Positions 1 to 64,000 of a stretch of 64,000 nucleotides of DNA are shown here, piece after piece (positions within the stretch are counted from its first letter, which is position 1; each line of letters opens with the position of its first letter). This DNA is from a virus. The position numbers were made by a program, and so were the translations under genes. Below the pieces are notes generated by a model. The model ran no database searches and was not told where the DNA came from. It worked only from the letters and a program-made list of their open reading frames with translations. The stretch lies in the IMG/VR virus record IMGVR_UViG_3300045988_019695, positions 32,001 through 96,000 of that record; one strand, given 5' to 3'.

Positions 1-1441
1 CCTTCTCTGCGTTCACAGCTGCATTTATAGCATTCTATACACCTGTGATCTTTACACCAGTAGAAGATACTGACAAAAAGTTCTCTGACAGCGGATCTAC
101 TTTAACATAAACCTTGTGTTCGTTTACTTCTAAGCCATTAGCAAACTCTGTCTCCTCAAGGAACTTAGAGTAGTCGAGCTTAGCCAGTTTGTAAGTACCA
201 TTAGAAAGAATGTATGAAATACACAATGCTGTAGAACCTACAGGATTACCAGCATGGATTGTACCATCCTCATTAAGTGTTGCATTCATATCAAGAACCT
301 CAATGTCCTTAATAGACTGGTCCTTAGCGATATCAATTGTAACGCCCTTAGCTTCTCCATTAACCTAGAGCTGATATGATACAGCTGTAGTTGAATCATG
401 AGGAGTTACTTTAGCTACTGTTATACTACCAATCTTAGCTTGAAGAGCCTGCTCTGCAGCCTTAGCTCTATCAGATTCAGCTTTAATAGCTTCCTTTCTA
501 TCCGATATCTCAGAGTTAAGGTTATCTGTAAGAGTACCCTCAGCAGCTGTAGCTCTATTTTGCTCTGCTGTAATTCTATCTGAGAGACCATTCTCTGCTG
601 TAGTAGCTCTACTAACTTCTGTAGCAAGACTAGCTGTAATCTTAGCCTCCTCAGACTTAGCTCTACTAATCTCTGTATTCAACAGAGCTTTAATAGCGTC
701 ATCTGCATCAGATCTGCTCTTAGCTTCCTGCTGTTCAGCAGCCTTAGCTCTATCAATCTCGTTGCTGAGGTTGTTAGAGATAAGTCTCTCTGCATCTTCT
801 GCTCTAGTCTACTCCTATTCAATCTTTGCTCTGATAATGTTGTCTTCACTCTGTCTTTCAGCTTTCTCTGTAGCATCAGCTTCCTGTCTAGCAAGCTTCT
901 CCTCATTATCTGCATCCTATCTAGCTAACGTTTCAGCGTTAATGCTGGCTGCAAGAGATTCGTCTCCAGTCACTCTATTGTTAATTTCTTTAACAATATC
1001 GTTTGTATTTTTCTCTATAAGGTTTCTATTATCTCTTTCTGAAGCCTCAGCTCTATTCTTCTCTGTTGTTAAAGCAGCTCTAATATCAGTCTCTTCATGA
1101 TTAGCTCTATCTACTTCTGCAATGAGATCATCTGCAAGCTACTTACCCTTGTCTCCAGGATAAGCCGTTCCAGATGTTTCTCCAAGAGCAATAGACTAAC
1201 TTACTTCTACATATGTTGATCCTCCCCATCTATATGTAAGATTAGTGTCTTTTGCTACATATATCTTACCTTCTTCCCCCTAATTAGGGAATGAAAGTAT
1301 ATTTTCGTATTCCTCAACATCATCTACGTAAGAAGGTAACTATGAAGCAGGAACTTTACCATTATTGCTAAGATTAGCAAAATTGCGTTTGATTTTACCC
1401 CAAAGGTACTCAACGCCCTATTGATCTAAATATTGTTTCAT
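1..1441 (-). CDS. tail fibre protein (3' end cut by window edge), read with TAG as sense
   Basis: ATG at 1439-1441. N-terminus MKQYLDQQGVEYLWGKIK..VPASQLPSYVDDVEEY..GKIYVAKDTNLTYRWGGSTY is the common phage tail-fibre N-terminal motif, followed by long RA.AAE coiled-coil repeats. Frame scanned codon by codon: 10 in-frame TAG, no TAA/TGA. Confidence 0.75.
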
Positions 1442-1442
1442 A

Positions 1443-1712
1443 TTACTCTATTACTAAGATTTGTGAAAGAATACTCAAAGGAATGCCTTCGTTGTCCTCG
1501 ACATTATCAAGTCTAGTATTAAGGTTGTACACATTATCCGTAAGTACATCAACCTTATTCTTAAAGTACTGGTTAATATCGTTCTAGAGACCTGTATTTA
1601 CATATCTGAGCATTCCGTCATCGTATATCTGGAGGGCGTCTGCTACGACTCCCTCCGTTGATATGCTTACTATTTTACCATTGATCTATAGATCTTCTCT
1701 CTTTGTATCCAT
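1443..1712 (-). CDS. small late protein (89 aa, 2 in-frame TAG)
   Basis: ATG 1710-1712 lies 2 nt after the stop of the upstream gene. TAA at 1443-1445 sits directly before the next ATG. Only TAG interrupts the frame. Confidence 0.5.
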
Positions 1713-1714
1713 TA

Positions 1715-4700
1715 TTATGTACTTAATATGTATCTTGTGTTACCGATTGTCTTATCAGATGGAGATATAGAGCTAACATTAACCTCAACCTCAGTTGGAA
1801 TTCCAGTAACAGAATTACTAAATGATACAGTTGTGCTATTATCAGAACTATTGGCTTGTACAGTTATATAATAATTAGAATTATACCAAGCTGTACCATA
1901 TTTAGCCCTAGCAATTCCACTAATGGTTACAGCAAATGGGACGGATGGAGAAATAGAAACACCAACGTTCGCAGTTGCTATACCGAGCGGAAAGCCACTC
2001 GCGCTGACCACAGCGTTTACGACAGGTGTTGCGCTACCATCCTATATTATTGTGCAAGTGGCATCTGGATAAGATAAACCGTAATCATTCTTTCCGCTAT
2101 CGGCTCCAGGATAAGACTTTGTAAACGTTAAGTTTCTCTGTGTTGTATTAGTGTTTTCTCCATAAGAGAATGTCTATCTACCAGATGCTACAACATCTCC
2201 TCCTGTACCAATTTTCCAGTTCCAATCGAACGTGTAAAACAGTTCAACACTACCAGCTCCAGAAGAAAGGTTGCTACTTTCAACAACAATTCTATTAAGA
2301 CCAGAACTTGTTATTCTACTATTAGCATCTTGTTCCCAAGTATATGATAAACCAGTGTCGCTTACAGTTTCTGTGCCAGACGCTTTATCTGTACTATATA
2401 AAATATCCTTAGTTAAGCTTACAGTTTTATCTGTTACATCTTGCTCAACTCCACCTTTAGTATAATACTATTGGTAAGTTAATGATTGCTTACCGCCTGA
2501 TGTAGTAAATGACATAGAGTTACCATTCTTCCACCTATAGAATGGGCCTAATACTGGATCTTCTGGTCTACCATTCTGAGACCATGACCATGTAATAGTG
2601 TTACCAGAATTGTTTTGCGTAAGTGTTCCGCTATCACTCCTAGAAAAAGTGGATGTATTATTTCCGCTAGGCCATCCTTTTTCTCTTCCAGTATAACCAA
2701 CATCTTGACGTTCTGTATTACCTTTAGAGCTGGTTCTAGTTCTGTATGAATTAATAGTAGCGTTATTATATTCTCCAAAATCCGCAGCATTGCTTAAGTC
2801 GTATGCTATATCATTTGCAGAAATAGATTCAGTCATATTACTCCACTAGAATGTATATATTACAGAAGGATCATCCCAACTTGGCCATATCTCCGGTTCT
2901 GGAGCAGGTTCGTTATACGTAATGTCAAATGTAGCAGAATCACGATAAGTGTGACCAGTATTATAATCATAATATGTCTAGGTTACTGTAACGCTACCAC
3001 TACCATTTGCTGTTCCAGATATTGTTGTACCATATTTAGATATCTGCATGCTTCCAGACAAGCCAGACACATTAGATGCAGATATGCTACACATTTCGCC
3101 TTCTGATTCACCAGATATATGGCTTCTAGTAGGCTTACAAGCTGCTCTCTTATTAGATGTTGTACCAGATGCGGTATATGGAGTATAGTCTTCATACTCC
3201 TGATAAGCGTAAGCTGTAAAGCTAATATCCGCAGGTTTTTCTTTTATTGTAATAGAAGAAGGACTTACGCTTACGTGTACATCTCCCCACGTTCTAGAAT
3301 TACTTCCAGCAGTTACAGAATATCTTTTTTCTCCTGGATCATTCTAAGAAACGATTACTCTAGTACCAACCCAATTATTAGAACCTCCAGTAACAGTAGC
3401 ATCTTCGCCACCAATTGTGATAGTAGGCCTCTCAGGACATGTAACATTAACTGTGTAAGTCCAGCTCTTTAAAGCAGGATTATATATAACATTACATGAA
3501 GCACTTTCTCCATTAGCATTAGATTCTGTACATGTTACAGTTATTGTTCCTATACTTTCTGTACTAGATGCTGTAGCTGTAAATGATGTTCCATTTTTAG
3601 AGAATGTCATACCAGAAGGTCCGCTAACAGAATAGCTATTACCAGTGTGACTCGTAGAACTACTTGTTACATCAGTTGATACTTCTCCATTCTTAGCAAC
3701 AGTTCCACTAGATGTTCTCCAGATATATTTTGTACCAGACTGATACATAGATACACTAAACTCTTTTGTTAGATTATCGTCAAGATTCCATGAATCAGGT
3801 GACAAAGAAACATTGTAGTCGTTCCATTCTGTATCTTTAGTACCACCAGAGATACTCCATGATACACTATCAGGTGCTGATGTTGTAGCAGAATCACTAA
3901 TAGTAATCTTTCCTACATAGTAACCATTGATATGAGTTACAATAGCATTATGGCCGTTGATTGTAATAGTAGGAGTATTGCTTGTATTAGTATCAGAAGC
4001 CTTTACAGTATATGTATAGCTATCGTATGAAGGTTCTGTATAGAATACATTTGTTGTAGCTGATAGACTTCCATATGTAACAATTATAGAGCCAGTGCAA
4101 GATGTGCTAGATGCAGCTGAAGTGAAGTTCATTCCATCTTTAGAATGAGAGAAAGACTAGCCTGATGGATGCGTATCACTAATAGTGTAATCAATAGTAG
4201 GATACTCTGTAGTCGTAGAAGTAGTAAGGCTAACACTTGTAGAATCATTTCTAGCAATAGTACCAGTAGTATGATCCCAAGCTTTAGTAGTTTTTATTCT
4301 ACTATAACCAACTGTGAACTATTTAGATAATCCTTCTTTCAGATCCCAAGATGTTGGAGATATAGAAAGCGTACCTTCGTTATATGTGTCTCCAGCTCCA
4401 CCTCCACTTATTGTAAAATCAACAAATTCAGGTGCTTCACTCTCAGTTCTTACTCTAGTTGTATACTAGAATGTATAAGTATTACCTGATGTTGTATACC
4501 TAGTAATAGCTGTGCCGTTTATGGTGACAGTAGGAGCAGAAGTGCAAGTAGCTACAAGTGAATATGTGTAAACAAGATTAGCTTCTTTAGCTTCCTGTAT
4601 AATAGTAATTGTGTCAGAATTGCCAGTAGCGTTAGAACCATTTATATGTCCAATTCGCTGATTACCCATATTAGCTGTTACTTTGAATCTTATTTCGGTA

Positions 4701-5044
4701 CTGTTTATTACAATATCTGTAATCCAATCTACATCTGCTGTAGCATTATATTCTATTGTATCACCATCTATATCTCTTGACGATACAGCAGTTGTATATG
4801 TATTACCTGCAGCCTATGGATTATATCTATTATTAGCAAATGAGAATGTACTAAGATCTGGTTTATCTTCAACAGCGAATACATCTATATATTCGTTGTT
4901 AAGATACTATGACAAATTGGATGTAATATTCTTCCTATGAGACTCTGCTATCTACACAGCAGCAGACTTAGTTATACACTCATTTGTACCAGAAGTATTA
5001 TCTCCTACAAGCTAATAAACTTTCTTGTATGTTAATATTTCCAT
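1715..5044 (-). CDS. very large S/T/N-rich repeat protein (about 1109 aa), probable tail fibre / receptor-binding protein
   Basis: Six track ORFs (1715-2011, 2468-2836, 3344-4132, 4466-4669 and others) share one frame. All gaps were scanned: 13 TAG, no TAA/TGA. Recurrent blocks (PTITINGxxA.VT, SWSISGG, TxTC) suggest Ig-like beta repeats. Position is in the tail module. Confidence 0.65.
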
Positions 5045-5046
5045 TT

Positions 5047-6198
5047 TTATGATTTATTAGTTTCAATACAGAACATTCCACTATTAAAGTAATATGTAAA
5101 CGTAGCTGATAATGTCATCCGCTCTTCAGGGTAATTATAATTACCTTGTCCATATATTTCGCAATACGCCGGAAGTGTATTAGAACCAGATTCTGTTACA
5201 CCATTTATATCAAATGTATAGTTTCCGCTATTTGACCAGCTAAACGAATCGTTATCTGTCTTTTTATATGCAGTGTAGCTCATTCCTATATCGTGGCCTT
5301 TTTGTCCAAACCATACAGTGTAAAGATAAACCTTACATGTAAGAAGTCCGTTCTCATCAGTAAGAGCTTCCTCTATAGTCTTTCCATTAAGAGTAGAAAT
5401 TTCGTCTCTATTCTAATTTATATACCGAGCTATAGAATCGAAGTCAACCAATGCGTGCTCCTAACCTGTACCAGTATTATCTCCAGCAAAGCCAAGAATA
5501 TTTGTTCCGTTAGGAAGTGATACTCTACTATTTGTGCCGAATCCAACATACTAATTTTGCACTCCGTTTATAAAGCATGCTACTGTTGTAGCCTAATCAA
5601 GGTCTCTACCGTTGCTCCAACTATAAGTAAAGTCGATAACATCACCGTAAACTAACTCAAGACCAGCTCTGGCTTGTATCAAGTTAATCTTACACTCCTT
5701 TGTTTCGTCTTCACTGTTTACTACTTTAATATTCTCTACTACAAACTAACTATTTGTGTTTTCAGCTTTAGGCCAAAAAGAATAACCATCAGTATTACTT
5801 ACGTATTCAAACCTCTCTGGATCTACAAGGATTCTACACCCTACAGCATCGTCGCTAAGCTTTTCACCAGTAATAAGGTATGTATGTTTGAGAGCTTTCA
5901 CATATATTCTTTTTGCATCAGAATCACTCTTAGCCTGTGCTGAAAATATTGCTTGAGCAGTATCGCTCCAGCTCTCATTATCATACGATACCTGTATAGA
6001 ATACTCGACCCTAGTCTAGCTTTCACATTCGAACTCATCTATAAGTTCAGAATCAGAATAGCTAGAAAGGTCGTTGGTTATCCTCTTTAGCTTCTAACTA
6101 GCAATATCTTGAGCTTCACTTTTAGTAATAATCTCATTTGTACTTAATGAAGTAGCTCCAACTTCATTATATACTTGTTTTTGTGTTAGAAGCTCCAT
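5047..6198 (-). CDS. tail-module protein (383 aa, 7 in-frame TAG)
   Basis: ATG 6196-6198, TAA 5047-5049. Gap 5284-6198 scanned: TAG only. The N-terminus (MELLTQKQVYNEVGATSLSTNEIITKSEAQ) resembles the N-terminus of the next gene (MEILTYKKVYQLVGDNTSGTNECITKSAA), suggesting a shared attachment module. Confidence 0.55.
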
Positions 6199-6204
6199 AA
6201 TAGA

Positions 6205-7008
6205 TTAATCTGTAATTTTAAAGAAATGCTGAGCATTTACATTACTAATACCGGCTGCAGGAGTAAGTGTAGCTCCATTCTTAACCCAGTATCTATTGAG
6301 AATCTGCTCAATCTTACTCTCAATATCATTACCGCCAATAGCCTGCTGAATCAGCTGATTAATTCTATTGTCGATATAGTTTGTAACATCACTGTTCTGC
6401 TTGATGATAGTGCTAAGGTCACCTGCTACCCACTGACCATTTGTATAGATAAGGACATTACCTTCTCTACCATCTGGGAGGAAAGCCTGTGCACCAGCGC
6501 CATTAATCTTACCATTAATAGTAATGTTGTTAACTGTTGTATTGCCATCAACTCTCAAGTCGCCTTCACTCTTAAGCAGCTTATGTACTGTAAGAGTATT
6601 ACAATCTAACTAAAGAGCCTTAAATACACCCATTACATCAAGGTCGTTACAAGTGATCTTGTGGTCTGCCTGAATGCTAACAGGGTTGCCATGTGCTGTA
6701 AGCTTATCGTAAGCATCAAGTGTACCACGAACTTCCTAGTTACCATTTACATCATGGTTACCACGAACAGTCTGATCGCCTTCTACAGTTGTATTGCCCT
6801 CGAATACTGTATCACCATGGAATGTAGCCCTATTGAACTCTGGGTTACTCTTGAAGTCTTCTACCTTATTATTGATGTTCTTTACAACATCCTCAATAGA
6901 AGCTTTGTTCTTCTCAGACCAGATCTGACTAGCATCAGCAACAATACCCTCTGTAGAGATGTTTACAAGCTTACCATATATCTGAATATCTTCGTTTGTT
7001 GCGTTCAT
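6205..7008 (-). CDS. tail-module protein (267 aa, 2 in-frame TAG)
   Basis: ORFs 6736-7008 and 6205-6558 are in one frame, joined through TAGs at 6736 and 6610. Short G/N/T-rich beta-helix-like repeats are present (GDTVFEGNTTVEGDQTVRGNHDVNGN). Confidence 0.55.
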
Positions 7009-7010
7009 GA

Positions 7011-8396
7011 TTATTTGTTCTTAAATTTAACATAAACAGTAGAGCCACCTGTAGAAAGGTTTCTCTTCATTGGGTTAGGACAGCAGTAATAATATCTTGA
7101 ATCATTAAGCTTCTGCTGAGGCTTAGTGAGAGGGATATATGTAGCTGCGTCAACATTACCAACACCTTGTGTATTAATATTAGCAGCATACAAGATAGGC
7201 TGGCGTGTAACAATCCACAAGTACTGACCATCTGTATCGTTCTCTACAGTAGTAGCATCTGTAAGACTATCTACCTTTGTAAGAAGTGCGAGATTTACAT
7301 TCTCTACACCAACTGTATTGAAAGCTTCCTGGTCCCTTGTCTCGAAAGACTGATCCTTACGGTTAAAGCCATACTTGTAATCGTCTTCCATATTCTCTGG
7401 GAATGGACGTACAGGCAAGAAGCCAATGTAATCATAATCGCCACCAACTACAGTAACATTAAAGCCTGTGCTAACCTCATTGTTCTTAGCAGATACTGTT
7501 ACGTATGTAGATATAGTATTGTCCTGATCAAGAGCCCTAATGAGACCTGTATGCTGATCAATTGTAATAACACCTGTCTTGGCTGCATGGAAGTCAAGCT
7601 GCTCATAAGGCCAGTTATCTGGAGTATACTCAAGTACTGAACCATTCTCAAGCTCTACTTCAATATAGTACTGATGATCTCTTGTATCGAGTTCACCGAG
7701 TCTAATAGATGTATTGCCATACATGTTAAGGTCACCCTTAACTCTAATGGCCAAGATATTCTTGTTCATAAGATCGTCCTTATCTACATCGAGTGTAATG
7801 TCACCACTTGCACCAGACTTGTCATCTACAAGCTGAAGAACATCACCGTAGTCCATTGTATATGTATGGAGGTCGGTGCGACCCCAACCTGGCTCATAAA
7901 TCATAGCCTGTACAACGAGCTTGTATACACCACAGAACATCTGATCCTTTGCAGGGAAGTAGCACTGAATAGAGTTAGCCTTAGGCAGAACTCTAGAGTA
8001 TGCCAAGTATGTAAAGTCCTCACAAGCGCAGCAATTTACAGCGTCGTATGGCTTATTATACTTTGGAGGCAGTATGCCTGGACCAGCTGCAGGATTACAA
8101 CCATGTGGATCAAGCATGCAGCAGAAGCTATGACTGTAACGATTACAATCATTGTGACAGCAATCGTAGTATCTACAATGTGGCAAAGCATGATACTTTG
8201 GATGACCACATCTGTCGTTCACACAACCACAACCATGAACATGCTTATTCCAGAAGCAATCGACTGGGAAATAGTCGAGCATTGATGTATTAATCAAATA
8301 ACACTTAAGCTGTTTGATATTAGCTTGATCGTACGTACGTGGACCACGAAGTGTAAGATTCAATCTTACATCGTTTCCAATTCTAATTCTTTGCAT
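7011..8396 (-). CDS. structural-module protein with a Cys/His-rich insert (461 aa, TAG-free)
   Basis: Uninterrupted ORF. I prefer the ATG at 8394-8396 (MQRIRIGNDV..), because 8412-8452 folds as the terminator of the upstream gene. There are 17 Cys within about 95 residues (CFWNKHVHGCGCVNDRCGHPKYHALPHCRYYDCCHNDCNRYSHSFCCMLDPHGC..NCCAC). Confidence 0.6.
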   Translation of the reverse strand: MQRIRIGNDVRLNLTLRGPRTYDQANIKQLKCYLINTSMLDYFPVDCFWNKHVHGCGCVNDRCGHPKYHALPHCRYYDCCHNDCNRYSHSFCCMLDPHGCNPAAGPGILPPKYNKPYDAVNCCACEDFTYLAYSRVLPKANSIQCYFPAKDQMFCGVYKLVVQAMIYEPGWGRTDLHTYTMDYGDVLQLVDDKSGASGDITLDVDKDDLMNKNILAIRVKGDLNMYGNTSIRLGELDTRDHQYYIEVELENGSVLEYTPDNWPYEQLDFHAAKTGVITIDQHTGLIRALDQDNTISTYVTVSAKNNEVSTGFNVTVVGGDYDYIGFLPVRPFPENMEDDYKYGFNRKDQSFETRDQEAFNTVGVENVNLALLTKVDSLTDATTVENDTDGQYLWIVTRQPILYAANINTQGVGNVDAATYIPLTKPQQKLNDSRYYYCCPNPMKRNLSTGGSTVYVKFKNK

Positions 8397-8411
8397 ATTA
8401 TAATATGTATT

Positions 8412-8452
8412 AAAAACAAATGCCGAGATAGGGCAAGTACCCCACCCCGGCA
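8412..8452 (-). terminator. Rho-independent terminator after gene 8458-9582
   Basis: Minus-strand reading TGCCGGGGTGGGGTACTTGCCCTATCTCGGCA forms a hairpin of about 13 bp (with G-U pairs), followed by TTTGTTTTT. Confidence 0.65.
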
Positions 8453-8457
8453 ATTAA

Positions 8458-9582
8458 TTAAAAGTTTGCTTTATCGTAAGCAGCAGAGTTGTCAACTGGG
8501 TTAACAATGTTCTGACGAGAGGCGATCATAGCCTGGAGCTTAGCAACGAAGCCGCCTGCAATCTGATCAGCACCCATAGCCTCACCATTGTTAGAAGCGT
8601 AGATCTCAACTGTCTGCTTTGTTCTACGCCAGAGATCATCAGCTGTACGGTACTGGTTCTCAAACTCGATAGTAATACCGTCGTACTTGTTATCGAGGTT
8701 TGTTACCATAGCTGGCTGAGGATCGTACCAGCAGCAACGATGCAAAACGCCCTGATAGTCAAATGTAGCACGCTCGCGATCACGTACCAATTTAGCTGTT
8801 GCTGGGTATGTAACGCCTTCTTTCTTAGAGAAGACAACACCAAGGTCGTACTTGTTGTTTGAAGCCCAACCTGGAGCTGCAGGGTTCATCCAATACATGT
8901 TAGCATCGAAACGACCCTTCATGTAAACGTTCTCTGTTCTGTTAGACTCATCGTCATCATACTTCATCTGTGTAAGAACGAGCTTCTGACCATTGATCTT
9001 AGCATATACACGCTGGCGCTTTGGAGCACGGATGATATCCTTTACCAAACCCGCCATGATCTCCTGTACAGTATCACCAACCTTAGTTACATAGCTGTAT
9101 GACTCTGTCCACTTGCGATATCGCATTGGCATATCCTTGAAAGTAAGACGAAGAACAACTGGGCAACCACCCTGAGCGAGGAGGTCCAATGTCTCAGGAG
9201 CAACATCACTGAAATCGATTGTAATCTCATCCTCTGAATCTTCCTTGTAATCAAGCTTAGTAACAGACTTAATGTCTGCTACATTAATAATGTTAGACCA
9301 CTTTACAACTGGTACGAATGTAACATTACCAAGCTTGTCAACCTTCTGGAAGCTATCAGATGTAATAACACCAATCTTAAAACGGTCAGCAGCTGCATCC
9401 ATCTTATAAACATCATCAATAGCAGTACCATCCTGCTTAGCTGGATCACAGTTCATGAATACGAACTTACCAACCAATGGCTTAAGATCTTCTTTCTTAG
9501 CCTTACCCTTCAACTCCTCTGCGGTAGCAAGGGTCTCACCGTTCTTGTTAGAAACGAGAACTGAATTTACGTATGTAATCAT
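8458..9582 (-). CDS. abundant virion protein, function not assignable (374 aa, TAG-free)
   Basis: Uninterrupted ORF with its own upstream spacer of about 75 nt and a strong downstream terminator. Absence of TAG in a TAG-rich neighbourhood suggests high expression. Confidence 0.6.
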   Translation of the reverse strand: MITYVNSVLVSNKNGETLATAEELKGKAKKEDLKPLVGKFVFMNCDPAKQDGTAIDDVYKMDAAADRFKIGVITSDSFQKVDKLGNVTFVPVVKWSNIINVADIKSVTKLDYKEDSEDEITIDFSDVAPETLDLLAQGGCPVVLRLTFKDMPMRYRKWTESYSYVTKVGDTVQEIMAGLVKDIIRAPKRQRVYAKINGQKLVLTQMKYDDDESNRTENVYMKGRFDANMYWMNPAAPGWASNNKYDLGVVFSKKEGVTYPATAKLVRDRERATFDYQGVLHRCCWYDPQPAMVTNLDNKYDGITIEFENQYRTADDLWRRTKQTVEIYASNNGEAMGADQIAGGFVAKLQAMIASRQNIVNPVDNSAAYDKANF

Positions 9583-9657
9583 ATTGTTTAATTTTTTCTA
9601 CTCACCCTATAATGTTGATGCTAGACCTAACTAGCTGGGCTTTCCACGTTAAAATTA

Positions 9658-10353
9658 TTATTCTTGTGTATTTACTTCTTGAGTTATAGTCTAATAGCGC
9701 TCATCCTTCTTATTCTCGATGTACATCTGAGCAGCTATCTTTATAATCTCATTAAGTACTGTATCCTCGAACTCATCATATTCGTCATGAGGGTCGTCGA
9801 GAGATATTTCCTATGGCTTTCTTATATAACCAAGCTAATACTTATAGATTCTATAATTCTTATCTGTTAATAAATTGCAGCCATATTTTGTCCTAACTCT
9901 AAGAGGACGAGCTCTGTGATATCTGTAATGAAAGTCTGTAAGGCTATTGTTAACCCTATACATAAAACTATCTTGTGTACACTCAAAGACACACGTGTTC
10001 AATTGATTCTTGTTGTTATTATCTGATATAACAACATCCTCGTTTGATGCGAATAGGAAATCTTCTGGATAGTGTATCTTATATACGTCATATGAAGGTT
10101 CCAATAGGTTTGTCTATATATCATCGTACCAGTAACTTTTGGTCTTGTACAGCTTAATTAAATCATGTCTACGCTTCTCTGTTTCCTCGTACGATGTATC
10201 ATGGACAAGATCACCATTAAATCTAGTCTTTACAAACTTATCAACAGCCTGGTTGAGCCAAAATAAAGATTCGTCCGTCGATGGTTTGTCGAGAGGACTA
10301 TTAAACTTATTAATCTCTCTTTCGAAGTTCACCAATATGTCTATATATCTCAT
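9658..10353 (-). CDS. head-tail connector region protein (231 aa, 4 in-frame TAG)
   Basis: ATG 10351-10353 overlaps the upstream TGA. ORFs 10114-10353 and 9835-10104 continue to TAA 9658-9660 in one frame, with only TAG between them. Confidence 0.55.
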
Positions 10354-11096
10354 TGCTCACCCTCCTATTGTTTAGGCTGTTTCTTAGTATTACCCTACGA
10401 TAATTTAGCCTTATACTATGTAATGTACATATCTACAGCCCCAGAGACAAGCTCATCGAAGCACGAGTATGGGAGCTGGCAATAGCTATGAACAGCGCCA
10501 GCAGAGTCGTCATTATCGTTGTACTTTAACACATTGAATGCATTAGGCTAACAACAATATGTAAGATCTACATAGTCTATAGTAGTGTAAGAATCTGTGA
10601 TAACCCTTAAATAAGGACTATCGTAAGATGTACTCTCAAGTACTACCATAGGATTAGGGAGAATAGAATTCTGATTGTAAAAAGCATTGATTACATTGTC
10701 TACATCATCCTACTTAATTAATGCGTTTGGGGTAACTACTGGTTTACTAAGAGCTTTAGGGCTCTTATAGTTCTTTGAAATGAAACTATCAGACCTAACA
10801 TACATAGCATAATTGTCAGGTAAATCAAAATGGTCATTAGAGACAATGTCTGGTTTAATCTTTGCATGTCTTATCAAAGGTTTAATAGTATCATGTATTC
10901 GTTTAGCTTTCCTAGTACCACGCTGCAGTTCATCTTCTACAGCATACAATGACCTAACATACTGTGACTAGAACTCGCTAAGGAATGAATATATTGTATC
11001 TGTAGTAAGCTTTTCCGTAGTAGCAAACTGAGGATAAATCTCAAATAACCTACGTTCAAACTCTATACCTAGTTTTCTAGTTTCTTCTTTTGTCAT
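10350..11096 (-). CDS. head-tail connector region protein (248 aa, 6 in-frame TAG)
   Basis: ATG 11094-11096 forms an ATGA overlap with the upstream stop. TGA 10350-10352 overlaps the next ATG. Scan shows TAG only. Confidence 0.55.
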
Positions 11097-11815
11097 GATT
11101 CAAGTGGTCTAGTATTTACTTTAGTAGTAAGCCTACTGGATTCTACAATCTCGGTAGACATTATAATAGCCAGATTAATAAGTTCCTCAGCCATAGAGTC
11201 TGACAGCTCAAACTTTGTAGATGTAAAGTCGTAGTCTGATTCAAAGTTACCTGGACCAACTGCGAACTTATTAGGATGTTTAAGATACAAGAATTGAGCA
11301 GTAGAAGTAGCTCCATTGTACTGTACAACCATTGGGTCTACATATGTTATAATGCTATTGTTTTCTATAACTGATGTAGGGTATTCAATCCACGGCATAT
11401 TATTAGTTGTAGCTTTATAGTTCTTAGCTTCTTCATGTGACACGAATCTCATTTCCTATATAGAGTGAGCCTTGCCATCAAATGAATTGAAGCTGTTATT
11501 AACAGTAAATTCTCCGTTCAAGATATACATATAGTCTAACTTGTCTGTAGGGAATCTATAGCTGTTATCTCCAACTAAATTACCGATTGTGTATACATTA
11601 TTAATTAATGGCTTTAAATCTTCAATTGCTTTCATATCTGATTCAAACGCTGACCTTCTAGGATTGTTCCCTGTATATTTTTGAGCTATAAGAGCTAGGT
11701 AGGCTTTATCAAGTATTGTAGCAATCTCATATTTAGTTAGCGACGGATATGACGAAGTTATATTTGCCTTGTCATATTCAATCATAAACTTAGTATAAAT
11801 ATCACTATGCGTCAT
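11093..11815 (-). CDS. connector region protein (240 aa); two track ORFs joined by one TAG at 11456
   Basis: ORFs 11456-11815 and 11093-11452 are in frame and separated only by TAG-GAA-ATG. TGA is at 11093. Confidence 0.45.
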
Positions 11816-11828
11816 ACGTCGTTCGTTA

Positions 11829-12581
11829 TTATTTATTTTCGACCTGATTAATAATCGAGATCTTTAAGTCTTGATTCTTCTTTGCGTCCAAGTATGCAAT
11901 ACAATCCTCAAGTGAGTCTGCAAGCATCTCAGAACCATAATAGTACTGTGTTCTATCCTTACGGATAATGCCCTTAGCAATAGCACTCTCGATCAAGAAC
12001 TCTGTTTCCTTTGTCTTATTATTAACCCACTTAGTAAAGAAGTTTTGTGGCTGCTTATCAACCAATGAGAACAATGTAGACTCTACAAGCTCATTAGACA
12101 TTGTATCAGCGCTAACGCCGAACAATCTAAGACACTTGCGCATCTCTTCAAGAGAAAGCTTGCCAAAAGCAATGATAGCGTCTCTACGAAGCTTGTTGAT
12201 CTTATTCTTCTCAATAGCCTCAGCCTGTCTATTAATAAGCAGATAGTCTTTACCAGCATTAAGCTTATCAAGTGATGTAGCTACTCTCTTATGTCCCTCA
12301 AGGAACTTAATAATCATAGCCTAGCGTGGGAATGAGTCATCGAGGATTGTGCTCTTAGAGCCAACTTTAACACAGAATGTATTCCAGAATGGTGAATTCT
12401 TAGCGAGGTGGCCTTCTGGGTAGCCAAGCTCCTTTTCAAATTTCTTTTCGTCCTCAGGTGTTAAACCTGTGTATATCGACCCAGATCTGGTAAAGTAAGG
12501 TGCAATATAATCAAAGCAATGCTTGTACTTCAACAATCCAGCCCAGGGATTTTTCTTTCTGATCTTTAATTCAACTACCAT
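11829..12581 (-). CDS. protein downstream of the capsid gene (250 aa); two track ORFs joined by one TAG at 12321
   Basis: ORFs 12321-12581 and 11829-12317 are in frame and separated by TAG-GCT-ATG. TAA is at 11829. Confidence 0.45.
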
Positions 12582-12661
12582 AATTTTTCAATTAGTTGTT
12601 GCAATGCCAAGCTCCCACCCGATTTTTGGGTGGGGTTGAACATTGTATATTATTTAATTAA

Positions 12662-13831
12662 TTAGAGCTCTGCTGCTCTGTTCTCAACTGAGATAGACTC
12701 CTGGTCTTCAGCATCACAGTACAAGATACCACATGACAATGGATTTCTCAACATGATACCCTCTTCACCGAGGAAGTGTACCTGGTAACCATCACGGCTG
12801 TTAGAACGCATAGTGTTGATATTGTTTGCATAACCATTTGGCAATACAGAACCACCAGTACACCACTGTACGAACTCACGGCCCTTACGACATACCTTAA
12901 CGATGTTAGCCTGACCATCACGACGACCAAGGTCAACGAACAAGAATGTGTAAGACATCAATGGCTTACCTGTCAATGGGTGAAGCTGACGGAACATCTC
13001 CATGTTATCGAACATAGCGCAACGCTTAACTGTCAACTCAATACCATTAGTCATAGTGTAAGTTGTGAACTGACCACCCAACTTCAAGTCCTGACCAGAA
13101 CCTGTAATGAAGTGTGTATCAATCATATTGAAACTAGCTGCCTTCTCCTTCAAGATACGGTCGAATTCACGGATACCCATCTCACCAGTCAAAGCAACGA
13201 ACTTACGCTCATTAGTACCAATAATGTTGTAGCAGAGATCGAACAAGTAATCCTCGAACAACTCTGTAGTCAGCTTTGTATAATAACGTACATTAGCTGG
13301 AGCAATCTGCTCAAACAAACCTGCAGAGATTGGAACGAAACGACCATTAGTACCCTTCAAATTGTAAGTACCATCTGCGTTACGGTTAGAGTGAGCGAAC
13401 AGCAACTGCTTCTCCTCTCTCTTCTTCCACTCACGAAGAGCCTTCCAATACTGATAGTCAGACCACAAATAAGACTTCTTACCTGTCTCAGGATCAGTCA
13501 AAGCGATAGCCAATACTGTAGAATAAGCATCACCTGTGATATCGTAAGTAAGACGCATAGTCATCAAGCTATTACGCATCTTAAATGGAGTCTGATAGTT
13601 GATGATATCTGCCTCATCACTGTACTCCTCATATGCAGAACCGATACGGTCTACCTGACGGCCTGGGAGCAAATACTCGCAAGGAATATAAGAACCCTGG
13701 AAACCTTCTGCTACGTAGCACTCATATACCCATGTGCTACCATCCTGGTATGGAGTACCATTTACACGTACCTGGAAGTTTACATTGTCAAATGCCAAAA
13801 TAGCGCCTGGCTTTTTATTCACTCGGAGTCG
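12662..13831 (-). CDS. major capsid protein, exon 2 (C-terminal about 386 aa)
   Basis: Long TAG-free ORF directly after a scaffold-like gene. The open frame extends up to the TAA at 13832-13834. Together with 14674-15075 it gives about 515 aa, a crAss-like MCP size. The identity call is positional plus my recollection of the family; it is not alignment-verified. Confidence 0.6.
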   Translation of the reverse strand, partial: RLRVNKKPGAILAFDNVNFQVRVNGTPYQDGSTWVYECYVAEGFQGSYIPCEYLLPGRQVDRIGSAYEEYSDEADIINYQTPFKMRNSLMTMRLTYDITGDAYSTVLAIALTDPETGKKSYLWSDYQYWKALREWKKREEKQLLFAHSNRNADGTYNLKGTNGRFVPISAGLFEQIAPANVRYYTKLTTELFEDYLFDLCYNIIGTNERKFVALTGEMGIREFDRILKEKAASFNMIDTHFITGSGQDLKLGGQFTTYTMTNGIELTVKRCAMFDNMEMFRQLHPLTGKPLMSYTFLFVDLGRRDGQANIVKVCRKGREFVQWCTGGSVLPNGYANNINTMRSNSRDGYQVHFLGEEGIMLRNPLSCGILYCDAEDQESISVENRAAEL

Positions 13832-14676
13832 TTAATTCCGAATCGCTAGCTATGGCATTCTCGCTAGCAGCTTCATCTTTCGATGAAGAATTGACTATAT
13901 CACAACCCTAAAGAAAGGGTTTCCAGTACTTCGGGTCACTTGACCCTACACCGTGGTTAGCGGTTAGTCGATGAACCTTCAAGTCTACTTTGTCAACACG
14001 AAGACCTTTAAGCAATCCAGCTTTAATATAGTCTCCTGTGTTCGCATGTTTTTGAATTAAACCATAAGTATAACCACTTATTCTAAATTGCTTTCTCAAA
14101 GCTTTAAACCCATATATGGTAAACTGCGCTCCATTGTAAACATTAGTAAATACATATGCAACCTGCGGACCATCTTTTGTATGTATTGGATGGTTAAAGC
14201 AATGTCCTTTAAACAGTCCATGTTCCTTTCCGTGTTGTATATTATATTCTGGTGTGCACCATTCTAGATTAGATAGATAATTATTTAATTTATTTCCATC
14301 TATATGGTTTACTTGTGGTAAATTGTTTGGATTATCTAGAAATGTCATAGCTACAAGTCTATTGACTCTATAGTCGTATCTTTTACCATCTTTAGTAAAA
14401 GTGACATGCAGATAACCTCTTTTATTTTTACTCGGCGATAAAAATTTATTACTTCTATGTGACCAAATATCACCATGTGTTGTACATGCGTAAAGACCTT
14501 CCCATCCCGGTATGTCTTTCATCTAGTAGCCTTGCTCGGCTGCTGATTGTCCATTTTTTATATTATTCATATATCTATAATTTTATTTATAACTCTATGG
14601 TATAAAATTCTTTAGGAGTTTCCAGCAATTCTCTGGATTTTTCAATTTATATTACTATAAAAGGCGGCACAGGTTA
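13832..14676 (-). mobile_element. group I-like intron (minimum core) carrying an HNH homing endonuclease, interrupting the capsid gene
   Basis: The interval is bounded by the stop closing exon-1 read-through (14674-14676) and the stop opening the exon-2 frame (13832-13834). The 3' part has a GAAA-capped hairpin (TTCTTCATC GAAA GATGAAG) and a GCTAGC...GCTAGC stem. True splice sites lie a few to tens of nt outside this core. Confidence 0.6.
13908..14522 (-). CDS. HNH homing endonuclease (NUMOD4-like N-terminus plus HNH_3-type core)
   Basis: Motifs IPGWEGLYACTTHGDIWS and VNHIDGNKLNNYLSNLEWCTPEYN. 204 aa with no internal TAG; the ORF ends in TAG. Confidence 0.85.
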   Translation of the reverse strand: MKDIPGWEGLYACTTHGDIWSHRSNKFLSPSKNKRGYLHVTFTKDGKRYDYRVNRLVAMTFLDNPNNLPQVNHIDGNKLNNYLSNLEWCTPEYNIQHGKEHGLFKGHCFNHPIHTKDGPQVAYVFTNVYNGAQFTIYGFKALRKQFRISGYTYGLIQKHANTGDYIKAGLLKGLRVDKVDLKVHRLTANHGVGSSDPKYWKPFL

Positions 14677-15075
14677 TGCGCTATAGAACCTACCGAACCA
14701 CTTCTCTTCCAAGCCAAGATAAATAGGAGTGTTATTAATACCTGGAGTCAAACCATCTTTAATTGACTTAGGTGTAATTTCCTTACCATTCCACTTAGCG
14801 TAGCGGATATTAACAGCGTGATCAGCGTCAATCATTACAGACCACTCATACTCTCTATTTTCGATAGTCATGGTTGAACCAAGACCACCAGTTAGTAAGT
14901 CGATAGTAGTTGAAATACCATCATCCTTTGTACCAAAAACCAATGACAACAAGCCTGCTACCTCATGAGGCTTTGTAAGCATTGCGTTAGCAATCATGTT
15001 TTCGTCTACCAAGTCAGCAAAACGCTTACCACGATAGAGCTGAAGATTATTTAATAAAGAACTTGAATTATTCAT
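14674..15075 (-). CDS. major capsid protein, exon 1 (N-terminal about 125 aa; the last codons of this ORF are intron read-through)
   Basis: ATG 15073-15075 lies 18 nt after the upstream gene. The ORF is TAG-free and runs into the AT-rich intron, stopping at TAA 14674. Confidence 0.55.
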   Translation of the reverse strand: MNNSSSLLNNLQLYRGKRFADLVDENMIANAMLTKPHEVAGLLSLVFGTKDDGISTTIDLLTGGLGSTMTIENREYEWSVMIDADHAVNIRYAKWNGKEITPKSIKDGLTPGINNTPIYLGLEEKWFGRFYSA

Positions 15076-15093
15076 AATATGTTAATTGTCTCA

Positions 15094-16290
15094 TCATAGG
15101 TATTTTGACGCGAGATCCCATGCCTGAGGTTGTTTTTCATGCCCAACATTGTATGATGTATGATTTTTTGTTTGGTGTTTGAGCATTTGTCTAAGTTTAC
15201 TCGCAGCAGATGTCTGACCATTGCGCTGTGCTTCGCCCAGTAGAGCATCACCCTTCATTGTGAAGTAGGCTGATTCTATCAAATTGTTAACAAGGTTATT
15301 ATTAAAAGCCTTCTGATACTCTGTTAAACCGTCTACATCAGTTCTTGTAATATAATCGAACAACGCTTTTCTATCCTCCTTTGGGATATTGATACCTCTA
15401 ATATTAGTAAGACCGTTGATATTAGATGTAAGGTCATTCATGAACTGTGCAGCTTGCTGCTCCTGTTTCTGTCTTTGAGCTTCCTGTTGCTGAGCCATAT
15501 ACTCTTGCTGTTGCTGTTCGTACGCCTTAAGATAATTTACAGCATCAGCTGCTTCATCTTCCAGCATGTCAGCATCTTCATAGCGCTCAATCTTGCGACT
15601 AATCTGTTCGTCATTCATTCCCTGTAATCTATAGAACTCACGAACAGCTGCTTTCTGATTAGATTCGTCCTCCAAATCTATGTTATCGTAATACATAGAT
15701 TTCTGTTGTGTCTGATAGAAGTCTTCAAATTTACCACCATTCTTTACGTACTGATCAAGTCTAGCAATACGATCATCAGCGTACTATGGTGTTGAATTCT
15801 CATCTACGACATCTTTGATATACTCCACGAGGTCCTCGACTGACTTAGGTTTCTCGTCTGCATCAACACTCCAACCATTAGCTTCAGCGAATGCGTCAAA
15901 GAAAGCACCAATCTATTCTGCTTCTCCAGGATCTACGACGTCGGTGTCAGTCTGCTGATCATTATCATCATTGTCGCCATCCTATTCGTTGTCAACTGTA
16001 GTTGTGTCGGACGTATTATTATTTAAAATATTATCTGGGATCTGTGTATCATCATCATGAGCATTAGGATCACCAGTTACATTCTTATTATCTTTATTAT
16101 CCTCAGAAGACTTGTCGTCATCTGGATTGTCTAAATTATCAATATCATCATTAGGGTCATCTAACACCTGATTAACCACATCCTGGTTATCGATGTCTGT
16201 AACGCTGTCGCCACCTTCCTGGCCACCGAACCCTAGAGAGTTCAAAGCGTCTTCAAAATCACCTAATGGATTTTTCTTCTTTCTTGCCAT
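15094..16290 (-). CDS. acidic / Gln-rich coiled-coil protein, possible scaffolding protein (398 aa, 3 in-frame TAG)
   Basis: ORFs 15982-16290 and 15094-15696 are in one frame. Gap scan shows TAG only. It has a D/N-rich acidic N-terminus and the segment QQQQEYMAQQQEAQRQKQEQQAAQ, and sits immediately upstream of the capsid gene. Confidence 0.45.
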
Positions 16291-16360
16291 AATTTAAATT
16301 ATAACTAAGTTAATATTTTTAATTGTCGTACGCTACACGGGATTCGAACCCGTATAATGT

Positions 16361-17971
16361 TCAATGTTTCCAACCTGCTGCATTATGTGCAAAGTTGGCT
16401 TTCTTTCTCATAGCTGCACTATACTTACTTGGATTACTTAAAACTCTATTAGCAAAACTTTGGATACTCATACCATGCTATTTAGCTGCTTTAGTAAATG
16501 TTCCACGCTTAGATTTCTTGATATGTATATCTTTACCAGAATTAAATTTTCTTTTATTTGTTGGTATTTTGTTTCGTTCTACGATACCAACACTTTCTCT
16601 AAATTGACTCTCTACTGGAGAAGCTGGATTATATACAACATTCTTATAATGCCCATCAAATAACTATCCTCTAGGCTATGCATTACTTAATGCATCTAAC
16701 AGATCTTCAGGAAGATTTTTTGAATTTAAAATATCAGTATCATGTACCTATGATGTATATTTCGGCCTAAGAACATAATCCATAAACTAATAATCTTTTA
16801 GTCTTGGTCTATTAGCTTTTGCAGCCTCTTCTAGTAAAGCCTATTCAAACTCACTACCGTAATCTCTAGGTTTTTCTAAAAGAAAACGTCCAGATTTTCT
16901 TGAATCGGCATTTTTCTGCATTAATTCAAATGCTTTGCGAAGTTTCTGATTAGTGTTCTAATCAAATACCTAAATGTTCTTTGTTGGGACTTTTATGTTT
17001 TCTCCAAACGTAAAAGTGTCAGAAGGTCTAGTAGATATAACGTTTTTACCAAGTAAACTTTTACCAGGGAATCTAAGTATTGGTCTAGTACTCCAATCTC
17101 CACCAGAATTTGGAAGAACTGGATAATCTGTAGTAAAGTTACTTATTAGCGGACTTACATCGCCAGAGTCATAAGCAAATCTACTATTTATTGGAGATAC
17201 TATAGTATATTTCTAGCTCATATCTGGTAAAATACTATACCTTCTATACAAGTCTGGAAACTATGCGTCGAACCCATATTTAATCTTTCCTCCAATATAT
17301 CTAAGGTATTGAGCATTCGGATTGTCACTAAAGTATATTTGTTTTGCGACATTTTTTATTTCCGGTAAAGCCTTTCCTGCTACTGGAACCATTCCGAGAA
17401 CGCCATATGGATTACCATCTGATAACTCCTTTGCACCTTTTAATGCAAAATACATATCAGCAGCAGGCTATGTTATTGGATGTAAAGCAAGTGCAGTCAT
17501 TCCACCATCTATAGCATCAGCTACTTCTCCTTGCCAAGTTTTCTAATACTGAGCATTCTATATATCTTTCTTCGTCTAAAGATCTGACATATATTTATCA
17601 AATGCAGCATCACCCATATATTCTTTAAGATCCATAAGTTCTTTATTGCGTTCTGCAGCATCTACTTTGGAAATGTCTCGCTAATTAACATTTACTTCCT
17701 GCAATCGTCTATTAACACGTTCTCCTGTTTTTAGTATATCTTGTCCTGTGTATGGATCGTGTCCAACAATGTCTCTAAGATAAACCATTCTAGCATCATC
17801 TCCAGTATCAAATTTAGGAATCTTAAGTTTCTTTCTAAGCTACTTCTCAGCTATCTACTAATCTGCTTCAGCCTATGCTTTTCTTCTACGTTTAATCTTA
17901 CGAAAGAGCTTATGACGCTGATAGTCATTCTTCTTCTGCATCTTTCGCTTAGGACTTTCCATCTATGTCAT
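16361..17971 (-). CDS. large virion-associated protein (536 aa, 20 in-frame TAG)
   Basis: ATG 17969-17971 forms an ATGA overlap with the upstream TGA. TGA is at 16361. Every line was scanned: TAG only. C-terminus is KRGTFTKAAKQHGMSIQSFANRVLSNPSKYSAAMRKKANFAHNAAGWKH. Confidence 0.6.
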
Positions 17972-18996
17972 AATTGCATCAGTTTAAGATTATTACCTCT
18001 TCTCTACCAGAACTTCTAGCCATAAGAATCTTTGCCAAAATTATTCTAAGGAAGTAGGTTAAGTATATTCGGAAGTGAAGGCTATGTTATTCTATCGTAC
18101 ATCTACTGTTTATACTAATCAAGATCGCGCTATTGCTAAGCTTTAATTTCTTCCTAAGTTGGACCAAGTAAAGCTGCTGGAACATCTGCTCTAATAGTAC
18201 TAGGCTATCTTGTAGAAGGAGAGTTTATTATTATAGGACTAACATTCTTAGCGTCCTCATAGTCCTGTACGAGATCATTAAACTGTACATTATAGTTATA
18301 GGCATCCTTATGTGCATTCCTATGATAATAAGCCGCCTTAACAAGGCTATCCATACCTCTAAGATTTCTAGAATAGTTCTCAAGAGAATCTTCATAATAC
18401 CCTTTCTGCTTAAGCGCTCTTGCATAATCCTGTGTAGATTTAGCTCTAAGCGCTTCTCCATATCTAGTATGCATAAGTCTTACATAGTCCTTAACAAAAT
18501 CTGCATCACTCTTGTATGTAGTATAGGTCTTACCATTCCAGCCTACGCCACCATAGTTGTGCTATTGCCTAGCAACTCTAGATCTACCGTAGTTAGATTC
18601 ATATGCAAGCTGACGCATTACATTATAGTATGCAGCATCACCGTATCCGTATCTGCTTAGCTATTGTCCTACAAGAGGGCCCATTCTGTGAACAAAAGTA
18701 TTAATAGAATCATTCTTTCCTCCTTTGTATTTATGCAGTATTGGATGTTCTTCGTTTAATGGAGTATCAAAAGGTAATGGCTTAATAATGTCTTCAGCTA
18801 TATTAACATCTTTACCTTCATTGTAAGCATTAAGTATAGACTATACATTCTAATCAATCTACTACTACTCTTCTGGACTAGGTTCATCAGCCTGGGTGTC
18901 TCCACCCAAGTTGATTCCTCTAATGTCTTTCCAGTAATCAGCGCCATTCTTCCACGCCTCATACTTCTACTAAAATGTCTTATTATCTAACTTCAT
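17968..18996 (-). CDS. virion protein with glucosaminidase (peptidoglycan hydrolase) domain (342 aa, 19 in-frame TAG)
   Basis: YESNYGRSRVARQQHNYGGVGWNGKTYTTYKSDADFVKDYVRLM..YARALKQKGYYEDSLENY resembles the LytD/FlgJ-type N-acetylglucosaminidase signature. ATGA overlaps are present at both ends. Confidence 0.6.
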
Positions 18997-19391
18997 GCTA
19001 TAGCCTCCTCATACTCTTCTTTAGAAATCTAAATAAATGTACAGTTAAGTTTTCCGCAGTATCCCTACTTTTGTTTAAAGCAATACTATATAGCTCCTTT
19101 ATCAATTCCTAACTATCTAGAAGCTTCTCTCAAAGACGGATAATACTTTACATCGTTAGAAAAAATAACTTTTAACCAATATCCTTTTGGTCGATTGCTA
19201 TAATCTGAATATCGTTTTCTTACTGCAGAATGTTCACCATATTTATTCCATGCACTCTACAAGTGAGCGTTTACATGTTTGTTTGCCCTAAGGTTTCTAA
19301 GATGTTCTTTAAAACGTTGCTCTATATGAATAGAGCTACCAATATACCGTTTACCATTTACGGTATTATAAATCTAATAAACTCCACTCAT
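18993..19391 (-). CDS. GIY-YIG family homing-endonuclease-like protein, short form (132 aa, 6 in-frame TAG)
   Basis: Motif GVYQIYNTVNGKRYIGSSIHIEQRFKEHLRNLRANKHVNAHLQSAWNKYGE, plus a C-terminal LGIDKGAIQYCF helix-turn-helix-like segment. It is free-standing between the portal gene and the hydrolase gene. Confidence 0.7.
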
Positions 19392-19393
19392 AA

Positions 19394-21877
19394 TTATTTA
19401 CTTCTAGCAGCTTCTGCATTCGTTTTATTGCGTATGGCCGTGCGAGCCTTAAGTTTCTCGCGTTCATAAGCAGCATCGTCTTTAGCCTTCTACAGCTCTG
19501 TCTCATGCTTCATCTTATCCTTCTCAAGCTAAATCTTCTGATCTTCTATCTCACGCTTCTGCTTAGCTTCGTAACGCTTATTATAAGCCTCTTGATTAAT
19601 CTTCTGCTGTTCAAGAGCCTGTTTGCCAAGTTCAGCGACATCAGGTATTCCGTTATCGTTTTGATCCATATCTTCTGTTCCACGATAAGCATTAATCTGC
19701 GCTACAGCTATCTTAGTCTGATTATCTTGATCAATCTGATATCTCTGAAGATCCATCTGAGCTTCCTATAGCATAAGTTCTTGCTGCTTAGCTTCATTCT
19801 GCATCTGCTGTAACTGCTGTTGCTGTTGTGCTTCTGTCTCTTGCTGCTGTTGCTACATCTGCTCCTGTCTAGTCTACATATCCTTAAGTTTCTGCTTAAT
19901 GATATTGAAGTTGTCGTTTGTAAGAATCTCTGCGGCTTCAAGTAAGCTAGCACCATTCTGCATAGCTGGCTGTATAAGCTGCTGAAGTTTCTGTATGTTC
20001 TCAAGGTCTTTAGATGTATCACTTACGAACACATCCATGTCCTCATAGTAAAACTTAGGAGTAATGTCCAAGAATGCTCTTTCTCCATTATCAAAGATAT
20101 ACTGGAGCTTCTGTTTACCAGTCTCTTCCCAAGCACCCTTAGCTGTATTAAGGAGCATATTAAGTACTCTTCGCTTGCACTGGTTATGAACCCAGAACAA
20201 TGGTTCAGTAATATGTGAGCTCTGTACTACAGATCTTTCTACATTACCTACCATCTCAGATGAGCTTACTGCTCCTTCACGCTGCTATGTAATACCAGAT
20301 ATTGTTCCAGCCAGTTCTTCTATCTTATCCATAAGCTGTATATATTCAGCTATTACGTTAGACATTGTAAGATCCAATGCTGTTATCTGATTAAACTGAG
20401 CAGGCTTGCCACCCTCTCTTCCTGGAATATTCCATCCTTCTTCATATGGGTTAATAAAGTTAACACCAACACTAGACAGATAGTGCATCCATTTAGCTGG
20501 GCTAATATTCATAGACTTAGGAATCTATGTAATATCCATGTTTACAACCTTACCTTTATCTCTAGCGATAGCCAATTCAAGTCTGTACCATAATACAATA
20601 TACATATACTGCAATGGTTTAAGAATGCTAACCAATGATCTAGGCTTACTATTTGTATTGCTATAAATAGCACCACAATAAGGAAGTTTCTGGCTATTAG
20701 GATTATCGATGCTTACATGCTGATATTCAATAGGCTGTATACCAAAGTATAAGTCACTACCAGCCCTGTATCCTTCCCATACCTCTACAATCCAATCTGG
20801 TTCTACGCTAATCTCGTTACCAACAGGTTGATATGTCTCATCAACTATATTGATCTGAGGCTGTCCTGCATCATCTGTAGTAGTTACATAGAATATCTTT
20901 TTGAAAGACTTCCAGCAACAATGCCATACATTTACAAGAGACTTACCAGCTCCCTCGAATATAGGATTATCGTATATACGTAACTGTATACCCATATCAA
21001 CAGGACTTCTATCTCCAAGGTTTCTACCAGGAGTAGAGCCAATCATTTCTTCAAGCTTGTCAAGGTCTTTTTCTTCAAGCTTATCATAATATCTATCGTA
21101 TACTTCTGTAATAGGCATACGCATCTTTCTACAGCACCATGATCCATCTTCGATGAATTCTAAGTCTGGACTCTTATCGTAAGAGAAGTATATAGGATTA
21201 ACTCTTTCGACATACGGTTCTGCATTAAGTACGCCAACATAATAAATTTCTCTACCTGAGATCAATCCATCCTTCCATCCTTTGATAAACTCGTTATCAA
21301 GATCAAGTCTTTCTCTTAGATAGGTAAGCGTATGATACGCCGTATTTTCTACAATATCTTTGTAATCCTTATCCATGTATTTAGCTATCTATTCTGGAGG
21401 CATAACTTCACCAGACTTTAGCTATTCCTGAAACTACTGAGCTTCTTCTGGACTCATTCTAGCTGTGATAGATGCTTCTATATATTGTAGTATCATCTAC
21501 TTCTCTTTCTCCTGCATTTCTGATGTTGCCTCCTATGAAGTTCTGATAACTCTGAAGTTAAGAGGTCTTTTTGTCTCCTCGCCTATAAGCAAGTCTACTT
21601 TAGGTCTTATGATATTAAAGTCATGAGGAGTAGCAGGAAAACCATCCTCGACCTTGAATGGGTTTGTAATTGATTTAAAATCCTTCTCGTCGAAGATGCT
21701 GTTGTATAAATTATAATAGGTCTACAGCTCTCCGTAATATGATGTACTATTTCCTCCAGATGTTACGTTACCTTCACCTATAATATAGTTAACGCAATCT
21801 TCCTGCCACTTCTTTCCTTTCTTTGAAAGAGGGAGCTTTTGTCTGGGGAAAGCTGAATTGTATAAGTTATCTTCCAT
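19394..21877 (-). CDS. portal protein (827 aa, 13 in-frame TAG)
   Basis: ORFs 20525-21376, 20285-20512, 19874-20254 and 19529-19756 plus N- and C-terminal extensions form one frame. Scan shows TAG only. It follows TerL, has portal size, and carries a Gln-rich C-terminal tail. Confidence 0.75.
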
Positions 21878-21880
21878 GTA

Positions 21881-23944
21881 TTAAAATGTGAATATCGGCA
21901 TACCGTCTTCACTTGTGCTGCTATCTTCTTCAAACCATTGTTTGCTAAATAACGGCATCTCGAAGAGTTCAACCTATTTGTTTTGTTCTTTTGCAGACGA
22001 CACCTTTACCTAATAGAGCTCCTCTCTGTATATCATTACCATACACAAAGCTATTACACGGTCTACATTTCGTACACCATCATTCTCTATAAGCTCTTCT
22101 ATTAGAGGTTCGCTGTATACTCTTTCTACATTAGGGTGACCTTCTTCAAACTCATCTAACAGCCACTCTAATATTAATCCTTCGCCATACGCCCTAATCT
22201 ATTTGGTCATGTGGCATCCTTTTCTTCTTTGTACTTTACTGTCTTTAAAGACTTCAGATATGATTTTATCCGGCTAATCAGCCAAGAGGTAATCGCAGTG
22301 TTTATTCGTAAAGTAAGGGTAGATTCCTTTTCTTTCATTCTCAAATAATAATCTAGCATTGTAGAATGTAAGTAGCTTACGCACATTCTCATAGTATTCT
22401 TCTGCCGTATCTGGTCTTCCAGAATACTCTGCTACTATCACATCTGTCCATGCTTCTCCAGCTCTTACTCTCTTAAATATAAATGTAGAACCAAGAGAGT
22501 TTGTAAAGCTATCGTCGTGATCATATGGGTCGCATCCTCCTATGTATAAACCAAGTGGAGGATCCTTTACTGGGTATTCCCATATAACTACAGAGCCATG
22601 AGGCTTATCTCCCTTCTTAAGAGGGTAGTTGGTTATATCCCCACTAGGCTTTTCTGTAGCCTTTACTTGGCCATTTCCATCCCATTCTAGATCAACTATA
22701 TGCTTCATGCTTTGAAGCTTCTTGTTGGTCCTTATTCTTGTTAACTGATCCATCAATAACTTTCTAGGGAATATATTCTTACCTAGCTCCAATACAGCCT
22801 CTGCTGGTCTTATAGGACGCTCTGATATAAAACGGTCTATTGATTGCTAACTAGCACCTCCGTCCTTTACTTTATTTCTCTGATCTATAAGATTCTGTAT
22901 AGCTTTCTCTTTATAGCTATTTCCATCCTTATCCATGTAAACCTAATTGCCATCATCGTCGAATGACTCTAGGTTTGAATATGCTGGAACAAAGAATGCG
23001 CATTCAGTGTTCTCTCTACCTTCGTCCCATATATTAGGAAAGCTGAGAACATTGTAAGACTTAGGCTTGTAGAATAACTCTTTCAATCCTTCAAAGCTAG
23101 CACCTTCTGTACCACCGGTACCAAATGCTATCATCAATCCGAACGCTTTACCATCATCGGTTTCTACTGAAGGCTGCTCTATACGCCATGCATCAAGAAG
23201 GCTAGGGAACTTACCTCCCTCCTCCCATAGTACAAGCTTAGCACGAGTACCACGCACACGCTCTGGGTCATTCTTAAGTGTTATACCTGTTATACTGGAC
23301 AGATATCCTTGCTCTGTCTACTTACCAAACTCATCTGTAATCTTATAACCTGATGTTCTCTCCATACGTGTAGACACAAGTCTTTGCTTAGCCCACGCTG
23401 TATGTTTATCAAGGAAGTCCATTATCTGCCAGGCTTTAGTTAACAAACCATCACCTATAAGGAATTTCTACTCTGACGCTATAGCAAAGTTCTTTGAGCC
23501 AGGTATAAGCATATAGTTTCTAACCAACATAGATCCTCCCTTAAATGAGTATCCTCTCTGTCTGCATTTAAGTACAGCCATATGTTTACCTTCAAGCTCT
23601 GCTTGTTCTATAGCGCAAAAATAATAGTAATCATAGTCCCAAAAACTAGGGAACTCAAGTATACGTTGTCTTCTCTTTCTTAGGTTACCCTCTCTATCTG
23701 TATACTCTTCTTCCTTAAGTCGCATGATTGGACTATAATTTAGATAGAAGTAGTTGTATCCGGTTATACCTTCGCCATCTGGAGCTGTATAACCATTAAG
23801 GCATCTATCTGTTTCTTGCTCCCAATATTTGTTATAATCAGTAGTACCTCTAGGAGCTAAGGTATAGCATCCATGTTGCTGAAAGAATATAGCTGCCTAT
23901 CTGAACTTATCAGTATCATGGAGCTTCTAATTAAAGTCTATCAT
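21881..23944 (-). CDS. terL: terminase large subunit (687 aa, 10 in-frame TAG)
   Basis: ORFs 23468-23725, 22943-23257 and 22274-22792 plus extensions share one frame. Scan shows TAG only. The segment LKCRQRGYSFKGGSM resembles a Walker-A-like ATPase region, and the C-terminal nuclease half ends at TAA 21881. Confidence 0.8.
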
Positions 23945-23946
23945 AA

Positions 23947-24456
23947 TTATTCGTACATACCAATAACGCCACCACCCTTGACTCTACCGGTTTCTGCTTG
24001 TTCTGCCTTTGCCTACTTCATAGCCATGTCTAATGATTTGATAATACCGCTAACATCTTTCAATATTGCTGAAAGCTTCTTAGCTGTATCTATATCAAGC
24101 TCTTCTTCAGCATAGCTATCCATCGTGTTCATAATGCCCTCTGCTGCGCTCTTAGAAGATTTAAGCAAGCGGGTAGCAGGAGTCTCTTGGAACTCCTGGA
24201 ACCTTTTTGCTAATTCTTTTATAACGTCATCAGGTTTATAATTCTCATCATTAAGTACATCTTTAGCCACTCTCCATGTGCGTTCTTTCTCTGGATATGC
24301 CTCATATGGGCTATTCCATTTATATCTCCACACTATGAATTCGATCTTCTTTAATGCGTCTTGTTTATCTTTAGCATTGTTATAGAAGTCTTTAAATGGT
24401 GGTATAGCTAAATCTTCTGTACTTAACTGTATTTTATTTTGTATGATGTCAAACAT
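23947..24456 (-). CDS. small protein upstream of TerL (169 aa, 1 TAG), possible small terminase subunit
   Basis: ORF 24013-24456 continues through the TAG at 24013 to TAA 23947, 2 nt before the TerL ATG. The call is by position only. Confidence 0.35.
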
Positions 24457-24487
24457 TACTTAAATAATCTTTTAAGCCAGTTTATCT

Positions 24488-27400
24488 TTATGGTAGAAAG
24501 TGTTCAGTAAGATTTTTATTTCTAATTTCGTATACGGCGTCAGAACTTCCTGTTCCATGATTAATAAACCAACCAGATAACGTAGATGACAAATTAGGGC
24601 TTTCTGTATCAGATGCAGACATTACATATATACCATTATTTGTATTATTATTAAATGTTACACTATCCTACTCAATGCGTGTATATGGAATAGATCCTGA
24701 TGATGAACCAGAAGTGCCTGCAATATAATAAGTAAATGATCCAGTAGGCTTGTCAACTTTTGAAATCTTAGCCCAAGACTTATTAGTTGTAATAACATTC
24801 AATGTTCCACCAATTTCGCCAGATGGAGATTGAGATGGAATAGTCTAAACGTATACCGAGCCGGTAATAGCTACAGTTCCTTGCATATTCTTAGTACCAT
24901 TTGTAAATGATGCTTTATTATAAACCTCTACACCAAATAAATATCCATATGTAAGGAATGTGTATATTCCAACCTAATACAATATTGTGCTATTATCTAC
25001 CTTCTTATAATATGTTCCACTAACAGGAGTCTTCATTGTAGCATCCGTATAGTACTTGTTATCTTTTATGGTAAATGTTCCTACCTGACTAAAGCTTAAG
25101 TTTGTATCAGATCCTCTCTTCTGATACCATGTTTCAGTACTATCTGCTGCATTACTATTAATCCAATCTGGTTTACCATTTGTTATTCCAAGATGCCATG
25201 TTGTACCATTTATTACAAAATATATAGTTCCGTTATCAAGTACTATTTTATTAGTAGTACCACTTGTAAGAACACCAGTATTAGTAACTGTAAATGGAGC
25301 TGTATCAAGGCTATTGCCATCTAATGGGCCTGCCCAAATTCTTACATCTCCCTTGTTTATATTAGGATCTAATTTTGAGCTAGTAACATTTCTGCTAGAT
25401 GTCATACCAGCAACAATATCTTCACCATCAAATACCACTACTTCATTTGTAGATAATTCTTTAATAAAGCCTTGGTTTGCAATAATTCTCTATGCTACAA
25501 TATCTGGAGACAACGAGAATGCTGACCAATAAGAAGCAACGTCTGGATAGGTAGACCAATTGTTGTTTTCTCCAGCTTCTGTATTCACACAAGCGTAATA
25601 TACATTATTATATAATACGACGTCCTGATAGAATACACCATCTTCGTCTGACGCTCTCTTGCCATCAAGGTATTTGGTGTTTATTACATGCGAACCTCTC
25701 ATTCTCAAAGGACTTCCATTCATAGTCTAACCTGTAGAAGCATTGCCATCTTTACCAGCAGCTGAAATAGGAATAGTAATAGAGTCTATAAATGCTCCGT
25801 TGCTATTATTTATGATTATCTAAATAGTGGCAGAGCTACTTGAAACTTCTCCGGATATAGAGCAATTCCATTGGTTATTACCTTTTGTTGGAGCAGTAAC
25901 TGTAATACTAGGATTTGTACTTACGTTGCAGTTATAACCAGAAGTTTCCTATAAAGCATAATCAGCATTACCTTCTTTCTTATAGAGCTTAACAGTAAAT
26001 GTAGAAGAGATATTATATTTATTACTCTCATTGGCCTTATAATTAAGCGACATATCAGATACCTCTATCTTATATGTAACACCATTAATACCATCTACTG
26101 CTGGAGCCTTTATAATAGGAACATATTCTTTGAAATCAAGATTACCATTTTGAGCTCTAAAGTACATTCCATTTTCTCCCTATGTCTATATCTCTTTCTG
26201 TGATATAGGGTGCCAACTTGTACCTCCATCTTCAGAATACGAGAATGTCCAGTCTGATGTTTCGTTAGGGTAGATCTATGTTACCTTATTGCCATCACTC
26301 TTTGTAATGAAACAACTAATCGTACTAGGGTATAAAGAACCATCCTGATAGTTGATGGCGGAAGCATTAGTGTCAAGTCTGTACGAAACAGCATCTGTAC
26401 CAGAACCATTTACAATCCCATAGAACTGAATATCAACGTATCTAATATTAGACTGTATTGCTGTATCTGTTGGCGTAAGCTTAACTCTAAGAGTCCAATA
26501 CTTACCATCAGACATATTCAGACTACCTTCTGGAATAGTCATTGAAATTGTGTTATTATCATAGCTAAACCAAGTATTCCAGCCTGATATAGTTGAATTA
26601 TCTGAACACTTAAAACTTTCAAACTTATGGTTAAAGCTAATCTCTGTACCACTATTATATAAATGCAATCCAGCTGTACCTGAGTATTCTTTGTTTGTAC
26701 CATCGTCTAGCAAATATAAATATTTAGTCTCTCCGATTACGTCAGCAGTAATAGCATTTGACACACCATCTTTAGCATGATAAGCCCATAATGTTGGGTT
26801 GCTATACTAGTGCCAATAAGCATCTTCTGTCTCAGAGCTACTTGGATTATCATCATTTCTCTTCTTTCTTACAGACACCCATGCTGTGCCACCTTGAGGA
26901 ACTTCCTATGGATCGTCAGTCCATGTACCTTTAGATTCTTCTTTTATATACTCGTCTTTATTGAATGACTCGTGATTTGTATCAGCTTTTGATGCTGCAT
27001 TGTCATACCAATCATGTGGATTGTCTGTAGGAGCTTGCTTTGTTTGAGATATAGCAAAGATATACTCTACGCCATCTCCGTCTGTACCATTGTCTCCATA
27101 ATGAGACCAAAGAATAGGTTCTGACCAGATGCTCCATGTTTCTACATCTTTAACTCTTATTGAAACCCATTCGTTTACAAATTTCGAAGTTACACCCTGT
27201 GGGTTATCTGTCCATCCAGAAGGATTATCACCCTATGGTCTTTCGAAAGTCTGCCCTTTTACACCCTATCTATAAATGAATTCTCTATTTGACTAATCTG
27301 TTCCAGCACTAGTACCATCTTCTCCGGTAATACAAATAGGTGTAATATACTATCCATAATTACCATCAGAATCGATGAATACCTATGTCATCCATACATG

Positions 27401-28285
27401 CTGATTAGGGGCTCTATTTATGCTATGCTCAGTCCATCCTGAACCGCCTCCAGGAGCTGCGCCTGCATTTGGAGTCTAGACGCTAGTAGTGTTCTTATCT
27501 ACACATTTGAAGTAAACTTTATATCTACCACCATCTTTACCAGTACCAGAACCAGAAGAACCGCCATCAATTTTAATGACGCCATTTCCATTTGGATCAT
27601 ACAGTGTATATTGATTACCATCAATCTGGAGTTTCTTAAGCTTGTTTATCTCAGCGTATTTAGTAAGCTCATTAGCAAGCTATTCTTTAGTGACAAGTTT
27701 GCTTGTATCAATGCCACCTGAAACGATAGATACTGTGAATTCTCCACCGTTCTTCTGCTTAAGAACAAGCTGACCATTAGCAGAATTATAGTTAAATGAT
27801 TCAATGCTGTAGTCTTTACCGCCTGTTACCTTAATATTGTTTATCTCTGTTGTAAGATTATTGATCTTGTTCTGTATGTCATTCTTAATAGTATCAAGAT
27901 CAGCCTTAAGAGCATACTTACTAAGATCTGCCGTATCATTCTTAATCTTAGCTACAAGCTCATTTACATATTCTATAGTAGCATATTTAGCTAATACATT
28001 GTCACCAAAGCCCAAATCGTAAAGAATGAGCTTAACCTTCTTATCAAGGTCTTCTTCAAGCTCGTCGAGCCTCTCTTCATGTTTATCTACCATTGTCTTA
28101 ATGAGATCAACAACATCCTGGTTAGCTTTATTATCCCACTTATCTTTATCTTCTTTAGATACTGGTTCGCTGTCAGCGTTCTTATTCATCACCTTTGAAA
28201 GGAGAGACGAATACTACTGAGCAGCTTCTAAGTGACCATTATGATGACATGCACATTCATGGTCGCAATAATCAAAATCTACCAT
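24488..28285 (-). CDS. large tail fibre / spike protein (about 1265 aa, 20 in-frame TAG)
   Basis: Five track ORFs (27680-28192, 26276-26764, 25949-26167, 25490-25723, 24974-25438) are in one frame. All gaps, including the 305-codon gap 26765-27679, show TAG only. Features: KEDKDKWDNK fibre motif, a coiled coil, then a beta-rich region. Preferred start is ATG 28283-28285 (MVDFDYCDHECACHHNGH..). Confidence 0.65.
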
Positions 28286-28529
28286 ATTAATTTGTTTAAA
28301 TTGTTAACAATTATAGTACTGTGGTGTCATTGAAGACCACGTCTAAAACGCCACAGTTATAGGTTAAATGAAATCGTTCTAATCTAGCGTATTACTACGC
28401 AAGCCCTAGTATATTCCACCTAGGGGTGATAAAAGTCCTACCCTGGTACGCATTTGAAAAGAGGCGTGGTAGAATCTATTGTGCTAGGCGGGGCAGCGAA
28501 CCCCGTCATGCTTTCATTAAGACCTAGCC
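28286..28529. other. 244-nt ORF-free, hairpin-rich spacer between two tail-fibre genes
   Basis: Minus-strand reading contains GACGGGGTTCGCTGCCCCGCC, ACTGTGG..CCACAGT and other stems. No ORF is present. All other junctions in this operon are 0-20 nt. Confidence 0.4.
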
Positions 28530-29825
28530 TTATGCAGCATCTTCTTGATGTTTAGCTTCAAGTGCTGCAATACGAGCTTCAAGTGCTGCAATCTTTTCAT
28601 AATATACAGACTTTGTAATAAACTCGCTATCATTAGTAAGCTGACTAACCTTTGTAGGAACAGTAGGAAGTTCAACCTTCTTAGCATACTCTTCAAGAGA
28701 CTGATGTTCTGTAAGGTAATTACCTTTAGGCTGTTTTGTATCAATAGCAGAATTCAGTATACCAACCTGTTCATTAAGAGCTGTTGTAAGAACATAATTA
28801 CTAAGTGCTGTAGTATCAGCTTTAGCATTTATAAGGTTCTGGAGATACGATTCCTGACCATTAGCACGCTCAACTTCTGTTCTAATAGCTTCATTGATAG
28901 CTGTTTCTGCAGTTGTAGCTCTAGATGCTTCATTCTGAATAGCGAGAGCATTATCACCTTCAACTTCCTTAGCTCTAGCAGCCTCTGCTGCAATCTCAGC
29001 CTTATTCTATGCTTCTGCTGCCTTAGCTCTTGTAATCTCTTCATTAAGGGCAACTGTAGTAGCCTTAGTAGCAATAGCATCATTAATAGCTGTATGCAGA
29101 TCATCATTACTATTAAGCTTATCTGCAATCTCCTTCAATGTATCATAAGCCTCTGGAGCTGCGCCAACTACATCAGCTATAGCTTTTCTGAATGAACCTT
29201 CAGTTGTAGAGTCACCATTAATAATATCCACCTCTGCTTTGATCTCATTCTCCTTAGCAGTAGCACGTGTTACCTCAGCATTGAGGTTATCCTTAATTGT
29301 ATTGTCGTCATTCTCACGCTTTGTAGCCTCAGCCTGTATGTCTGAAGAAAGAGCATTCTCACTAGCCTTAGCACGATTAACTTCAGCTGTAAGATCATTG
29401 CGAAGCTGAGTATCAGCGTTTACTCTTTCCTGCTTCTCTGTATCAATGTTCTACTGAAGTACATTATCTCTTTCATTTGACTCTATCTCCTTCTGATCAA
29501 TCTTATCATCAAGAGTATTATCTCCCTAGATTCTATTAGCAGTCTCTTCCTCTGCCTTTTCTTGGAATACATCAAATCTATGATTTGTAGTATCTCTAAA
29601 ATTATGGATTTCATTTACAATCTCTTCAAGGGAATCATGATTATTATCAACATTGCCCTTAAGTTCATCAAACGCCTGGATTACTGCATTAGCATCCATG
29701 ATATCACCACGTACGTACTCACCTGCATGCTCACCCATCAAGAGGTTAACTGTTCTTGTACCAACATCCTTGGCGCCATGTACCTATACACCTACCAAAG
29801 GTGTCTTAATAAATTTCTTCTTCAT
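28530..29825 (-). CDS. coiled-coil tail fibre protein (431 aa, 4 in-frame TAG)
   Basis: ATG 29823-29825, TAA 28530. Scan shows TAG only. Features: RA.A.E heptad-like repeats and the fibre motif APEAYDTLKEIADKL. Confidence 0.65.
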
Positions 29826-29854
29826 TATATATAATGTCTAATTTGATATGTGTC

Positions 29855-29893
29855 TAAACAGTAAAAGGGAACTACCTTTCGGTAATCCCCTTT
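29855..29893 (-). terminator. Rho-independent terminator after dUTPase
   Basis: Minus-strand reading AAAGGGGATTACC GAAA GGTAGTTCCCTTT is followed by TACTGTTT. Confidence 0.6.
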
Positions 29894-29910
29894 ACGTAAG
29901 TGAATTAGGC

Positions 29911-30462
29911 CTATCCTTCACTTACCTCAGCACCTTCTTGTGCCGCCGCTGGCTCTGGTACGGACTCAACCTGTTCCTTAAGCTGTGACTGAGTTCCCGT
30001 AGCTGCGCTAGATTCATTCTCATTATCTGTGCCAGTAGAACCAAATCCACCCTCACCTCTCTCTGTAGGTGTAAGCTCTGAAACTTCTGTAATTTCGTAC
30101 TCTGGTACAGGAACTATGACTAACTGACAGAATCTCTCTCCCTTCTGATATACTGCAGGGATTGCATCTGTTGTTGCCTTCATGACAGCCAGGATCTCAC
30201 CTCTGTAGTCACTGTCTATCACTCCGACATTATCTGTAAGCCATAATGATTTCTTCCAAATACTAGAGCGTGGTATAAGTAAACCAACATATCCGGCAGG
30301 AATCTCAACTGCCAATCCTGTATGGTAAACCAACATTAGCTGATTTGCTTCATTAATAACTGTATCTATCTTAATGCAAGTCAAATCAATTCCTGCAGCA
30401 CCTTTTGTGCCACGAATAGGAAGGATTGCTTTATCCTCAAGTCTCTTAAATTTTAACTCCAT
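29911..30462 (-). CDS. dut: dUTP pyrophosphatase (trimeric dUTPase) with acidic C-terminal extension
   Basis: Motifs AAGIDL, PRSS, GVIDSDYRGE and GGFGSTG. The ORF ends in TAG, with a TAA two codons later. Confidence 0.9.
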   Translation of the reverse strand: MELKFKRLEDKAILPIRGTKGAAGIDLTCIKIDTVINEANQLMLVYHTGLAVEIPAGYVGLLIPRSSIWKKSLWLTDNVGVIDSDYRGEILAVMKATTDAIPAVYQKGERFCQLVIVPVPEYEITEVSELTPTERGEGGFGSTGTDNENESSAATGTQSQLKEQVESVPEPAAAQEGAEVSEG

Positions 30463-30488
30463 AGTATTTATAATATGTTTATTATTGT

Positions 30489-30530
30489 TACCCCACTAGG
30501 ATTCGAACCCAGACTAAACATAATCTTTTA
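30489..30530 (-). other. orphan tRNA 3'-half-like fragment (canonical T-arm plus acceptor strand)
   Basis: Minus-strand reading is CTGGG TTCGAAT CCTAG TGGGGTA A. No matching 5' half lies within 80 nt. The acceptor strand TGGGGTA is nearly identical to TGGGGCT of the suppressor tRNA 450 nt upstream. Confidence 0.5.
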
Positions 30531-30531
30531 A

Positions 30532-30960
30532 CTAGTCTATTGTAAGATTGTAGAAGTGAAGTTTTCTATGGCAATTTGCACATAGTACAACACATTTGTC
30601 AACTTCGTTTTTTATAGAAGCAACACCTTTGTCTCTACATTGGCTTCCTATGCTAAAAGACTTATCATGAAGATGATGAAAATCTAAGCAAGCTTGATCT
30701 TTTTCTCCACATATGATACAACCGTTAGATTTTAGTTGTCTCATATATTGTGTTAAAAATTTCTTATAAGATCTATGCTTTTTATATATATCATTCTTGT
30801 TCTTTTTGTAATATTCCTCATAATATTTATGTTTGCATTCCTTGCATTGAGGTGATAGGCCATCAGGTTTGCTACTATTCTTCGCAAACTGATCAAGTGG
30901 TTTTTCTATACCACATTTAGTGCATACTTTTGTTTTCATGTAAAAATATTTAATACGCAC
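30532..30960 (-). CDS. HNH endonuclease with zinc-ribbon-like CxxC pairs
   Basis: Motifs CTKCG..CKEC, CIICG, LDFHHLHDK and LCANCHRKLH. 142 aa with no internal TAG; the ORF ends in TAG. Confidence 0.8.
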   Translation of the reverse strand: MRIKYFYMKTKVCTKCGIEKPLDQFAKNSSKPDGLSPQCKECKHKYYEEYYKKNKNDIYKKHRSYKKFLTQYMRQLKSNGCIICGEKDQACLDFHHLHDKSFSIGSQCRDKGVASIKNEVDKCVVLCANCHRKLHFYNLTID

Positions 30961-30982
30961 CTCTAACCTACGTATTTATTAG

Positions 30983-31055
30983 TAGCCCCACTCCGTGTCC
31001 ATCGGAGACCTACTGTTTTAGAGACAGTTGTGCACAGGCGGTACACCATAGGGCA
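30983..31055 (-). tRNA. suppressor tRNA, anticodon CUA (reads TAG)
   Basis: 73 nt: TGCCCTA TG GTGT ACCGCCTGT GCAC A ACTGT CTCTAAA ACAGT AGGT CTCCG ATGGACA CGGAG TGGGGCT A. All four stems pair: the 5-bp anticodon and T stems are perfect, the D stem is 4 bp with one G-U, and the acceptor pairs 6 of 7. Loop CTCTAAA gives U33-CUA-A37. The D-loop lacks GG and the T-loop lacks TTC. Confidence 0.8.
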
Positions 31056-31060
31056 ATATA

Positions 31061-31135
31061 TGAGGACGCAGTGGAATCGAACCACTGTCTCTAAATCTTC
31101 AAATTTAGAAAGTTAACCATTACTACAACACCCTC
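31061..31135 (-). tRNA. tRNA-like gene with irregular anticodon arm (isotype undetermined)
   Basis: Good T-arm (AGTGG TTCGATT CCACT), a D-loop with GG and a G-U-rich acceptor. The anticodon helix TCTAAAT/ATTTAGA is 7 bp around a 6-nt loop TTGAAG (or 5 bp with the 8-nt loop TTTGAAGA), never the canonical 5+7. Confidence 0.5.
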
Positions 31136-31144
31136 ATTCTGTTG

Positions 31145-31216
31145 TTGCGGAGGACGGATTCGGACCGCCGACCTTTAGGTTATGAGCCTAACGAGCCACC
31201 ACTGCTCCACTCCGCG
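31145..31216 (-). tRNA. tRNA-Met (CAT), initiator-like
   Basis: Canonical cloverleaf: D stem GAGC/GCTC, anticodon arm TTAGG CTCATAA CCTAA, T-arm GGCGG TCCGAAT CCGTC. The C1 x A72 mismatch and A73 are as in bacterial tRNA-fMet, but the anticodon stem has only two G-C pairs. Confidence 0.75.
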
Positions 31217-31355
31217 ATAAGCACGTAACCTTTAGCTGGAGTTACGCAGAACCAGTATTGGGTCCATGTGTCAGCTTACCATGGTAGCCTTTTATTTATA
31301 GTGTACACACATGGATGCCACTTTATTAAACTATAAAATTTAATTCAAAAAGTCG

Positions 31356-31429
31356 GAGTCTATGCAGGAGTCGAACCTGCTAACTATTCCCTTTGTATCG
31401 GGCCGTCTTTACCGTTTGACTAATAGACT
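31356..31429 (-). tRNA. tRNA-like gene with degenerate anticodon stem (isotype undetermined)
   Basis: Perfect 7-bp acceptor (AGTCTAT/ATAGACT), canonical T-arm (GCAGG TTCGACT CCTGC) and a D-loop with GG. The anticodon region GGCCC GATACAAA GGGAA pairs only CCC/GGG around an 8-nt loop. Confidence 0.45.
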
Positions 31430-31439
31430 CTAAAGGTGA

Positions 31440-31763
31440 TTACTTAGTACGAGTAATCCAATTCCATGCTCGCTTATACCAAGGCTTCTTAACCTTGTTC
31501 TCAACTCTAATAGCAGTACACTTTCTGTATACACCGCCATCATTTACGATTGCTGAACAATCCTCTGGCATAATATCCTTAAGTACAAGATCTGTAACAA
31601 TTGATGTAATTGTACAAATGTCATCATATGTAATCTTCATGCCATTCAAAATCTTCTGACCAACGAAGTTTCCTGCAATGTCTTCCATATTAACGGCATT
31701 AGTCATATCGATTGTATACTTAGGTCTCTTTACCTTGACTGTCTTCTTAATAGCTTTCTTCAT
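31440..31763 (-). CDS. hypothetical protein (107 aa)
   Basis: Uninterrupted ORF, TAA stop, tight spacing with neighbours. Confidence 0.5.
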   Translation of the reverse strand: MKKAIKKTVKVKRPKYTIDMTNAVNMEDIAGNFVGQKILNGMKITYDDICTITSIVTDLVLKDIMPEDCSAIVNDGGVYRKCTAIRVENKVKKPWYKRAWNWITRTK

Positions 31764-31773
31764 AACTTAAATA

Positions 31774-32163
31774 TTAACATGATTCACAACAAACGTCTCC
31801 ACAACAAGCATCATCACAAACAAGGCTCTCAGACTTGCTCTTCTGCTTAGCTGCCCACTCTTCCTTTCTCTTCTGATCAGCAGCTTTAGCATTATCAATA
31901 GCCTTTAACCAATCTTCAGACTTAACTATCACAAAGTCTGCGCCGAGATCTTTGTCATAGAATGTAACAAGAATGTCGTTCTTCTTTGCATCTACTTCGA
32001 TTATTTTATCAGGGAAGAATTTAGATTCCCACTCAATATGAGCGTCCTCTGGAATAACATAAATATCATCAATTCCTCGTGCAGATCTATTAATTGCCTT
32101 AACCTCAGCTGTATCAGTATCAACAACAATAGGCTTGCGTTCAATATTTATTATCTTTTTCAT
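31774..32163 (-). CDS. hypothetical protein with Cys-rich C-terminal tail (129 aa)
   Basis: Uninterrupted ORF. The last 17 residues are LVCDDACCGDVCCESC. Confidence 0.5.
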   Translation of the reverse strand: MKKIINIERKPIVVDTDTAEVKAINRSARGIDDIYVIPEDAHIEWESKFFPDKIIEVDAKKNDILVTFYDKDLGADFVIVKSEDWLKAIDNAKAADQKRKEEWAAKQKSKSESLVCDDACCGDVCCESC

Positions 32164-32371
32164 ATGGGCTTAATGGTTTGCTTTTATTGTCTTTAAATCT
32201 ATTCTTAAGCTTGAATCTAAATAGTTTGTTTATTAATACATCTCTAGTATCATCTTGATCTTTCATAACATCAACTACGAACTAGAACTAATGCATAACT
32301 ATCTGTTTTACAAGCTCCGGGTCTTCGTTTAGCTATTGTCCGATCTATCTACAAACTTTATCTATATTCAT
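32141..32371 (-). CDS. small protein (76 aa, 4 in-frame TAG)
   Basis: The ATG shares 1 nt with the upstream TGA. Sequence MNIDKVCRQIGQQLNEDPELVKQIVMHQFQFVVDVMKDQDDTRDVLINKLFRFKLKNRFK. It overlaps the next gene start by 23 nt. Confidence 0.45.
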
Positions 32372-32799
32372 CACTTATCTATTGTCTCAGTTGCTACAAT
32401 ATCGTAAAGCGATACAAGTTGAGAATCTTTAAGTAAGTCAAAATACATAGCTCCTCTAGATGATCTGTATATCACAATATCTCCAACCTTGATAGGCATC
32501 TGCTGTATCTTTTCATCGTCATATGGGTGTGTGTACTCATATGGCAACTTAAGTACTACAGCTCTAGAGAAATCTGAATCAACTTCCTTAATCTCTGTCT
32601 TTACTTCATCATAATCAACTGCTTCGATCCCATCCTTATCCTTCTTAGGCTTAGTGTCTTTAGCCACAGGTTCGGAGATCTTCTTTTTAACTTTAACAGG
32701 CTCGAGTGGCTTTACCAAGAACATCTATCTGAACTCATACTTTATCTTTGAGCTCAAGTCTTCTGCCAACTGAGTCTGATCTATCATCTTCTCATCCAT
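32371..32799 (-). CDS. hypothetical protein, weakly GroES/Gp31-like (142 aa, 1 TAG)
   Basis: ATG 32797-32799. ORF 32371-32724 is extended through the TAG at 32725. The FLVKPL..KVGDIVIY..pattern is reminiscent of a co-chaperonin fold; this is a weak call. Confidence 0.3.
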
Positions 32800-32800
32800 A

Positions 32801-33211
32801 TTACTTCTTCAATCCTTTAAGGTACTCAAGTAACTTAATCATGTTTCTCAATACTGTTTCCTTCTCAACAAGCAAACACTGAGGTGTATTCTCATCAGAC
32901 TTTTCCTTAATGGTGCAAAGCTCATTGTTGTATTCGTTGAGCTTATTATCTATCTCATCAAAGATATTTACAAATCTCTTTTTCTCATCAACTTCCTCAA
33001 CATATCCATTATCGAGAAGCATCTTGGCATATTCCTTTGAGATTCTATAAACAGAATTATAAGAAGAAACAACCGTTGAATTATCTTCATTTGAGCTGTT
33101 ATGCTCTTCGTTATATACACTTTCGTACTGCTCAGTATCAGCGTTGTACTCAAATGTATCACCACTCTCCATTACGAAGAAAGGCTTAATAACCTTTAAA
33201 ATCTTTGTCAT
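32801..33211 (-). CDS. acidic hypothetical protein, first gene of the minus-strand block
   Basis: ORF 32801-33217. I prefer the ATG at 33209-33211 (MTKILKVIKPFF..). Confidence 0.5.
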   Translation of the reverse strand: MTKILKVIKPFFVMESGDTFEYNADTEQYESVYNEEHNSSNEDNSTVVSSYNSVYRISKEYAKMLLDNGYVEEVDEKKRFVNIFDEIDNKLNEYNNELCTIKEKSDENTPQCLLVEKETVLRNMIKLLEYLKGLKK

Positions 33212-33217
33212 ATCCAA

Positions 33218-33502
33218 TTGCTTTTATTGTTTTACGCTGCCATAACGAAATAATTTTCAAAAAGGTTGCAAATGTGGTATAAATTTTGTAAAAACAGCAA
33301 TTTTCCTACAAATATGCAACTTTTTCAGCTTTTTTACGTTAGGGGGATAGTAGAGGGTTAGTCAGACTAAGAACCCTTTCTCTTATATATTCTCTTTAGG
33401 AGATCTACTTTAGTAGTACAGCTATTACAGTATAGTAAGACTATATAGTATAGTAGAGCTATATATAAGTTTAGTAAGAATAGTAAGACTAATAAGAATA
33501 GT
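33218..33502. promoter_or_regulatory. divergent control region between the late and early blocks
   Basis: 285 nt without an ORF. It holds the near-palindromic hairpin GGGTTAGTC A GACTAAGAACCC (about 33347-33375) and a run of TAGTAAGA-type direct repeats (about 33408-33502). Confidence 0.5.
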
Positions 33503-33898
33503 ATGGATAAAAAGAAGTGCATAATAGACGAATATAAAACAGTATACGGATTTAGTTTATTCGTTATAGTTAACCCAGATAAGTCTATAATAGATAAAAG
33601 ATTTAGCTTTAGAGATGATGATACATCTATAATTGATGATGAGTGGGCTAATTATACAGCATATACTACAAGAGGAGCGTATGATAAATTGGCTGACGAA
33701 GACTGTGAAATTATAGTAATAAACAAGTTAAAGAACACAAGTAACGATATAAATACCTTTGCACATGAGTCATTTCATGCAGCTGTAGACATACTAGAAG
33801 CATGTCATATCAAGTTATCTGAGGATACAAATGAGGTATTTGCATACTTAATTGGGTACTTTACAGAGTGTGTAAACAAAACAGCAAGTAAGGTATGA
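33503..33898 (+). CDS. small HExxH zinc-metallopeptidase-like protein (131 aa)
   Basis: Motif TFAHESFHAAVDILEACH, with a downstream EVFAYLIGYF segment. Confidence 0.45.
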   Translation: MDKKKCIIDEYKTVYGFSLFVIVNPDKSIIDKRFSFRDDDTSIIDDEWANYTAYTTRGAYDKLADEDCEIIVINKLKNTSNDINTFAHESFHAAVDILEACHIKLSEDTNEVFAYLIGYFTECVNKTASKV

Positions 33899-33909
33899 AC
33901 TAGTTTGAG

Positions 33910-34365
33910 ATGAGCGCTGTACTATATTATGCCGACTTCTTATCTCTACAATACTAGAATAAGCCATGTACAGAATAGTGCAAATACTTCTTTATACATG
34001 GAGCACCTGTAAATATAGCATATATTGTAGAGTAGGATCCAGTATATGATGTAGACAACCAATGGTTTTAGAAGAGCCTTAAAGAGTATAGTATGCTAAA
34101 GCATAAATTTGGCGAAGATGGTGCTATGAGCTTTATCAAGAACCTATGTAATCTTGGTGTGGCAGGGTCTGTAAATGCTACACAAATGATGAAGTACATA
34201 CATAGATATGACGACAAATAGGAGCGAGATAAAGCATTTAGAGCGTTTAAATTTAACAGATCAAAGAAGAAATACACGCATTTAACACGTAACGACGATG
34301 GTGAAATTATAGAGGAAGAGTGCACAAAATACGTAGCCCATGCTGAGCGAAATAGCAAAAGATAA
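33910..34365 (+). CDS. DUF4065/Panacea (SocA/GepA-like) domain protein, TAG-recoded (151 aa, 5 in-frame TAG)
   Basis: Frame scanned: 5 TAG, no TAA/TGA until TAA 34363. The N-terminus MSAVLYYADFLSLQYQNKPCTEQCKYFFIHGAPV resembles the KLLYxADF..Y....GPV signature. The domain call is from memory and not verified. Confidence 0.45.
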
Positions 34366-34445
34366 AGAATATTTAAGAGCTGCTGAGATAATACAGAGAG
34401 CTGAAAAACACGGCAGAATGTTAGGATTTTACGAACCAGATAAAG

Positions 34446-34550
34446 ATGAATCCATTTGATATAATATTTATGTTTTTAATACTTCCAATGTCGGCCGTTA
34501 CAGTCGGTTGGATAATACTTAAAGGAGCAAGTGACGATGGGAAAAATTAG
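34446..34550 (+). CDS. very small membrane peptide (34 aa)
   Basis: MNPFDIIFMFLILPMSAVTVGWIILKGASDDGKN; TAG followed by TAA. Confidence 0.3.
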   Translation: MNPFDIIFMFLILPMSAVTVGWIILKGASDDGKN

Positions 34551-34941
34551 TAAATACAGCAATTTGTACGATAAAGATGGTAACTTCTTGCATAAGCCAG
34601 GAAATTATTCAATTGAAGAACTTGAGAAGCTTGTAGACACACTTGACAAAAACTCTAGAGAGTTTGCAAGTGCTACAGCGATCCTTATGCACATGTACGA
34701 GCAAAAAGGTAATCCTCATAGAGATAAACTTATACAAAAGCTTATTGAGCAGTCTAAAACAAAGACTACTAAAGCTGAGGTTATAAATGCTTTAAAAGAT
34801 ATAAACATTAAAGATGAAGAGACAGGAAAAAATGGATCCAGCACAGAGGGACGCATACCAGATACTTCTGAAAGAGCTGGAGAGCTGGGGATAGGAAGCG
34901 GAACCAACGAGACAGATACTACAATTAGCACTGCAGCTTGA
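34537..34941 (+). CDS. hypothetical protein (134 aa)
   Basis: Track ORF 34531-34941. The ATG at 34537 gives MGKISKYSNLYDKDGNF. Confidence 0.5.
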   Translation: MGKISKYSNLYDKDGNFLHKPGNYSIEELEKLVDTLDKNSREFASATAILMHMYEQKGNPHRDKLIQKLIEQSKTKTTKAEVINALKDINIKDEETGKNGSSTEGRIPDTSERAGELGIGSGTNETDTTISTAA

Positions 34942-35029
34942 TGAAAAAGGAGAGTTCTACAAATTTATAGAAGTATTCGGGGATATAAGAAGTTATTGTC
35001 AATTAGATTAAAGATTGCTAATAAGGAAA

Positions 35030-35188
35030 ATGAAATACGAGTATAAAGGTAATGTCTACAATTATGTAGGAGTAGGAAAGTTTAAAGACTCTACTGGTAA
35101 GTGGATTGACGCTATAATATATGAGCGTGATAATCATATATATATGAGAGAAATAACAGACTTTATAGATAAGTTTAAGAAAGCATGA
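35030..35188 (+). CDS. DUF1653-like small protein (52 aa)
   Basis: MKYEYKGNVYNYVGVGKFKDSTGKWIDAIIYERDNHIYMREITDFIDKFKKA, followed directly by a terminator. Confidence 0.45.
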   Translation: MKYEYKGNVYNYVGVGKFKDSTGKWIDAIIYERDNHIYMREITDFIDKFKKA

Positions 35189-35192
35189 GAAT

Positions 35193-35220
35193 AGCCGGGG
35201 CTTATAACCTCGGCTTTTTT
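35193..35220 (+). terminator. Rho-independent terminator
   Basis: AGCCGGGG CTTATAA CCTCGGCT followed by TTTTTT. Confidence 0.75.
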
Positions 35221-35351
35221 ATTTTATAATTTTTTTTATTTTGTAAGTACAAAGATGCGAAACAGTAATAATTGGCTCCCCCGGCTCGCGTTTCGAATCT
35301 GACTACCCCCGGCATCTTAAATGACATCACTGATAGATTGCCAACCTGATC

Positions 35352-35386
35352 GCGGGAACATAAAGAACAATTCTGCACTATTAGTA
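35352..35386 (+). promoter_or_regulatory. conserved 35-nt element, copy 1 (GCGGGAACATAAAGAACA..CT..A..ATTAGTA)
   Basis: Near-identical to 35787-35821. It lies 20 nt upstream of ATG 35406. Confidence 0.4.
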
Positions 35387-35405
35387 ACAATAAAACATAA
35401 TCAAT

Positions 35406-35648
35406 ATGGATAAATTCTGTTTAGTAGCTATCATGTTGTTTGCTATTCAACGTGATATGGTTGATTACCCAATTGTTGATGTAATCAATGCCATCGATCG
35501 TGAACGTGATATCTTACCACGTGTTGATTTTCTTGAGCTTGAGTTCTCAGACGCTTTGTATGATTATAATATACATGATGTATCATTCGGCGTATATGAC
35601 AAGTACTTCGATAATCGGCAGTTTGTTGAGAGAGTATTGCCATTCTAA
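35406..35648 (+). CDS. hypothetical protein (80 aa)
   Basis: Uninterrupted ORF downstream of conserved element copy 1. Confidence 0.45.
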   Translation: MDKFCLVAIMLFAIQRDMVDYPIVDVINAIDRERDILPRVDFLELEFSDALYDYNIHDVSFGVYDKYFDNRQFVERVLPF

Positions 35649-35786
35649 TGGCGTACTCTCTTTATTCTTTAGCTTATGTTTAATCAATAAATATTTACAG
35701 TTATGTAAGACACGAATTAGACCAGTCATTCAAATTAGCTTGAGATGTAAGGCTTTATGCCTTACTCTCTTGCCTATTCTTTGCTT

Positions 35787-35821
35787 GCGGGAACATAAAA
35801 AACACCTCTAGATTATTAGCA
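35787..35821 (+). promoter_or_regulatory. conserved 35-nt element, copy 2 (GCGGGAACATAAAAAACA..CT..A..ATTAGCA)
   Basis: Same orientation as copy 1. It is preceded by the hairpin GTAAGGC TTTAT GCCTTAC (35745-35765). Confidence 0.4.
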
Positions 35822-35991
35822 GAGGAAGAAGAGAAAGATATAAATGTGTGGATGATTGGATCATTTGGAACAGTATTCAAACCCATCCATTTATACATTT
35901 AATGTTGTTTGTTGTTACAACTCTTCCTTAATATATAGCTTTTTAGCTATTATCTTCATAAATGATTATTCACCATTAATTATATATAATT

Positions 35992-36663
35992 ATGTCAAAG
36001 TATCGTTTATTTAACATGTCGGTGCTGCAGGCAAAGCCTCAGCCAGGACAAACTGAAGGTAATTTCTATGTAGCTGGAACTCTCGAAAACCAGGAGTGTG
36101 TGTTTGAAGAGAATACAAACATTGTTATGTTTGGAGTTGATGGACTCATTGCAGCTATTCGTCCATATTTGGATGCAGCTCATGGAGGTACAGCTCAAAC
36201 ATCTAACGAAGACAATATTCCAGAACGCTATCGCTTCTTGAATGGCATCTTTGTACGCCAGAAGCTTGAGCATGGAATGAGTTATTTGTTGGATAACAAT
36301 GGAAGTCCAAGATTGGACAAATCATCAAATCAGCCTATAACTATGGACTCTGTTCTTGTATTCTGCATCCTCATCAGTGAGACACCAAAGGTTGATGGCA
36401 CACCAAACTATGCCAAAAACTGGGACCCTGTTTCAAGAGTTCGCTCTATTGAACGTCAGTTCTTCAGACCTGTATCAAACCAGCCAGCTACACAGGCAGG
36501 TGTTGCAGCTCCACAGCCAGCTCCTGACCCATTAGCAGCAGCTATGGGAGCTCCTCAACAGCAGCCAGCTCCTCAGCCTAATGTAGCACAACCTGCTCCA
36601 CAGCAGCCAGCTCCAGGCAGCGTGCCTCCAGCACCAGGAGCAGTGCCACCAGCATCCTTCTAA
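35992..36663 (+). CDS. hypothetical protein with Pro/Gln/Ala-rich C-terminal tail (223 aa)
   Basis: Uninterrupted ORF with GC-richer codons. The tail is PQPAPDPLAAAMGAPQQQPAPQPNVAQPAPQQPAPGSVPPAPGAVPPASF. Confidence 0.55.
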   Translation: MSKYRLFNMSVLQAKPQPGQTEGNFYVAGTLENQECVFEENTNIVMFGVDGLIAAIRPYLDAAHGGTAQTSNEDNIPERYRFLNGIFVRQKLEHGMSYLLDNNGSPRLDKSSNQPITMDSVLVFCILISETPKVDGTPNYAKNWDPVSRVRSIERQFFRPVSNQPATQAGVAAPQPAPDPLAAAMGAPQQQPAPQPNVAQPAPQQPAPGSVPPAPGAVPPASF

Positions 36664-37612
36664 CTAGCTTGCATCGTAGCGCCCTCGTGGCGCTACCTTG
36701 CTTCTTTGACAAATGCAACTCGCTTCGCTCAGACATCAGCTTAAAGCTTGCTTAGAGCTTGCCAAAGAAAGGAGATGGCAAGATACACAGGTGAAATTTC
36801 AGATAGAACAGATAGATAATATAAAACATAATAAAGAAGTAATCCTTGATTGAAAATTCAATATATGATTGCACAATATGCTCATTAATTTAGGGTTATT
36901 TAATTGCTAAGCGTAGCACAATAAGCGTGGATACATATCACAGTCTGTGAAGATAGTGGTATGTTTATTTTAAACTCAGCTAGGGAGAGTCTAACATAAT
37001 CACTGATGAGACCTAGGCGAAACTACACGTTGCATCATAGTGTAGTCTGATTAATTACTCAAAAGCGCAAATAGACCTCACAATACAATGGTCTGTGAAG
37101 ATAGTTGTATTGAACCGTTATCTCATGCGGTATATAAACTAGGATGACGGAGCGCCTACGCTAACGTGATAAATCGTAGGCAGTAATGTGGCAAGACATG
37201 GTCCCAAGCCCATGCACTACAACACGTGCTTATGGTACTTGCAAAGCTATAAGAGGTTCGCTTGTAGGACACAGAGGGTTAAATAGTAGTATTACATGTA
37301 TGCTGAGAAGAGACGTACAGCCTGCTTGCAAGAGGTGCTTCGTGAAATGCAATCTCTTCTCTATGACAATCCGAAGAGACGGATAGTGGTTATTATACGC
37401 TTACTGAAGTAAGAGGGTATACTATGCACGAATTCATATAAGGATATTGTGCTTGGCTATATAAAGTGCACACATAGCGACGGTTCGAGTCCAGTAACCA
37501 CTCTACCCTATCATGTTTTTTAGTTACAATTTTAGTCCATTTGGCATGGGTACATTGGTTCGTGAGAATAGATGTACCATTTTGATGATTATTAATCAAA
37601 CTAATATATATT
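36664..37612 (+). ncRNA. 949-nt ORF-free structured region (candidate ncRNA or long leader)
   Basis: Stops occur in all frames. It starts with the hairpin GTAGCGCC CTCGT GGCGCTAC. The 20-nt direct repeat GTCTGTGAAGATAGT(G/T)GTAT lies at 36943-36962 and 37091-37110, with a third partial copy near 37375. It ends with a GGTTCGAGTCC T-loop-like motif near 37486. Confidence 0.4.
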
Positions 37613-37903
37613 ATGAATGACGAAAAACATTCTTTCATGGACCAATTAAACTTATTCCTAGTAGGATTAATTGTTGGAGCATTTGTTGGAGCCTGTTTTA
37701 GTGCTAATGTCGTAAAAGGCAAGAACATTAAGACAGAGAATAAGCTTAAAGCGTATGAACAGTACTATAATTGTACTGAAACGCTTTTGGATTCTCTTGA
37801 TGGTACACATAATCTTGATCTGATGGATACAGATCTTGCAACAGATTATGGTGCAAATTATTTAGATGCAAAATCTAAGGTAGACAACTTAATTGACAAG
37901 TAA
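37613..37903 (+). CDS. small membrane protein (96 aa)
   Basis: One hydrophobic helix, LNLFLVGLIVGAFVGACFSANVV. Confidence 0.5.
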   Translation: MNDEKHSFMDQLNLFLVGLIVGAFVGACFSANVVKGKNIKTENKLKAYEQYYNCTETLLDSLDGTHNLDLMDTDLATDYGANYLDAKSKVDNLIDK

Positions 37904-37912
37904 GTGTTATGA

Positions 37913-38137
37913 ATGGATTCGACAAAGAAGACCACACAGAAGACATCTGGTACTCATAAAAAATATAAGCCAGGTCAATTAGTTACAATTAATCATCGTG
38001 TATTTAGAATTGTAAAAAAATATTGGTGCATGGATGATTGTTTATGTTGTTATGATAGAAATTATAAAAAATATGATTTCTGCATGAACCTACCATTAGG
38101 TTTAAAGATTAAACCAATATTAAAACATAAGGGTTGA
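37913..38137 (+). CDS. basic Cys-containing small protein (74 aa)
   Basis: Uninterrupted ORF. The stop overlaps the hairpin GGTTGA gttgca TCAACC. Confidence 0.45.
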   Translation: MDSTKKTTQKTSGTHKKYKPGQLVTINHRVFRIVKKYWCMDDCLCCYDRNYKKYDFCMNLPLGLKIKPILKHKG

Positions 38138-38279
38138 GTTGCATCAACCCTAAGTGTTTAATGTAGCCGTAGGGAGTCCAAAGCCTCCAAAGGGAAACCG
38201 AATTACAGATGGAACACAAAGCTCAAGTATAGGTGAGAAGTAGTCCTATACAAGTAAATAATGTTTAATTATCAAAATT

Positions 38280-38696
38280 ATGAACATTTTAGAGAAGTTA
38301 ATGGGCAAAGATTACCCAAAGTTTGAAACAGCTATTTATGCTGACGGTATCACAACAATTGTAACAGTGTCTCGTACATTGTCTCCTACACACGTTGACT
38401 TGGATTCTCCAGGTTACATTGAGAACAAGTTCAAGAAGCTTGTTCCAATTCTCAAGGAAATTGGGGTTACTAAGAATCAGGAGACTGATGAGCAGACTAT
38501 CAACGTAACAGTTGAAGTAGACGGGAAGTTCAATGGTATCACTCATTTGAATCATCTTGTGCATATCGCTACAGGTATCAGCGAGATTGCAGAAGATAGA
38601 CTCAGTGAGTCTGAGGTTATCAAGAACATTGGTCTGGATTGCAAACCATTCATTTGTGCAGGCAATGAATCAGAAGAAACGCAAGCAGACGCATAA
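38280..38696 (+). CDS. hypothetical protein (138 aa)
   Basis: Uninterrupted ORF preceded by the ATTATCAAAATT leader. Confidence 0.5.
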   Translation: MNILEKLMGKDYPKFETAIYADGITTIVTVSRTLSPTHVDLDSPGYIENKFKKLVPILKEIGVTKNQETDEQTINVTVEVDGKFNGITHLNHLVHIATGISEIAEDRLSESEVIKNIGLDCKPFICAGNESEETQADA

Positions 38697-38919
38697 TCAA
38701 GCAGTTAAGCCGCAATCAGCAAAAGGGAAACCTGATGCTGAGTATCTTAATTACAAGGTTATTGCTAAGGAGGGAGTATCTACAATGATACTCTCTTCTG
38801 GATTAAGTAAATGTAATGCCAAATCTTTGGAAAATACTTTGAATAGTTATATTAATAACAAGCACTCAAATATTCCAGGAGCTGGCAAGACAAGTGTTAA
38901 ATTCATAACAATTCATTGA
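38665..38919 (+). CDS. hypothetical basic protein (84 aa)
   Basis: ATG 38665 within track ORF 38557-38919, giving MNQKKRKQTHNQAVKP. Confidence 0.4.
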   Translation: MNQKKRKQTHNQAVKPQSAKGKPDAEYLNYKVIAKEGVSTMILSSGLSKCNAKSLENTLNSYINNKHSNIPGAGKTSVKFITIH

Positions 38920-39296
38920 TGGCTGTAAAATTATACGAGAAGCCAGATCACAGTCCTGGCCCATTAATAGCGTTGGTTGTAATAATAATATTATTACTCC
39001 TAACATCGAAGTGTCATGCACAGCAAAAAGAAGCAATCGACACAATGGTTTGTAAGGTTGAGTGTATCAAACAAATAGTACAACAACCTAGTTCTAACGG
39101 CAAAACCGTTAAGTATATGGCTGTATATGTTGATAAATCAGCAGGATTCTCAGAGATTATTCCAGTTTCTAAGAGTGTTGTTGACTATATTAATGTGTGC
39201 AAGCAGTTCTCTGTTGAACCAACACTTGGTATTAGATTAAGAAATGGTGTAATTACATCAATAGTGCGTTATAAAATTAAATTTGTACACAAATGA
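38916..39296 (+). CDS. membrane/secreted small protein (126 aa)
   Basis: N-terminal hydrophobic helix LIALVVIIILLLLTSKCHA. The start overlaps the upstream stop by 4 nt. Confidence 0.5.
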   Translation: MMAVKLYEKPDHSPGPLIALVVIIILLLLTSKCHAQQKEAIDTMVCKVECIKQIVQQPSSNGKTVKYMAVYVDKSAGFSEIIPVSKSVVDYINVCKQFSVEPTLGIRLRNGVITSIVRYKIKFVHK

Positions 39297-39748
39297 AATT
39301 TCAACCACATGATATAGTGCGCCGAGTCTTACCAAGTGGAATAATGGTAGGTGGTTTAATGGTTGTTATCTCTAGCTCGCATGATAAATGCACAGCTGTC
39401 AGAGATGTATCAACTGGAAAATGTTATATATACAAGTCGAGTAGCTTGGAAAAAGCTGGAGAAACTACAAAGATTATGGTTAGCGAAAGTGATATGAATA
39501 AAATCGATGTAATGAAAGGCATTGGTTCGTTCTATCATAGCATATCTACAGTATATGATAAGCTGTATGCTAATCCATCAAGATTTGTATGCTTCATACT
39601 AATTACCAAGAACGAGACTATACGTAGAACATTCCAACTTGGAAAAATATCTAGAGTACTTCGAAAAGTAGATGAGACTCGTAAAGGATATGAAATAATT
39701 CCAGTCAAACAACCAATGTACAAGCTACAGTTAATTGGTGAACTATGA
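39293..39748 (+). CDS. hypothetical protein (151 aa)
   Basis: ATGA overlap with the upstream gene. Confidence 0.5.
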   Translation: MKFQPHDIVRRVLPSGIMVGGLMVVISSSHDKCTAVRDVSTGKCYIYKSSSLEKAGETTKIMVSESDMNKIDVMKGIGSFYHSISTVYDKLYANPSRFVCFILITKNETIRRTFQLGKISRVLRKVDETRKGYEIIPVKQPMYKLQLIGEL

Positions 39749-39930
39749 GTAAAAAACTTAGTCCTGGCAGAATATACAAGGTAAATGGCATTGTTGTTAG
39801 GGCTAAACGTCAAGCGACATGTGAAGGTTGTATCTTCAATAATCTATTCTCTTGCCCAAGAGTTGTAGATGTAAAAAGAGAAATAACCTGCACATGTCGT
39901 GAAGATGGTATAATATTTATTGATCCATAA
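39745..39930 (+). CDS. small Cys-rich protein (61 aa)
   Basis: Motif CEGCIFNNLFSCP..CTC. ATGA overlap with the upstream gene. Confidence 0.4.
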   Translation: MSKKLSPGRIYKVNGIVVRAKRQATCEGCIFNNLFSCPRVVDVKREITCTCREDGIIFIDP

Positions 39931-39934
39931 CAAC

Positions 39935-40207
39935 ATGGCAAAACGTAGAAAGAATGGACAGATGTCTGATAGCGAATTAGAGACCAGACGTCATCACGCA
40001 TCATTGCGTAGACTTAAAGTGTATTGTAATGATGTAAATGTAGAGTTAAAAGACTACAAATCTGCAGATCCTGATGATATGTGTATATTATCATTAGATG
40101 ATGTAGATCTTGGATCTAGAAAGAATTATTTAACAGTAGATAATGATTCATGGTTCGTTAGTGAAGACGACTATGATGAAATATCTCAAACAGCATTATA
40201 TATATGA
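39935..40207 (+). CDS. hypothetical protein (90 aa)
   Basis: ATG 39935 inside track ORF 39920-40207. Confidence 0.45.
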   Translation: MAKRRKNGQMSDSELETRRHHASLRRLKVYCNDVNVELKDYKSADPDDMCILSLDDVDLGSRKNYLTVDNDSWFVSEDDYDEISQTALYI

Positions 40208-40407
40208 AACGAGATTGTGAAGAATTGATTATCTCGATAATGTTGATATTCTTTTCTGGATTCCCTCTTATTGAGATACTCTCAAAAAGCTTAGTTATTG
40301 ATCAGGTTAGTAACTTCTCATTGATAGTTATTGTAATTTGGTTAGTAATAATTCTGATCTCCAGTATAATATATTTCGTAACTTACTGGATGGAAAAATT
40401 TGATTAG
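40204..40407 (+). CDS. small two-helix membrane protein (67 aa)
   Basis: Hydrophobic segments IISIMLIFFSGFPLIEIL and LIVIVIWLVIILISSIIYFV. It is followed by the hairpin GGGGCAGT TTAT ACTGTCCCC. Confidence 0.5.
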   Translation: MKRDCEELIISIMLIFFSGFPLIEILSKSLVIDQVSNFSLIVIVIWLVIILISSIIYFVTYWMEKFD

Positions 40408-40582
40408 TTGCATTTCAAGGGGGCAGTTTATACTGTCCCCGAGATTTATTAGGTTAGAGGCCTACATAACAGTTCAAGTCTGTATAAAATCACAAGCTGG
40501 AGAGCTTCGTACTTCGTTATCGTCACAGATCTTTTAACAGTTTTCTAAGGTTGACGTAAAACACAACATGAAACTGTTATTT

Positions 40583-40656
40583 GGACTTGTAGCTCAGTAG
40601 GTTAGAGCAACAGACTCATAATCTGGAGGTCCTAGGTTCAAACCCTAGCTGGTCCA
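40583..40656 (+). tRNA. tRNA with CAT anticodon (elongator Met or Ile-lysidine type)
   Basis: GGACTTG TA GCTC AGTAGGTTA GAGC A ACAGA CTCATAA TCTGG AGGTC CTAGG TTCAAAC CCTAG CTGGTCC A. The cloverleaf is canonical. Confidence 0.85.
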
Positions 40657-40727
40657 CAAAAGATGATTCCGTGAATCTTTAAAACCCGGATAGTTAACAT
40701 TTGTTGAATCTCTAATAAATTATCAAA

Positions 40728-41219
40728 ATGAAGAGATTATTTGAAAAGCTTAGCATGTGCTTAATCATGCTTATTGCAGCTATCGCAGTGTCATCATGTG
40801 ACTATGTGAAGCAGACAAAGAGTGAAATCAGACACGATGATTCACTCATGGTATCCAAGATGATGCAGGAAATTAGCAATCCTGCGTTCAATAACTATGC
40901 TGATGCTTTGGTGTATCAGAAAGCAGAAGGCAAGTGGAGACATCAAGACTCAGTGTTCTTAAGCATACCTGAAAAGGTTATGCGTGATGTAGTATCAGTC
41001 TTAGAGAAATCTGGGAAACCGGTTACTAAGATAGATATAGCTAATGAGTTTGAGATGAACAAGCGTGTATATTTGAATCTGCCTGACAAGCCGGATTTAT
41101 ATCAAGCTATTACTCCTCCTGATGTCCCGAACACAGAAGTCGTTGACACAATTATTGATGGCAAGCATGTGCAGGTGATACAGTCCTCCAGTACTAACAT
41201 AATGCCAAAGGAGGATTAG
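40728..41219 (+). CDS. lipoprotein (163 aa)
   Basis: Signal peptide with lipobox AIAVSSC. It ends in TAG, with a TGA one codon later. Confidence 0.6.
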   Translation: MKRLFEKLSMCLIMLIAAIAVSSCDYVKQTKSEIRHDDSLMVSKMMQEISNPAFNNYADALVYQKAEGKWRHQDSVFLSIPEKVMRDVVSVLEKSGKPVTKIDIANEFEMNKRVYLNLPDKPDLYQAITPPDVPNTEVVDTIIDGKHVQVIQSSSTNIMPKED

Positions 41220-41221
41220 CT

Positions 41222-41641
41222 ATGAAGCGATTTATCATTATTTCTTACGATGGTTCAAATTTGAATTCATCCGAAGTTTTGGCAATAGCTTCACAGCTGA
41301 AGACTATTAAGCCTAATGTTGAAAATATCCATGCATCTACAATGGATGAAACAGAAGTAAATTCTGTTATTGTAAAGCATGCAGAAAGTAAGAATGCTAC
41401 AGAATTATCTGTCGTAGAATCTGCATGTATCTATGTAAAAGAGAAATTTGGCAAGTATTTCAACTCCAAGATGAAGTTGTTGCTTGCATTGTCAGAGGCT
41501 ATAAATGACGAGCCTAACAACGAGTCTCTTACAAATGCTATTAAGGTTATATCTTGTGGTGTAAGTAAAAGAATGCGTGATTCTTACGGTATTTCTACCG
41601 ATGTTGTTTATGTATTTAAAACAGTTCAAGATAACATGTAA
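41222..41641 (+). CDS. hypothetical protein (139 aa)
   Basis: Uninterrupted ORF 2 nt after the upstream stop. Confidence 0.5.
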   Translation: MKRFIIISYDGSNLNSSEVLAIASQLKTIKPNVENIHASTMDETEVNSVIVKHAESKNATELSVVESACIYVKEKFGKYFNSKMKLLLALSEAINDEPNNESLTNAIKVISCGVSKRMRDSYGISTDVVYVFKTVQDNM

Positions 41642-41755
41642 TTATGTGCAGAACACAACGTAATACTAAGAAAGTGTATCGTCAACGTCACGCAGAAGCC
41701 AAAGCAAAGGCTTATAAGCGTGACAAGTTTCAGAACAAATTAAATCCTCTCGATT

Positions 41756-41989
41756 ATGTGGAAGATTCCAGTGTATACGACTAAAAAGGTAAAGGGTAAG
41801 AATGTAAAAACATTGGCATTCGAGTCCAAGTATCCTGATGAGGGTCAAGCTAAAGAAGCTAGATTAGCACTCATTCATTTGGCTAACTGCGCTCATAAAG
41901 CTCCATGCGATATCACCGTTAATAGTGACGGTGAGGTGTTCGTTAAGAATCCATCCTGGAGTGTGGGTGAAGTAACATATGTTAATTAA
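41756..41989 (+). CDS. hypothetical protein (77 aa)
   Basis: Uninterrupted ORF. Confidence 0.4.
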   Translation: MWKIPVYTTKKVKGKNVKTLAFESKYPDEGQAKEARLALIHLANCAHKAPCDITVNSDGEVFVKNPSWSVGEVTYVN

Positions 41990-42031
41990 TTTTATTTACA
42001 AACATTTTAAATCATTATCAAAATGGCAAAA
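41982..42031 (+). promoter_or_regulatory. promoter/leader module copy 1 (TTAATTAATTTTA..AACATTTTAAA..CATTATCAAAATGGCAAAA)
   Basis: About 50 nt, nearly identical to 45246-45295. TAATTTTA is one mismatch from the Bacteroidota -7 box TAnnTTTG. Confidence 0.5.

Positions 42032-64000: not shown

What the first reader, a model, noticed from the sequence alone, without database searches (positions are those of the whole stretch)
1..33211. The whole late (minus-strand) module is readable only if TAG is a sense codon, most likely Gln
Under the standard code, portal, TerL, the tail fibres and most virion genes fall into 60-280 aa fragments. Every break I checked is CTA on the plus strand, which is TAG.

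I scanned the gaps of 20 genes codon by codon. They hold about 147 in-frame TAGs and not one TAA or TGA. True gene ends are always TAA or TGA, often as ATGA or TAA-n-ATG junctions.

Evidence pointing to Gln:
- A TAG supplies the Q of the conserved GIY-YIG box HLQSAWNKYG.
- TAGs sit inside poly-Q runs (portal tail MQTRQEQMQQQQQETEAQQQQQLQQ).
- TAG is one transition from CAG.

Stop-codon recoding of late genes is known for some crAss-like phages. Here the density is extreme: 19 TAG in 342 codons at 17968-18996.
Basis: partly seen in the sequence, partly recalled or inferred. Interest (0 to 1): 0.75.

Follow-up and report, generated by a model that had tools for sequence, protein, structure and literature searches.

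The report
Known TAG-to-glutamine recoding, crAss-like phage

Summary
With TAG read as sense, the minus strand of 1-33211 resolves into 28 back-to-back ORFs. They hold 149 in-frame TAGs and no internal TAA or TGA, and all complete ORFs end in TAA or TGA. Coverage by ORFs of at least 100 aa rises from 40% to 90%. TGA-sense and TAA-sense controls give only 44% and 51%.

TAG means Gln:
- In 80 related contigs, window-TAG sites carry TAG, CAG or CAA far more than anything else. A Gln model beats the next amino acid by 63.6 log-likelihood units.
- Two standard-code relatives have Gln at 17/24 and 20/48 of these sites.
- T4 I-TevI has Q at both TAGs of the GIY-YIG domain.

A tRNA(CUA) gene lies at 30982-31055(-), at the head of the recoded block.

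This is not new. The window is 93% identical over part of an 8.9-kb late-gene query (including TerL and portal) to RefSeq Burzaovirus faecalis cr124_1, whose CDSs already read through TAG and which has an annotated tRNA-Gln(CUA).

Refinements: several plus-strand genes probably still end at TAG. The capsid gene and two other late genes avoid TAG. A glucosaminidase-domain gene is the most TAG-dense. The suppressor tRNA here is an atypical copy carried by an HNH-endonuclease insertion that split the canonical gene.

The parts
2..30939 (-). Recoded late block: 24 consecutive ORFs with 148 in-frame TAGs in 9951 codons. They include tail and fibre proteins, MCP, portal, TerL and dUTPase. The block is cut by the left edge of the window.
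   Evidence: PHROG hits for portal, TerL and major head protein. Collinear with the cr124_1 late module.
30982..31055 (-). Suppressor tRNA(CUA) gene, an atypical variant. All four stems are intact and the anticodon loop is CUCUAAA. The D-loop lacks GG and the T-loop is AUGGACA instead of TTCGAAT.
   Evidence: A covariance model built only from 10 relatives' tRNA(CUA) genes scores it 60 bits, E 1.5e-14, full length. ARAGORN finds it only at a relaxed threshold. The Rfam tRNA model misses it even at E<=10. Across the family 96% of cells are paired and 11 pairs change on both sides. Its MFE fold is a cloverleaf.
30532..30939 (-). HNH endonuclease ORF up to its first TAG (codon 136). It belongs to an insertion of about 525 nt (30519-31041) inside the ancestral suppressor-tRNA gene.
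   Evidence: phrog_2255 HNH endonuclease, E 1.4e-32, residues 2-129. Insertion breakpoints were mapped against HNH-free relatives L003, L009 and L013.
30487..30518 (-). Remnant of the canonical tRNA-Gln(CUA): variable loop, T-arm and 3' acceptor strand. It is identical to the cr124_1 tRNA 3' part.
   Evidence: cr124_1 tRNA sequence.
29905..30462 (-). dUTPase gene. It is in frame with the upstream HNH ORF through the three TAGs of the tRNA remnant and has one further TAG near its 3' end.
   Evidence: Pfam PF00692, E 1.4e-23. cr124_1 dUTPase directly follows its tRNA-Gln. Frames in relatives.
21881..23944 (-). Terminase large subunit, 687 codons, 10 TAGs.
   Evidence: phrog_6681, E 3.9e-147. Same length as cr124_1 TerL, which has 8 TAGs.
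19394..21877 (-). Portal protein, 827 codons, 13 TAGs, including two in the C-terminal Q-rich tract.
   Evidence: phrog_6547, E 1e-161. Sequence.
17968..18996 (-). The most TAG-dense gene: 19 TAGs against 11 CAG/CAA in 342 codons. It encodes a glucosaminidase-domain (peptidoglycan hydrolase) protein.
   Evidence: Pfam PF01832, E 6e-8. PHROG endolysin, E 5.8e-6.
16361..17971 (-). The second most TAG-dense large gene: 20 TAGs against 12 CAG/CAA in 536 codons. Function unknown.
18993..19391 (-). Free-standing GIY-YIG/NUMOD homing-endonuclease-like ORF with 6 TAGs in 132 codons. Two of the TAGs align with Q of I-TevI.
12662..15075 (-). Major capsid gene, TAG-free over 511 codons. Exons are 15075-14692 and 13810-12662. 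They are split by an 881-nt insert (13811-14691) that carries an HNH ORF (13815-14570, 2 TAGs).
   Evidence: tblastn and blastn against the cr124_1 MCP, 98-99% identical, with a clean break. PHROG major head protein and HNH hits. Weak Rfam group I intron hit, 29.3 bits, E 2.8e-5, below the gathering score.
7011..9582 (-). Two further TAG-free late genes: 7011-8396 (461 codons) and 8458-9582 (374 codons).
   Evidence: P(0 TAG) is 0.001 and 0.004 at the block's mean TAG rate. The cr124_1 homologue at 67776-68906 also has 0 TAGs.
32371..32799 (-). Small gene upstream of the tRNA array, annotated 'chaperonin' in cr124_1. It has a single TAG at codon 25, which is CAG in 11 relatives that are 96-97% identical.
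   Evidence: Annotation.
33895..34365 (+). Plus-strand ORF with six in-frame TAGs. Distant relatives have sense codons at those sites, so the ORF is real. No function was found.
   Evidence: Annotated full-length in cr124_1 as gp45. No Pfam or PHROG hit.
40204..40407 (+). Early gene that probably ends at TAG (codon 68).
   Evidence: The aligned codon is TAA in 22 relatives, TAG in 8 and AAG in 7. Conservation changes abruptly after it.
40728..41225 (+). Early gene ending ...GGAGGAT TAG CTA TGA. The TAG is kept in all 32 relatives, and TGA follows two codons later.
43816..44232 (+). Early gene with TAG at codon 139 in all 37 relatives, including two that are only 51% identical. The TAG lies 30 nt before the ECF-type sigma factor gene (44262-44819).

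Best explanation
This is the late (virion and lysis) module of a Crassvirales phage of family Suoliviridae, close to Burzaovirus faecalis. It uses the 'code 15' reassignment: TAG encodes glutamine, and TAA and TGA remain the only stops.

Decoding is by a phage-encoded tRNA with anticodon CUA and a tRNA-Gln-type body. Its gene sits at the head of the recoded block, on the same strand.

Most plus-strand (replication and regulation) genes contain no TAG, and a few appear to end at TAG. They are therefore readable by the unmodified host machinery. Genes with early in-frame TAGs cannot be completed until the suppressor accumulates. The recoding thus acts as a translational gate on late and lysis proteins.

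Shown here:
- TAG is sense in the late module.
- TAG corresponds to Gln.
- A tRNA(CUA) gene is present, and it is homologous to the canonical suppressor of relatives.
- TAG use is uneven: zero in the capsid gene, highest in a peptidoglycan hydrolase.

Inferred, not shown:
- The host GlnRS charges the tRNA.
- The tRNA outcompetes RF1.
- Expression follows an early-then-late order.
- The atypical tRNA copy in this genome is the functional one.
For: TAG is sense
- ORF restoration is specific to TAG-sense: coverage 0.40 to 0.90, against 0.44 and 0.51 for TGA- and TAA-sense.

TAG is Gln
- Codon-level tabulation over 80 relatives and the Gln model.
- Standard-code relatives L015 and L022 have Gln at 17/24 and 20/48 TAG sites.
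- I-TevI has Q at two TAGs.
- A CAG-to-TAG difference in a 97%-identical gene.
- TAG makes up 31% of TAG+CAG+CAA on the minus strand and 4.6% on the plus strand.

The tRNA
- tRNA(CUA) at 30982-31055 scores 60 bits, E 1.5e-14, against a model built without it.
- Family-wide covariation supports the cloverleaf.
- Of 119 bacterial tRNAs sharing the canonical family's D-arm and T-loop motif, 106 have anticodon TTG, i.e. Gln.

Relatives and literature
- RefSeq cr124_1 already reads through TAG and annotates a tRNA-Gln(CUA) before dUTPase.
- Yutin 2021 reports TAG->Gln with suppressor tRNAs, mostly in late genes, in Beta, Delta and Zeta crAss-like phages (PMC7886860).
- Peters 2022 found peptides with Gln at TAG in two crAss-like phages (PMC9523058).
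- Borges 2021 reports that lysis genes preferentially use TAG.

Consistent with a gate
- The most TAG-dense gene has a glucosaminidase domain.
- The first TAG falls within the first 16 codons in 10 of 20 TAG-containing late genes.
Against: - The only tRNA(CUA) in the window lacks the conserved G18G19 and T-Psi-C loop motifs. General tRNA models cannot see it.
- Five other contigs with the same variant have C instead of the near-universal U at position 33. Its function is therefore not certain.
- About 37 kb of the genome lies outside the window and could hold another suppressor.
- No release factor or aminoacyl-tRNA synthetase was found among 20 plus-strand proteins scanned from 33.5-55.8 kb.
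- No expression timing or peptide data exist for this genome.
- TAG sites are less conserved than ordinary Gln sites: the majority residue is Q at 29 of 93 sites in divergent relatives. The per-site signal is statistical, not site by site.
- No +4 nucleotide context bias was seen.
Confidence: 0.93

Rival explanations
1. TAG is a sense codon but encodes an amino acid other than Gln, such as Glu, Lys, Tyr, Trp, Leu, Ser or pyrrolysine.
For: Many TAG sites align with non-Gln residues in divergent relatives: E 12, A 7 and T 6 of 93 sites. ARAGORN labels any CUA anticodon 'Pyl' by convention.
Against: - The Gln model is better than Glu by 63.6 ln units and better than every other residue by more.
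- CAG plus CAA make up about half of the non-TAG cells (990 of 1954); the next codon is GAA with 155.
- Reciprocally, where relatives have TAG the window has Q at 132 of 409 sites, and the next residue is E at 48.
- I-TevI has Q at both aligned TAGs.
- The tRNA body is Gln-type.
- Proteomics in two other crAss-like phages found Gln.
Confidence: 0.03
2. The TAGs are true stops. The late genes are fragmented or decaying, or are expressed only by inefficient natural read-through without a dedicated tRNA.
For: The window's tRNA(CUA) is structurally atypical, and most of its copies elsewhere have C33.
Against: - There are 149 in-frame TAGs and no TAA or TGA in about 10,500 codons, whereas off-frame TAA and TGA are abundant.
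- Full-length colinearity and conservation across TAGs hold in more than 70 independent contigs.
- TAG interchanges with CAG and CAA.
- Pseudogenes would accumulate all three stops and frameshifts.
Confidence: 0.02
3. The phage simply mirrors a host that itself reads TAG as Gln, so there is no phage-driven code switch.
For: The host is not identified here.
Against: - The plus-strand half avoids TAG: 11 in 7556 codons, 6 of them in one ORF.
- In at least one plus-strand gene TAG aligns with TAA stops of relatives.
- The phage carries its own tRNA(CUA).
- Close relatives use the standard code, with TAG as a stop.
- The literature reports standard-code hosts for recoded phages.
Confidence: 0.02
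4. Sequencing or assembly artefact, for example C-to-T miscalls at CAG.
For: TAG is one transition from CAG.
Against: - The same TAG positions recur in many independent assemblies: 793 TAG cells in close relatives.
- The effect is confined to one module and to one reading frame.
- CAG remains common in the same genes, with 222 CAG against 149 TAG.
Confidence: 0.005

Closest known systems
Burzaovirus faecalis (uncultured phage cr124_1, NC_055899.1) and cr7_1 (NC_055895.1); Crassvirales, Suoliviridae, Oafivirinae
   Same: - 93% nucleotide identity over 57% of an 8.9-kb late-gene query covering portal, TerL and neighbouring genes, with the same gene order.
- TerL is 687 codons in both.
- RefSeq CDSs read through TAG: 8 in TerL, 15 in portal, up to 60 in one gene.
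- The MCP has 0 TAGs.
- All late CDSs checked end in TAA or TGA.
- A tRNA(CUA), annotated tRNA-Gln, lies directly upstream of dUTPase.
   Different: - cr124_1 has the canonical tRNA. The window has an HNH insertion inside that gene and an atypical replacement tRNA.
- The window also has an HNH-containing insert in MCP, which cr124_1 lacks.
- The window has a GIY-YIG ORF immediately after portal; cr124_1 annotates no ORF between portal and the following gene.
Code-15 (TAG->Gln) crAss-like phages: Yutin et al. 2021 (PMC7886860), Peters et al. 2022 (PMC9523058), Borges et al. 2021 (bioRxiv 10.1101/2021.08.26.457843)
   Same: - TAG reassigned to Gln, mostly in late structural and lysis genes.
- A phage-encoded suppressor tRNA.
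- The replication module is in standard code.
- Lysis-related genes preferentially use TAG.
- Here the most TAG-dense gene is a glucosaminidase-domain protein.
   Different: Nothing essential differs. No proteomic data exist for this genome. The preferentially recoded hydrolase here is a glucosaminidase, not the amidase and spanin families named by Borges et al.
'Code-change modules' (suppressor tRNA + aaRS + release factor) of Jade, Lak and Agate phages (Borges et al. 2021)
   Same: The suppressor tRNA gene lies immediately upstream of the recoded genes.
   Different: No release factor or aminoacyl-tRNA synthetase was found among the 20 plus-strand proteins scanned. Only a tRNA is present. 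Those phages mostly recode TGA->Trp.
E. coli supE-type amber suppressor (tRNA-Gln with CUA anticodon); from my own knowledge
   Same: A tRNA-Gln body with the anticodon changed to CUA, inserting Gln at UAG. The D-arm of the phage tRNA family is Gln-type.
   Different: It is phage-encoded and serves hundreds of sense TAGs rather than leaky suppression. The copy in this window lacks the canonical D-loop and T-loop motifs.
Free-standing homing endonucleases in phage tRNA regions, such as T4 SegB; from my own knowledge, not checked in the paper library
   Same: An endonuclease ORF is embedded in a phage tRNA gene cluster, with a sequence-divergent allele of the neighbouring tRNA on the endonuclease-bearing chromosome.
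   Different: This one is HNH rather than GIY-YIG. It is inserted inside the tRNA gene and leaves a 3' remnant. Cleavage specificity is untested.

Membership tests
TAG->Gln ('code 15') recoded Crassvirales | In-frame TAG in conserved late genes (TerL, portal) that are otherwise full-length | tested here: met
   TerL has 10 TAGs and portal 13. Both give full-length PHROG matches.
TAG->Gln ('code 15') recoded Crassvirales | TAG positions correspond to Gln in homologues | tested here: met
   The Gln model is best by 63.6 ln units. Standard-code relatives have Q at 17/24 and 20/48 sites.
TAG->Gln ('code 15') recoded Crassvirales | TAA and TGA remain stops and never occur inside the joined frames | tested here: met
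   There are 0 internal TAA or TGA. ORF ends are 19 TAA and 7 TGA. TGA-sense and TAA-sense controls give no gain.
TAG->Gln ('code 15') recoded Crassvirales | Phage-encoded suppressor tRNA with anticodon CUA | tested here: met
   Window 30982-31055(-), 60 bits against a family model built without it. The copy is structurally atypical.
TAG->Gln ('code 15') recoded Crassvirales | Recoding confined mainly to the late module, with early and replication genes compatible with the standard code | tested here: met
   The plus strand has 11 TAGs in 7556 codons; the minus strand has 149 in 10465. Several plus-strand TAGs behave as stops. The exception is ORF 33895-34365(+), with 6 sense TAGs.
TAG->Gln ('code 15') recoded Crassvirales | Phylogenetic placement in Crassvirales | tested here: met
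   93% nucleotide identity to Burzaovirus faecalis over 57% of an 8.9-kb late-gene query (portal, TerL and neighbours). Taxonomy line of NC_055899.1.
TAG->Gln ('code 15') recoded Crassvirales | Peptide evidence for Gln at TAG | not testable with these tools
   Available only for two other crAss-like phages.
Canonical bacterial-type elongator tRNA-Gln | Cloverleaf with a 7-nt anticodon loop, U33 and a purine at position 37 | tested here: met
   The window copy has loop CUCUAAA, all four stems paired and a cloverleaf MFE fold. Five sister copies have C33.
Canonical bacterial-type elongator tRNA-Gln | Conserved G18G19 in the D-loop and T54-Psi55-C56 in the T-loop | tested here: not met
   The D-loop is CGCCU after a 6-bp stem and the T-loop is AUGGACA. 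The Rfam tRNA model gives no hit even at E<=10. The canonical relatives do have both motifs.
Canonical bacterial-type elongator tRNA-Gln | Gln-type body (D-arm TGGTGTAAYGG..GCAC) | tested here: inconclusive
   The motif is Gln-specific among sampled bacterial tRNAs: 106 of 119 have anticodon TTG. The window copy keeps the D-stem but not the D-loop.
Canonical bacterial-type elongator tRNA-Gln | Aminoacylation by GlnRS | not testable with these tools
   Inferred only.
Code-change module with release factor and/or aaRS (Borges et al.) | Phage-encoded RF2 or GlnRS near the suppressor tRNA | tested here: not met
   No such Pfam domain in the 20 plus-strand proteins scanned from 33.5-55.8 kb. None is annotated in cr124_1. 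The part of the genome outside the window is unseen.
Group I intron with homing endonuclease in MCP (Delta-group crAss-like; Yutin 2021) | Precise interruption of a conserved gene, an endonuclease ORF inside, and a group I ribozyme core | tested here: inconclusive
   A clean 881-nt insert between MCP codons 128 and 129 contains an HNH ORF. Rfam Intron_gpI scores only 29.3 bits, below the gathering score of 50, with E 2.8e-5.

The most novel reading that the evidence does not exclude
In this lineage (the window plus at least 6 IMG/VR contigs) the canonical tRNA-Gln(CUA) gene has been split by a cassette of about 525 nt. The cassette carries an HNH endonuclease and its own replacement tRNA body, which has compensated stems but no G18G19 or T-Psi-C motifs.

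On this reading, decoding of about 150 or more late-gene TAGs depends on a tRNA delivered by a selfish element and invisible to standard tRNA finders. The divergent tRNA sequence could serve as the cleavage-resistant allele that lets the endonuclease spread among co-infecting recoded phages. It would also be a concrete example of why many recoded phages appear to lack a suppressor tRNA.
Probability: 0.4. Interest if true: 0.5.

Novelty: already known. Interest (0 to 1): 0.2.

Why it matters
The recoding matters in practice. Gene callers that use code 11 shred this module, cutting ORF coverage from 90% to 40%.

It is also the leading example of a virus changing the genetic code during infection to gate late and lysis gene expression. 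But the phenomenon, its Gln assignment, the suppressor tRNA and its occurrence in this clade are all published, and they are annotated in RefSeq for a 93%-identical relative. This window adds another member rather than new biology.

The modest new points are:
- An HNH cassette sits inside the suppressor-tRNA gene, with an atypical replacement tRNA.
- TAG probably still acts as a stop in early genes of the same genome.
- The capsid gene avoids TAG completely, while a peptidoglycan hydrolase uses it most.

Tried and rejected
- TGA-sense and TAA-sense translations give no comparable ORF restoration.
- Default ARAGORN and Rfam at gathering score found no CUA tRNA. Rfam at E<=10 on the 601-nt tRNA region also missed it. 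It was recovered only with relaxed ARAGORN and with a family-specific covariance model.
- I considered a tRNA split by an intron holding the HNH ORF, with the 5' exon upstream and the 3' exon at the remnant. I rejected it. The upstream copy is a complete cloverleaf by itself, and the sequence before the remnant cannot pair with the upstream anticodon-stem strand.
- I considered that the GroES-like gene 32371-32799 starts at the ATG just after its TAG. I rejected it. The N-terminal extension is conserved in relatives down to 48% identity, and the TAG is CAG in 11 of them.
- No phage release factor or synthetase was found.
- The +4 and -1 nucleotide context of TAG does not differ significantly from CAG/CAA or from other codons.
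- One viral scan was wasted on a pattern with one N too many and then repeated correctly.
It shows isotype specificity only, not the source of the tRNA.
- The ORF-poor 2.1-kb stretch 47305-49407 gave no Rfam hit and no notable repeats.


Full report
**1. The observation**

With TAA and TGA as the only stops, the minus strand of 2-33211 resolves into 28 consecutive ORFs.
- They cover 94.7% of the region.
- They contain 149 in-frame TAGs in 22 ORFs, and no TAA or TGA.
- The 26 complete ORFs end in TAA (19) or TGA (7).

The effect is specific to TAG and to this half of the window:

| Code | Minus strand 1-33211, ORFs >=100 aa | Plus strand 33212-64000 |
|---|---|---|
| Code 11 | 0.399 | 0.687 |
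| TAG sense | 0.896 | 0.730 |
| TGA sense | 0.436 | 0.715 |
| TAA sense | 0.508 | 0.737 |

The longest ORF grows from 481 to 1272 codons, stop to stop.

- 19 TAGs in 342 codons at 17968-18996.
- The portal Q-rich tail.
- The GIY-YIG box HLXSAWNKYG.

**2. What TAG encodes**

I fetched 80 related contigs through TerL, which is 69-99% identical to the window's. I then mapped, codon by codon, what they carry at the window's TAG positions.
- Raw cells: TAG 1130, CAG 553, CAA 437, GAA 155, GAG 92, AAG 71, TAT 30, TGG 29.
- In the 60 divergent contigs, the substitution profile of TAG is Q 0.41, TAG 0.21, E 0.12, K 0.055. That is the profile of CAG and CAA, and of no other codon class.
- I took one majority residue per site and scored it against the empirical profile of each amino acid. 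Gln wins by 63.6 ln units over Glu.
- Reciprocally, where relatives have TAG and the window does not, the window has Gln at 132 of 409 sites. The next residue is Glu at 48.

Two relatives, L015 and L022, are standard-code phages.
- They have 0 in-frame TAGs in 1676 and 3249 aligned codons.
- They are 95-98% coding under code 11, and TAG is used as a true stop, for example at the L022 portal.
- They have Gln at 17/24 and 20/48 window-TAG sites.

Two independent checks agree.
- T4 I-TevI (PDB 1MK0) has Q opposite both TAGs of the GIY-YIG domain.
- The single TAG of gene 32371-32799 is CAG in eleven 96-97%-identical relatives.

**3. Identity of the phage, and prior knowledge**

An 8.9-kb late-gene query (19394-28285, covering portal, TerL and two further genes) matches RefSeq NC_055899.1 at 93% nucleotide identity over 57% of its length. 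That record is crAssphage cr124_1, Burzaovirus faecalis, in Suoliviridae, Crassvirales. NC_055895.1 (cr7_1) matches equally well.

In cr124_1:
- The late-module CDSs I checked contain 0-60 in-frame TAGs, no TAA or TGA, and end in TAA or TGA.
- The MCP has none.
- A tRNA annotated tRNA-Gln, with anticodon CTA, sits directly before dUTPase.

The literature already covers the phenomenon.
- Yutin et al. [quoted passage not shown] The recoding is mostly in late genes and comes with suppressor tRNAs (PMC7886860).
- Peters et al. 2022 detected peptides with Gln at TAG in two crAss-like phages (PMC9523058).
- Borges et al. 2021 propose that recoding gates late and lysis genes, and show that lysis genes prefer TAG.

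The finding is therefore a correct rediscovery.

**4. The decoder in this window**

Default ARAGORN and Rfam find no CUA tRNA. At a relaxed threshold ARAGORN reports one at 30982-31055(-).

I built a covariance model from ten suppressor tRNAs of relatives, leaving the window out.
- It scores this site 60 bits, E 1.5e-14, full length, as the best hit in the window.
- Across the family, 96% of cells pair and 11 of 21 pairs show changes on both sides. Slid-partner controls give 43-55% pairing.

The canonical family has a Gln-type body. Of 119 bacterial tRNAs sharing its D-arm and T-loop motif with the anticodon left free, 106 have anticodon TTG.

The window's copy is unusual.
- The stems are kept through compensatory changes.
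- The D-loop lacks GG.
- The T-loop is AUGGACA.
- A C19:G56 swap of the usual G19:C56 tertiary pair is possible, but that is my inference.

**5. Why the tRNA is odd**

Against HNH-free relatives, homology runs from upstream into the first 9 nt of the tRNA (14 nt in L003) and then stops. It resumes at 30518, at the variable loop and T-arm of the canonical tRNA, and continues into dUTPase.

The roughly 525 nt in between carry:
- The rest of the variant tRNA.
- An HNH endonuclease ORF (phrog_2255, E 1.4e-32).

The canonical 3' remnant is identical to the cr124_1 sequence.

Five further IMG/VR contigs show the identical variant tRNA followed by the same HNH start, and a sixth match lies at the end of its locus. 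All five have C33 where the window has U33.

The HNH ORF is in frame with dUTPase through three TAGs that lie in the remnant. In relative L081 the two ORFs are in different frames. These three TAGs may therefore act as the HNH terminator before the code switch.

**6. Distribution of TAG**

TAG is 31% of TAG+CAG+CAA on the minus strand and 4.6% on the plus strand.

Three late genes have none, although the block's rate of 1.5% predicts several each:
- The MCP, 511 codons once its two exons are joined.
- 8458-9582.
- 7011-8396.

The homologues checked in cr124_1, its MCP and the 67776-68906 gene, are TAG-free too.

The densest genes are:
- 17968-18996, with a glucosaminidase domain (PF01832) and a PHROG endolysin match.
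- 16361-17971.
- The GIY-YIG ORF.

In 10 of 20 TAG-containing late genes the first TAG falls within 16 codons of the start. This fits a translational gate. It also suggests that suppression is costly for the most abundant protein, which is an inference.

**7. The other strand**

Five of 38 plus-strand ORFs meet TAG before TAA or TGA.

| ORF | Observation |
|---|---|
| 40204-40548 | Codon 68 is TAA in 22 relatives, TAG in 8 and AAG in 7; conservation changes there, so TAG is probably the stop |
| 40728-41225 | Ends GGAGGAT TAG CTA TGA; the TAG is kept in 32/32 relatives |
| 43816-44304 | TAG at codon 139 in 37/37 relatives, including two at 51% identity; 30 nt before an ECF sigma factor gene |
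| 33895-34365 | Six TAGs spread along a real ORF; distant relatives have sense codons there |

The genome therefore appears to use TAG in two ways, as described for block-wise multi-code crAss-like genomes.

**8. What was not found**

- No release factor or synthetase among the 20 plus-strand proteins scanned.
- No +4 context bias.

**9. Verdict**

The novelty class is 'already known'. The only points that go beyond the literature I could search are the HNH cassette inside the suppressor-tRNA gene and its non-canonical replacement tRNA. A library search for homing endonuclease together with suppressor tRNA, phage and HNH returned nothing relevant.

Noticed in passing
window 30487-31055 (-): An HNH endonuclease cassette of about 525 nt is inserted inside the ancestral tRNA-Gln(CUA) gene. 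It supplies a complete but atypical replacement tRNA and leaves the canonical 3' part as a remnant. The same arrangement occurs in at least 6 IMG/VR contigs, where position 33 is C rather than U.
   Followed up: yes
window 13811-14691 (-): An 881-nt insert lies exactly between MCP codons 128 and 129. It carries an HNH endonuclease ORF (13815-14570, with 2 TAGs). It gives a weak Rfam group I intron match (29.3 bits, below the gathering score). It is absent from cr124_1.
   Followed up: partly
window 31062-31134 (-) and 31356-31429 (-): Two tRNA-like genes pass the Rfam tRNA gathering score (36.4 and 37.6 bits) but have abnormal anticodon arms. One has an 8-nt loop, UUUGAAGA (UUUAAAGA in relatives). 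The other has a 3-bp CCC/GGG stem around GAUACAAA, and the central C is U in some relatives. Both are conserved in position across relatives. Their decoding role, if any, is unknown.
   Followed up: partly
window 42974-43206 (+) (ARAGORN 42944-43297): A phage-encoded permuted tmRNA (Rfam RF04321, 56.5 bits; ARAGORN tag peptide DNVNNIVDYTNVA). It is also annotated in cr124_1. Whether it relates to ribosome stalling at TAG was not examined.
   Followed up: no
window 36973-37052 (+): A RAGATH-1 hammerhead ribozyme (Rfam RF03152, 71.8 bits, above the gathering score) in an ORF-poor stretch of the early module.
   Followed up: no
window 43816-44819 (+): A TAG kept in all 37 relatives ends (or interrupts) the ORF just upstream of an ECF-type sigma factor gene (44262-44819). 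Read-through would extend that ORF across the sigma factor start codon. A code-dependent regulatory coupling is conceivable but untested.
   Followed up: partly
window 33895-34365 (+): An ORF on the 'early' strand, next to the divergent intergenic region, has six in-frame TAGs. It gave no Pfam or PHROG match.
   Followed up: partly
window 33414-33516: Tandem 18-nt and 9-nt TAGTA-rich repeats lie in the intergenic region between the divergently oriented modules. GC and AT skew change sign at the same place (about 33-34 kb).
   Followed up: no
window 47305-49407: A 2.1-kb stretch has no ORF longer than 73 codons under code 11. It gave no Rfam hit and no notable repeats. The corresponding region of cr124_1 (28219-30380) is also unannotated.
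   Followed up: partly
window 18993-19391 (-): A free-standing GIY-YIG/NUMOD ORF lies between portal and the next gene. Only the first ~54 residues match the GIY-YIG catalytic domain, so it may be a degenerate endonuclease. It has 6 TAGs in 132 codons.
   Followed up: partly
L015 and L022 (IMGVR_UViG_3300021255_000461, IMGVR_UViG_3300012016_000020): These relatives have TerL 81-82% identical to the window's but use the standard code. They have no in-frame TAG, and TAG serves as a real stop. The code state has therefore switched within this clade.
   Followed up: partly

Follow-up and report, generated by a model that had tools for sequence, protein, structure and literature searches.

We identified, in a crAss-like (Burzaovirus-like) gut phage, a tRNA gene with the anticodon CUA in which a tertiary Watson-Crick pair of the elbow, G19:C56, is flipped to C19:G56. 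The gene lies on the minus strand of the window, that is, of the whole 64,000-nucleotide stretch of viral DNA analysed here, and is very probably a working amber-suppressor tRNA gene and the sole detectable tRNA(CUA) of this phage. This reading rests on homology, covariation, conservation, genomic context, the recoding of TAG in the phage genes and the failure to find any other CUA tRNA. The features of the locus are listed below.

30983-31055, minus strand: putative non-canonical amber-suppressor tRNA(CUA), recognized by sequence, fold, covariance model R1 and recurrence in 26 loci
31055 (U1), 31039 (G18) and 31038 (C19), minus strand: acceptor and D positions of the tRNA
31022 (U33) and 31021-31019 (anticodon CUA), minus strand: anticodon-loop positions
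31002 (A54), 31001 (U55), 31000 (G56), 30999 (G57), 30998 (A58) and 30996 (A60), minus strand: T-loop positions
30984 (U72) and 30983 (A73), minus strand: 3' end of the tRNA, CCA not encoded
30940-30982, minus strand: spacer of 43 nt between the tRNA and the HNH gene ('CUAAUAAAUACGUAGGUUAGAGGUGCGUAUUAAAU...'), delimited by alignments
30532-30939, minus strand: free-standing HNH endonuclease gene, 135 aa, ending in TAG, recognized by PHROGs phrog_2255 and motifs
30487-30517, minus strand: relic, 31 nt, of the 3' part (approximately positions 43-74) of a canonical cr124_1-type tRNA(CUA), UUAGUCUGGGUUCGAAUCCUAGUGGGGUAAC
30462-29911, minus strand: dUTPase
1-29891, minus strand: TAG-recoded late-gene block, the presumed clients of the suppressor, recognized by in-frame TAG and alignment to Gln

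Read from 31055 to 30983, the minus-strand letters of the tRNA are UGCCCUA UG GUGU ACCGCCUGU GCAC A ACUGU CUCUAAA ACAGU AGGU CUCCG AUGGACA CGGAG UGGGGCU A, and their minimum-free-energy fold is a cloverleaf (-24.5 kcal/mol). All four stems (7, 4, 5 and 5 bp) are paired, with the exceptions of a U1.U72 mismatch and a U13.G22 wobble, the 7-nt anticodon loop CUCUAAA has U33 and a purine at position 37, and G53-C61 is present, as in the tRNA cloverleaf. The 73-nt four-stem cloverleaf with a CTCTAAA loop and a CUA anticodon that a preliminary description of this DNA had proposed is thus what the sequence and the fold contain. However, 20 of 200 shuffled sequences folded equally well (z = -1.3, not significant), so the fold energy is no evidence for a tRNA, and support was taken from homology instead. 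The U-U mismatch at 1-72, pointed out in the same description, is indeed there; canonical relatives have U1-A72 or U1.G72, and therefore U1.U72 is a derived state.

The unusual part of the molecule is the elbow. The 9-nt D loop, ACCGCCUGU, with G18 and C19 as its fourth and fifth letters, lacks the GG doublet, and the T loop, A54 U55 G56 G57 A58 C59 A60, lacks UUC, both as first described. Of the seven conserved elbow positions (G18 and G19 in the D loop; U54, U55, C56, R57 and A58 in the T loop), three differ, and positions 19 and 56 are still complementary. It had been suspected that standard gene finders might overlook such a sequence, and this proved to be the case: ARAGORN called four RNA genes in the 64-kb window without 30983-31055 among them, and in a 1.1-kb search the Rfam tRNA model (RF00005, gathering threshold 29 bits) did not list it even at E <= 10, whereas it reported three neighbouring tRNAs, all on the minus strand (31062-31134, 31145-31216 and 31356-31429). 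The flipped tRNA likewise went uncalled by the finders at its 25 other loci. We attribute these misses to the exchange of the conserved elbow pair. By contrast, a covariance model (R1) trained on only seven canonical phage tRNA(CUA), with the window sequence and its closest allele excluded, returned exactly 30983-31055 as its top match in the 64-kb window, at full length, with 61.4 bits and E = 4e-16. Because the model had been built from canonical members only, this rank indicates that the window tRNA is a diverged member of the family rather than a chance cloverleaf.

The relatives of the gene were collected by pattern scans of IMG/VR and metagenome contigs in which the D loop, anticodon arm and T loop were left free. 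The flipped body (D loop ACCGCCUGU, T loop AUGGACA) was found in 26 loci including the window, all in TAG-recoded DNA, and a sister allele, UGCCCUAUGGUGUACCGGCUGUGCACAUCUGUCUCUAAAACAGAAGGUCUCCGUUCGACCCGAGAGUAGGGCUA (D loop ACCGGCUGU, T loop UUCGACC), in 8 loci (L011, L019, L035, L038, L054, L068, L074 and L078). The sister allele is called by ARAGORN and scores 27.3 bits with the Rfam model, just below its threshold of 29. A scan of viral contigs with the T arm alone returned only loci already known, with no paralogue carrying another anticodon. The 73-nt sequence had no match in 50,697 GenBank phage records, and the D-arm/T-stem pattern none in 185,579 bacterial and archaeal genomes, so that it offers no clue to the host. 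A 3-kb query around the tRNA could be aligned with Burzaovirus cr124_1 and cr7_1 (Suoliviridae, Oafivirinae) over 65% of its length, at approximately 85% identity, and by sequence comparison the window belongs to a crAss-like, Burzaovirus-like phage. In both cr124_1 and cr7_1, a canonical tRNA(CUA), annotated as tRNA-Gln, is located directly upstream of the dUTPase gene.

The canonical tRNA(CUA) of crAss-like phages, such as KNV57_gt04 ('tRNA-Gln') of cr124_1, shares with the window tRNA the locus by the dUTPase gene, the 5' acceptor strand, the UG linker, the D stem and the anticodon loop, as well as the presumed job in a TAG-to-Gln recoded genome. The window tRNA differs from it by C19:G56, A54, A60, a 9-nt D loop, U1.U72 and different but compensated anticodon and T stems, and by being uncalled by ARAGORN and Rfam. 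The sister allele is closer: it has the same D arm except for position 19, the same variable loop, T-stem 5' strand and U1.U72, and in L035 it is also linked to a homologous HNH gene, but it retains G19, U54, C56 and C60, a bulged T-stem A and an encoded CCA. As judged from these sequences, the flipped gene is a descendant of the sister allele still carrying G19:C56. The passage from one to the other involves G19->C, C56->G, U54->A and C60->A in the loops and, further, a compensatory change of U27-A43 to A27-U43, loss of the bulged T-stem A, A67->G and loss of the encoded CCA.

The fold is conserved among these relatives, with compensatory changes, across the 26 loci; lack of such conservation had been named in the preliminary description as a sign that the gene is not real. 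In the 13 distinct sequences of the family, analysed with the cloverleaf plus 19:56 as a pseudoknot, 98.3% of the pair cells are standard pairs, compared with 36-55% in slid controls, and in nine pairs both partners have changed. The family has a covariation score of 0.411, which none of 500 shuffles reached (0.124 in shuffles). The 19:56 pair is G:C in eight and C:G in five of the 13 sequences and never unpaired. Within the flipped group, G2:C71 has become C2:G71 in L066, and L084 has U1.G72. The tRNA is also far more constant than its surroundings. Across the 17 loci that have the downstream HNH gene in common, only 2 of 73 tRNA sites vary (positions 1 and 33), compared with 111 of 411 sites in the HNH ORF (Fisher p = 3e-7), 7 of 33 in the relic (p = 0.004) and 8 of 43 in the spacer. 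The upstream flanks of the flipped tRNA are a mosaic of varied tRNAs and inserts, and at least eight different contexts follow it downstream. This pattern of sequence variation argues that the flipped tRNA is under purifying selection. All 26 copies have the anticodon CUA and A37; position 33 is the only one in the anticodon loop that varies (U or C), C33 replacing the near-universal U33 in 10 of the 26, which could be a sign of relaxed constraint.

The alignment with relatives refines the original interpretation of the elbow as a reciprocal swap, in which CC of the D loop and GG of the T loop had changed places. An exchange did take place at 19 and 56, and C19 and G56 are its two halves; the second letters of the two doublets are an ordinary C20 and an ordinary G57, the G18-U55 contact is unchanged, and 19:56 is the sole pair that was exchanged. 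G18, U55, G57, A58 and G53-C61 are retained, and U54->A and C60->A are additional changes; on the aligned sequences, all positions that determine the fold of the T loop (G53-C61, U55, a purine at 57, A58) are kept except 54. There is no half-swapped form, with only one of 19 and 56 changed, among the 34 copies of both alleles, even though the scans left both loops free: 26 combine C19 with G56 and 8 combine G19 with C56. Apart from the flipped copies, the tRNA-Met of the window is alone among 150 tRNA-like matches from all loci in having a T loop that deviates from UUCRA. The exchange is a single evolutionary event inherited by all 26 copies and not a repeated, independent covariation, so its weight comes from the near-universality of both positions and the strong conservation afterwards.

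In the three-dimensional structure, the L shape would be held by this re-wired elbow, with G18-U55, the intercalating G57, A58 and G53-C61 kept, 19:56 flipped and U54-A58 giving way to A54-A58, a combination also present in eukaryotic initiator tRNA. A flipped 19:56 pair is structurally credible, because C19:G56 mutants of mitochondrial tRNASer(UGA) regain the charging that G19C alone abolishes (PMC10412605). The partners that touch the elbow mostly stack on the flat outer 19:56 pair (PMC10412605, PMC10944890), and C19:G56 should present the same shape and the same stacking surface as G19:C56. With U54 and C56 gone, the tRNA probably lacks the m5U54 modification and perhaps also psi55.

The genes that the suppressor is presumed to serve are recoded, as had been proposed for the late genes. 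When TAG is read as sense, ORFs of at least 150 aa cover 79% of the window instead of 45%, and the minus-strand genes in 1-29891 contain up to 20 in-frame TAG each. Where a TAG of the window is aligned with a sense codon in relatives, that codon is Gln in 35 of 57 cases, and in the reverse direction in 23 of 43. These majorities agree with the TAG-to-Gln code described for crAss-like phages in an earlier report (PMC9523058).

A second, canonical CUA tRNA elsewhere in the genome would have spoken against the proposed role, and we found none wherever we searched. No other CUA tRNA was detected in the 64-kb window by ARAGORN, Rfam or R1, and no canonical one near the flipped tRNA in 19 further loci; the complete genome of cr124_1 has one CUA tRNA, at the dUTPase locus. 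Four complete-length IMG/VR genomes with the flipped tRNA in its C33 form (contigs ..._012220, _007353, _028200 and _013227) were also included in the comparison; they are sisters of the window rather than its own genome, approximately 38 kb of which lie beyond the window. In the 40-48 kb of these four genomes outside the window equivalent, no tRNA(CUA) was found (ARAGORN and R1 in all four, Rfam in two), nor any convincing tRNA at all, and giant ORFs there contain up to 97 in-frame TAG. Since these genomes combine C33 and TAG-rich ORFs with no other suppressor found, the C33 allele, too, appears to be a working suppressor. A weak R1 match in sister loci, at the equivalent of window 60041-60105, was considered as a second suppressor and rejected, as it is a tRNA-like minihelix without an anticodon arm. 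The walk to these genomes was started from the window and sister contigs, with X at TAG positions; a peptide query from cr124_1 returned only relatives of 97-98%.

Along the minus strand, in a context that the preliminary description had passed over, the tRNA is followed by the 43-nt spacer, the HNH ORF (30939-30532), 14 nt, the relic (30517-30487) and the dUTPase gene. The HNH ORF matches PHROGs phrog_2255 ('HNH endonuclease', 1.1e-32) and has CxxC and CANCHRK motifs; a Pfam search of the ORF gave no significant match, only a sub-threshold one to Stc1. Presumably, the gene encodes a homing endonuclease. The spacer travels with it: a related spacer precedes the homologous HNH gene (47% identical) that is found directly after the sister tRNA in L035. 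That HNH gene is missing from four near-identical genomes (L011, L019, L038 and L054). The window-type gene is absent from cr124_1, cr7_1 and eight loci with the flipped tRNA, in two of which (L065 and L080) the tRNA sits directly beside the dUTPase gene, at the canonical site, and copies are frameshifted in L064/L077 and L071/L076. With such presence/absence polymorphism and degenerate copies, the HNH gene behaves, as far as the sequences tell, as a mobile free-standing gene. The relic matches the canonical tRNA of L001 and L002 (R1 match at 30488-30573, 26.2 bits) and is present with an identical junction in all 17 HNH-bearing loci, where it is decaying through substitutions, indels and T-loop mutations. 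Its position beside the dUTPase gene implies that a canonical suppressor was formerly located here and was replaced by the flipped allele, in the window together with the HNH gene.

We propose that the tRNA(CUA) is transcribed with the minus-strand tRNA cluster and trimmed by host RNase P and 3' nucleases, and that the host CCA-adding enzyme would supply the tail, as CCA is not encoded. Host GlnRS would then charge the tRNA, most likely with glutamine, and EF-Tu would deliver it to UAG codons of the late genes. Around the tRNA cluster, a scan for sigma-70 promoters gave no sites above shuffles, Bacteroidales promoters being outside its scope, and a terminator scan gave none; a conserved non-coding stretch at 31217-31345 folds no better than shuffles. 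Weighing against suppression by this tRNA, the E. coli tRNAGln identity set comprises G73 and U1-A72, from which the window tRNA differs (A73, U1.U72), and a second suppressor may be too divergent for ARAGORN, Rfam and R1 or may be encoded by the host. As for the flip itself, we assume by default that it arose by compensatory evolution after a mutation at one of the two partners, and the flipped allele was possibly fixed by hitch-hiking with the endonuclease gene.

A functional tRNA could also owe its odd sequence to events at the DNA level, a reading to which we give limited credence. Here, the neighbouring HNH enzyme would cut the DNA of the canonical tRNA(CUA) gene, the changes in the T loop and in the anticodon and T stems would render the linked copy immune, and G19->C would repair the pair broken by C56->G, so that the cassette would eliminate the resident suppressor gene and bring along a version that cannot be cut. 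Consistent with this, the HNH gene directly follows the flipped tRNA in 17 loci, and the sister allele in L035, and never adjoins an intact canonical tRNA in the loci sampled; the relic is a canonical gene broken near position 43, at the same junction in 17 of 17 loci; and the 3' ends of the relics fit differing canonical alleles (GGGGTAAC, GGGGCGAC), which would be predicted for recombination tracts that copy the cassette and end inside the relic. There is a precedent in SegB of phage T4, which is encoded in a tRNA cluster and has a 27-bp site holding a conserved 11-bp T-psi-C stem-loop motif (PMC2330249). However, the relic retains GGTTCGAATCC right beside the endonuclease gene, and the HNH-linked sister tRNA of L035 is identical to copies in genomes without the HNH gene and retains UUCGA; these two observations argue that T-loop immunity would not be the whole story. 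Moreover, eight loci have the flipped tRNA and no HNH gene, and the remaining tRNAs of the cluster keep ordinary T loops. It is with a clear leaning to the contrary that we raise the possibility of the flipped elbow being an RNA-level scar of a DNA-level conflict between a homing endonuclease and the phage's essential suppressor gene. If it were, pressure to change the T-loop DNA would have forced C56->G, with G19->C then restoring the tertiary pair; selfish nucleases could push near-universal tRNA positions to new states, and they might partly explain the apparent absence of suppressor tRNAs from many recoded phages.

The remaining explanations deny the gene its decoding role or its integrity. 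A decaying tRNA pseudogene, with UAG read by another tRNA of the phage (undetected) or of the host, would fit the rejection of the sequence by general-purpose finders, the presence of C19, A54 and G56, and C33 in 10 of 26 copies, but this is highly unlikely for a sequence that shows approximately one-tenth of the variability of the neighbouring ORF and of the true relic, has all stems intact with its changes compensated, is identical across many flank contexts and occupies the ancestral suppressor locus, where the canonical gene has been destroyed, with no other CUA tRNA found in the window, the further loci or the four sister genomes. We see only a very slight chance that the product is a tRNA-shaped RNA that serves a purpose other than decoding, such as a processing signal or a decoy against a host defence that cleaves tRNAs. 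Phage tRNA clusters have recently been linked to anti-defence, one example being a report on SegB, Septu and tRNATyr (PMC13096335), and an altered elbow could allow escape from host enzymes that read it; yet CUA and A37 are invariant in 26 of 26 copies, every locus is in TAG-recoded DNA, and these genomes need a suppressor, with no other found. Finally, the HNH ORF might be intronic, the mature tRNA being joined from a 5' part starting at 31055 and the relic at 30517-30487. The relic is downstream in the same orientation, and group I introns occur in these phages (for example, in the dUTPase gene of L063, and in L130/L138), but we rejected an intron-interrupted gene as scarcely credible: Rfam detected no intron ribozyme between the parts (30400-31100), the relic shows unconstrained mutation, including C56->T and indels at the junction, the spliced product would put C19 opposite C56, and eight loci have a complete flipped tRNA with neither HNH gene nor relic.

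Several elements of the suppressor proposed here are already known, namely, crAss-like suppressor tRNAs, homing endonucleases in phage tRNA clusters, flips of 19:56 made in the laboratory and A54 in initiators; none of the literature searched describes a naturally occurring, conserved tRNA with C19:G56. Two surveys reported many recoded phages without a detectable suppressor and suspected divergent tRNAs. The flipped tRNA would be a concrete and widespread instance of such overlooked suppressors, present in 26 metagenomic loci and in none of the GenBank phage records, and the remedy for detection is simple, given that a covariance model made for the family scores it at 58-65 bits. It also amounts to a test, made by nature, of a tRNA contact that ranks among the most conserved: a flipped 19:56 pair and A54, with C33 in 10 of 26 copies, are apparently good enough for genes with up to 97 in-frame UAG, which is informative about the elbow features required by RNase P, the CCA-adding enzyme, EF-Tu and the ribosome. 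The flipped elbow may further be useful in the design of orthogonal suppressor tRNAs, and the HNH linkage together with the canonical relic illustrates how suppressor tRNA alleles move between crAss-like phages.

Among characterized systems, the closest counterparts of the flipped pair are the C19:G56 (and A19:U56) mutants of human and bovine mt-tRNASer(UGA), in which the flip keeps charging and G19C breaks it (PMC10412605); those are laboratory constructs studied in vitro, whereas the window tRNA is an allele that occurs naturally, and is conserved, in a bacterial virus. Eukaryotic initiator tRNA has an A54-A58 pair, of the Hoogsteen type, at the place where the window tRNA has A54 opposite A58 (PMC7912444). 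It differs from the window tRNA, which has a CUA anticodon, lacks the three G-C pairs of the anticodon stem and occurs in a bacterial context. A60 of the window tRNA and C33 of ten of its sister copies are also initiator-like; the resemblance is structural, with no sign of common ancestry. T4 SegB parallels the window HNH gene in being a free-standing endonuclease gene among phage tRNA genes; its site includes the T-psi-C motif, and it drives the inheritance of flanking tRNA genes (PMC2330249). SegB, however, belongs to the GIY-YIG family and has no reported link to a re-wired tRNA, whereas the window gene is of the HNH type, its cleavage and homing putative.

Like the window tRNA, tRNAPyl and metazoan mitochondrial tRNAs are devoid of the GG and UUC landmarks, and ARAGORN labels the relatives of the window tRNA 'Pyl' because the anticodon of tRNAPyl is also CUA. 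tRNAPyl has an anticodon stem of 6 bp and a variable loop of 3 nt, and only one nucleotide separates its acceptor stem from its D stem. We rejected an assignment to tRNAPyl on architecture, as the window tRNA has a 5-bp anticodon stem, a 4-nt variable loop and 2 nt, UG, between the acceptor and D stems; unlike tRNAPyl and the mitochondrial tRNAs, it keeps G18, U55, G57 and A58 and descends from Gln-type phage suppressors.

Adjoining the flipped suppressor, the amber tRNA(CUA) with a C19:G56 elbow pair, is a tRNA-like gene whose anticodon loop has 8 nt (UUUGAAGA) and which contains the reverse complement of part of the suppressor anticodon arm. The 12 nt ACUGUCUCUAAA of that arm, CUA included, recur as an exact reverse complement across the 3' anticodon stem, variable loop and T stem of the tRNA-like gene, and these are two occurrences in the window versus 0.01 expected.

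31062-31134, minus strand: tRNA-like gene (Rfam, 36.4 bits; ARAGORN anticodon 'tgaa')
31084-31095, plus strand, and 31017-31028, minus strand: copies of the 12-mer, exact match

As judged from sequence, the match could reflect an inverted partial duplication or, alternatively, an RNA capable of pairing with the suppressor. This gene is missing from each of the 149 other loci. In two metagenome contigs, the flipped suppressor is closely followed on its downstream side by another tRNA-like gene, to which ARAGORN assigns a four-base anticodon ('taaa' in one, 'ataa' in the other).

L070 10487-10559, minus strand: tRNA-like gene, four-base anticodon (ARAGORN)
L072 411-483, minus strand: tRNA-like gene, four-base anticodon (ARAGORN)

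The same cluster in the window contains three further elements.

31145-31216, minus strand: tRNA-Met(CAU), T loop UCCGAAU
31217-31345, minus strand: conserved non-coding stretch between the tRNA-Met and the tRNA-like gene
31356-31429, minus strand: tRNA-like gene (Rfam, 37.6 bits; no ARAGORN call)

The tRNA-Met has C55 where U55 is near-universal, and its T loop is, besides that of the flipped suppressor, the sole exception to UUCRA among 150 tRNA-like hits. The gene at 31356-31429 has good acceptor and T arms, with an 'anticodon arm' that consists merely of CCC/GGG and bears an 8-nt loop, which reads GAUACAAA here and GAUAUAAA in certain relatives. The gene is retained, without annotation, in the Burzaovirus relatives cr124_1 and cr7_1 and in most sister loci. 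The non-coding stretch includes hairpins, such as GCGUAAC-UCCAGCUAAAG-GUUACGU; an Rfam search of it returned no matches, and its predicted fold was no better than those of shuffled sequences. Its counterpart in cr7_1 (L002 2760-2950), L058 and L064 contains an additional insert of ~170 nt, bordered by a repeat of CCAAUACUGG and a similar hairpin, and this insert looks like a small mobile element.

The stop codon of the free-standing HNH endonuclease gene downstream of the suppressor is TAG. With TAG as a sense codon, the HNH frame continues through the relic, a 3' part of a canonical tRNA(CUA), into the dUTPase gene, forming a single frame of 357 codons (29905-30975, minus strand). Because the HNH/relic junction differs by a 1-nt indel in sister loci, this continuity is probably accidental.

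Group I introns were identified in sister genomes, one of them splitting a dUTPase gene directly downstream of the tRNA/HNH cassette; another is located at the end, or just past the end, of the giant late ORF of ~4200 codons.

L063 2379-2606, minus strand: group I intron inside the dUTPase gene (69 bits)
L130 9691-9976 and L138 19045-19330: group I introns (87 bits)

The flipped tRNA has C33 instead of U33 in 10 of its 26 copies (L057, L058, L062-L064, L075, L077, L081, L083 and L085), all 10 in HNH-bearing loci, and the copies of L064 and L077 additionally have C1. TAG recoding in the genomes with C33 copies is as heavy as in the other flipped-tRNA genomes. A second family of CUA tRNAs (UCCCCAUUAGUAU...), with short single-G D loops (AAUGCA, AAUGCUA, AAGUCA) and ordinary T loops, is present in contigs of 130-194 kb, each of which also encodes a canonical CUA tRNA.

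Second-family CUA tRNAs:
L004 9111-9180
L005 11020-11089
L009 12496-12566
L013 7310-7380
L027 2413-2482
L033 5193-5262

Elsewhere in the window, three other structured RNAs were found.

36973-37052, plus strand: RAGATH-1 hammerhead ribozyme (71.8 bits)
42974-43206, plus strand: permuted tmRNA (56.5 bits; ARAGORN tag peptide DNVNNIVDYTNVA)
60041-60105, plus strand: tRNA-like minihelix, acceptor-like stem and T arm (GGUUCGAGACC)

The minihelix has neither a D arm nor an anticodon arm (fold z = -2.75) and is kept in sister genomes; at the corresponding position, cr124_1 has a pair of genes identified by ARAGORN as 'tRNA-Val gac'. Both the ribozyme and the tmRNA are also present in relatives.

Follow-up and report, generated by a model that had tools for sequence, protein, structure and literature searches.

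A TAG-free HExxH gene overlaps a TAG-recoded gene where the standard-code block of a gut crAss-like phage begins

An overlapping gene pair with contrasting use of TAG

The window, that is the whole stretch of 64,000 nucleotides analysed here, belongs to a gut crAss-like phage of the Oafivirinae (Suoliviridae) in which TAG is recoded to glutamine. Its plus strand is probably the early strand, judging by orientation and by gene content, namely the replication module. The standard-code block on this strand is headed, as the earlier note had recognized, by a pair of small genes. Gene 1 (33503-33898, plus strand) is a TAG-free open reading frame for 131 amino acids with an HESFH motif at residues 88-92 and encodes a putative zincin-type metallopeptidase. 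Gene 2 (33895-34365, plus strand) encodes 156 amino acids, contains six in-frame TAGs read as glutamine and represents a family specific for crAss-like phages (Oafivirinae). A gap of 12 nt had originally been placed between the two genes; they actually overlap by 4 nt, the ATG of gene 2 lying over the TGA stop of gene 1 in an ATGA sequence (33895-33898, plus strand). Such an arrangement is typical of translational coupling. The start of gene 2 was set at the ATG at position 33895 because the N-terminus MN.[FI]E is conserved throughout the family, with N2 and E5 nearly invariant; the same alignment rules out a start at 33910. The recoded gene formerly outlined at 33910-34365 is real, with an earlier start and six TAGs instead of five. 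These lie between 33901 and 34221 on the plus strand (first nucleotides at 33901, 33955, 33976, 34033, 34069 and 34219) and correspond to codons 3, 21, 28, 47, 59 and 109, the first of them already at the third codon (33901-33903).

Gene 2 is a real, conserved and heavily TAG-recoded gene. A given frame has a probability of about 7e-4 of running for 157 codons without TAA or TGA, and between positions 33500 and 64000 gene 2 is the sole plus-strand frame that is 150 codons or longer and holds five or more TAGs; shuffled sequences lead one to expect 0.095 such frames. In comparison with relatives the TAG-joined frame exhibits dN/dS values of 0.03-0.07, the lowest among the six frames; the minus-strand reading frames 34068-34358 and 33940-34260, considered as the true genes in its place, were rejected on account of their worse dN/dS. 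Both cr7_1 and cr124_1 share each of the six TAGs, and an AF2 model of a 92%-identical proxy attains a pLDDT of 87.9. An exhaustive profile search of 1.84e9 representative proteins returned 90 matches, all of which are members of the same family or TAG-split fragments thereof. With the frame conserved under such constraint and 147 homologs found, the possibility that the region is non-coding, raised at the outset, no longer holds.

Within the window, TAG accounts for six of the nine glutamine codons in gene 2, as against none of the 214 in a set of 35 further plus-strand genes (Fisher p = 5e-10) and 141 of 447 in the late minus-strand genes. The resulting share of 0.67 for gene 2 compares with up to 0.62-0.75 in the most strongly recoded late genes. 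Gene 2 has the properties of a phage gene recoded according to code 15 (TAG to glutamine), the suppressor being putative. Its description as the only TAG-recoded gene of the plus strand is essentially borne out, with one possible exception: a small plus-strand candidate at 40204-40548 carries two conserved TAGs and, over 171 nt, shows a dN/dS of 0.12 in frame; it could represent another such gene. Three further TAG-bearing frames on this strand (47590-47898, 59719-59943 and 36951-37407) were discarded as recoded genes, as they lack in-frame constraint. TAG apparently serves as the stop codon in two plus-strand genes, and each remaining plus-strand CDS in the annotation of cr7_1 has a TAG count of 0 or 1.

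Upstream of the pair, a divergent intergenic region (33218-33502), presumed to be a promoter region, separates gene 1 from leftward-oriented TAG-free genes, the first of which is a DUF7399 gene (32801-33217, leftward). Four 9-nt repeats of TAAGNNTAG occupy positions 33466-33501 immediately 5' of the gene 1 ATG. A scan for sigma-70 consensus promoters and for terminators was uninformative for a Bacteroidota-type host. The leftward TAG-free genes are followed downstream by a tRNA cluster, whose last element (30983-31055, minus strand) is a putative amber suppressor tRNA. This tRNA-like cloverleaf has a CUA anticodon, its D and T loops are non-canonical, and it is situated 2.4 kb from the gene pair, in a unit that diverges from the shared intergenic region. 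Its minimum free energy fold is a complete cloverleaf, and its 5' half and anticodon loop match the annotated tRNA-Gln (CTA) of cr7_1 and cr124_1; neither ARAGORN nor the Rfam tRNA model detected it.

We compared 83 related loci. In 72 of them gene 1 immediately precedes gene 2, with a spacing between -6 and +12 nt, and in five to six further loci it is found about 0.5 kb downstream of gene 2 on the same strand. The pairing is not obligatory: in L049, L099 and L100 gene 2 occurs without an adjacent gene 1, and in L048 and L050 an unrelated reading frame takes the upstream position. Assignment of this substitute as ParB-like on the basis of a DGYHR motif was dismissed for want of Pfam support. 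The pair shows the architecture of type II toxin-antitoxin loci (two small, co-oriented, adjacent and overlapping genes), with a partner that varies between lineages.

The contrast between a TAG-free gene 1 and a TAG-containing gene 2 is conserved across the Oafivirinae loci compared. Every TAG-recoded phage among them has one to nine TAGs in gene 2; only the standard-code relative L100 has none, and even the lightly recoded genomes L057 and L063 retain one. Gene 1 is without TAG in all but one locus. This lack of TAG is of limited statistical weight because glutamine codons are very few in gene 1, amounting to zero in the window and to 0-6 per ortholog. The TAGs of gene 2 fall in 31 separate columns of the alignment, a spread that implies they were gained more than once; other lineages often have Q, K or E at these positions. 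Members of the Burzaovirus-like group retain the TAG at codon 3, and many lineages have a single TAG, which comes late in the gene (codon 113, 116 or 125).

Predicted properties of the two proteins

The TAG-free gene with an HESFH motif is present as had been stated; "metallopeptidase-like" applies to it by motif and predicted topology. In an alignment of 29 sequences reaching down to 45% identity, H88, E89, H92, E111, C68, C101 and C123 are invariant, and more distant orthologs also carry the HExxH motif. In gene 1 both histidines and the glutamate of this motif are thus conserved, as is characteristic of zincins. Its AF2 model (pLDDT 91.3) consists of a beta-sheet (residues 7-73) followed by a helix with the HExxH motif (80-100) and a second helix (110-128), at the start of which E111, a candidate third metal ligand, is placed. 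This predicted topology resembles that of the small zincins, that is ImmA/IrrE (Peptidase_M78), SprT-like and DUF5700 proteins, in which a beta-sheet likewise precedes the long helix that bears HExxH and the next helix supplies a conserved glutamate about 19 residues past the second histidine. The gene 1 product is best described as a putative zincin-type protein with presumed peptidase activity. To our knowledge, three invariant cysteines are not a feature of M78.

The profile searches proposed for the peptidase clans gave recurrent matches of the gene 1 family to Peptidase_M78, albeit all of them below threshold (14 of 29 members, best E = 0.006); DUF5700 (7/29) and SprT-like (3/29) likewise matched at sub-threshold level. 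The gene 1 protein of the window has no match to PF06114, and none of the 29 members reaches the gathering score of that model. Gene 1 was assigned to phrog_1365 (E = 1.5e-12). Foldseek with the AF2 model revealed no significant match in the PDB, and the family profile produced chance-level matches only against PDB sequences. Unlike ImmA/IrrE, gene 1 is devoid of an HTH domain and of an obvious adjacent repressor substrate.

Gene 2 had been proposed to be DUF4065/Panacea-like. The profile comparisons are suggestive of this in so far as matches to PF13274, the model of this SocA-like antitoxin domain, are recurrent and colinear in the family (14 of 26 members, best member E = 0.002); they are all sub-threshold. 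For the window protein the score is 11.7-12.2 bits (E = 0.37-0.53); P0275 and P0305, two distant members, reach 17.8 and 18.6 bits (E = 0.006 and 0.004), and consensus sequences of the family attain 15-20.4 bits with E values down to 0.001. The latter maximum of 20.4 bits stays below the gathering score of 25.7 bits, which is thus unreached by any sequence of the family, and the positive control, phi52237 PanA, scores 65.8 bits. When the family was aligned with 12 genuine phage Panacea proteins by hhalign, a score of 20.5 with a probability of 1.2% over 28 columns resulted; a null obtained by column shuffling had a mean of 12.0 (sd 2.3), and one of 150 shuffles equalled or exceeded the observed score (z ~3.7). 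At low stringency the hhalign profile alignment is colinear across three motifs: LxxILYYADxLSL in gene 2 resembles LKLQKLLYYAxxxHL in Panacea proteins, YFxIHGxP[VI] resembles FEAWxHGPV, and GSVxAxQMLxYIH resembles GxxSAxELVxxTH. An hhalign comparison with the single phi52237 PanA sequence gave no match. All 12 Panacea proteins fall into phrog_1281 and phrog_10390, as opposed to none of 27 gene 2 family members, and gene 2 itself was not assigned to any PHROG family. The exhaustive profile search mentioned above provided no bridge to the large Panacea family, and NCBIfam and PADLOC searches yielded nothing meaningful.

The AF2 model of gene 2 comprises helices at residues 3-21, 56-72, 74-84, 95-103 and 108-124, an additional C-terminal hairpin and helix, and a small three-stranded sheet (30-34, 37-40 and 92-94), with the invariant P38 of the G-x-P-[VI] motif in the second strand. 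The predicted inventory of secondary structure is similar to that of PanA, and these elements appear to agree with the published description of the PanA fold (PMC8832971), a likeness drawn from that description. Structure prediction of the individual proteins, as had been suggested, yielded confident models of both genes and no Foldseek match for either: with gene 2 against PDB and BFVD, nothing was obtained at E < 0.3 except a 32-aa fragment of its own family. The family profile found PDB sequences at chance level only. RAD4 and RNase A were among the chance-level PDB matches from the two family profile searches. Taken as suggestive only, these likenesses may point to a distant Panacea-like fold.

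Predicted translation of the pair before and after the code switch

With gene 2 full of TAGs and gene 1 free of them, the two cistrons are not translatable under the same conditions. Once an mRNA exists, gene 1 should be made by unmodified host ribosomes, as it lacks TAG. Ribosomes reinitiating at the gene 2 ATG would meet UAG at codon 3 and five further UAGs downstream, and the full-length protein would therefore arise only once a tRNA with a CUA anticodon suppresses UAG efficiently. The dependence of gene 2 on amber suppression follows directly from the sequence, provided that the host terminates at UAG, as it presumably does. On this premise the earlier note was right in suggesting that the two members become translatable at different times, gene 2 needing amber suppression and gene 1 not. 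The cassette is probably transcribed early, and the delay before synthesis of gene 2 may be short because the suppressor unit diverges from the same intergenic region.

We tentatively propose that overlapping cistrons are separated in time here by the genetic code and that the gene 2 product most likely acts on that of gene 1, a reading that we consider plausible while falling somewhat short of probable. Much as type II antitoxins or Panacea proteins do, the gene 2 protein would bind the gene 1 protein and neutralise or retarget it, a physical or functional interaction that we infer, and protease-like activity would thereby last only until the code switch.

It is also possible, if rather unlikely, that the two proteins are independent of each other, that gene 2 is needed or tolerated only after the switch, and that adjacency reflects operon packing; recoding would then time gene 2 itself. 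Gene 2 is indeed more widespread than gene 1, as seen from the loci in which it stands alone (L049, L099, L100), is separated from gene 1 by 0.5 kb or has another upstream neighbour (L048, L050), and its TAG share of 0.67 lies within the range of strongly recoded late genes. Borges et al. moreover reported four TAG-preferring families in crAss-like phages of about 105 kb, one of them of unknown function, and gene 2 might be this fourth family. On the other hand, the close junction, with genes overlapping by 4 nt or spaced by 1 nt, has been kept in 72 of 83 loci down to identities of about 45%, same-strand linkage persists even where the order has changed, and the recoding is common to no other gene of the block. 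An improbable explanation is action in cis, in which the stop at codon 3 leaves 470 nt untranslated and polarity, by Rho-type termination or mRNA decay, delays the downstream genes so that the product itself matters less. The conserved TAG at codon 3 in the Burzaovirus-like group and the position of the cassette as the first genes of the rightward block would suit such a role, as would the failure to find an intrinsic terminator on the plus strand from gene 1 to the next genes by the scan, which is uninformative for a Bacteroidota-type host. The dN/dS of gene 2 together with its confident fold nevertheless indicates that the product matters, most of the cistron would be translated in the many lineages whose only TAG is at codon 113, 116 or 125, and the strict absence of TAG from the downstream genes is what synthesis before the switch would predict.

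Very improbable in our view is the absence of any regulation, with neutral TAGs in gene 2, a suppressor co-expressed from the divergent unit and gene 2 made about as early as its neighbours. The proximity of the CUA tRNA-like gene (2.4 kb), in a unit diverging from the shared intergenic region, speaks for this, and TAG positions that differ between lineages would be expected under neutral turnover too. Such tolerance should, however, extend to the plus-strand neighbours, yet the count there is 0/214 versus 6/9 in gene 2 (p = 5e-10), and the same contrast is seen in each of the recoded lineages examined, the lightly recoded ones among them.

A last idea, which we regard as extremely improbable, is that of a self-limiting code-switch module. 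An early zincin would cleave a host protein of translation termination or quality control, such as the UAG-reading factor RF1, and cleavage of RF1 would open UAG to the phage suppressor tRNA. Gene 2 would be completed only when read-through of UAG is efficient, would thus act as a sensor of the switch and would then shut the protease off. The coupling of a TAG-free with a TAG-rich gene, the TAG at codon 3 and the place beside the suppressor unit would fit such a module, and so would the restriction of the recoded form of gene 2 to recoded phages.

Relation to recoded phages and to Panacea systems

In gut phages, among them crAss-like and Lak phages, the recoding of stop codons has been proposed to time late and lysis genes (Yutin et al. 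2021, PMC7886860; Borges et al. preprint, 10.1101/2021.08.26.457843), and the reading of TAG as glutamine has been validated by proteomics (Peters et al. 2022, PMC9523058). The window phage shares with these phages the use of TAG for glutamine, a standard-code replication block, a recoded other block and a suppressor tRNA, here the putative one. In-frame stops that block translation until the code switch are part of the logic of recoded gut phages, and the same logic is proposed for gene 2. The closest specific precedent is a TGA-recoded homing endonuclease within an early gene of Agate phages (10.1101/2021.08.26.457843). The cassette would be a variant of the already known code-gated late expression. 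Unlike in the recoded gut-phage precedents, recoding affects one cistron that itself belongs to the beginning of a standard-code block, and the code boundary runs inside one pair of genes overlapping by 4 nt. We found no published description of this pair.

Several traits are shared with PanAT systems (Kurata et al. 2022, PMC8832971; Ernits et al. 2023, PMC10440598). With about 155 aa gene 2 is close in length to phi52237 PanA (157 aa), and PanAT systems are likewise bicistronic and overlapping with a variable partner, just as some lineages have a different upstream partner next to gene 2. In most Panacea systems the toxin gene comes first (78%; PMC10440598), and gene 1 is likewise upstream. 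The gene 2 family differs from PanAT in that it does not reach the Pfam threshold, gives a weak profile-profile signal and stays outside the Panacea PHROGs. The main text of the two PanAT papers (PMC8832971, PMC10440598) does not mention a zincin toxin partner. Since ImmA-type peptidases and Panacea are both antitoxin hubs in toxin-antitoxin networks and do not form a mutual pair (PMC10440598), the roles of the domains in the cassette would be off the usual pattern.

So far, the view of gut-phage recoding as a regulatory timer versus tolerated drift has been argued mainly from genome-wide correlations. The cassette provides a minimal natural test, that is one mRNA with overlapping cistrons that differ only in their need for amber suppression, and the contrast is kept throughout an entire subfamily of phages that abound in the human gut. 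Gene 2 could in addition serve as a natural reporter of the timing of the code switch. If it indeed neutralises gene 1, the two would form a toxin/neutraliser-type pair with a neutraliser gated by the genetic code; we know of no described case of a toxin-antitoxin neutraliser controlled by amber suppression. In public records gene 2 is truncated by standard-code annotation, as in the Bohxovirus record PV686213, where it is cut at 96 aa.

An overlapping gene pair at the boundary between two codes

The window comes from a crAss-like phage; at 33200-35000 it shares 83-84% identity with cr7_1 (NC_055895) and cr124_1 (NC_055899), both assigned to the genus Burzaovirus (Crassvirales, Suoliviridae, Oafivirinae). 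The minus-strand genes between 1 and about 31000 are large and rich in in-frame TAGs, which make up 141 of the 447 glutamine codons in the ORFs counted. From 33503 onward, the plus-strand block is the counterpart of the cr7_1 replication module (DNA polymerase, helicase, primase, RecA-like protein, exonuclease). At its head lies gene 1 (33503-33898, +), which is free of TAG and encodes a protein of 131 amino acids with HESFH at residues 88-92. Its TGA stop overlaps the ATG of the TAG-recoded gene 2 (33895-34365, +; 156 amino acids) in the sequence ATGA. The earlier note had gene 2 begin at 33910 and counted five TAGs. The family alignment corrects this to a start at 33895 and six TAGs (codons 3, 21, 28, 47, 59 and 109), because the N-terminus MN.[FI]E[LM] is conserved, with N2 and E5 nearly invariant, and leucine takes the place of the methionine at 33910 in most other lineages. 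The RefSeq orthologs from cr7_1 and cr124_1 are annotated in the same way, with the identical six TAGs.

That 33910-34365 might be non-coding had also been considered. Against five relatives, dN/dS in the TAG-joined frame is 0.03-0.07, the lowest of all six frames and that of a coding gene; the antisense frame sharing third codon positions has 0.09-0.18 and the remaining frames about 1 or more. The family comprises 147 homologs in a collection of 5.8 billion proteins. When 1.84 billion representative proteins were searched exhaustively with a profile, only 90 matches came back, all from this family, many of them fragments as cut at TAG by a standard-code gene caller. The standard-code public annotation of a Bohxovirus (PV686213.1, 1501-1791) likewise cuts the ortholog to 96 amino acids at an in-frame TAG.

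Within the window TAG provides six of the nine glutamine codons of gene 2 and none of the 214 in 35 other plus-strand genes (6914 codons; Fisher p = 5e-10). The cr7_1 annotation has zero or one TAG in its other plus-strand coding sequences, the single TAG, where present, lying at the gene end. Two plus-strand genes, 40719-41225 and 43801-44304, end in an apparent TAG stop followed by TAA 2 and 24 codons further on, respectively; they would acquire C-terminal extensions once the code is switched, and their cr7_1 counterparts are annotated as read through. The earlier note called all other plus-strand ORFs that it examined TAG-free, which holds for the 35 genes; a possible exception is a candidate ORF of 114 amino acids at 40204-40548 (+), just upstream of tRNA-Met (40583-40657) and unannotated in cr7_1. 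Its two in-frame TAGs are kept in cr7_1 and its in-frame dN/dS is 0.12 over 171 aligned nucleotides; recoding may therefore extend to this gene as well. The other TAG-bearing plus-strand ORF candidates in the window showed no in-frame constraint by dN/dS. A minus-strand island of TAG-containing ORFs (about 47400-49300; 47423-48001 with three TAGs, 47881-48549 with four) interrupts the plus-strand block; its counterpart in cr7_1 is the minus-strand gp52, with two TAGs.

Recoding of late genes is already known for crAss-like phages; for a boundary between codes that falls within two overlapping genes, where a standard-code block begins, we found no description in the literature. Borges et al. 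(preprint) mention, for crAss-like phages of about 105 kb, a fourth family that prefers TAG, left unnamed and "of unknown function", which could be gene 2.

Conservation of the pair and the nature of its products

Eighty viral loci encoding gene 2 relatives and two more distant loci were fetched for comparison; linkage is counted over 83 loci. Gene 2 carries one to nine in-frame TAGs in every TAG-recoded phage of the set and none in the standard-code relative L100. Two lightly recoded phages with a CUA tRNA and neighbouring large genes almost devoid of TAG (L057, L063) still retain one in gene 2. Among 65 distinct gene 2 proteins TAG is spread over 31 alignment columns; other lineages often have Q, K or E in these columns, in keeping with TAG read as glutamine and with repeated independent gains.

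Gene 1 lies directly upstream of gene 2 (-6 to +12 nt) in 72 of the 83 loci; in five or six it is found about 0.5 kb downstream, again on the same strand, and L049, L099 and L100 lack it. In one lineage the partner is replaced at the same position by an unrelated ORF of about 130 amino acids with a DGYHR motif (L048 9613-10005; L050 9562-10005), for which Pfam gave no match. Gene 1 is without TAG in all loci but one; as its orthologs have only zero to six glutamine codons (none in the window), this carries limited statistical weight.

Across 29 gene 1 sequences with identities down to 45%, H88, E89, H92, E111, C68, C101 and C123 are invariant. The AF2 model (pLDDT 91.3) comprises a beta-sheet, a helix at 80-100 bearing HExxH and a helix at 110-128 starting at E111, a predicted layout that would be expected of a small zincin. 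Sub-threshold Pfam matches to Peptidase_M78 (ImmA/IrrE; 14 of 29 members), DUF5700 (7/29) and SprT-like (3/29) are weak family evidence. The protein matches phrog_1365, which has no assigned function, and Foldseek found no match for the model in the PDB.

For gene 2 the earlier note had proposed the antitoxin domain Panacea (DUF4065, PF13274). PF13274 matches recur in the family, none of them reaching the gathering score of 25.7: the window's gene 2 is below threshold (E = 0.37), 14 of 26 members match sub-threshold (best E = 0.002), the distant members P0275 and P0305 give E = 0.006 and 0.004, P0275 spanning profile positions 2-102 of 113, and consensus sequences reach E = 0.001 (20.4 bits). 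Twelve genuine Panacea proteins of phages, among them phi52237 PanA with its experimental validation, were combined into a profile. In hhalign this profile aligned with the family with a score of 20.5 over 28 columns and a probability of only 1.2%; when the columns were shuffled, one of 150 controls reached that score (null mean 12.0, sd 2.3). At low stringency the two are colinear over three motifs. The confident AF2 model of gene 2 (92%-identical proxy sequence; pLDDT 87.9, pTM 0.81) combines one long helix and further helices with a small sheet of three strands, the second of which holds the invariant proline of G-x-P-[VI]; this inventory fits the published description of PanA (PMC8832971). 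Foldseek searches of the PDB and BFVD found no match for it. All 12 genuine Panacea proteins fall into phrog_1281 and phrog_10390, whereas none of 27 gene 2 family members does. We hold homology to Panacea to be possible, about as likely as not, and membership in the Panacea family is not established.

Proposed translational gating and its alternatives

On one mRNA with a TAG-free first and a TAG-laden second cistron, an unmodified host could fully translate only the first, provided that it terminates at UAG, as hosts of recoded crAss-like phages are generally accepted to do (PMC7886860; Borges et al. preprint). Before amber suppression becomes efficient, translation of gene 2 would be halted by the UAG at codon 3 and by the five behind it. 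In the same publications recoding is proposed to time the late and lysis genes (PMC7886860; Borges et al. preprint), and a recoded homing endonuclease within an early gene is a similar case (Borges et al. preprint). That the six TAGs arose by neutral drift is unlikely since the neighbouring plus-strand genes have none in 214 glutamine codons. A gate acting purely in cis is likewise improbable because the gene 2 protein is strongly conserved and many lineages possess only a distal TAG.

The reading that we favour, tentatively, is that the gene 2 protein would act on the gene 1 protein. It draws on the conserved overlap with a TAG-free partner, on linkage that is kept when the order changes and on the Panacea-like hints. 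We rate it as somewhat less likely than not, since the interaction is inferred and gene 2 can exist without gene 1; that gene 2 encodes an independent protein needed late is in our view a little less probable again. Panacea and ImmA-type peptidases each serve as antitoxin hubs in toxin-antitoxin networks, and the order is toxin-first in 78% of Panacea systems (PMC10440598). The pairing of a zincin with Panacea would be a new combination, and control of a neutraliser through amber suppression would likewise be new.

Putative suppressor and neighbouring elements

A scan of the window with ARAGORN yielded no tRNA with a CUA anticodon. The relatives cr7_1 and cr124_1 have such a gene, a tRNA-Gln (anticodon CTA), flanked by the leftward TAG-free genes on one side and by the dUTPase gene on the other; the corresponding position here is occupied by a putative tRNA-like gene, also with CUA (30983-31055, -). 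Its 5' half and anticodon loop (CUCUAAA) are the same as in these relatives and its minimum-free-energy structure is a complete cloverleaf; both the D loop and the T loop (AUGGACA) depart from the canonical form, and a search with the Rfam tRNA model misses the gene even at E = 10. Yutin et al. (PMC7886860) discuss divergent suppressors that go undetected, and this gene may be one of them. A tRNA cluster, of which it is the last member, lies downstream of four or five leftward TAG-free genes; these start from the same intergenic region (33218-33502) as rightward genes 1 and 2. Two further odd tRNA-like genes belong to this cluster (31061-31135 and 31356-31429, both -): one has an 8-nt anticodon loop (Rfam 36.4 bits; ARAGORN 4-base anticodon 'tgaa'), the other an anticodon stem of only 3 bp (37.6 bits; uncalled by ARAGORN).

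The first leftward gene across the divergent region encodes a DUF7399 protein (32801-33217, -; PF24132, E = 8e-43). In L099 and L100, which are distant relatives, a DUF7399 gene closely follows the gene 2 homolog and shares its strand, so that the neighbourhood has been kept, though in rearranged form. Four tandem 9-nt units (TAAGNNTAG-like; 33466-33501, +) within the TAG/TAA-rich intergenic region abut the gene 1 ATG and may be a regulatory site.

Inside the replication-module block, Rfam identifies a permuted tmRNA (RF04321; 42974-43206, +; 56.5 bits, gathering score 47) that ARAGORN also calls (42944-43297) and that is annotated in cr7_1. Where a genome alters the meaning of a stop codon, an RNA for ribosome rescue encoded by the phage itself is of interest. 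A RAGATH-1 hammerhead ribozyme (RF03152; 36973-37052, +; 71.8 bits, gathering score 56.3) lies within about 0.9 kb (36700-37600) devoid of a convincing ORF.

Follow-up and report, generated by a model that had tools for sequence, protein, structure and literature searches.

A hammerhead ribozyme, twister variants and a candidate structured RNA in an intergenic gap of a crAss-like phage

What does a phage keep in a long gap between two genes if not a further gene? We asked this of positions 36664–37612 in a 64-kb window (the whole stretch of DNA analysed, 64,000 nt) of a crAss-like phage (Suoliviridae, Burzaovirus-like; nearest genomes cr7_1 and cr124_1). The gap extends from the stop codon of the upstream gene (36661–36663) to the ATG of the next gene (37613), and every RNA feature in it lies on the + strand. 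We consider it probable (about 0.78) that the gap is a non-coding, plus-strand RNA-processing cassette. Our literature search found no paper on ribozymes or structured RNAs in crAss-like phages. Homologues of the gap came from one narrow phage clade (~35 distinct sequences, mostly 80–90% identical), and many of the covariation counts given below are carried by few divergent members (L021, L069, L071, L201 and L259).

Reading frames and the 5' part of the gap

A sequence-only reading had described the gap as ORF-free. This holds insofar as no frame is kept in relatives or matches a protein family, whereas mechanical ORFs of 46 aa (+), 66 aa (+, 37186–37386) and 111 aa (−, 37393–37728) do overlap it. 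The 66-aa ORF, which that reading had already taken to be non-coding, is present and indeed not kept in relatives. PHROG and Pfam searches gave no match for the gap ORFs, and neither the 66-aa nor the 111-aa frame is intact in cr7_1 or in L201, the most divergent homologue. The gap alignments of relatives contain indels of 1, 2 and 4 nt. Since these are not multiples of three and the ORFs are not conserved, we regard the gap as non-coding.

The GC-rich 8-bp hairpin noticed at the start of the gap (GTAGCGCC/GGCGCTAC; 36676..36696, + strand) was recovered with −18.8 kcal/mol and z = −3.8. It is followed by CUUGCUUCUUUG, is conserved in relatives and resembles a terminator placed after the upstream gene. 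Between this hairpin and the hammerhead described below, we found no promoter: the Bacteroides −7 box is absent, and sigma-70-like matches were only somewhat above the mean of shuffles (12 versus 6.3 ± 2.7). The first 190 nt of the gap (36664–36850) are conserved, yet covariation is absent there. The motif RGATAGW is locally in ~15-fold excess on the + strand (5 found versus 0.34 expected), a part of which is the conserved tandem CAGATAGA-A-CAGATAGA (36800..36817, + strand). In L021, further short ATAGA-type repeats follow both CAGATAGA units.

A RAGATH-1 hammerhead and a family of GUGA-capped hairpins

The Rfam covariance model of the RAGATH-1-type hammerhead ribozyme (RF03152) matched positions 36973..37052 (+) over its full length (model positions 1–77 of 77) with 71.8 bits, against a gathering score of 56.3. 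The hammerhead is also present in L001, L003, L010, L012 and L201 (68.6–76.2 bits). Its core is intact (CUGAUGAG...CGAAAC...GUC), stem I is AAUCA/UGAUU, and stem III (CUACAC/GUGUAG) corresponds to the 7-bp stem ACTACAC/GTGTAGT that had been noticed before and was found at 37023–37046. Cleavage is predicted from the sequence between C37047 and U37048. The open stem I, the closed stem III and the full-length match are all shared with RAGATH-1, and, as in that family, the loop of the 5' hairpin can pair with the stem-II loop (CUAGG with CCUAG). By its sequence, the hammerhead is an ordinary new member of RAGATH-1 with no essential difference, and the novelty lies in its context, with a GUGA hairpin always directly 5' and a twister 70–140 nt 3'.

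The two 20-mers reported as direct repeats (36943–36962 and 37091–37110) are 19/20 identical and lie 148 nt apart. A search for their degenerate core GKTYYGTGARRATAG (≤1 mismatch) across the 64-kb window returned three occurrences, all in the gap and on the + strand; the chance expectation was 0.20, and three were reached in 0 of 100 shuffles. Each 20-mer is the loop and 3' arm of a 13–14-bp hairpin with a GUGA tetraloop, of which there are three copies on the + strand. Copy 1 (36933..36964; 14 bp with one A·A mismatch) holds the first 20-mer and lies directly 5' of the hammerhead, and copy 2 (37081–37112) holds the second. The third copy is found at 37549..37578 (GGTACATTGGTTC-GTGA-GAATAGATGTACC in the DNA; GGUACAUUGGUUC-GUGA-GAAUAGAUGUACC, then AUUUUGAU, in the RNA; z = −4.0). 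The "third partial copy" proposed earlier (GGATAGTGGTTAT, 37381–37393) is not a repeat copy but part of two other helices.

The other arm of the hairpin varies between the copies and stays complementary. Among 45 distinct instances, the lower stems covary and the apex is fixed, consisting of 15 invariant nucleotides with a fixed R·A mismatch. Covariation of the lower stems below a fixed apical loop indicates selection on a folded strand and not on a duplex binding site. Real instances occur on one strand only and in this gap only; the sole other regex match lies in an unrelated locus (L141) and does not fold. Hairpin 3 occupies the same position in essentially all relatives; 35 nt separate its end from the ATG of the next gene, a spacing that is constant in relatives (~35 nt). 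Hairpins 1 and 3, as well as those of cr130_1, precede U-rich tracts; hairpin 2 has none. In L021 and L201, the GUGA hairpin itself is the helix beside the twister cut site.

Two known RNA families, Bacteroides-1 (RF01694) and Prevotella-2 (RF03043), likewise have long A/U-rich hairpins with a YUC-GUGA-GAR cap and an internal mismatch, and their flanking single-stranded positions partly agree with ours (GCAAAU, CCUNA). Matches to their models were weak. Bacteroides-1 matched exactly on hairpin 2 (30.7 bits at 37065–37147) and on another GUGA hairpin, in L260 (26.8 bits), short of membership at its gathering threshold of 43; Prevotella-2 matched hairpin 3 with 20.4 bits, below its threshold of 72.1 and spanning just model positions 57–96 of 116. 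The tie between the three may be a common hairpin module and not homology of the whole RNAs.

Twister variants and a covarying RNA of ~320 nt

Covariation across relatives defined a twister ribozyme, twister A, at 37183..37278 (+), with a cleavage site predicted from the sequence between U37184 and A37185. Helix P2 (UGUG 37187–90 with CACA 37270–73) is 100% paired with two covarying pairs, its variants being UGCA/UGCA and UGUA/UACA, and P4 (37197–201 with 37210–14) has three covarying pairs. Both twister pseudoknots are present: T1 (CCC 37203–05 with GGG 37276–78) is 100% paired with two covarying pairs (C>A/G>U in 3 sequences, C>U/G>A in 2), and T2 (GC 37191–92 with GC 37208–09) is 100% paired and nearly invariant. 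The strand that completes P2 and T1 lies ~85 nt downstream, after a long P5 domain (37217–37267) with the loop UUGCAA at 37239–44. Over the whole fold, 96.5% of cells were paired, versus 27–45% in slid controls, and 19 pairs had both sides changed; 0 of 500 shuffles did as well. In all 25 sequences, the segments UAAUG, AAGCC and CAGAG are the same, and elsewhere in the core a position changes only when its pairing partner does.

Twister A did not reach the gathering scores of the Rfam twister models (P1 67.2, P5 37.6). The twister-P5 model scored 25.0 bits at 37146–37213 with its 5' half mis-registered, and the homologous twisters found in L069 and L201 scored 22.8–28.1 bits with the twister-P1 model. 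The Rfam twister-P5 alignment pairs the core with an upstream GACG-GAGCG strand that varies freely: its GAG becomes UAG or AAG in L004, L015 and L011, and the strand is absent or replaced in L002, L020, L021 and L041. Since the downstream CACA-GAGGG covaries with the twister core instead, the Rfam register was rejected. A scan of the collection with a loose twister-P5-loop pattern returned mostly chance matches.

With the twister class (Rfam clan CL00120; types P1, P3 and P5), twister A shares the cut between U and AA, P2, the GC...AAGA segment, the P4 hairpin loop UCCCAAGC, the A-CACA-GAGGG 3' strand and the two covarying pseudoknots. Unlike in known twisters, no P1 helix was found, the flanks 5' of the cut and 3' of GAGGG not being complementary, and a closed hairpin 2–3 nt upstream of the cut takes its place (CCUAC...GUAGG here, the GUGA hairpin in L021 and L201). 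Twister P1 is reportedly dispensable for catalysis. Further differences are that P5 is a two-part arm of 50–90 nt and that twister A makes up the 5' domain of a conserved RNA of far greater length, with variable insertions after GAGGG among relatives.

This RNA of ~320 nt had no Rfam match and is a candidate for a new RNA family. Covariation supports two domains 3' of the twister, both on the + strand. The middle domain (37288..37361) comprises hairpin H1 (37288–37304; loop ACAUGU at 37294–99), the helix GAGAAGAG/CUCUUCUC (37305–12 with 37354–61; both sides changed in up to 7 sequences) and a hairpin GCCU-loop-AGGU (37320–36; loop UUGCAA at 37326–31). The 3' domain (37369..37502) is multi-armed. 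It contains a hairpin AUCCG/CGGAU (37369–84), a 9-bp closing stem AGUGGUUAU/GUAACCACU (37385–93 with 37494–502), a D-arm-like stem with an inner UGAA hairpin and a conserved RGGG (37394–37421), two more arms (37426–52 and 37456–78) and a T-loop GG-UUCGAGU-CC (37482–92). The latter is the T-loop-like motif GGTTCGAGTCC of the sequence-only reading, which lies at 37482–37492, ~120 nt before the ATG at 37613. In the 3' domain, 98.4% was paired, 18 pairs were changed on both sides, and 0 of 500 shuffles did as well; the closing stem also covaries in a shorter variant of the domain (L017, L018 and L041), where U-A becomes G-C or A-U. An alternative T-hairpin (GAC-GGUUCGA-GUC), given by RNAalifold and MFE folding, was discarded, since UUCGAAU in L201 breaks a pair of it and keeps the GG/CC T-loop. 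The stability of the single-sequence MFE fold of the 318-nt RNA equalled that of shuffles (z = 0.02) and is uninformative, so the case for structure rests on covariation. The RNA is kept from the window to L201, where sequence similarity is only ~87 bits. A metagenome scan for divergent 3' domains returned only two loci.

The likeness of the 3' domain to tRNA is limited to the T-loop sequence and an overall acceptor/T-like stack. Its T stem is GG/CC only, its closing stem has 9 bp and a 7-nt anticodon loop is missing; between 36500 and 37750, no tRNA or tmRNA was called by ARAGORN or matched in Rfam at E ≤ 10. Theta ribozymes, which are HDV-like, adjoin tRNAs in gut phages (PMC10879173). There too, the genome of a gut Caudoviricetes phage physically couples a small self-cleaving ribozyme to an RNA with the shape of a tRNA, and the coupling suggests RNA ends made by the ribozyme, as here. 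Theta ribozymes lie beside genuine tRNA genes, whereas here a twister lies ~200 nt 5' of a tRNA-like domain that is not a tRNA, having no anticodon arm and no match to a tRNA model.

The next gene (37613..37903, +) lies between twister A and a second twister, and encodes a 96-aa protein with one hydrophobic helix. This protein is annotated as "lipopolysaccharide assembly protein" in cr7_1 and had no Pfam or PHROG match, both searches being uninformative for the flanking proteins. A U-run (37515–20) and a hairpin plus AUUUU stand between the ~320-nt RNA and the gene. Twister B (38155–38216, +) was assigned by homology to twister-P1 matches in relatives (52.6–55.5 bits); in the window itself it was not detected with Rfam. 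It reads UGUU-U/AA-UGUA-GCC...GAG-UCCAAAGCC-UC...GG-GAAA-CC...UACA-GAUGG-AACA, the slash marking the cut predicted between U38159 and A38160, and an 8-bp hairpin (38130–38151, +) directly precedes it.

The order hammerhead, GUGA hairpin and twister-RNA is conserved as far as L201 and L260. Modules are also gained and lost between close relatives: cr124_1 and L020 are without the hammerhead unit, and cr130_1 has hairpins, hammerhead and a small membrane gene without the ~320-nt RNA.

Proposed processing and competing explanations

We propose that a transcript enters the gap from upstream and would be cut by the hammerhead between C37047 and U37048 and by twister A between U37184 and A37185. The first product would be a small fragment (37048..37184, +; 137 nt here) whose termini, as expected from ribozyme chemistry, would be a 5'-OH and a 2',3'-cyclic phosphate. 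It contains copy 2 of the GUGA hairpin and the hairpin CCUAC...GUAGG (37155–37180), which adjoins the cut site of twister A, and is weakly like Bacteroides-1. Its counterparts in L201 and in L021/L260 are ~65–80 nt long and mainly one GUGA hairpin, which would thus be the conserved content of the product. With a helix lying just 5' of each twister cut, the upstream product would end in a hairpin and a cyclic phosphate, which probably stabilise it. The second product would be the ~320-nt RNA, from 37185 to ~37502 (possibly to hairpin 3, 37578), with a twister-made 5'-OH. It would fold into the twister core with its long P5 arm, the middle domain and the multi-arm 3' domain, whose 9-bp closing stem and T-loop would mimic the acceptor/T arm of a tRNA. 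As a guess at its role, it could be a stable, structured RNA that works in trans, serving as a decoy or scaffold with tRNA-like features. Given a GUGA hairpin before the next gene and twister B after it, the mRNA of the small gene may also be bounded by ribozyme cuts.

Three hairpin loops of the ~320-nt RNA consist of 6-nt palindromes, and changes in relatives yield other palindromes (UUGCAA and UCAUGA in P5; ACAUGU, ACUAGU, UCGCGA and CUCGAG in H1; UUGCAA, GUAUAC and CUGCAG in the middle loop). Counted over the whole RNA, palindromes are not significantly more frequent than in shuffles (8 versus 6.1 ± 2.3), so the argument is limited to the position of the loops and their persistence through change. 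Intramolecular kissing of the P5 and middle loops, both UUGCAA in the window, was rejected since the loops change independently (GUAUAC with UUGCAA, UCAUGA with UUGCAA and UCAUGA with CUGCAG in relatives). Palindrome switching has been used as an argument for symmetric intermolecular kissing loops in ROOL and GOLLD, large ornate phage RNAs that form homo-oligomeric nanocages (PMC12286853), and by analogy the palindromic loops hint at homo-oligomerisation here. The ~320-nt RNA resembles these RNAs in being phage-encoded, protein-free-looking and ornate, in its palindrome-switching loops and in its setting, a few kb from the tRNA and tmRNA genes of the window. It differs in size (~320 nt versus ~580 and >800 nt), in its 5' domain, which is a self-cleaving ribozyme, and in its tRNA-like 3' domain; the ROOL and GOLLD Rfam models had no match at E ≤ 10 around the gap or, over the full window, at E ≤ 1. 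Tentatively, and with more doubt than confidence, we hypothesize a new class of ornate phage RNA whose 5' end comes from a built-in twister and which assembles through three independent homotypic kissing loops into a symmetric homo-oligomer. As these loops would give three distinct two-fold contacts, the oligomer could be a D2 tetramer or a dihedral complex of higher order. It might display several tRNA-like domains, e.g., to serve host factors that bind tRNA as a decoy or scaffold, and in parallel the hammerhead and twister would excise the small GUGA-hairpin RNA with its 5'-OH and cyclic phosphate.

Other explanations place the function of the gap in the neighbouring gene, in the DNA or nowhere. 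The ~320-nt structure and hairpin 3 could be a cis-acting 5' leader (a regulatory or stabilising UTR) of the 96-aa gene, with the twisters trimming that mRNA; the gene family directly follows the RNA in nearly all relatives, hairpin 3 keeps its distance of ~35 nt to the start codon, and twisters A and B bracket exactly the RNA-plus-gene unit. We nevertheless find this unlikely. In L022, the gene is deleted down to 7 codons and the RNA and hairpin 3 are retained; an unrelated 87-aa ORF intervenes between RNA and gene in L018 and L049; cr130_1 has the other modules and the small membrane gene without the RNA; and the RNA is far bigger and more ornate than known leaders and is separated from the gene by the U-run and the hairpin with AUUUU. 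It is still less probable that the GUGA hairpins are mere intrinsic terminators or attenuators and the rest functionless debris (selfish ribozyme inserts, a degenerate tRNA). The U-rich tracts after hairpins 1 and 3 and those of cr130_1, the coming and going of modules such as the hammerhead unit and the variable insertions after GAGGG would fit such an origin, but termination has no need of an invariant 15-nt apex with a fixed R·A mismatch, hairpin 2 has no U tract, and debris would not be under purifying selection on pairing throughout ~320 nt or be retained as far as L201.

The sequence-only reading had offered a modular RNA or iterons. DNA-level iterons, or a protein-binding array at a replication origin or partition site, seem highly improbable to us: such sites would account for intergenic repeated 15–20-mers, the local RGATAGW enrichment and a GC-skew sign change at 33–34 kb, ~3 kb from the gap, but the skew switches at the divergent gene blocks of 33.2–33.5 kb and not in the gap. 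Moreover, each repeat is the arm and loop of a hairpin whose opposite arm differs and compensates, the lower stems covary freely in the 45 instances, the real copies all share one strand and the orientation of the ribozymes, there are only three of them at irregular spacing (148 nt, then 466 nt), and in L021 and L201 the hairpin is the helix beside the twister cut. Small proteins encoded in the gap have hardly any probability at all. The 66-aa Cys/Arg-rich and 111-aa minus-strand frames exist mechanically, but besides their broken frames, the indels and the missing family matches described above, substitutions compensate base pairing. The modular RNA, in contrast to the iterons, was borne out: GUGA hairpins, hammerhead, twister and a larger folded RNA lie on one strand, each with comparative support. 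Of the checks proposed with it, the Rfam scan returned the RAGATH-1 hammerhead above threshold and a sub-threshold twister-P5 match, and the comparative alignment gave covariation in twister A, the middle domain, the 3' domain and the GUGA hairpin stems.

The reason for the clustering of twister and hammerhead ribozymes in bacterial and phage genomes has been described as unresolved (PMC6765202). Our preferred reading, an RNA-processing cassette, makes this locus a case that can be read with unusual ease, in a phage group that ranks among the most abundant of the human gut: two ribozymes would bracket a small conserved hairpin RNA, a conserved, covarying ~320-nt RNA with a tRNA-like end has a twister fused to it at the 5' end, and a second twister would close the mRNA of the adjacent small gene. 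The general notion that ribozymes make defined RNA ends is thereby turned into specific, testable predictions of products and ends, and the locus offers a concrete test site for what self-cleaving ribozymes do in phages. If the palindromic loops reflect self-assembly, the ~320-nt RNA would add a third class to the RNA-only assemblies of phages, one of much smaller size, and would be the first of them that its own ribozyme cuts out. Even if none of this holds, a Burzaovirus-like gap would now be annotated with a known ribozyme, two twister variants missed by Rfam and a new candidate RNA family.

Genomic setting and coding capacity

BLAST searches against phage records assigned the window to the crAss-like phages (Crassvirales, Suoliviridae, Oafivirinae), with cr7_1 and cr124_1 of the genus Burzaovirus as the nearest records (~86% identity over 15 kb). 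Gene direction switched at ~33.3 kb, from the − strand on the left to the + strand on the right, coinciding with a sign change in GC skew. The intergenic region at 36664–37612 was located ~3 kb inside the rightward (+) gene block, between a 223-aa gene (35992–36663) and a 96-aa gene, ORF96 (37613–37903). The wider region also encoded tRNAs and a permuted tmRNA (tRNA cluster with tRNA-Met and permuted tmRNA: 31061–31429 (−), 40583–40657 (+) and 42944–43297 (+)). The tmRNA was of the two-piece type with the tag DNVNNIVDYTNVA and matched RF04321 with 56.5 bits; one ARAGORN call in the tRNA cluster had an odd 4-nt anticodon (tgaa). Group I intron matches at 58096–58324 (+, 33.4 bits) and 13871–14079 (−, 29.3 bits) were below the gathering score of 50. 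The core genes of Suoliviridae are reportedly rich in group I introns (PMC10136315).

The sequence-only reading had described the intergenic region as ORF-free. Mechanical ORFs do overlap it (46 and 66 aa on the + strand, 111 aa on the − strand), but none is kept in relatives: none was intact in cr7_1 or in the distant homologue L201. The alignment with relatives contained indels of 1, 2 and 4 nt, and the mechanical ORFs had no matches among protein families.

Hammerhead and GUGA hairpins

All sequences quoted in the sequence-only reading were found at their positions. Its stem ACTACAC/GTGTAGT is real and corresponds to stem III of a RAGATH-1 hammerhead (RF03152; 36973–37052, +; 71.8 bits, gathering score 56.3). 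The core was intact, with a predicted cut between C37047 and U37048. Hammerheads of this family occupied the corresponding site in cr7_1, cr130_1, L010, L012 and L201 (68.6–76.2 bits), and the unit was missing in some relatives (cr124_1, L020). By sequence, the hammerhead is an ordinary further member of RF03152. The Rfam scan, which that reading had proposed, gave no family match for 37214–37538 at E ≤ 10.

The two 20-mers at 36943 and 37091 were identical at 19 of 20 positions. Their degenerate core occurred three times in the 64 kb, always in this region and on one strand (expected by chance: 0.20; three copies were reached in 0 of 100 shuffles). The third copy had been misplaced near 37377; it lies at 37549–37578. 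Each 20-mer comprised a GUGA tetraloop and the 3' arm of a 13–14-bp hairpin (36933–36964, 37081–37112 and 37549–37578; folding z of −2.4, −2.8 and −4.0). The 5' arms were unlike between copies, yet still complementary to the 3' arms. Among 45 distinct instances from all loci fetched, the apex YGGUYY-GUGA-RRAUAGR was invariant together with its G.U pair and R.A mismatch, and the lower stem varied freely with compensation (e.g. GUAUAUC/GAUAUAC, ACGUGCU/GGCACGU, ACACUAC/GUAGUGU). A fixed apex with compensating stems means that selection acts on a folded single strand; the duplex iterons suggested previously are not supported.

The hairpins were confined to this intergenic region and always on the same strand, with one to three copies per locus having the exact core and four variants in cr130_1. 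The sole regex match elsewhere, in an unrelated locus (L141), lacked the fold and was rejected. The Rfam models Bacteroides-1 and Prevotella-2, motifs of unknown function, gave weak sub-threshold matches exactly over the hairpins, which resemble only part of either motif.

Further short repeats were observed. RGATAGW occurred five times on the + strand of the region (0.34 expected) and not on the − strand; one source was a conserved tandem CAGATAGA-A-CAGATAGA at 36800–36817, behind which L021 carried more ATAGA-type repeats. AGAUAG is likewise part of the invariant GUGA-hairpin apex. The equivalent region of cr130_1 (genus Chuhaivirus; 2470–2861) contained the RAGATH-1 hammerhead, a repeated AAUAAAUAGUNUAC box and four GUGA-type hairpins, two of them loop variants (AUGA; GCUC-GUGA-GAGU apex), each with a U-rich tract behind it, and no twister-RNA. 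In cr7_1 (2100–2500), the region was ~300 nt longer and carried an extra insert and a third upstream GUGA hairpin. The insert contained a 61-aa ORF (2213–2398) absent from the deposited annotation.

A predicted twister-headed RNA with a T-loop tail

The only Rfam match in the region of twister A (37183–37278) was twister-P5 (25 bits, 37146–37213). In 25 distinct homologues, the conserved core UAA-UGUG-GC-AAGA-CAUGG-UCCCAAGC-CCAUG (37184–37214) was completed past a 50-nt P5 arm by A-CACA-GAGGG (37269–37278), and the upstream strand used by Rfam was therefore rejected as the partner. In this fold, 96.5% of cells were paired, as opposed to 27–45% in slid controls, 19 pairs were altered on both sides, and 0 of 500 shuffles reached any observed measure. 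Among the homologues, the UGUG/CACA pairing of helix P2 was replaced by UGCA/UGCA or UGUA/UACA. In pseudoknot T1, C>A was matched by G>U in L021, L069 and L071, and C>U by G>A in L061 and L078. A canonical P1 was absent; a closed hairpin lay instead 2–3 nt 5' of the predicted cut between U37184 and A37185 (CCUAC...GUAGG in the window, a C-G pair of which covaried to U-A). In L021 and L201 this hairpin was the GUGA hairpin. Two elements within 37139–37180 lay outside the twister pairing and were near-invariant, even in the divergent L069 and L071: GAUGACGGAGCG and, in the hairpin 5' of twister A, the 16-nt loop GCUAACGUGAUAAAUC.

Twister B (38155–38216), preceded by an 8-bp hairpin (together 38130–38216, between ORF96 and the next gene), was not reported by Rfam within the window. 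It aligned base for base with twister-P1 matches of relatives (52.6–55.5 bits), the sole difference being a P5 mini-hairpin in place of the optional P3. On this comparative evidence, we assign both A and B to the twister fold; their optional-stem architecture would account for their position under the Rfam thresholds.

The RNA extended another ~220 nt beyond twister A, and the section from twister A to 37502 was the best conserved of the region. Homologues found with nhmmer occurred only in crAss-like contigs of ~100 kb. The ~35 distinct sequences (from IMG/VR, plus two contigs each from metagenomes and from Segatella copri MAGs) represent one narrow clade, and several of the covariation counts are carried by five or six divergent members. 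The MAG-binned contigs (L266, JAJXAL010000002.1; L267, JAJWOH010000001.1; ~101 kb each) weakly hint at Segatella (Prevotella) copri as the host, consistent with the Prevotella-2-like GUGA hairpin.

Variable insertions were restricted to a single site, immediately 3' of GAGGG. The middle domain (37288–37361) comprised hairpin H1 (37288–37304), the hairpin GCCU-loop-AGGU and a helix with strong covariation, GAGAAGAG/CUCUUCUC. The 3' domain (37369–37502) was 98.4% paired, with 18 pairs altered on both sides. It contained an AUCCG/CGGAU hairpin, a 9-bp closing stem AGUGGUUAU/GUAACCACU, a D-arm-like stem in which RGGG is conserved, another two arms and a GG-UUCGAGU-CC T-loop (UUCGAAU in L201). The closing stem covaried in the shorter domain variant (L017, L018, L041; U-A to G-C or A-U). 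From the T-loop through the closing stem, 12 layers were stacked in the CCAG-U... as well as the CCAAAU... variant, equal to the acceptor and T stack of tRNA; this is a resemblance only, and tRNA and tmRNA models did not match the domain. Thermodynamic folding was uninformative. By its sequence comparisons, the ~320-nt RNA (37185 to ~37502) is a twister-headed, T-loop-tailed RNA without Rfam counterpart, and no description of it was found in the literature searched.

We favour an independent structured RNA acting in trans. A leader of ORF96 would fit the position of this gene directly 3' of the RNA in nearly all relatives, but L022 has lost ORF96 and retained the RNA, and in L018 and L049 an extra ORF separates the two, making the leader the less favoured explanation.

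Three hairpin loops, picked after inspection, contained perfect 6-nt palindromes, and sequence changes kept the palindromy. The H1 loop was commonly ACAUGU, replaced by ACUAGU (L021/L260), UCGCGA (L259), CUCGAG (L201) or the wobble ACGUGU (L014/L016). The middle loop was commonly UUGCAA, replaced by GUAUAC (seven sequences), CUGCAG (L259) or the wobble UUGCAG, and the P5 loop, also commonly UUGCAA, by UCAUGA (L071, L259). The middle-domain variant of L030/L041 had a wobble palindrome only. The P5 and middle loops varied independently, which excludes an intramolecular kiss between them. For OLE and GOLLD, palindrome-to-palindrome switching is a published argument that kissing loops join the molecules symmetrically (PMC12286853). 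At a roughly estimated ~6–8% chance of a perfect palindrome in a ~9-nt loop per independent replacement, six such replacements by chance are very unlikely; the palindrome density of the whole RNA was not elevated. Such kissing in the ~320-nt RNA is a tentative reading that we consider rather unlikely.

Module order and proposed processing

The order of elements was terminator-like hairpin, GUGA hairpin 1, hammerhead, GUGA hairpin 2 with the hairpin at the P1 position, twister A with its RNA, GUGA hairpin 3, ORF96, 8-bp hairpin, twister B and the next gene. In L201, the upstream gene's stop codon marks the start of the hammerhead and the twister follows ~80 nt further, the interval being essentially one GUGA hairpin; L260 is arranged alike. 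These arrangements indicate that the conserved unit, as predicted from sequence, is hammerhead, GUGA-hairpin RNA and twister-RNA. A promoter search found none.

The cleavage chemistry of the hammerhead and twister ribozyme classes is established. Self-cleavage by the hammerhead and twister A would release a 137-nt fragment (37048–37184) with a 5'-OH and a 2',3'-cyclic phosphate, and the latter cleavage also an RNA beginning at A37185. Self-cleaving ribozymes of different classes are known to cluster in phage-like contexts, so far without an explanation (PMC6765202), and in gut phages the coupling of a ribozyme to tRNA is known for theta ribozymes (PMC10879173). Since a stable hairpin precedes every predicted twister cut, the upstream products would end in a hairpin and a cyclic phosphate, a plausible route to nuclease resistance without transcription termination.
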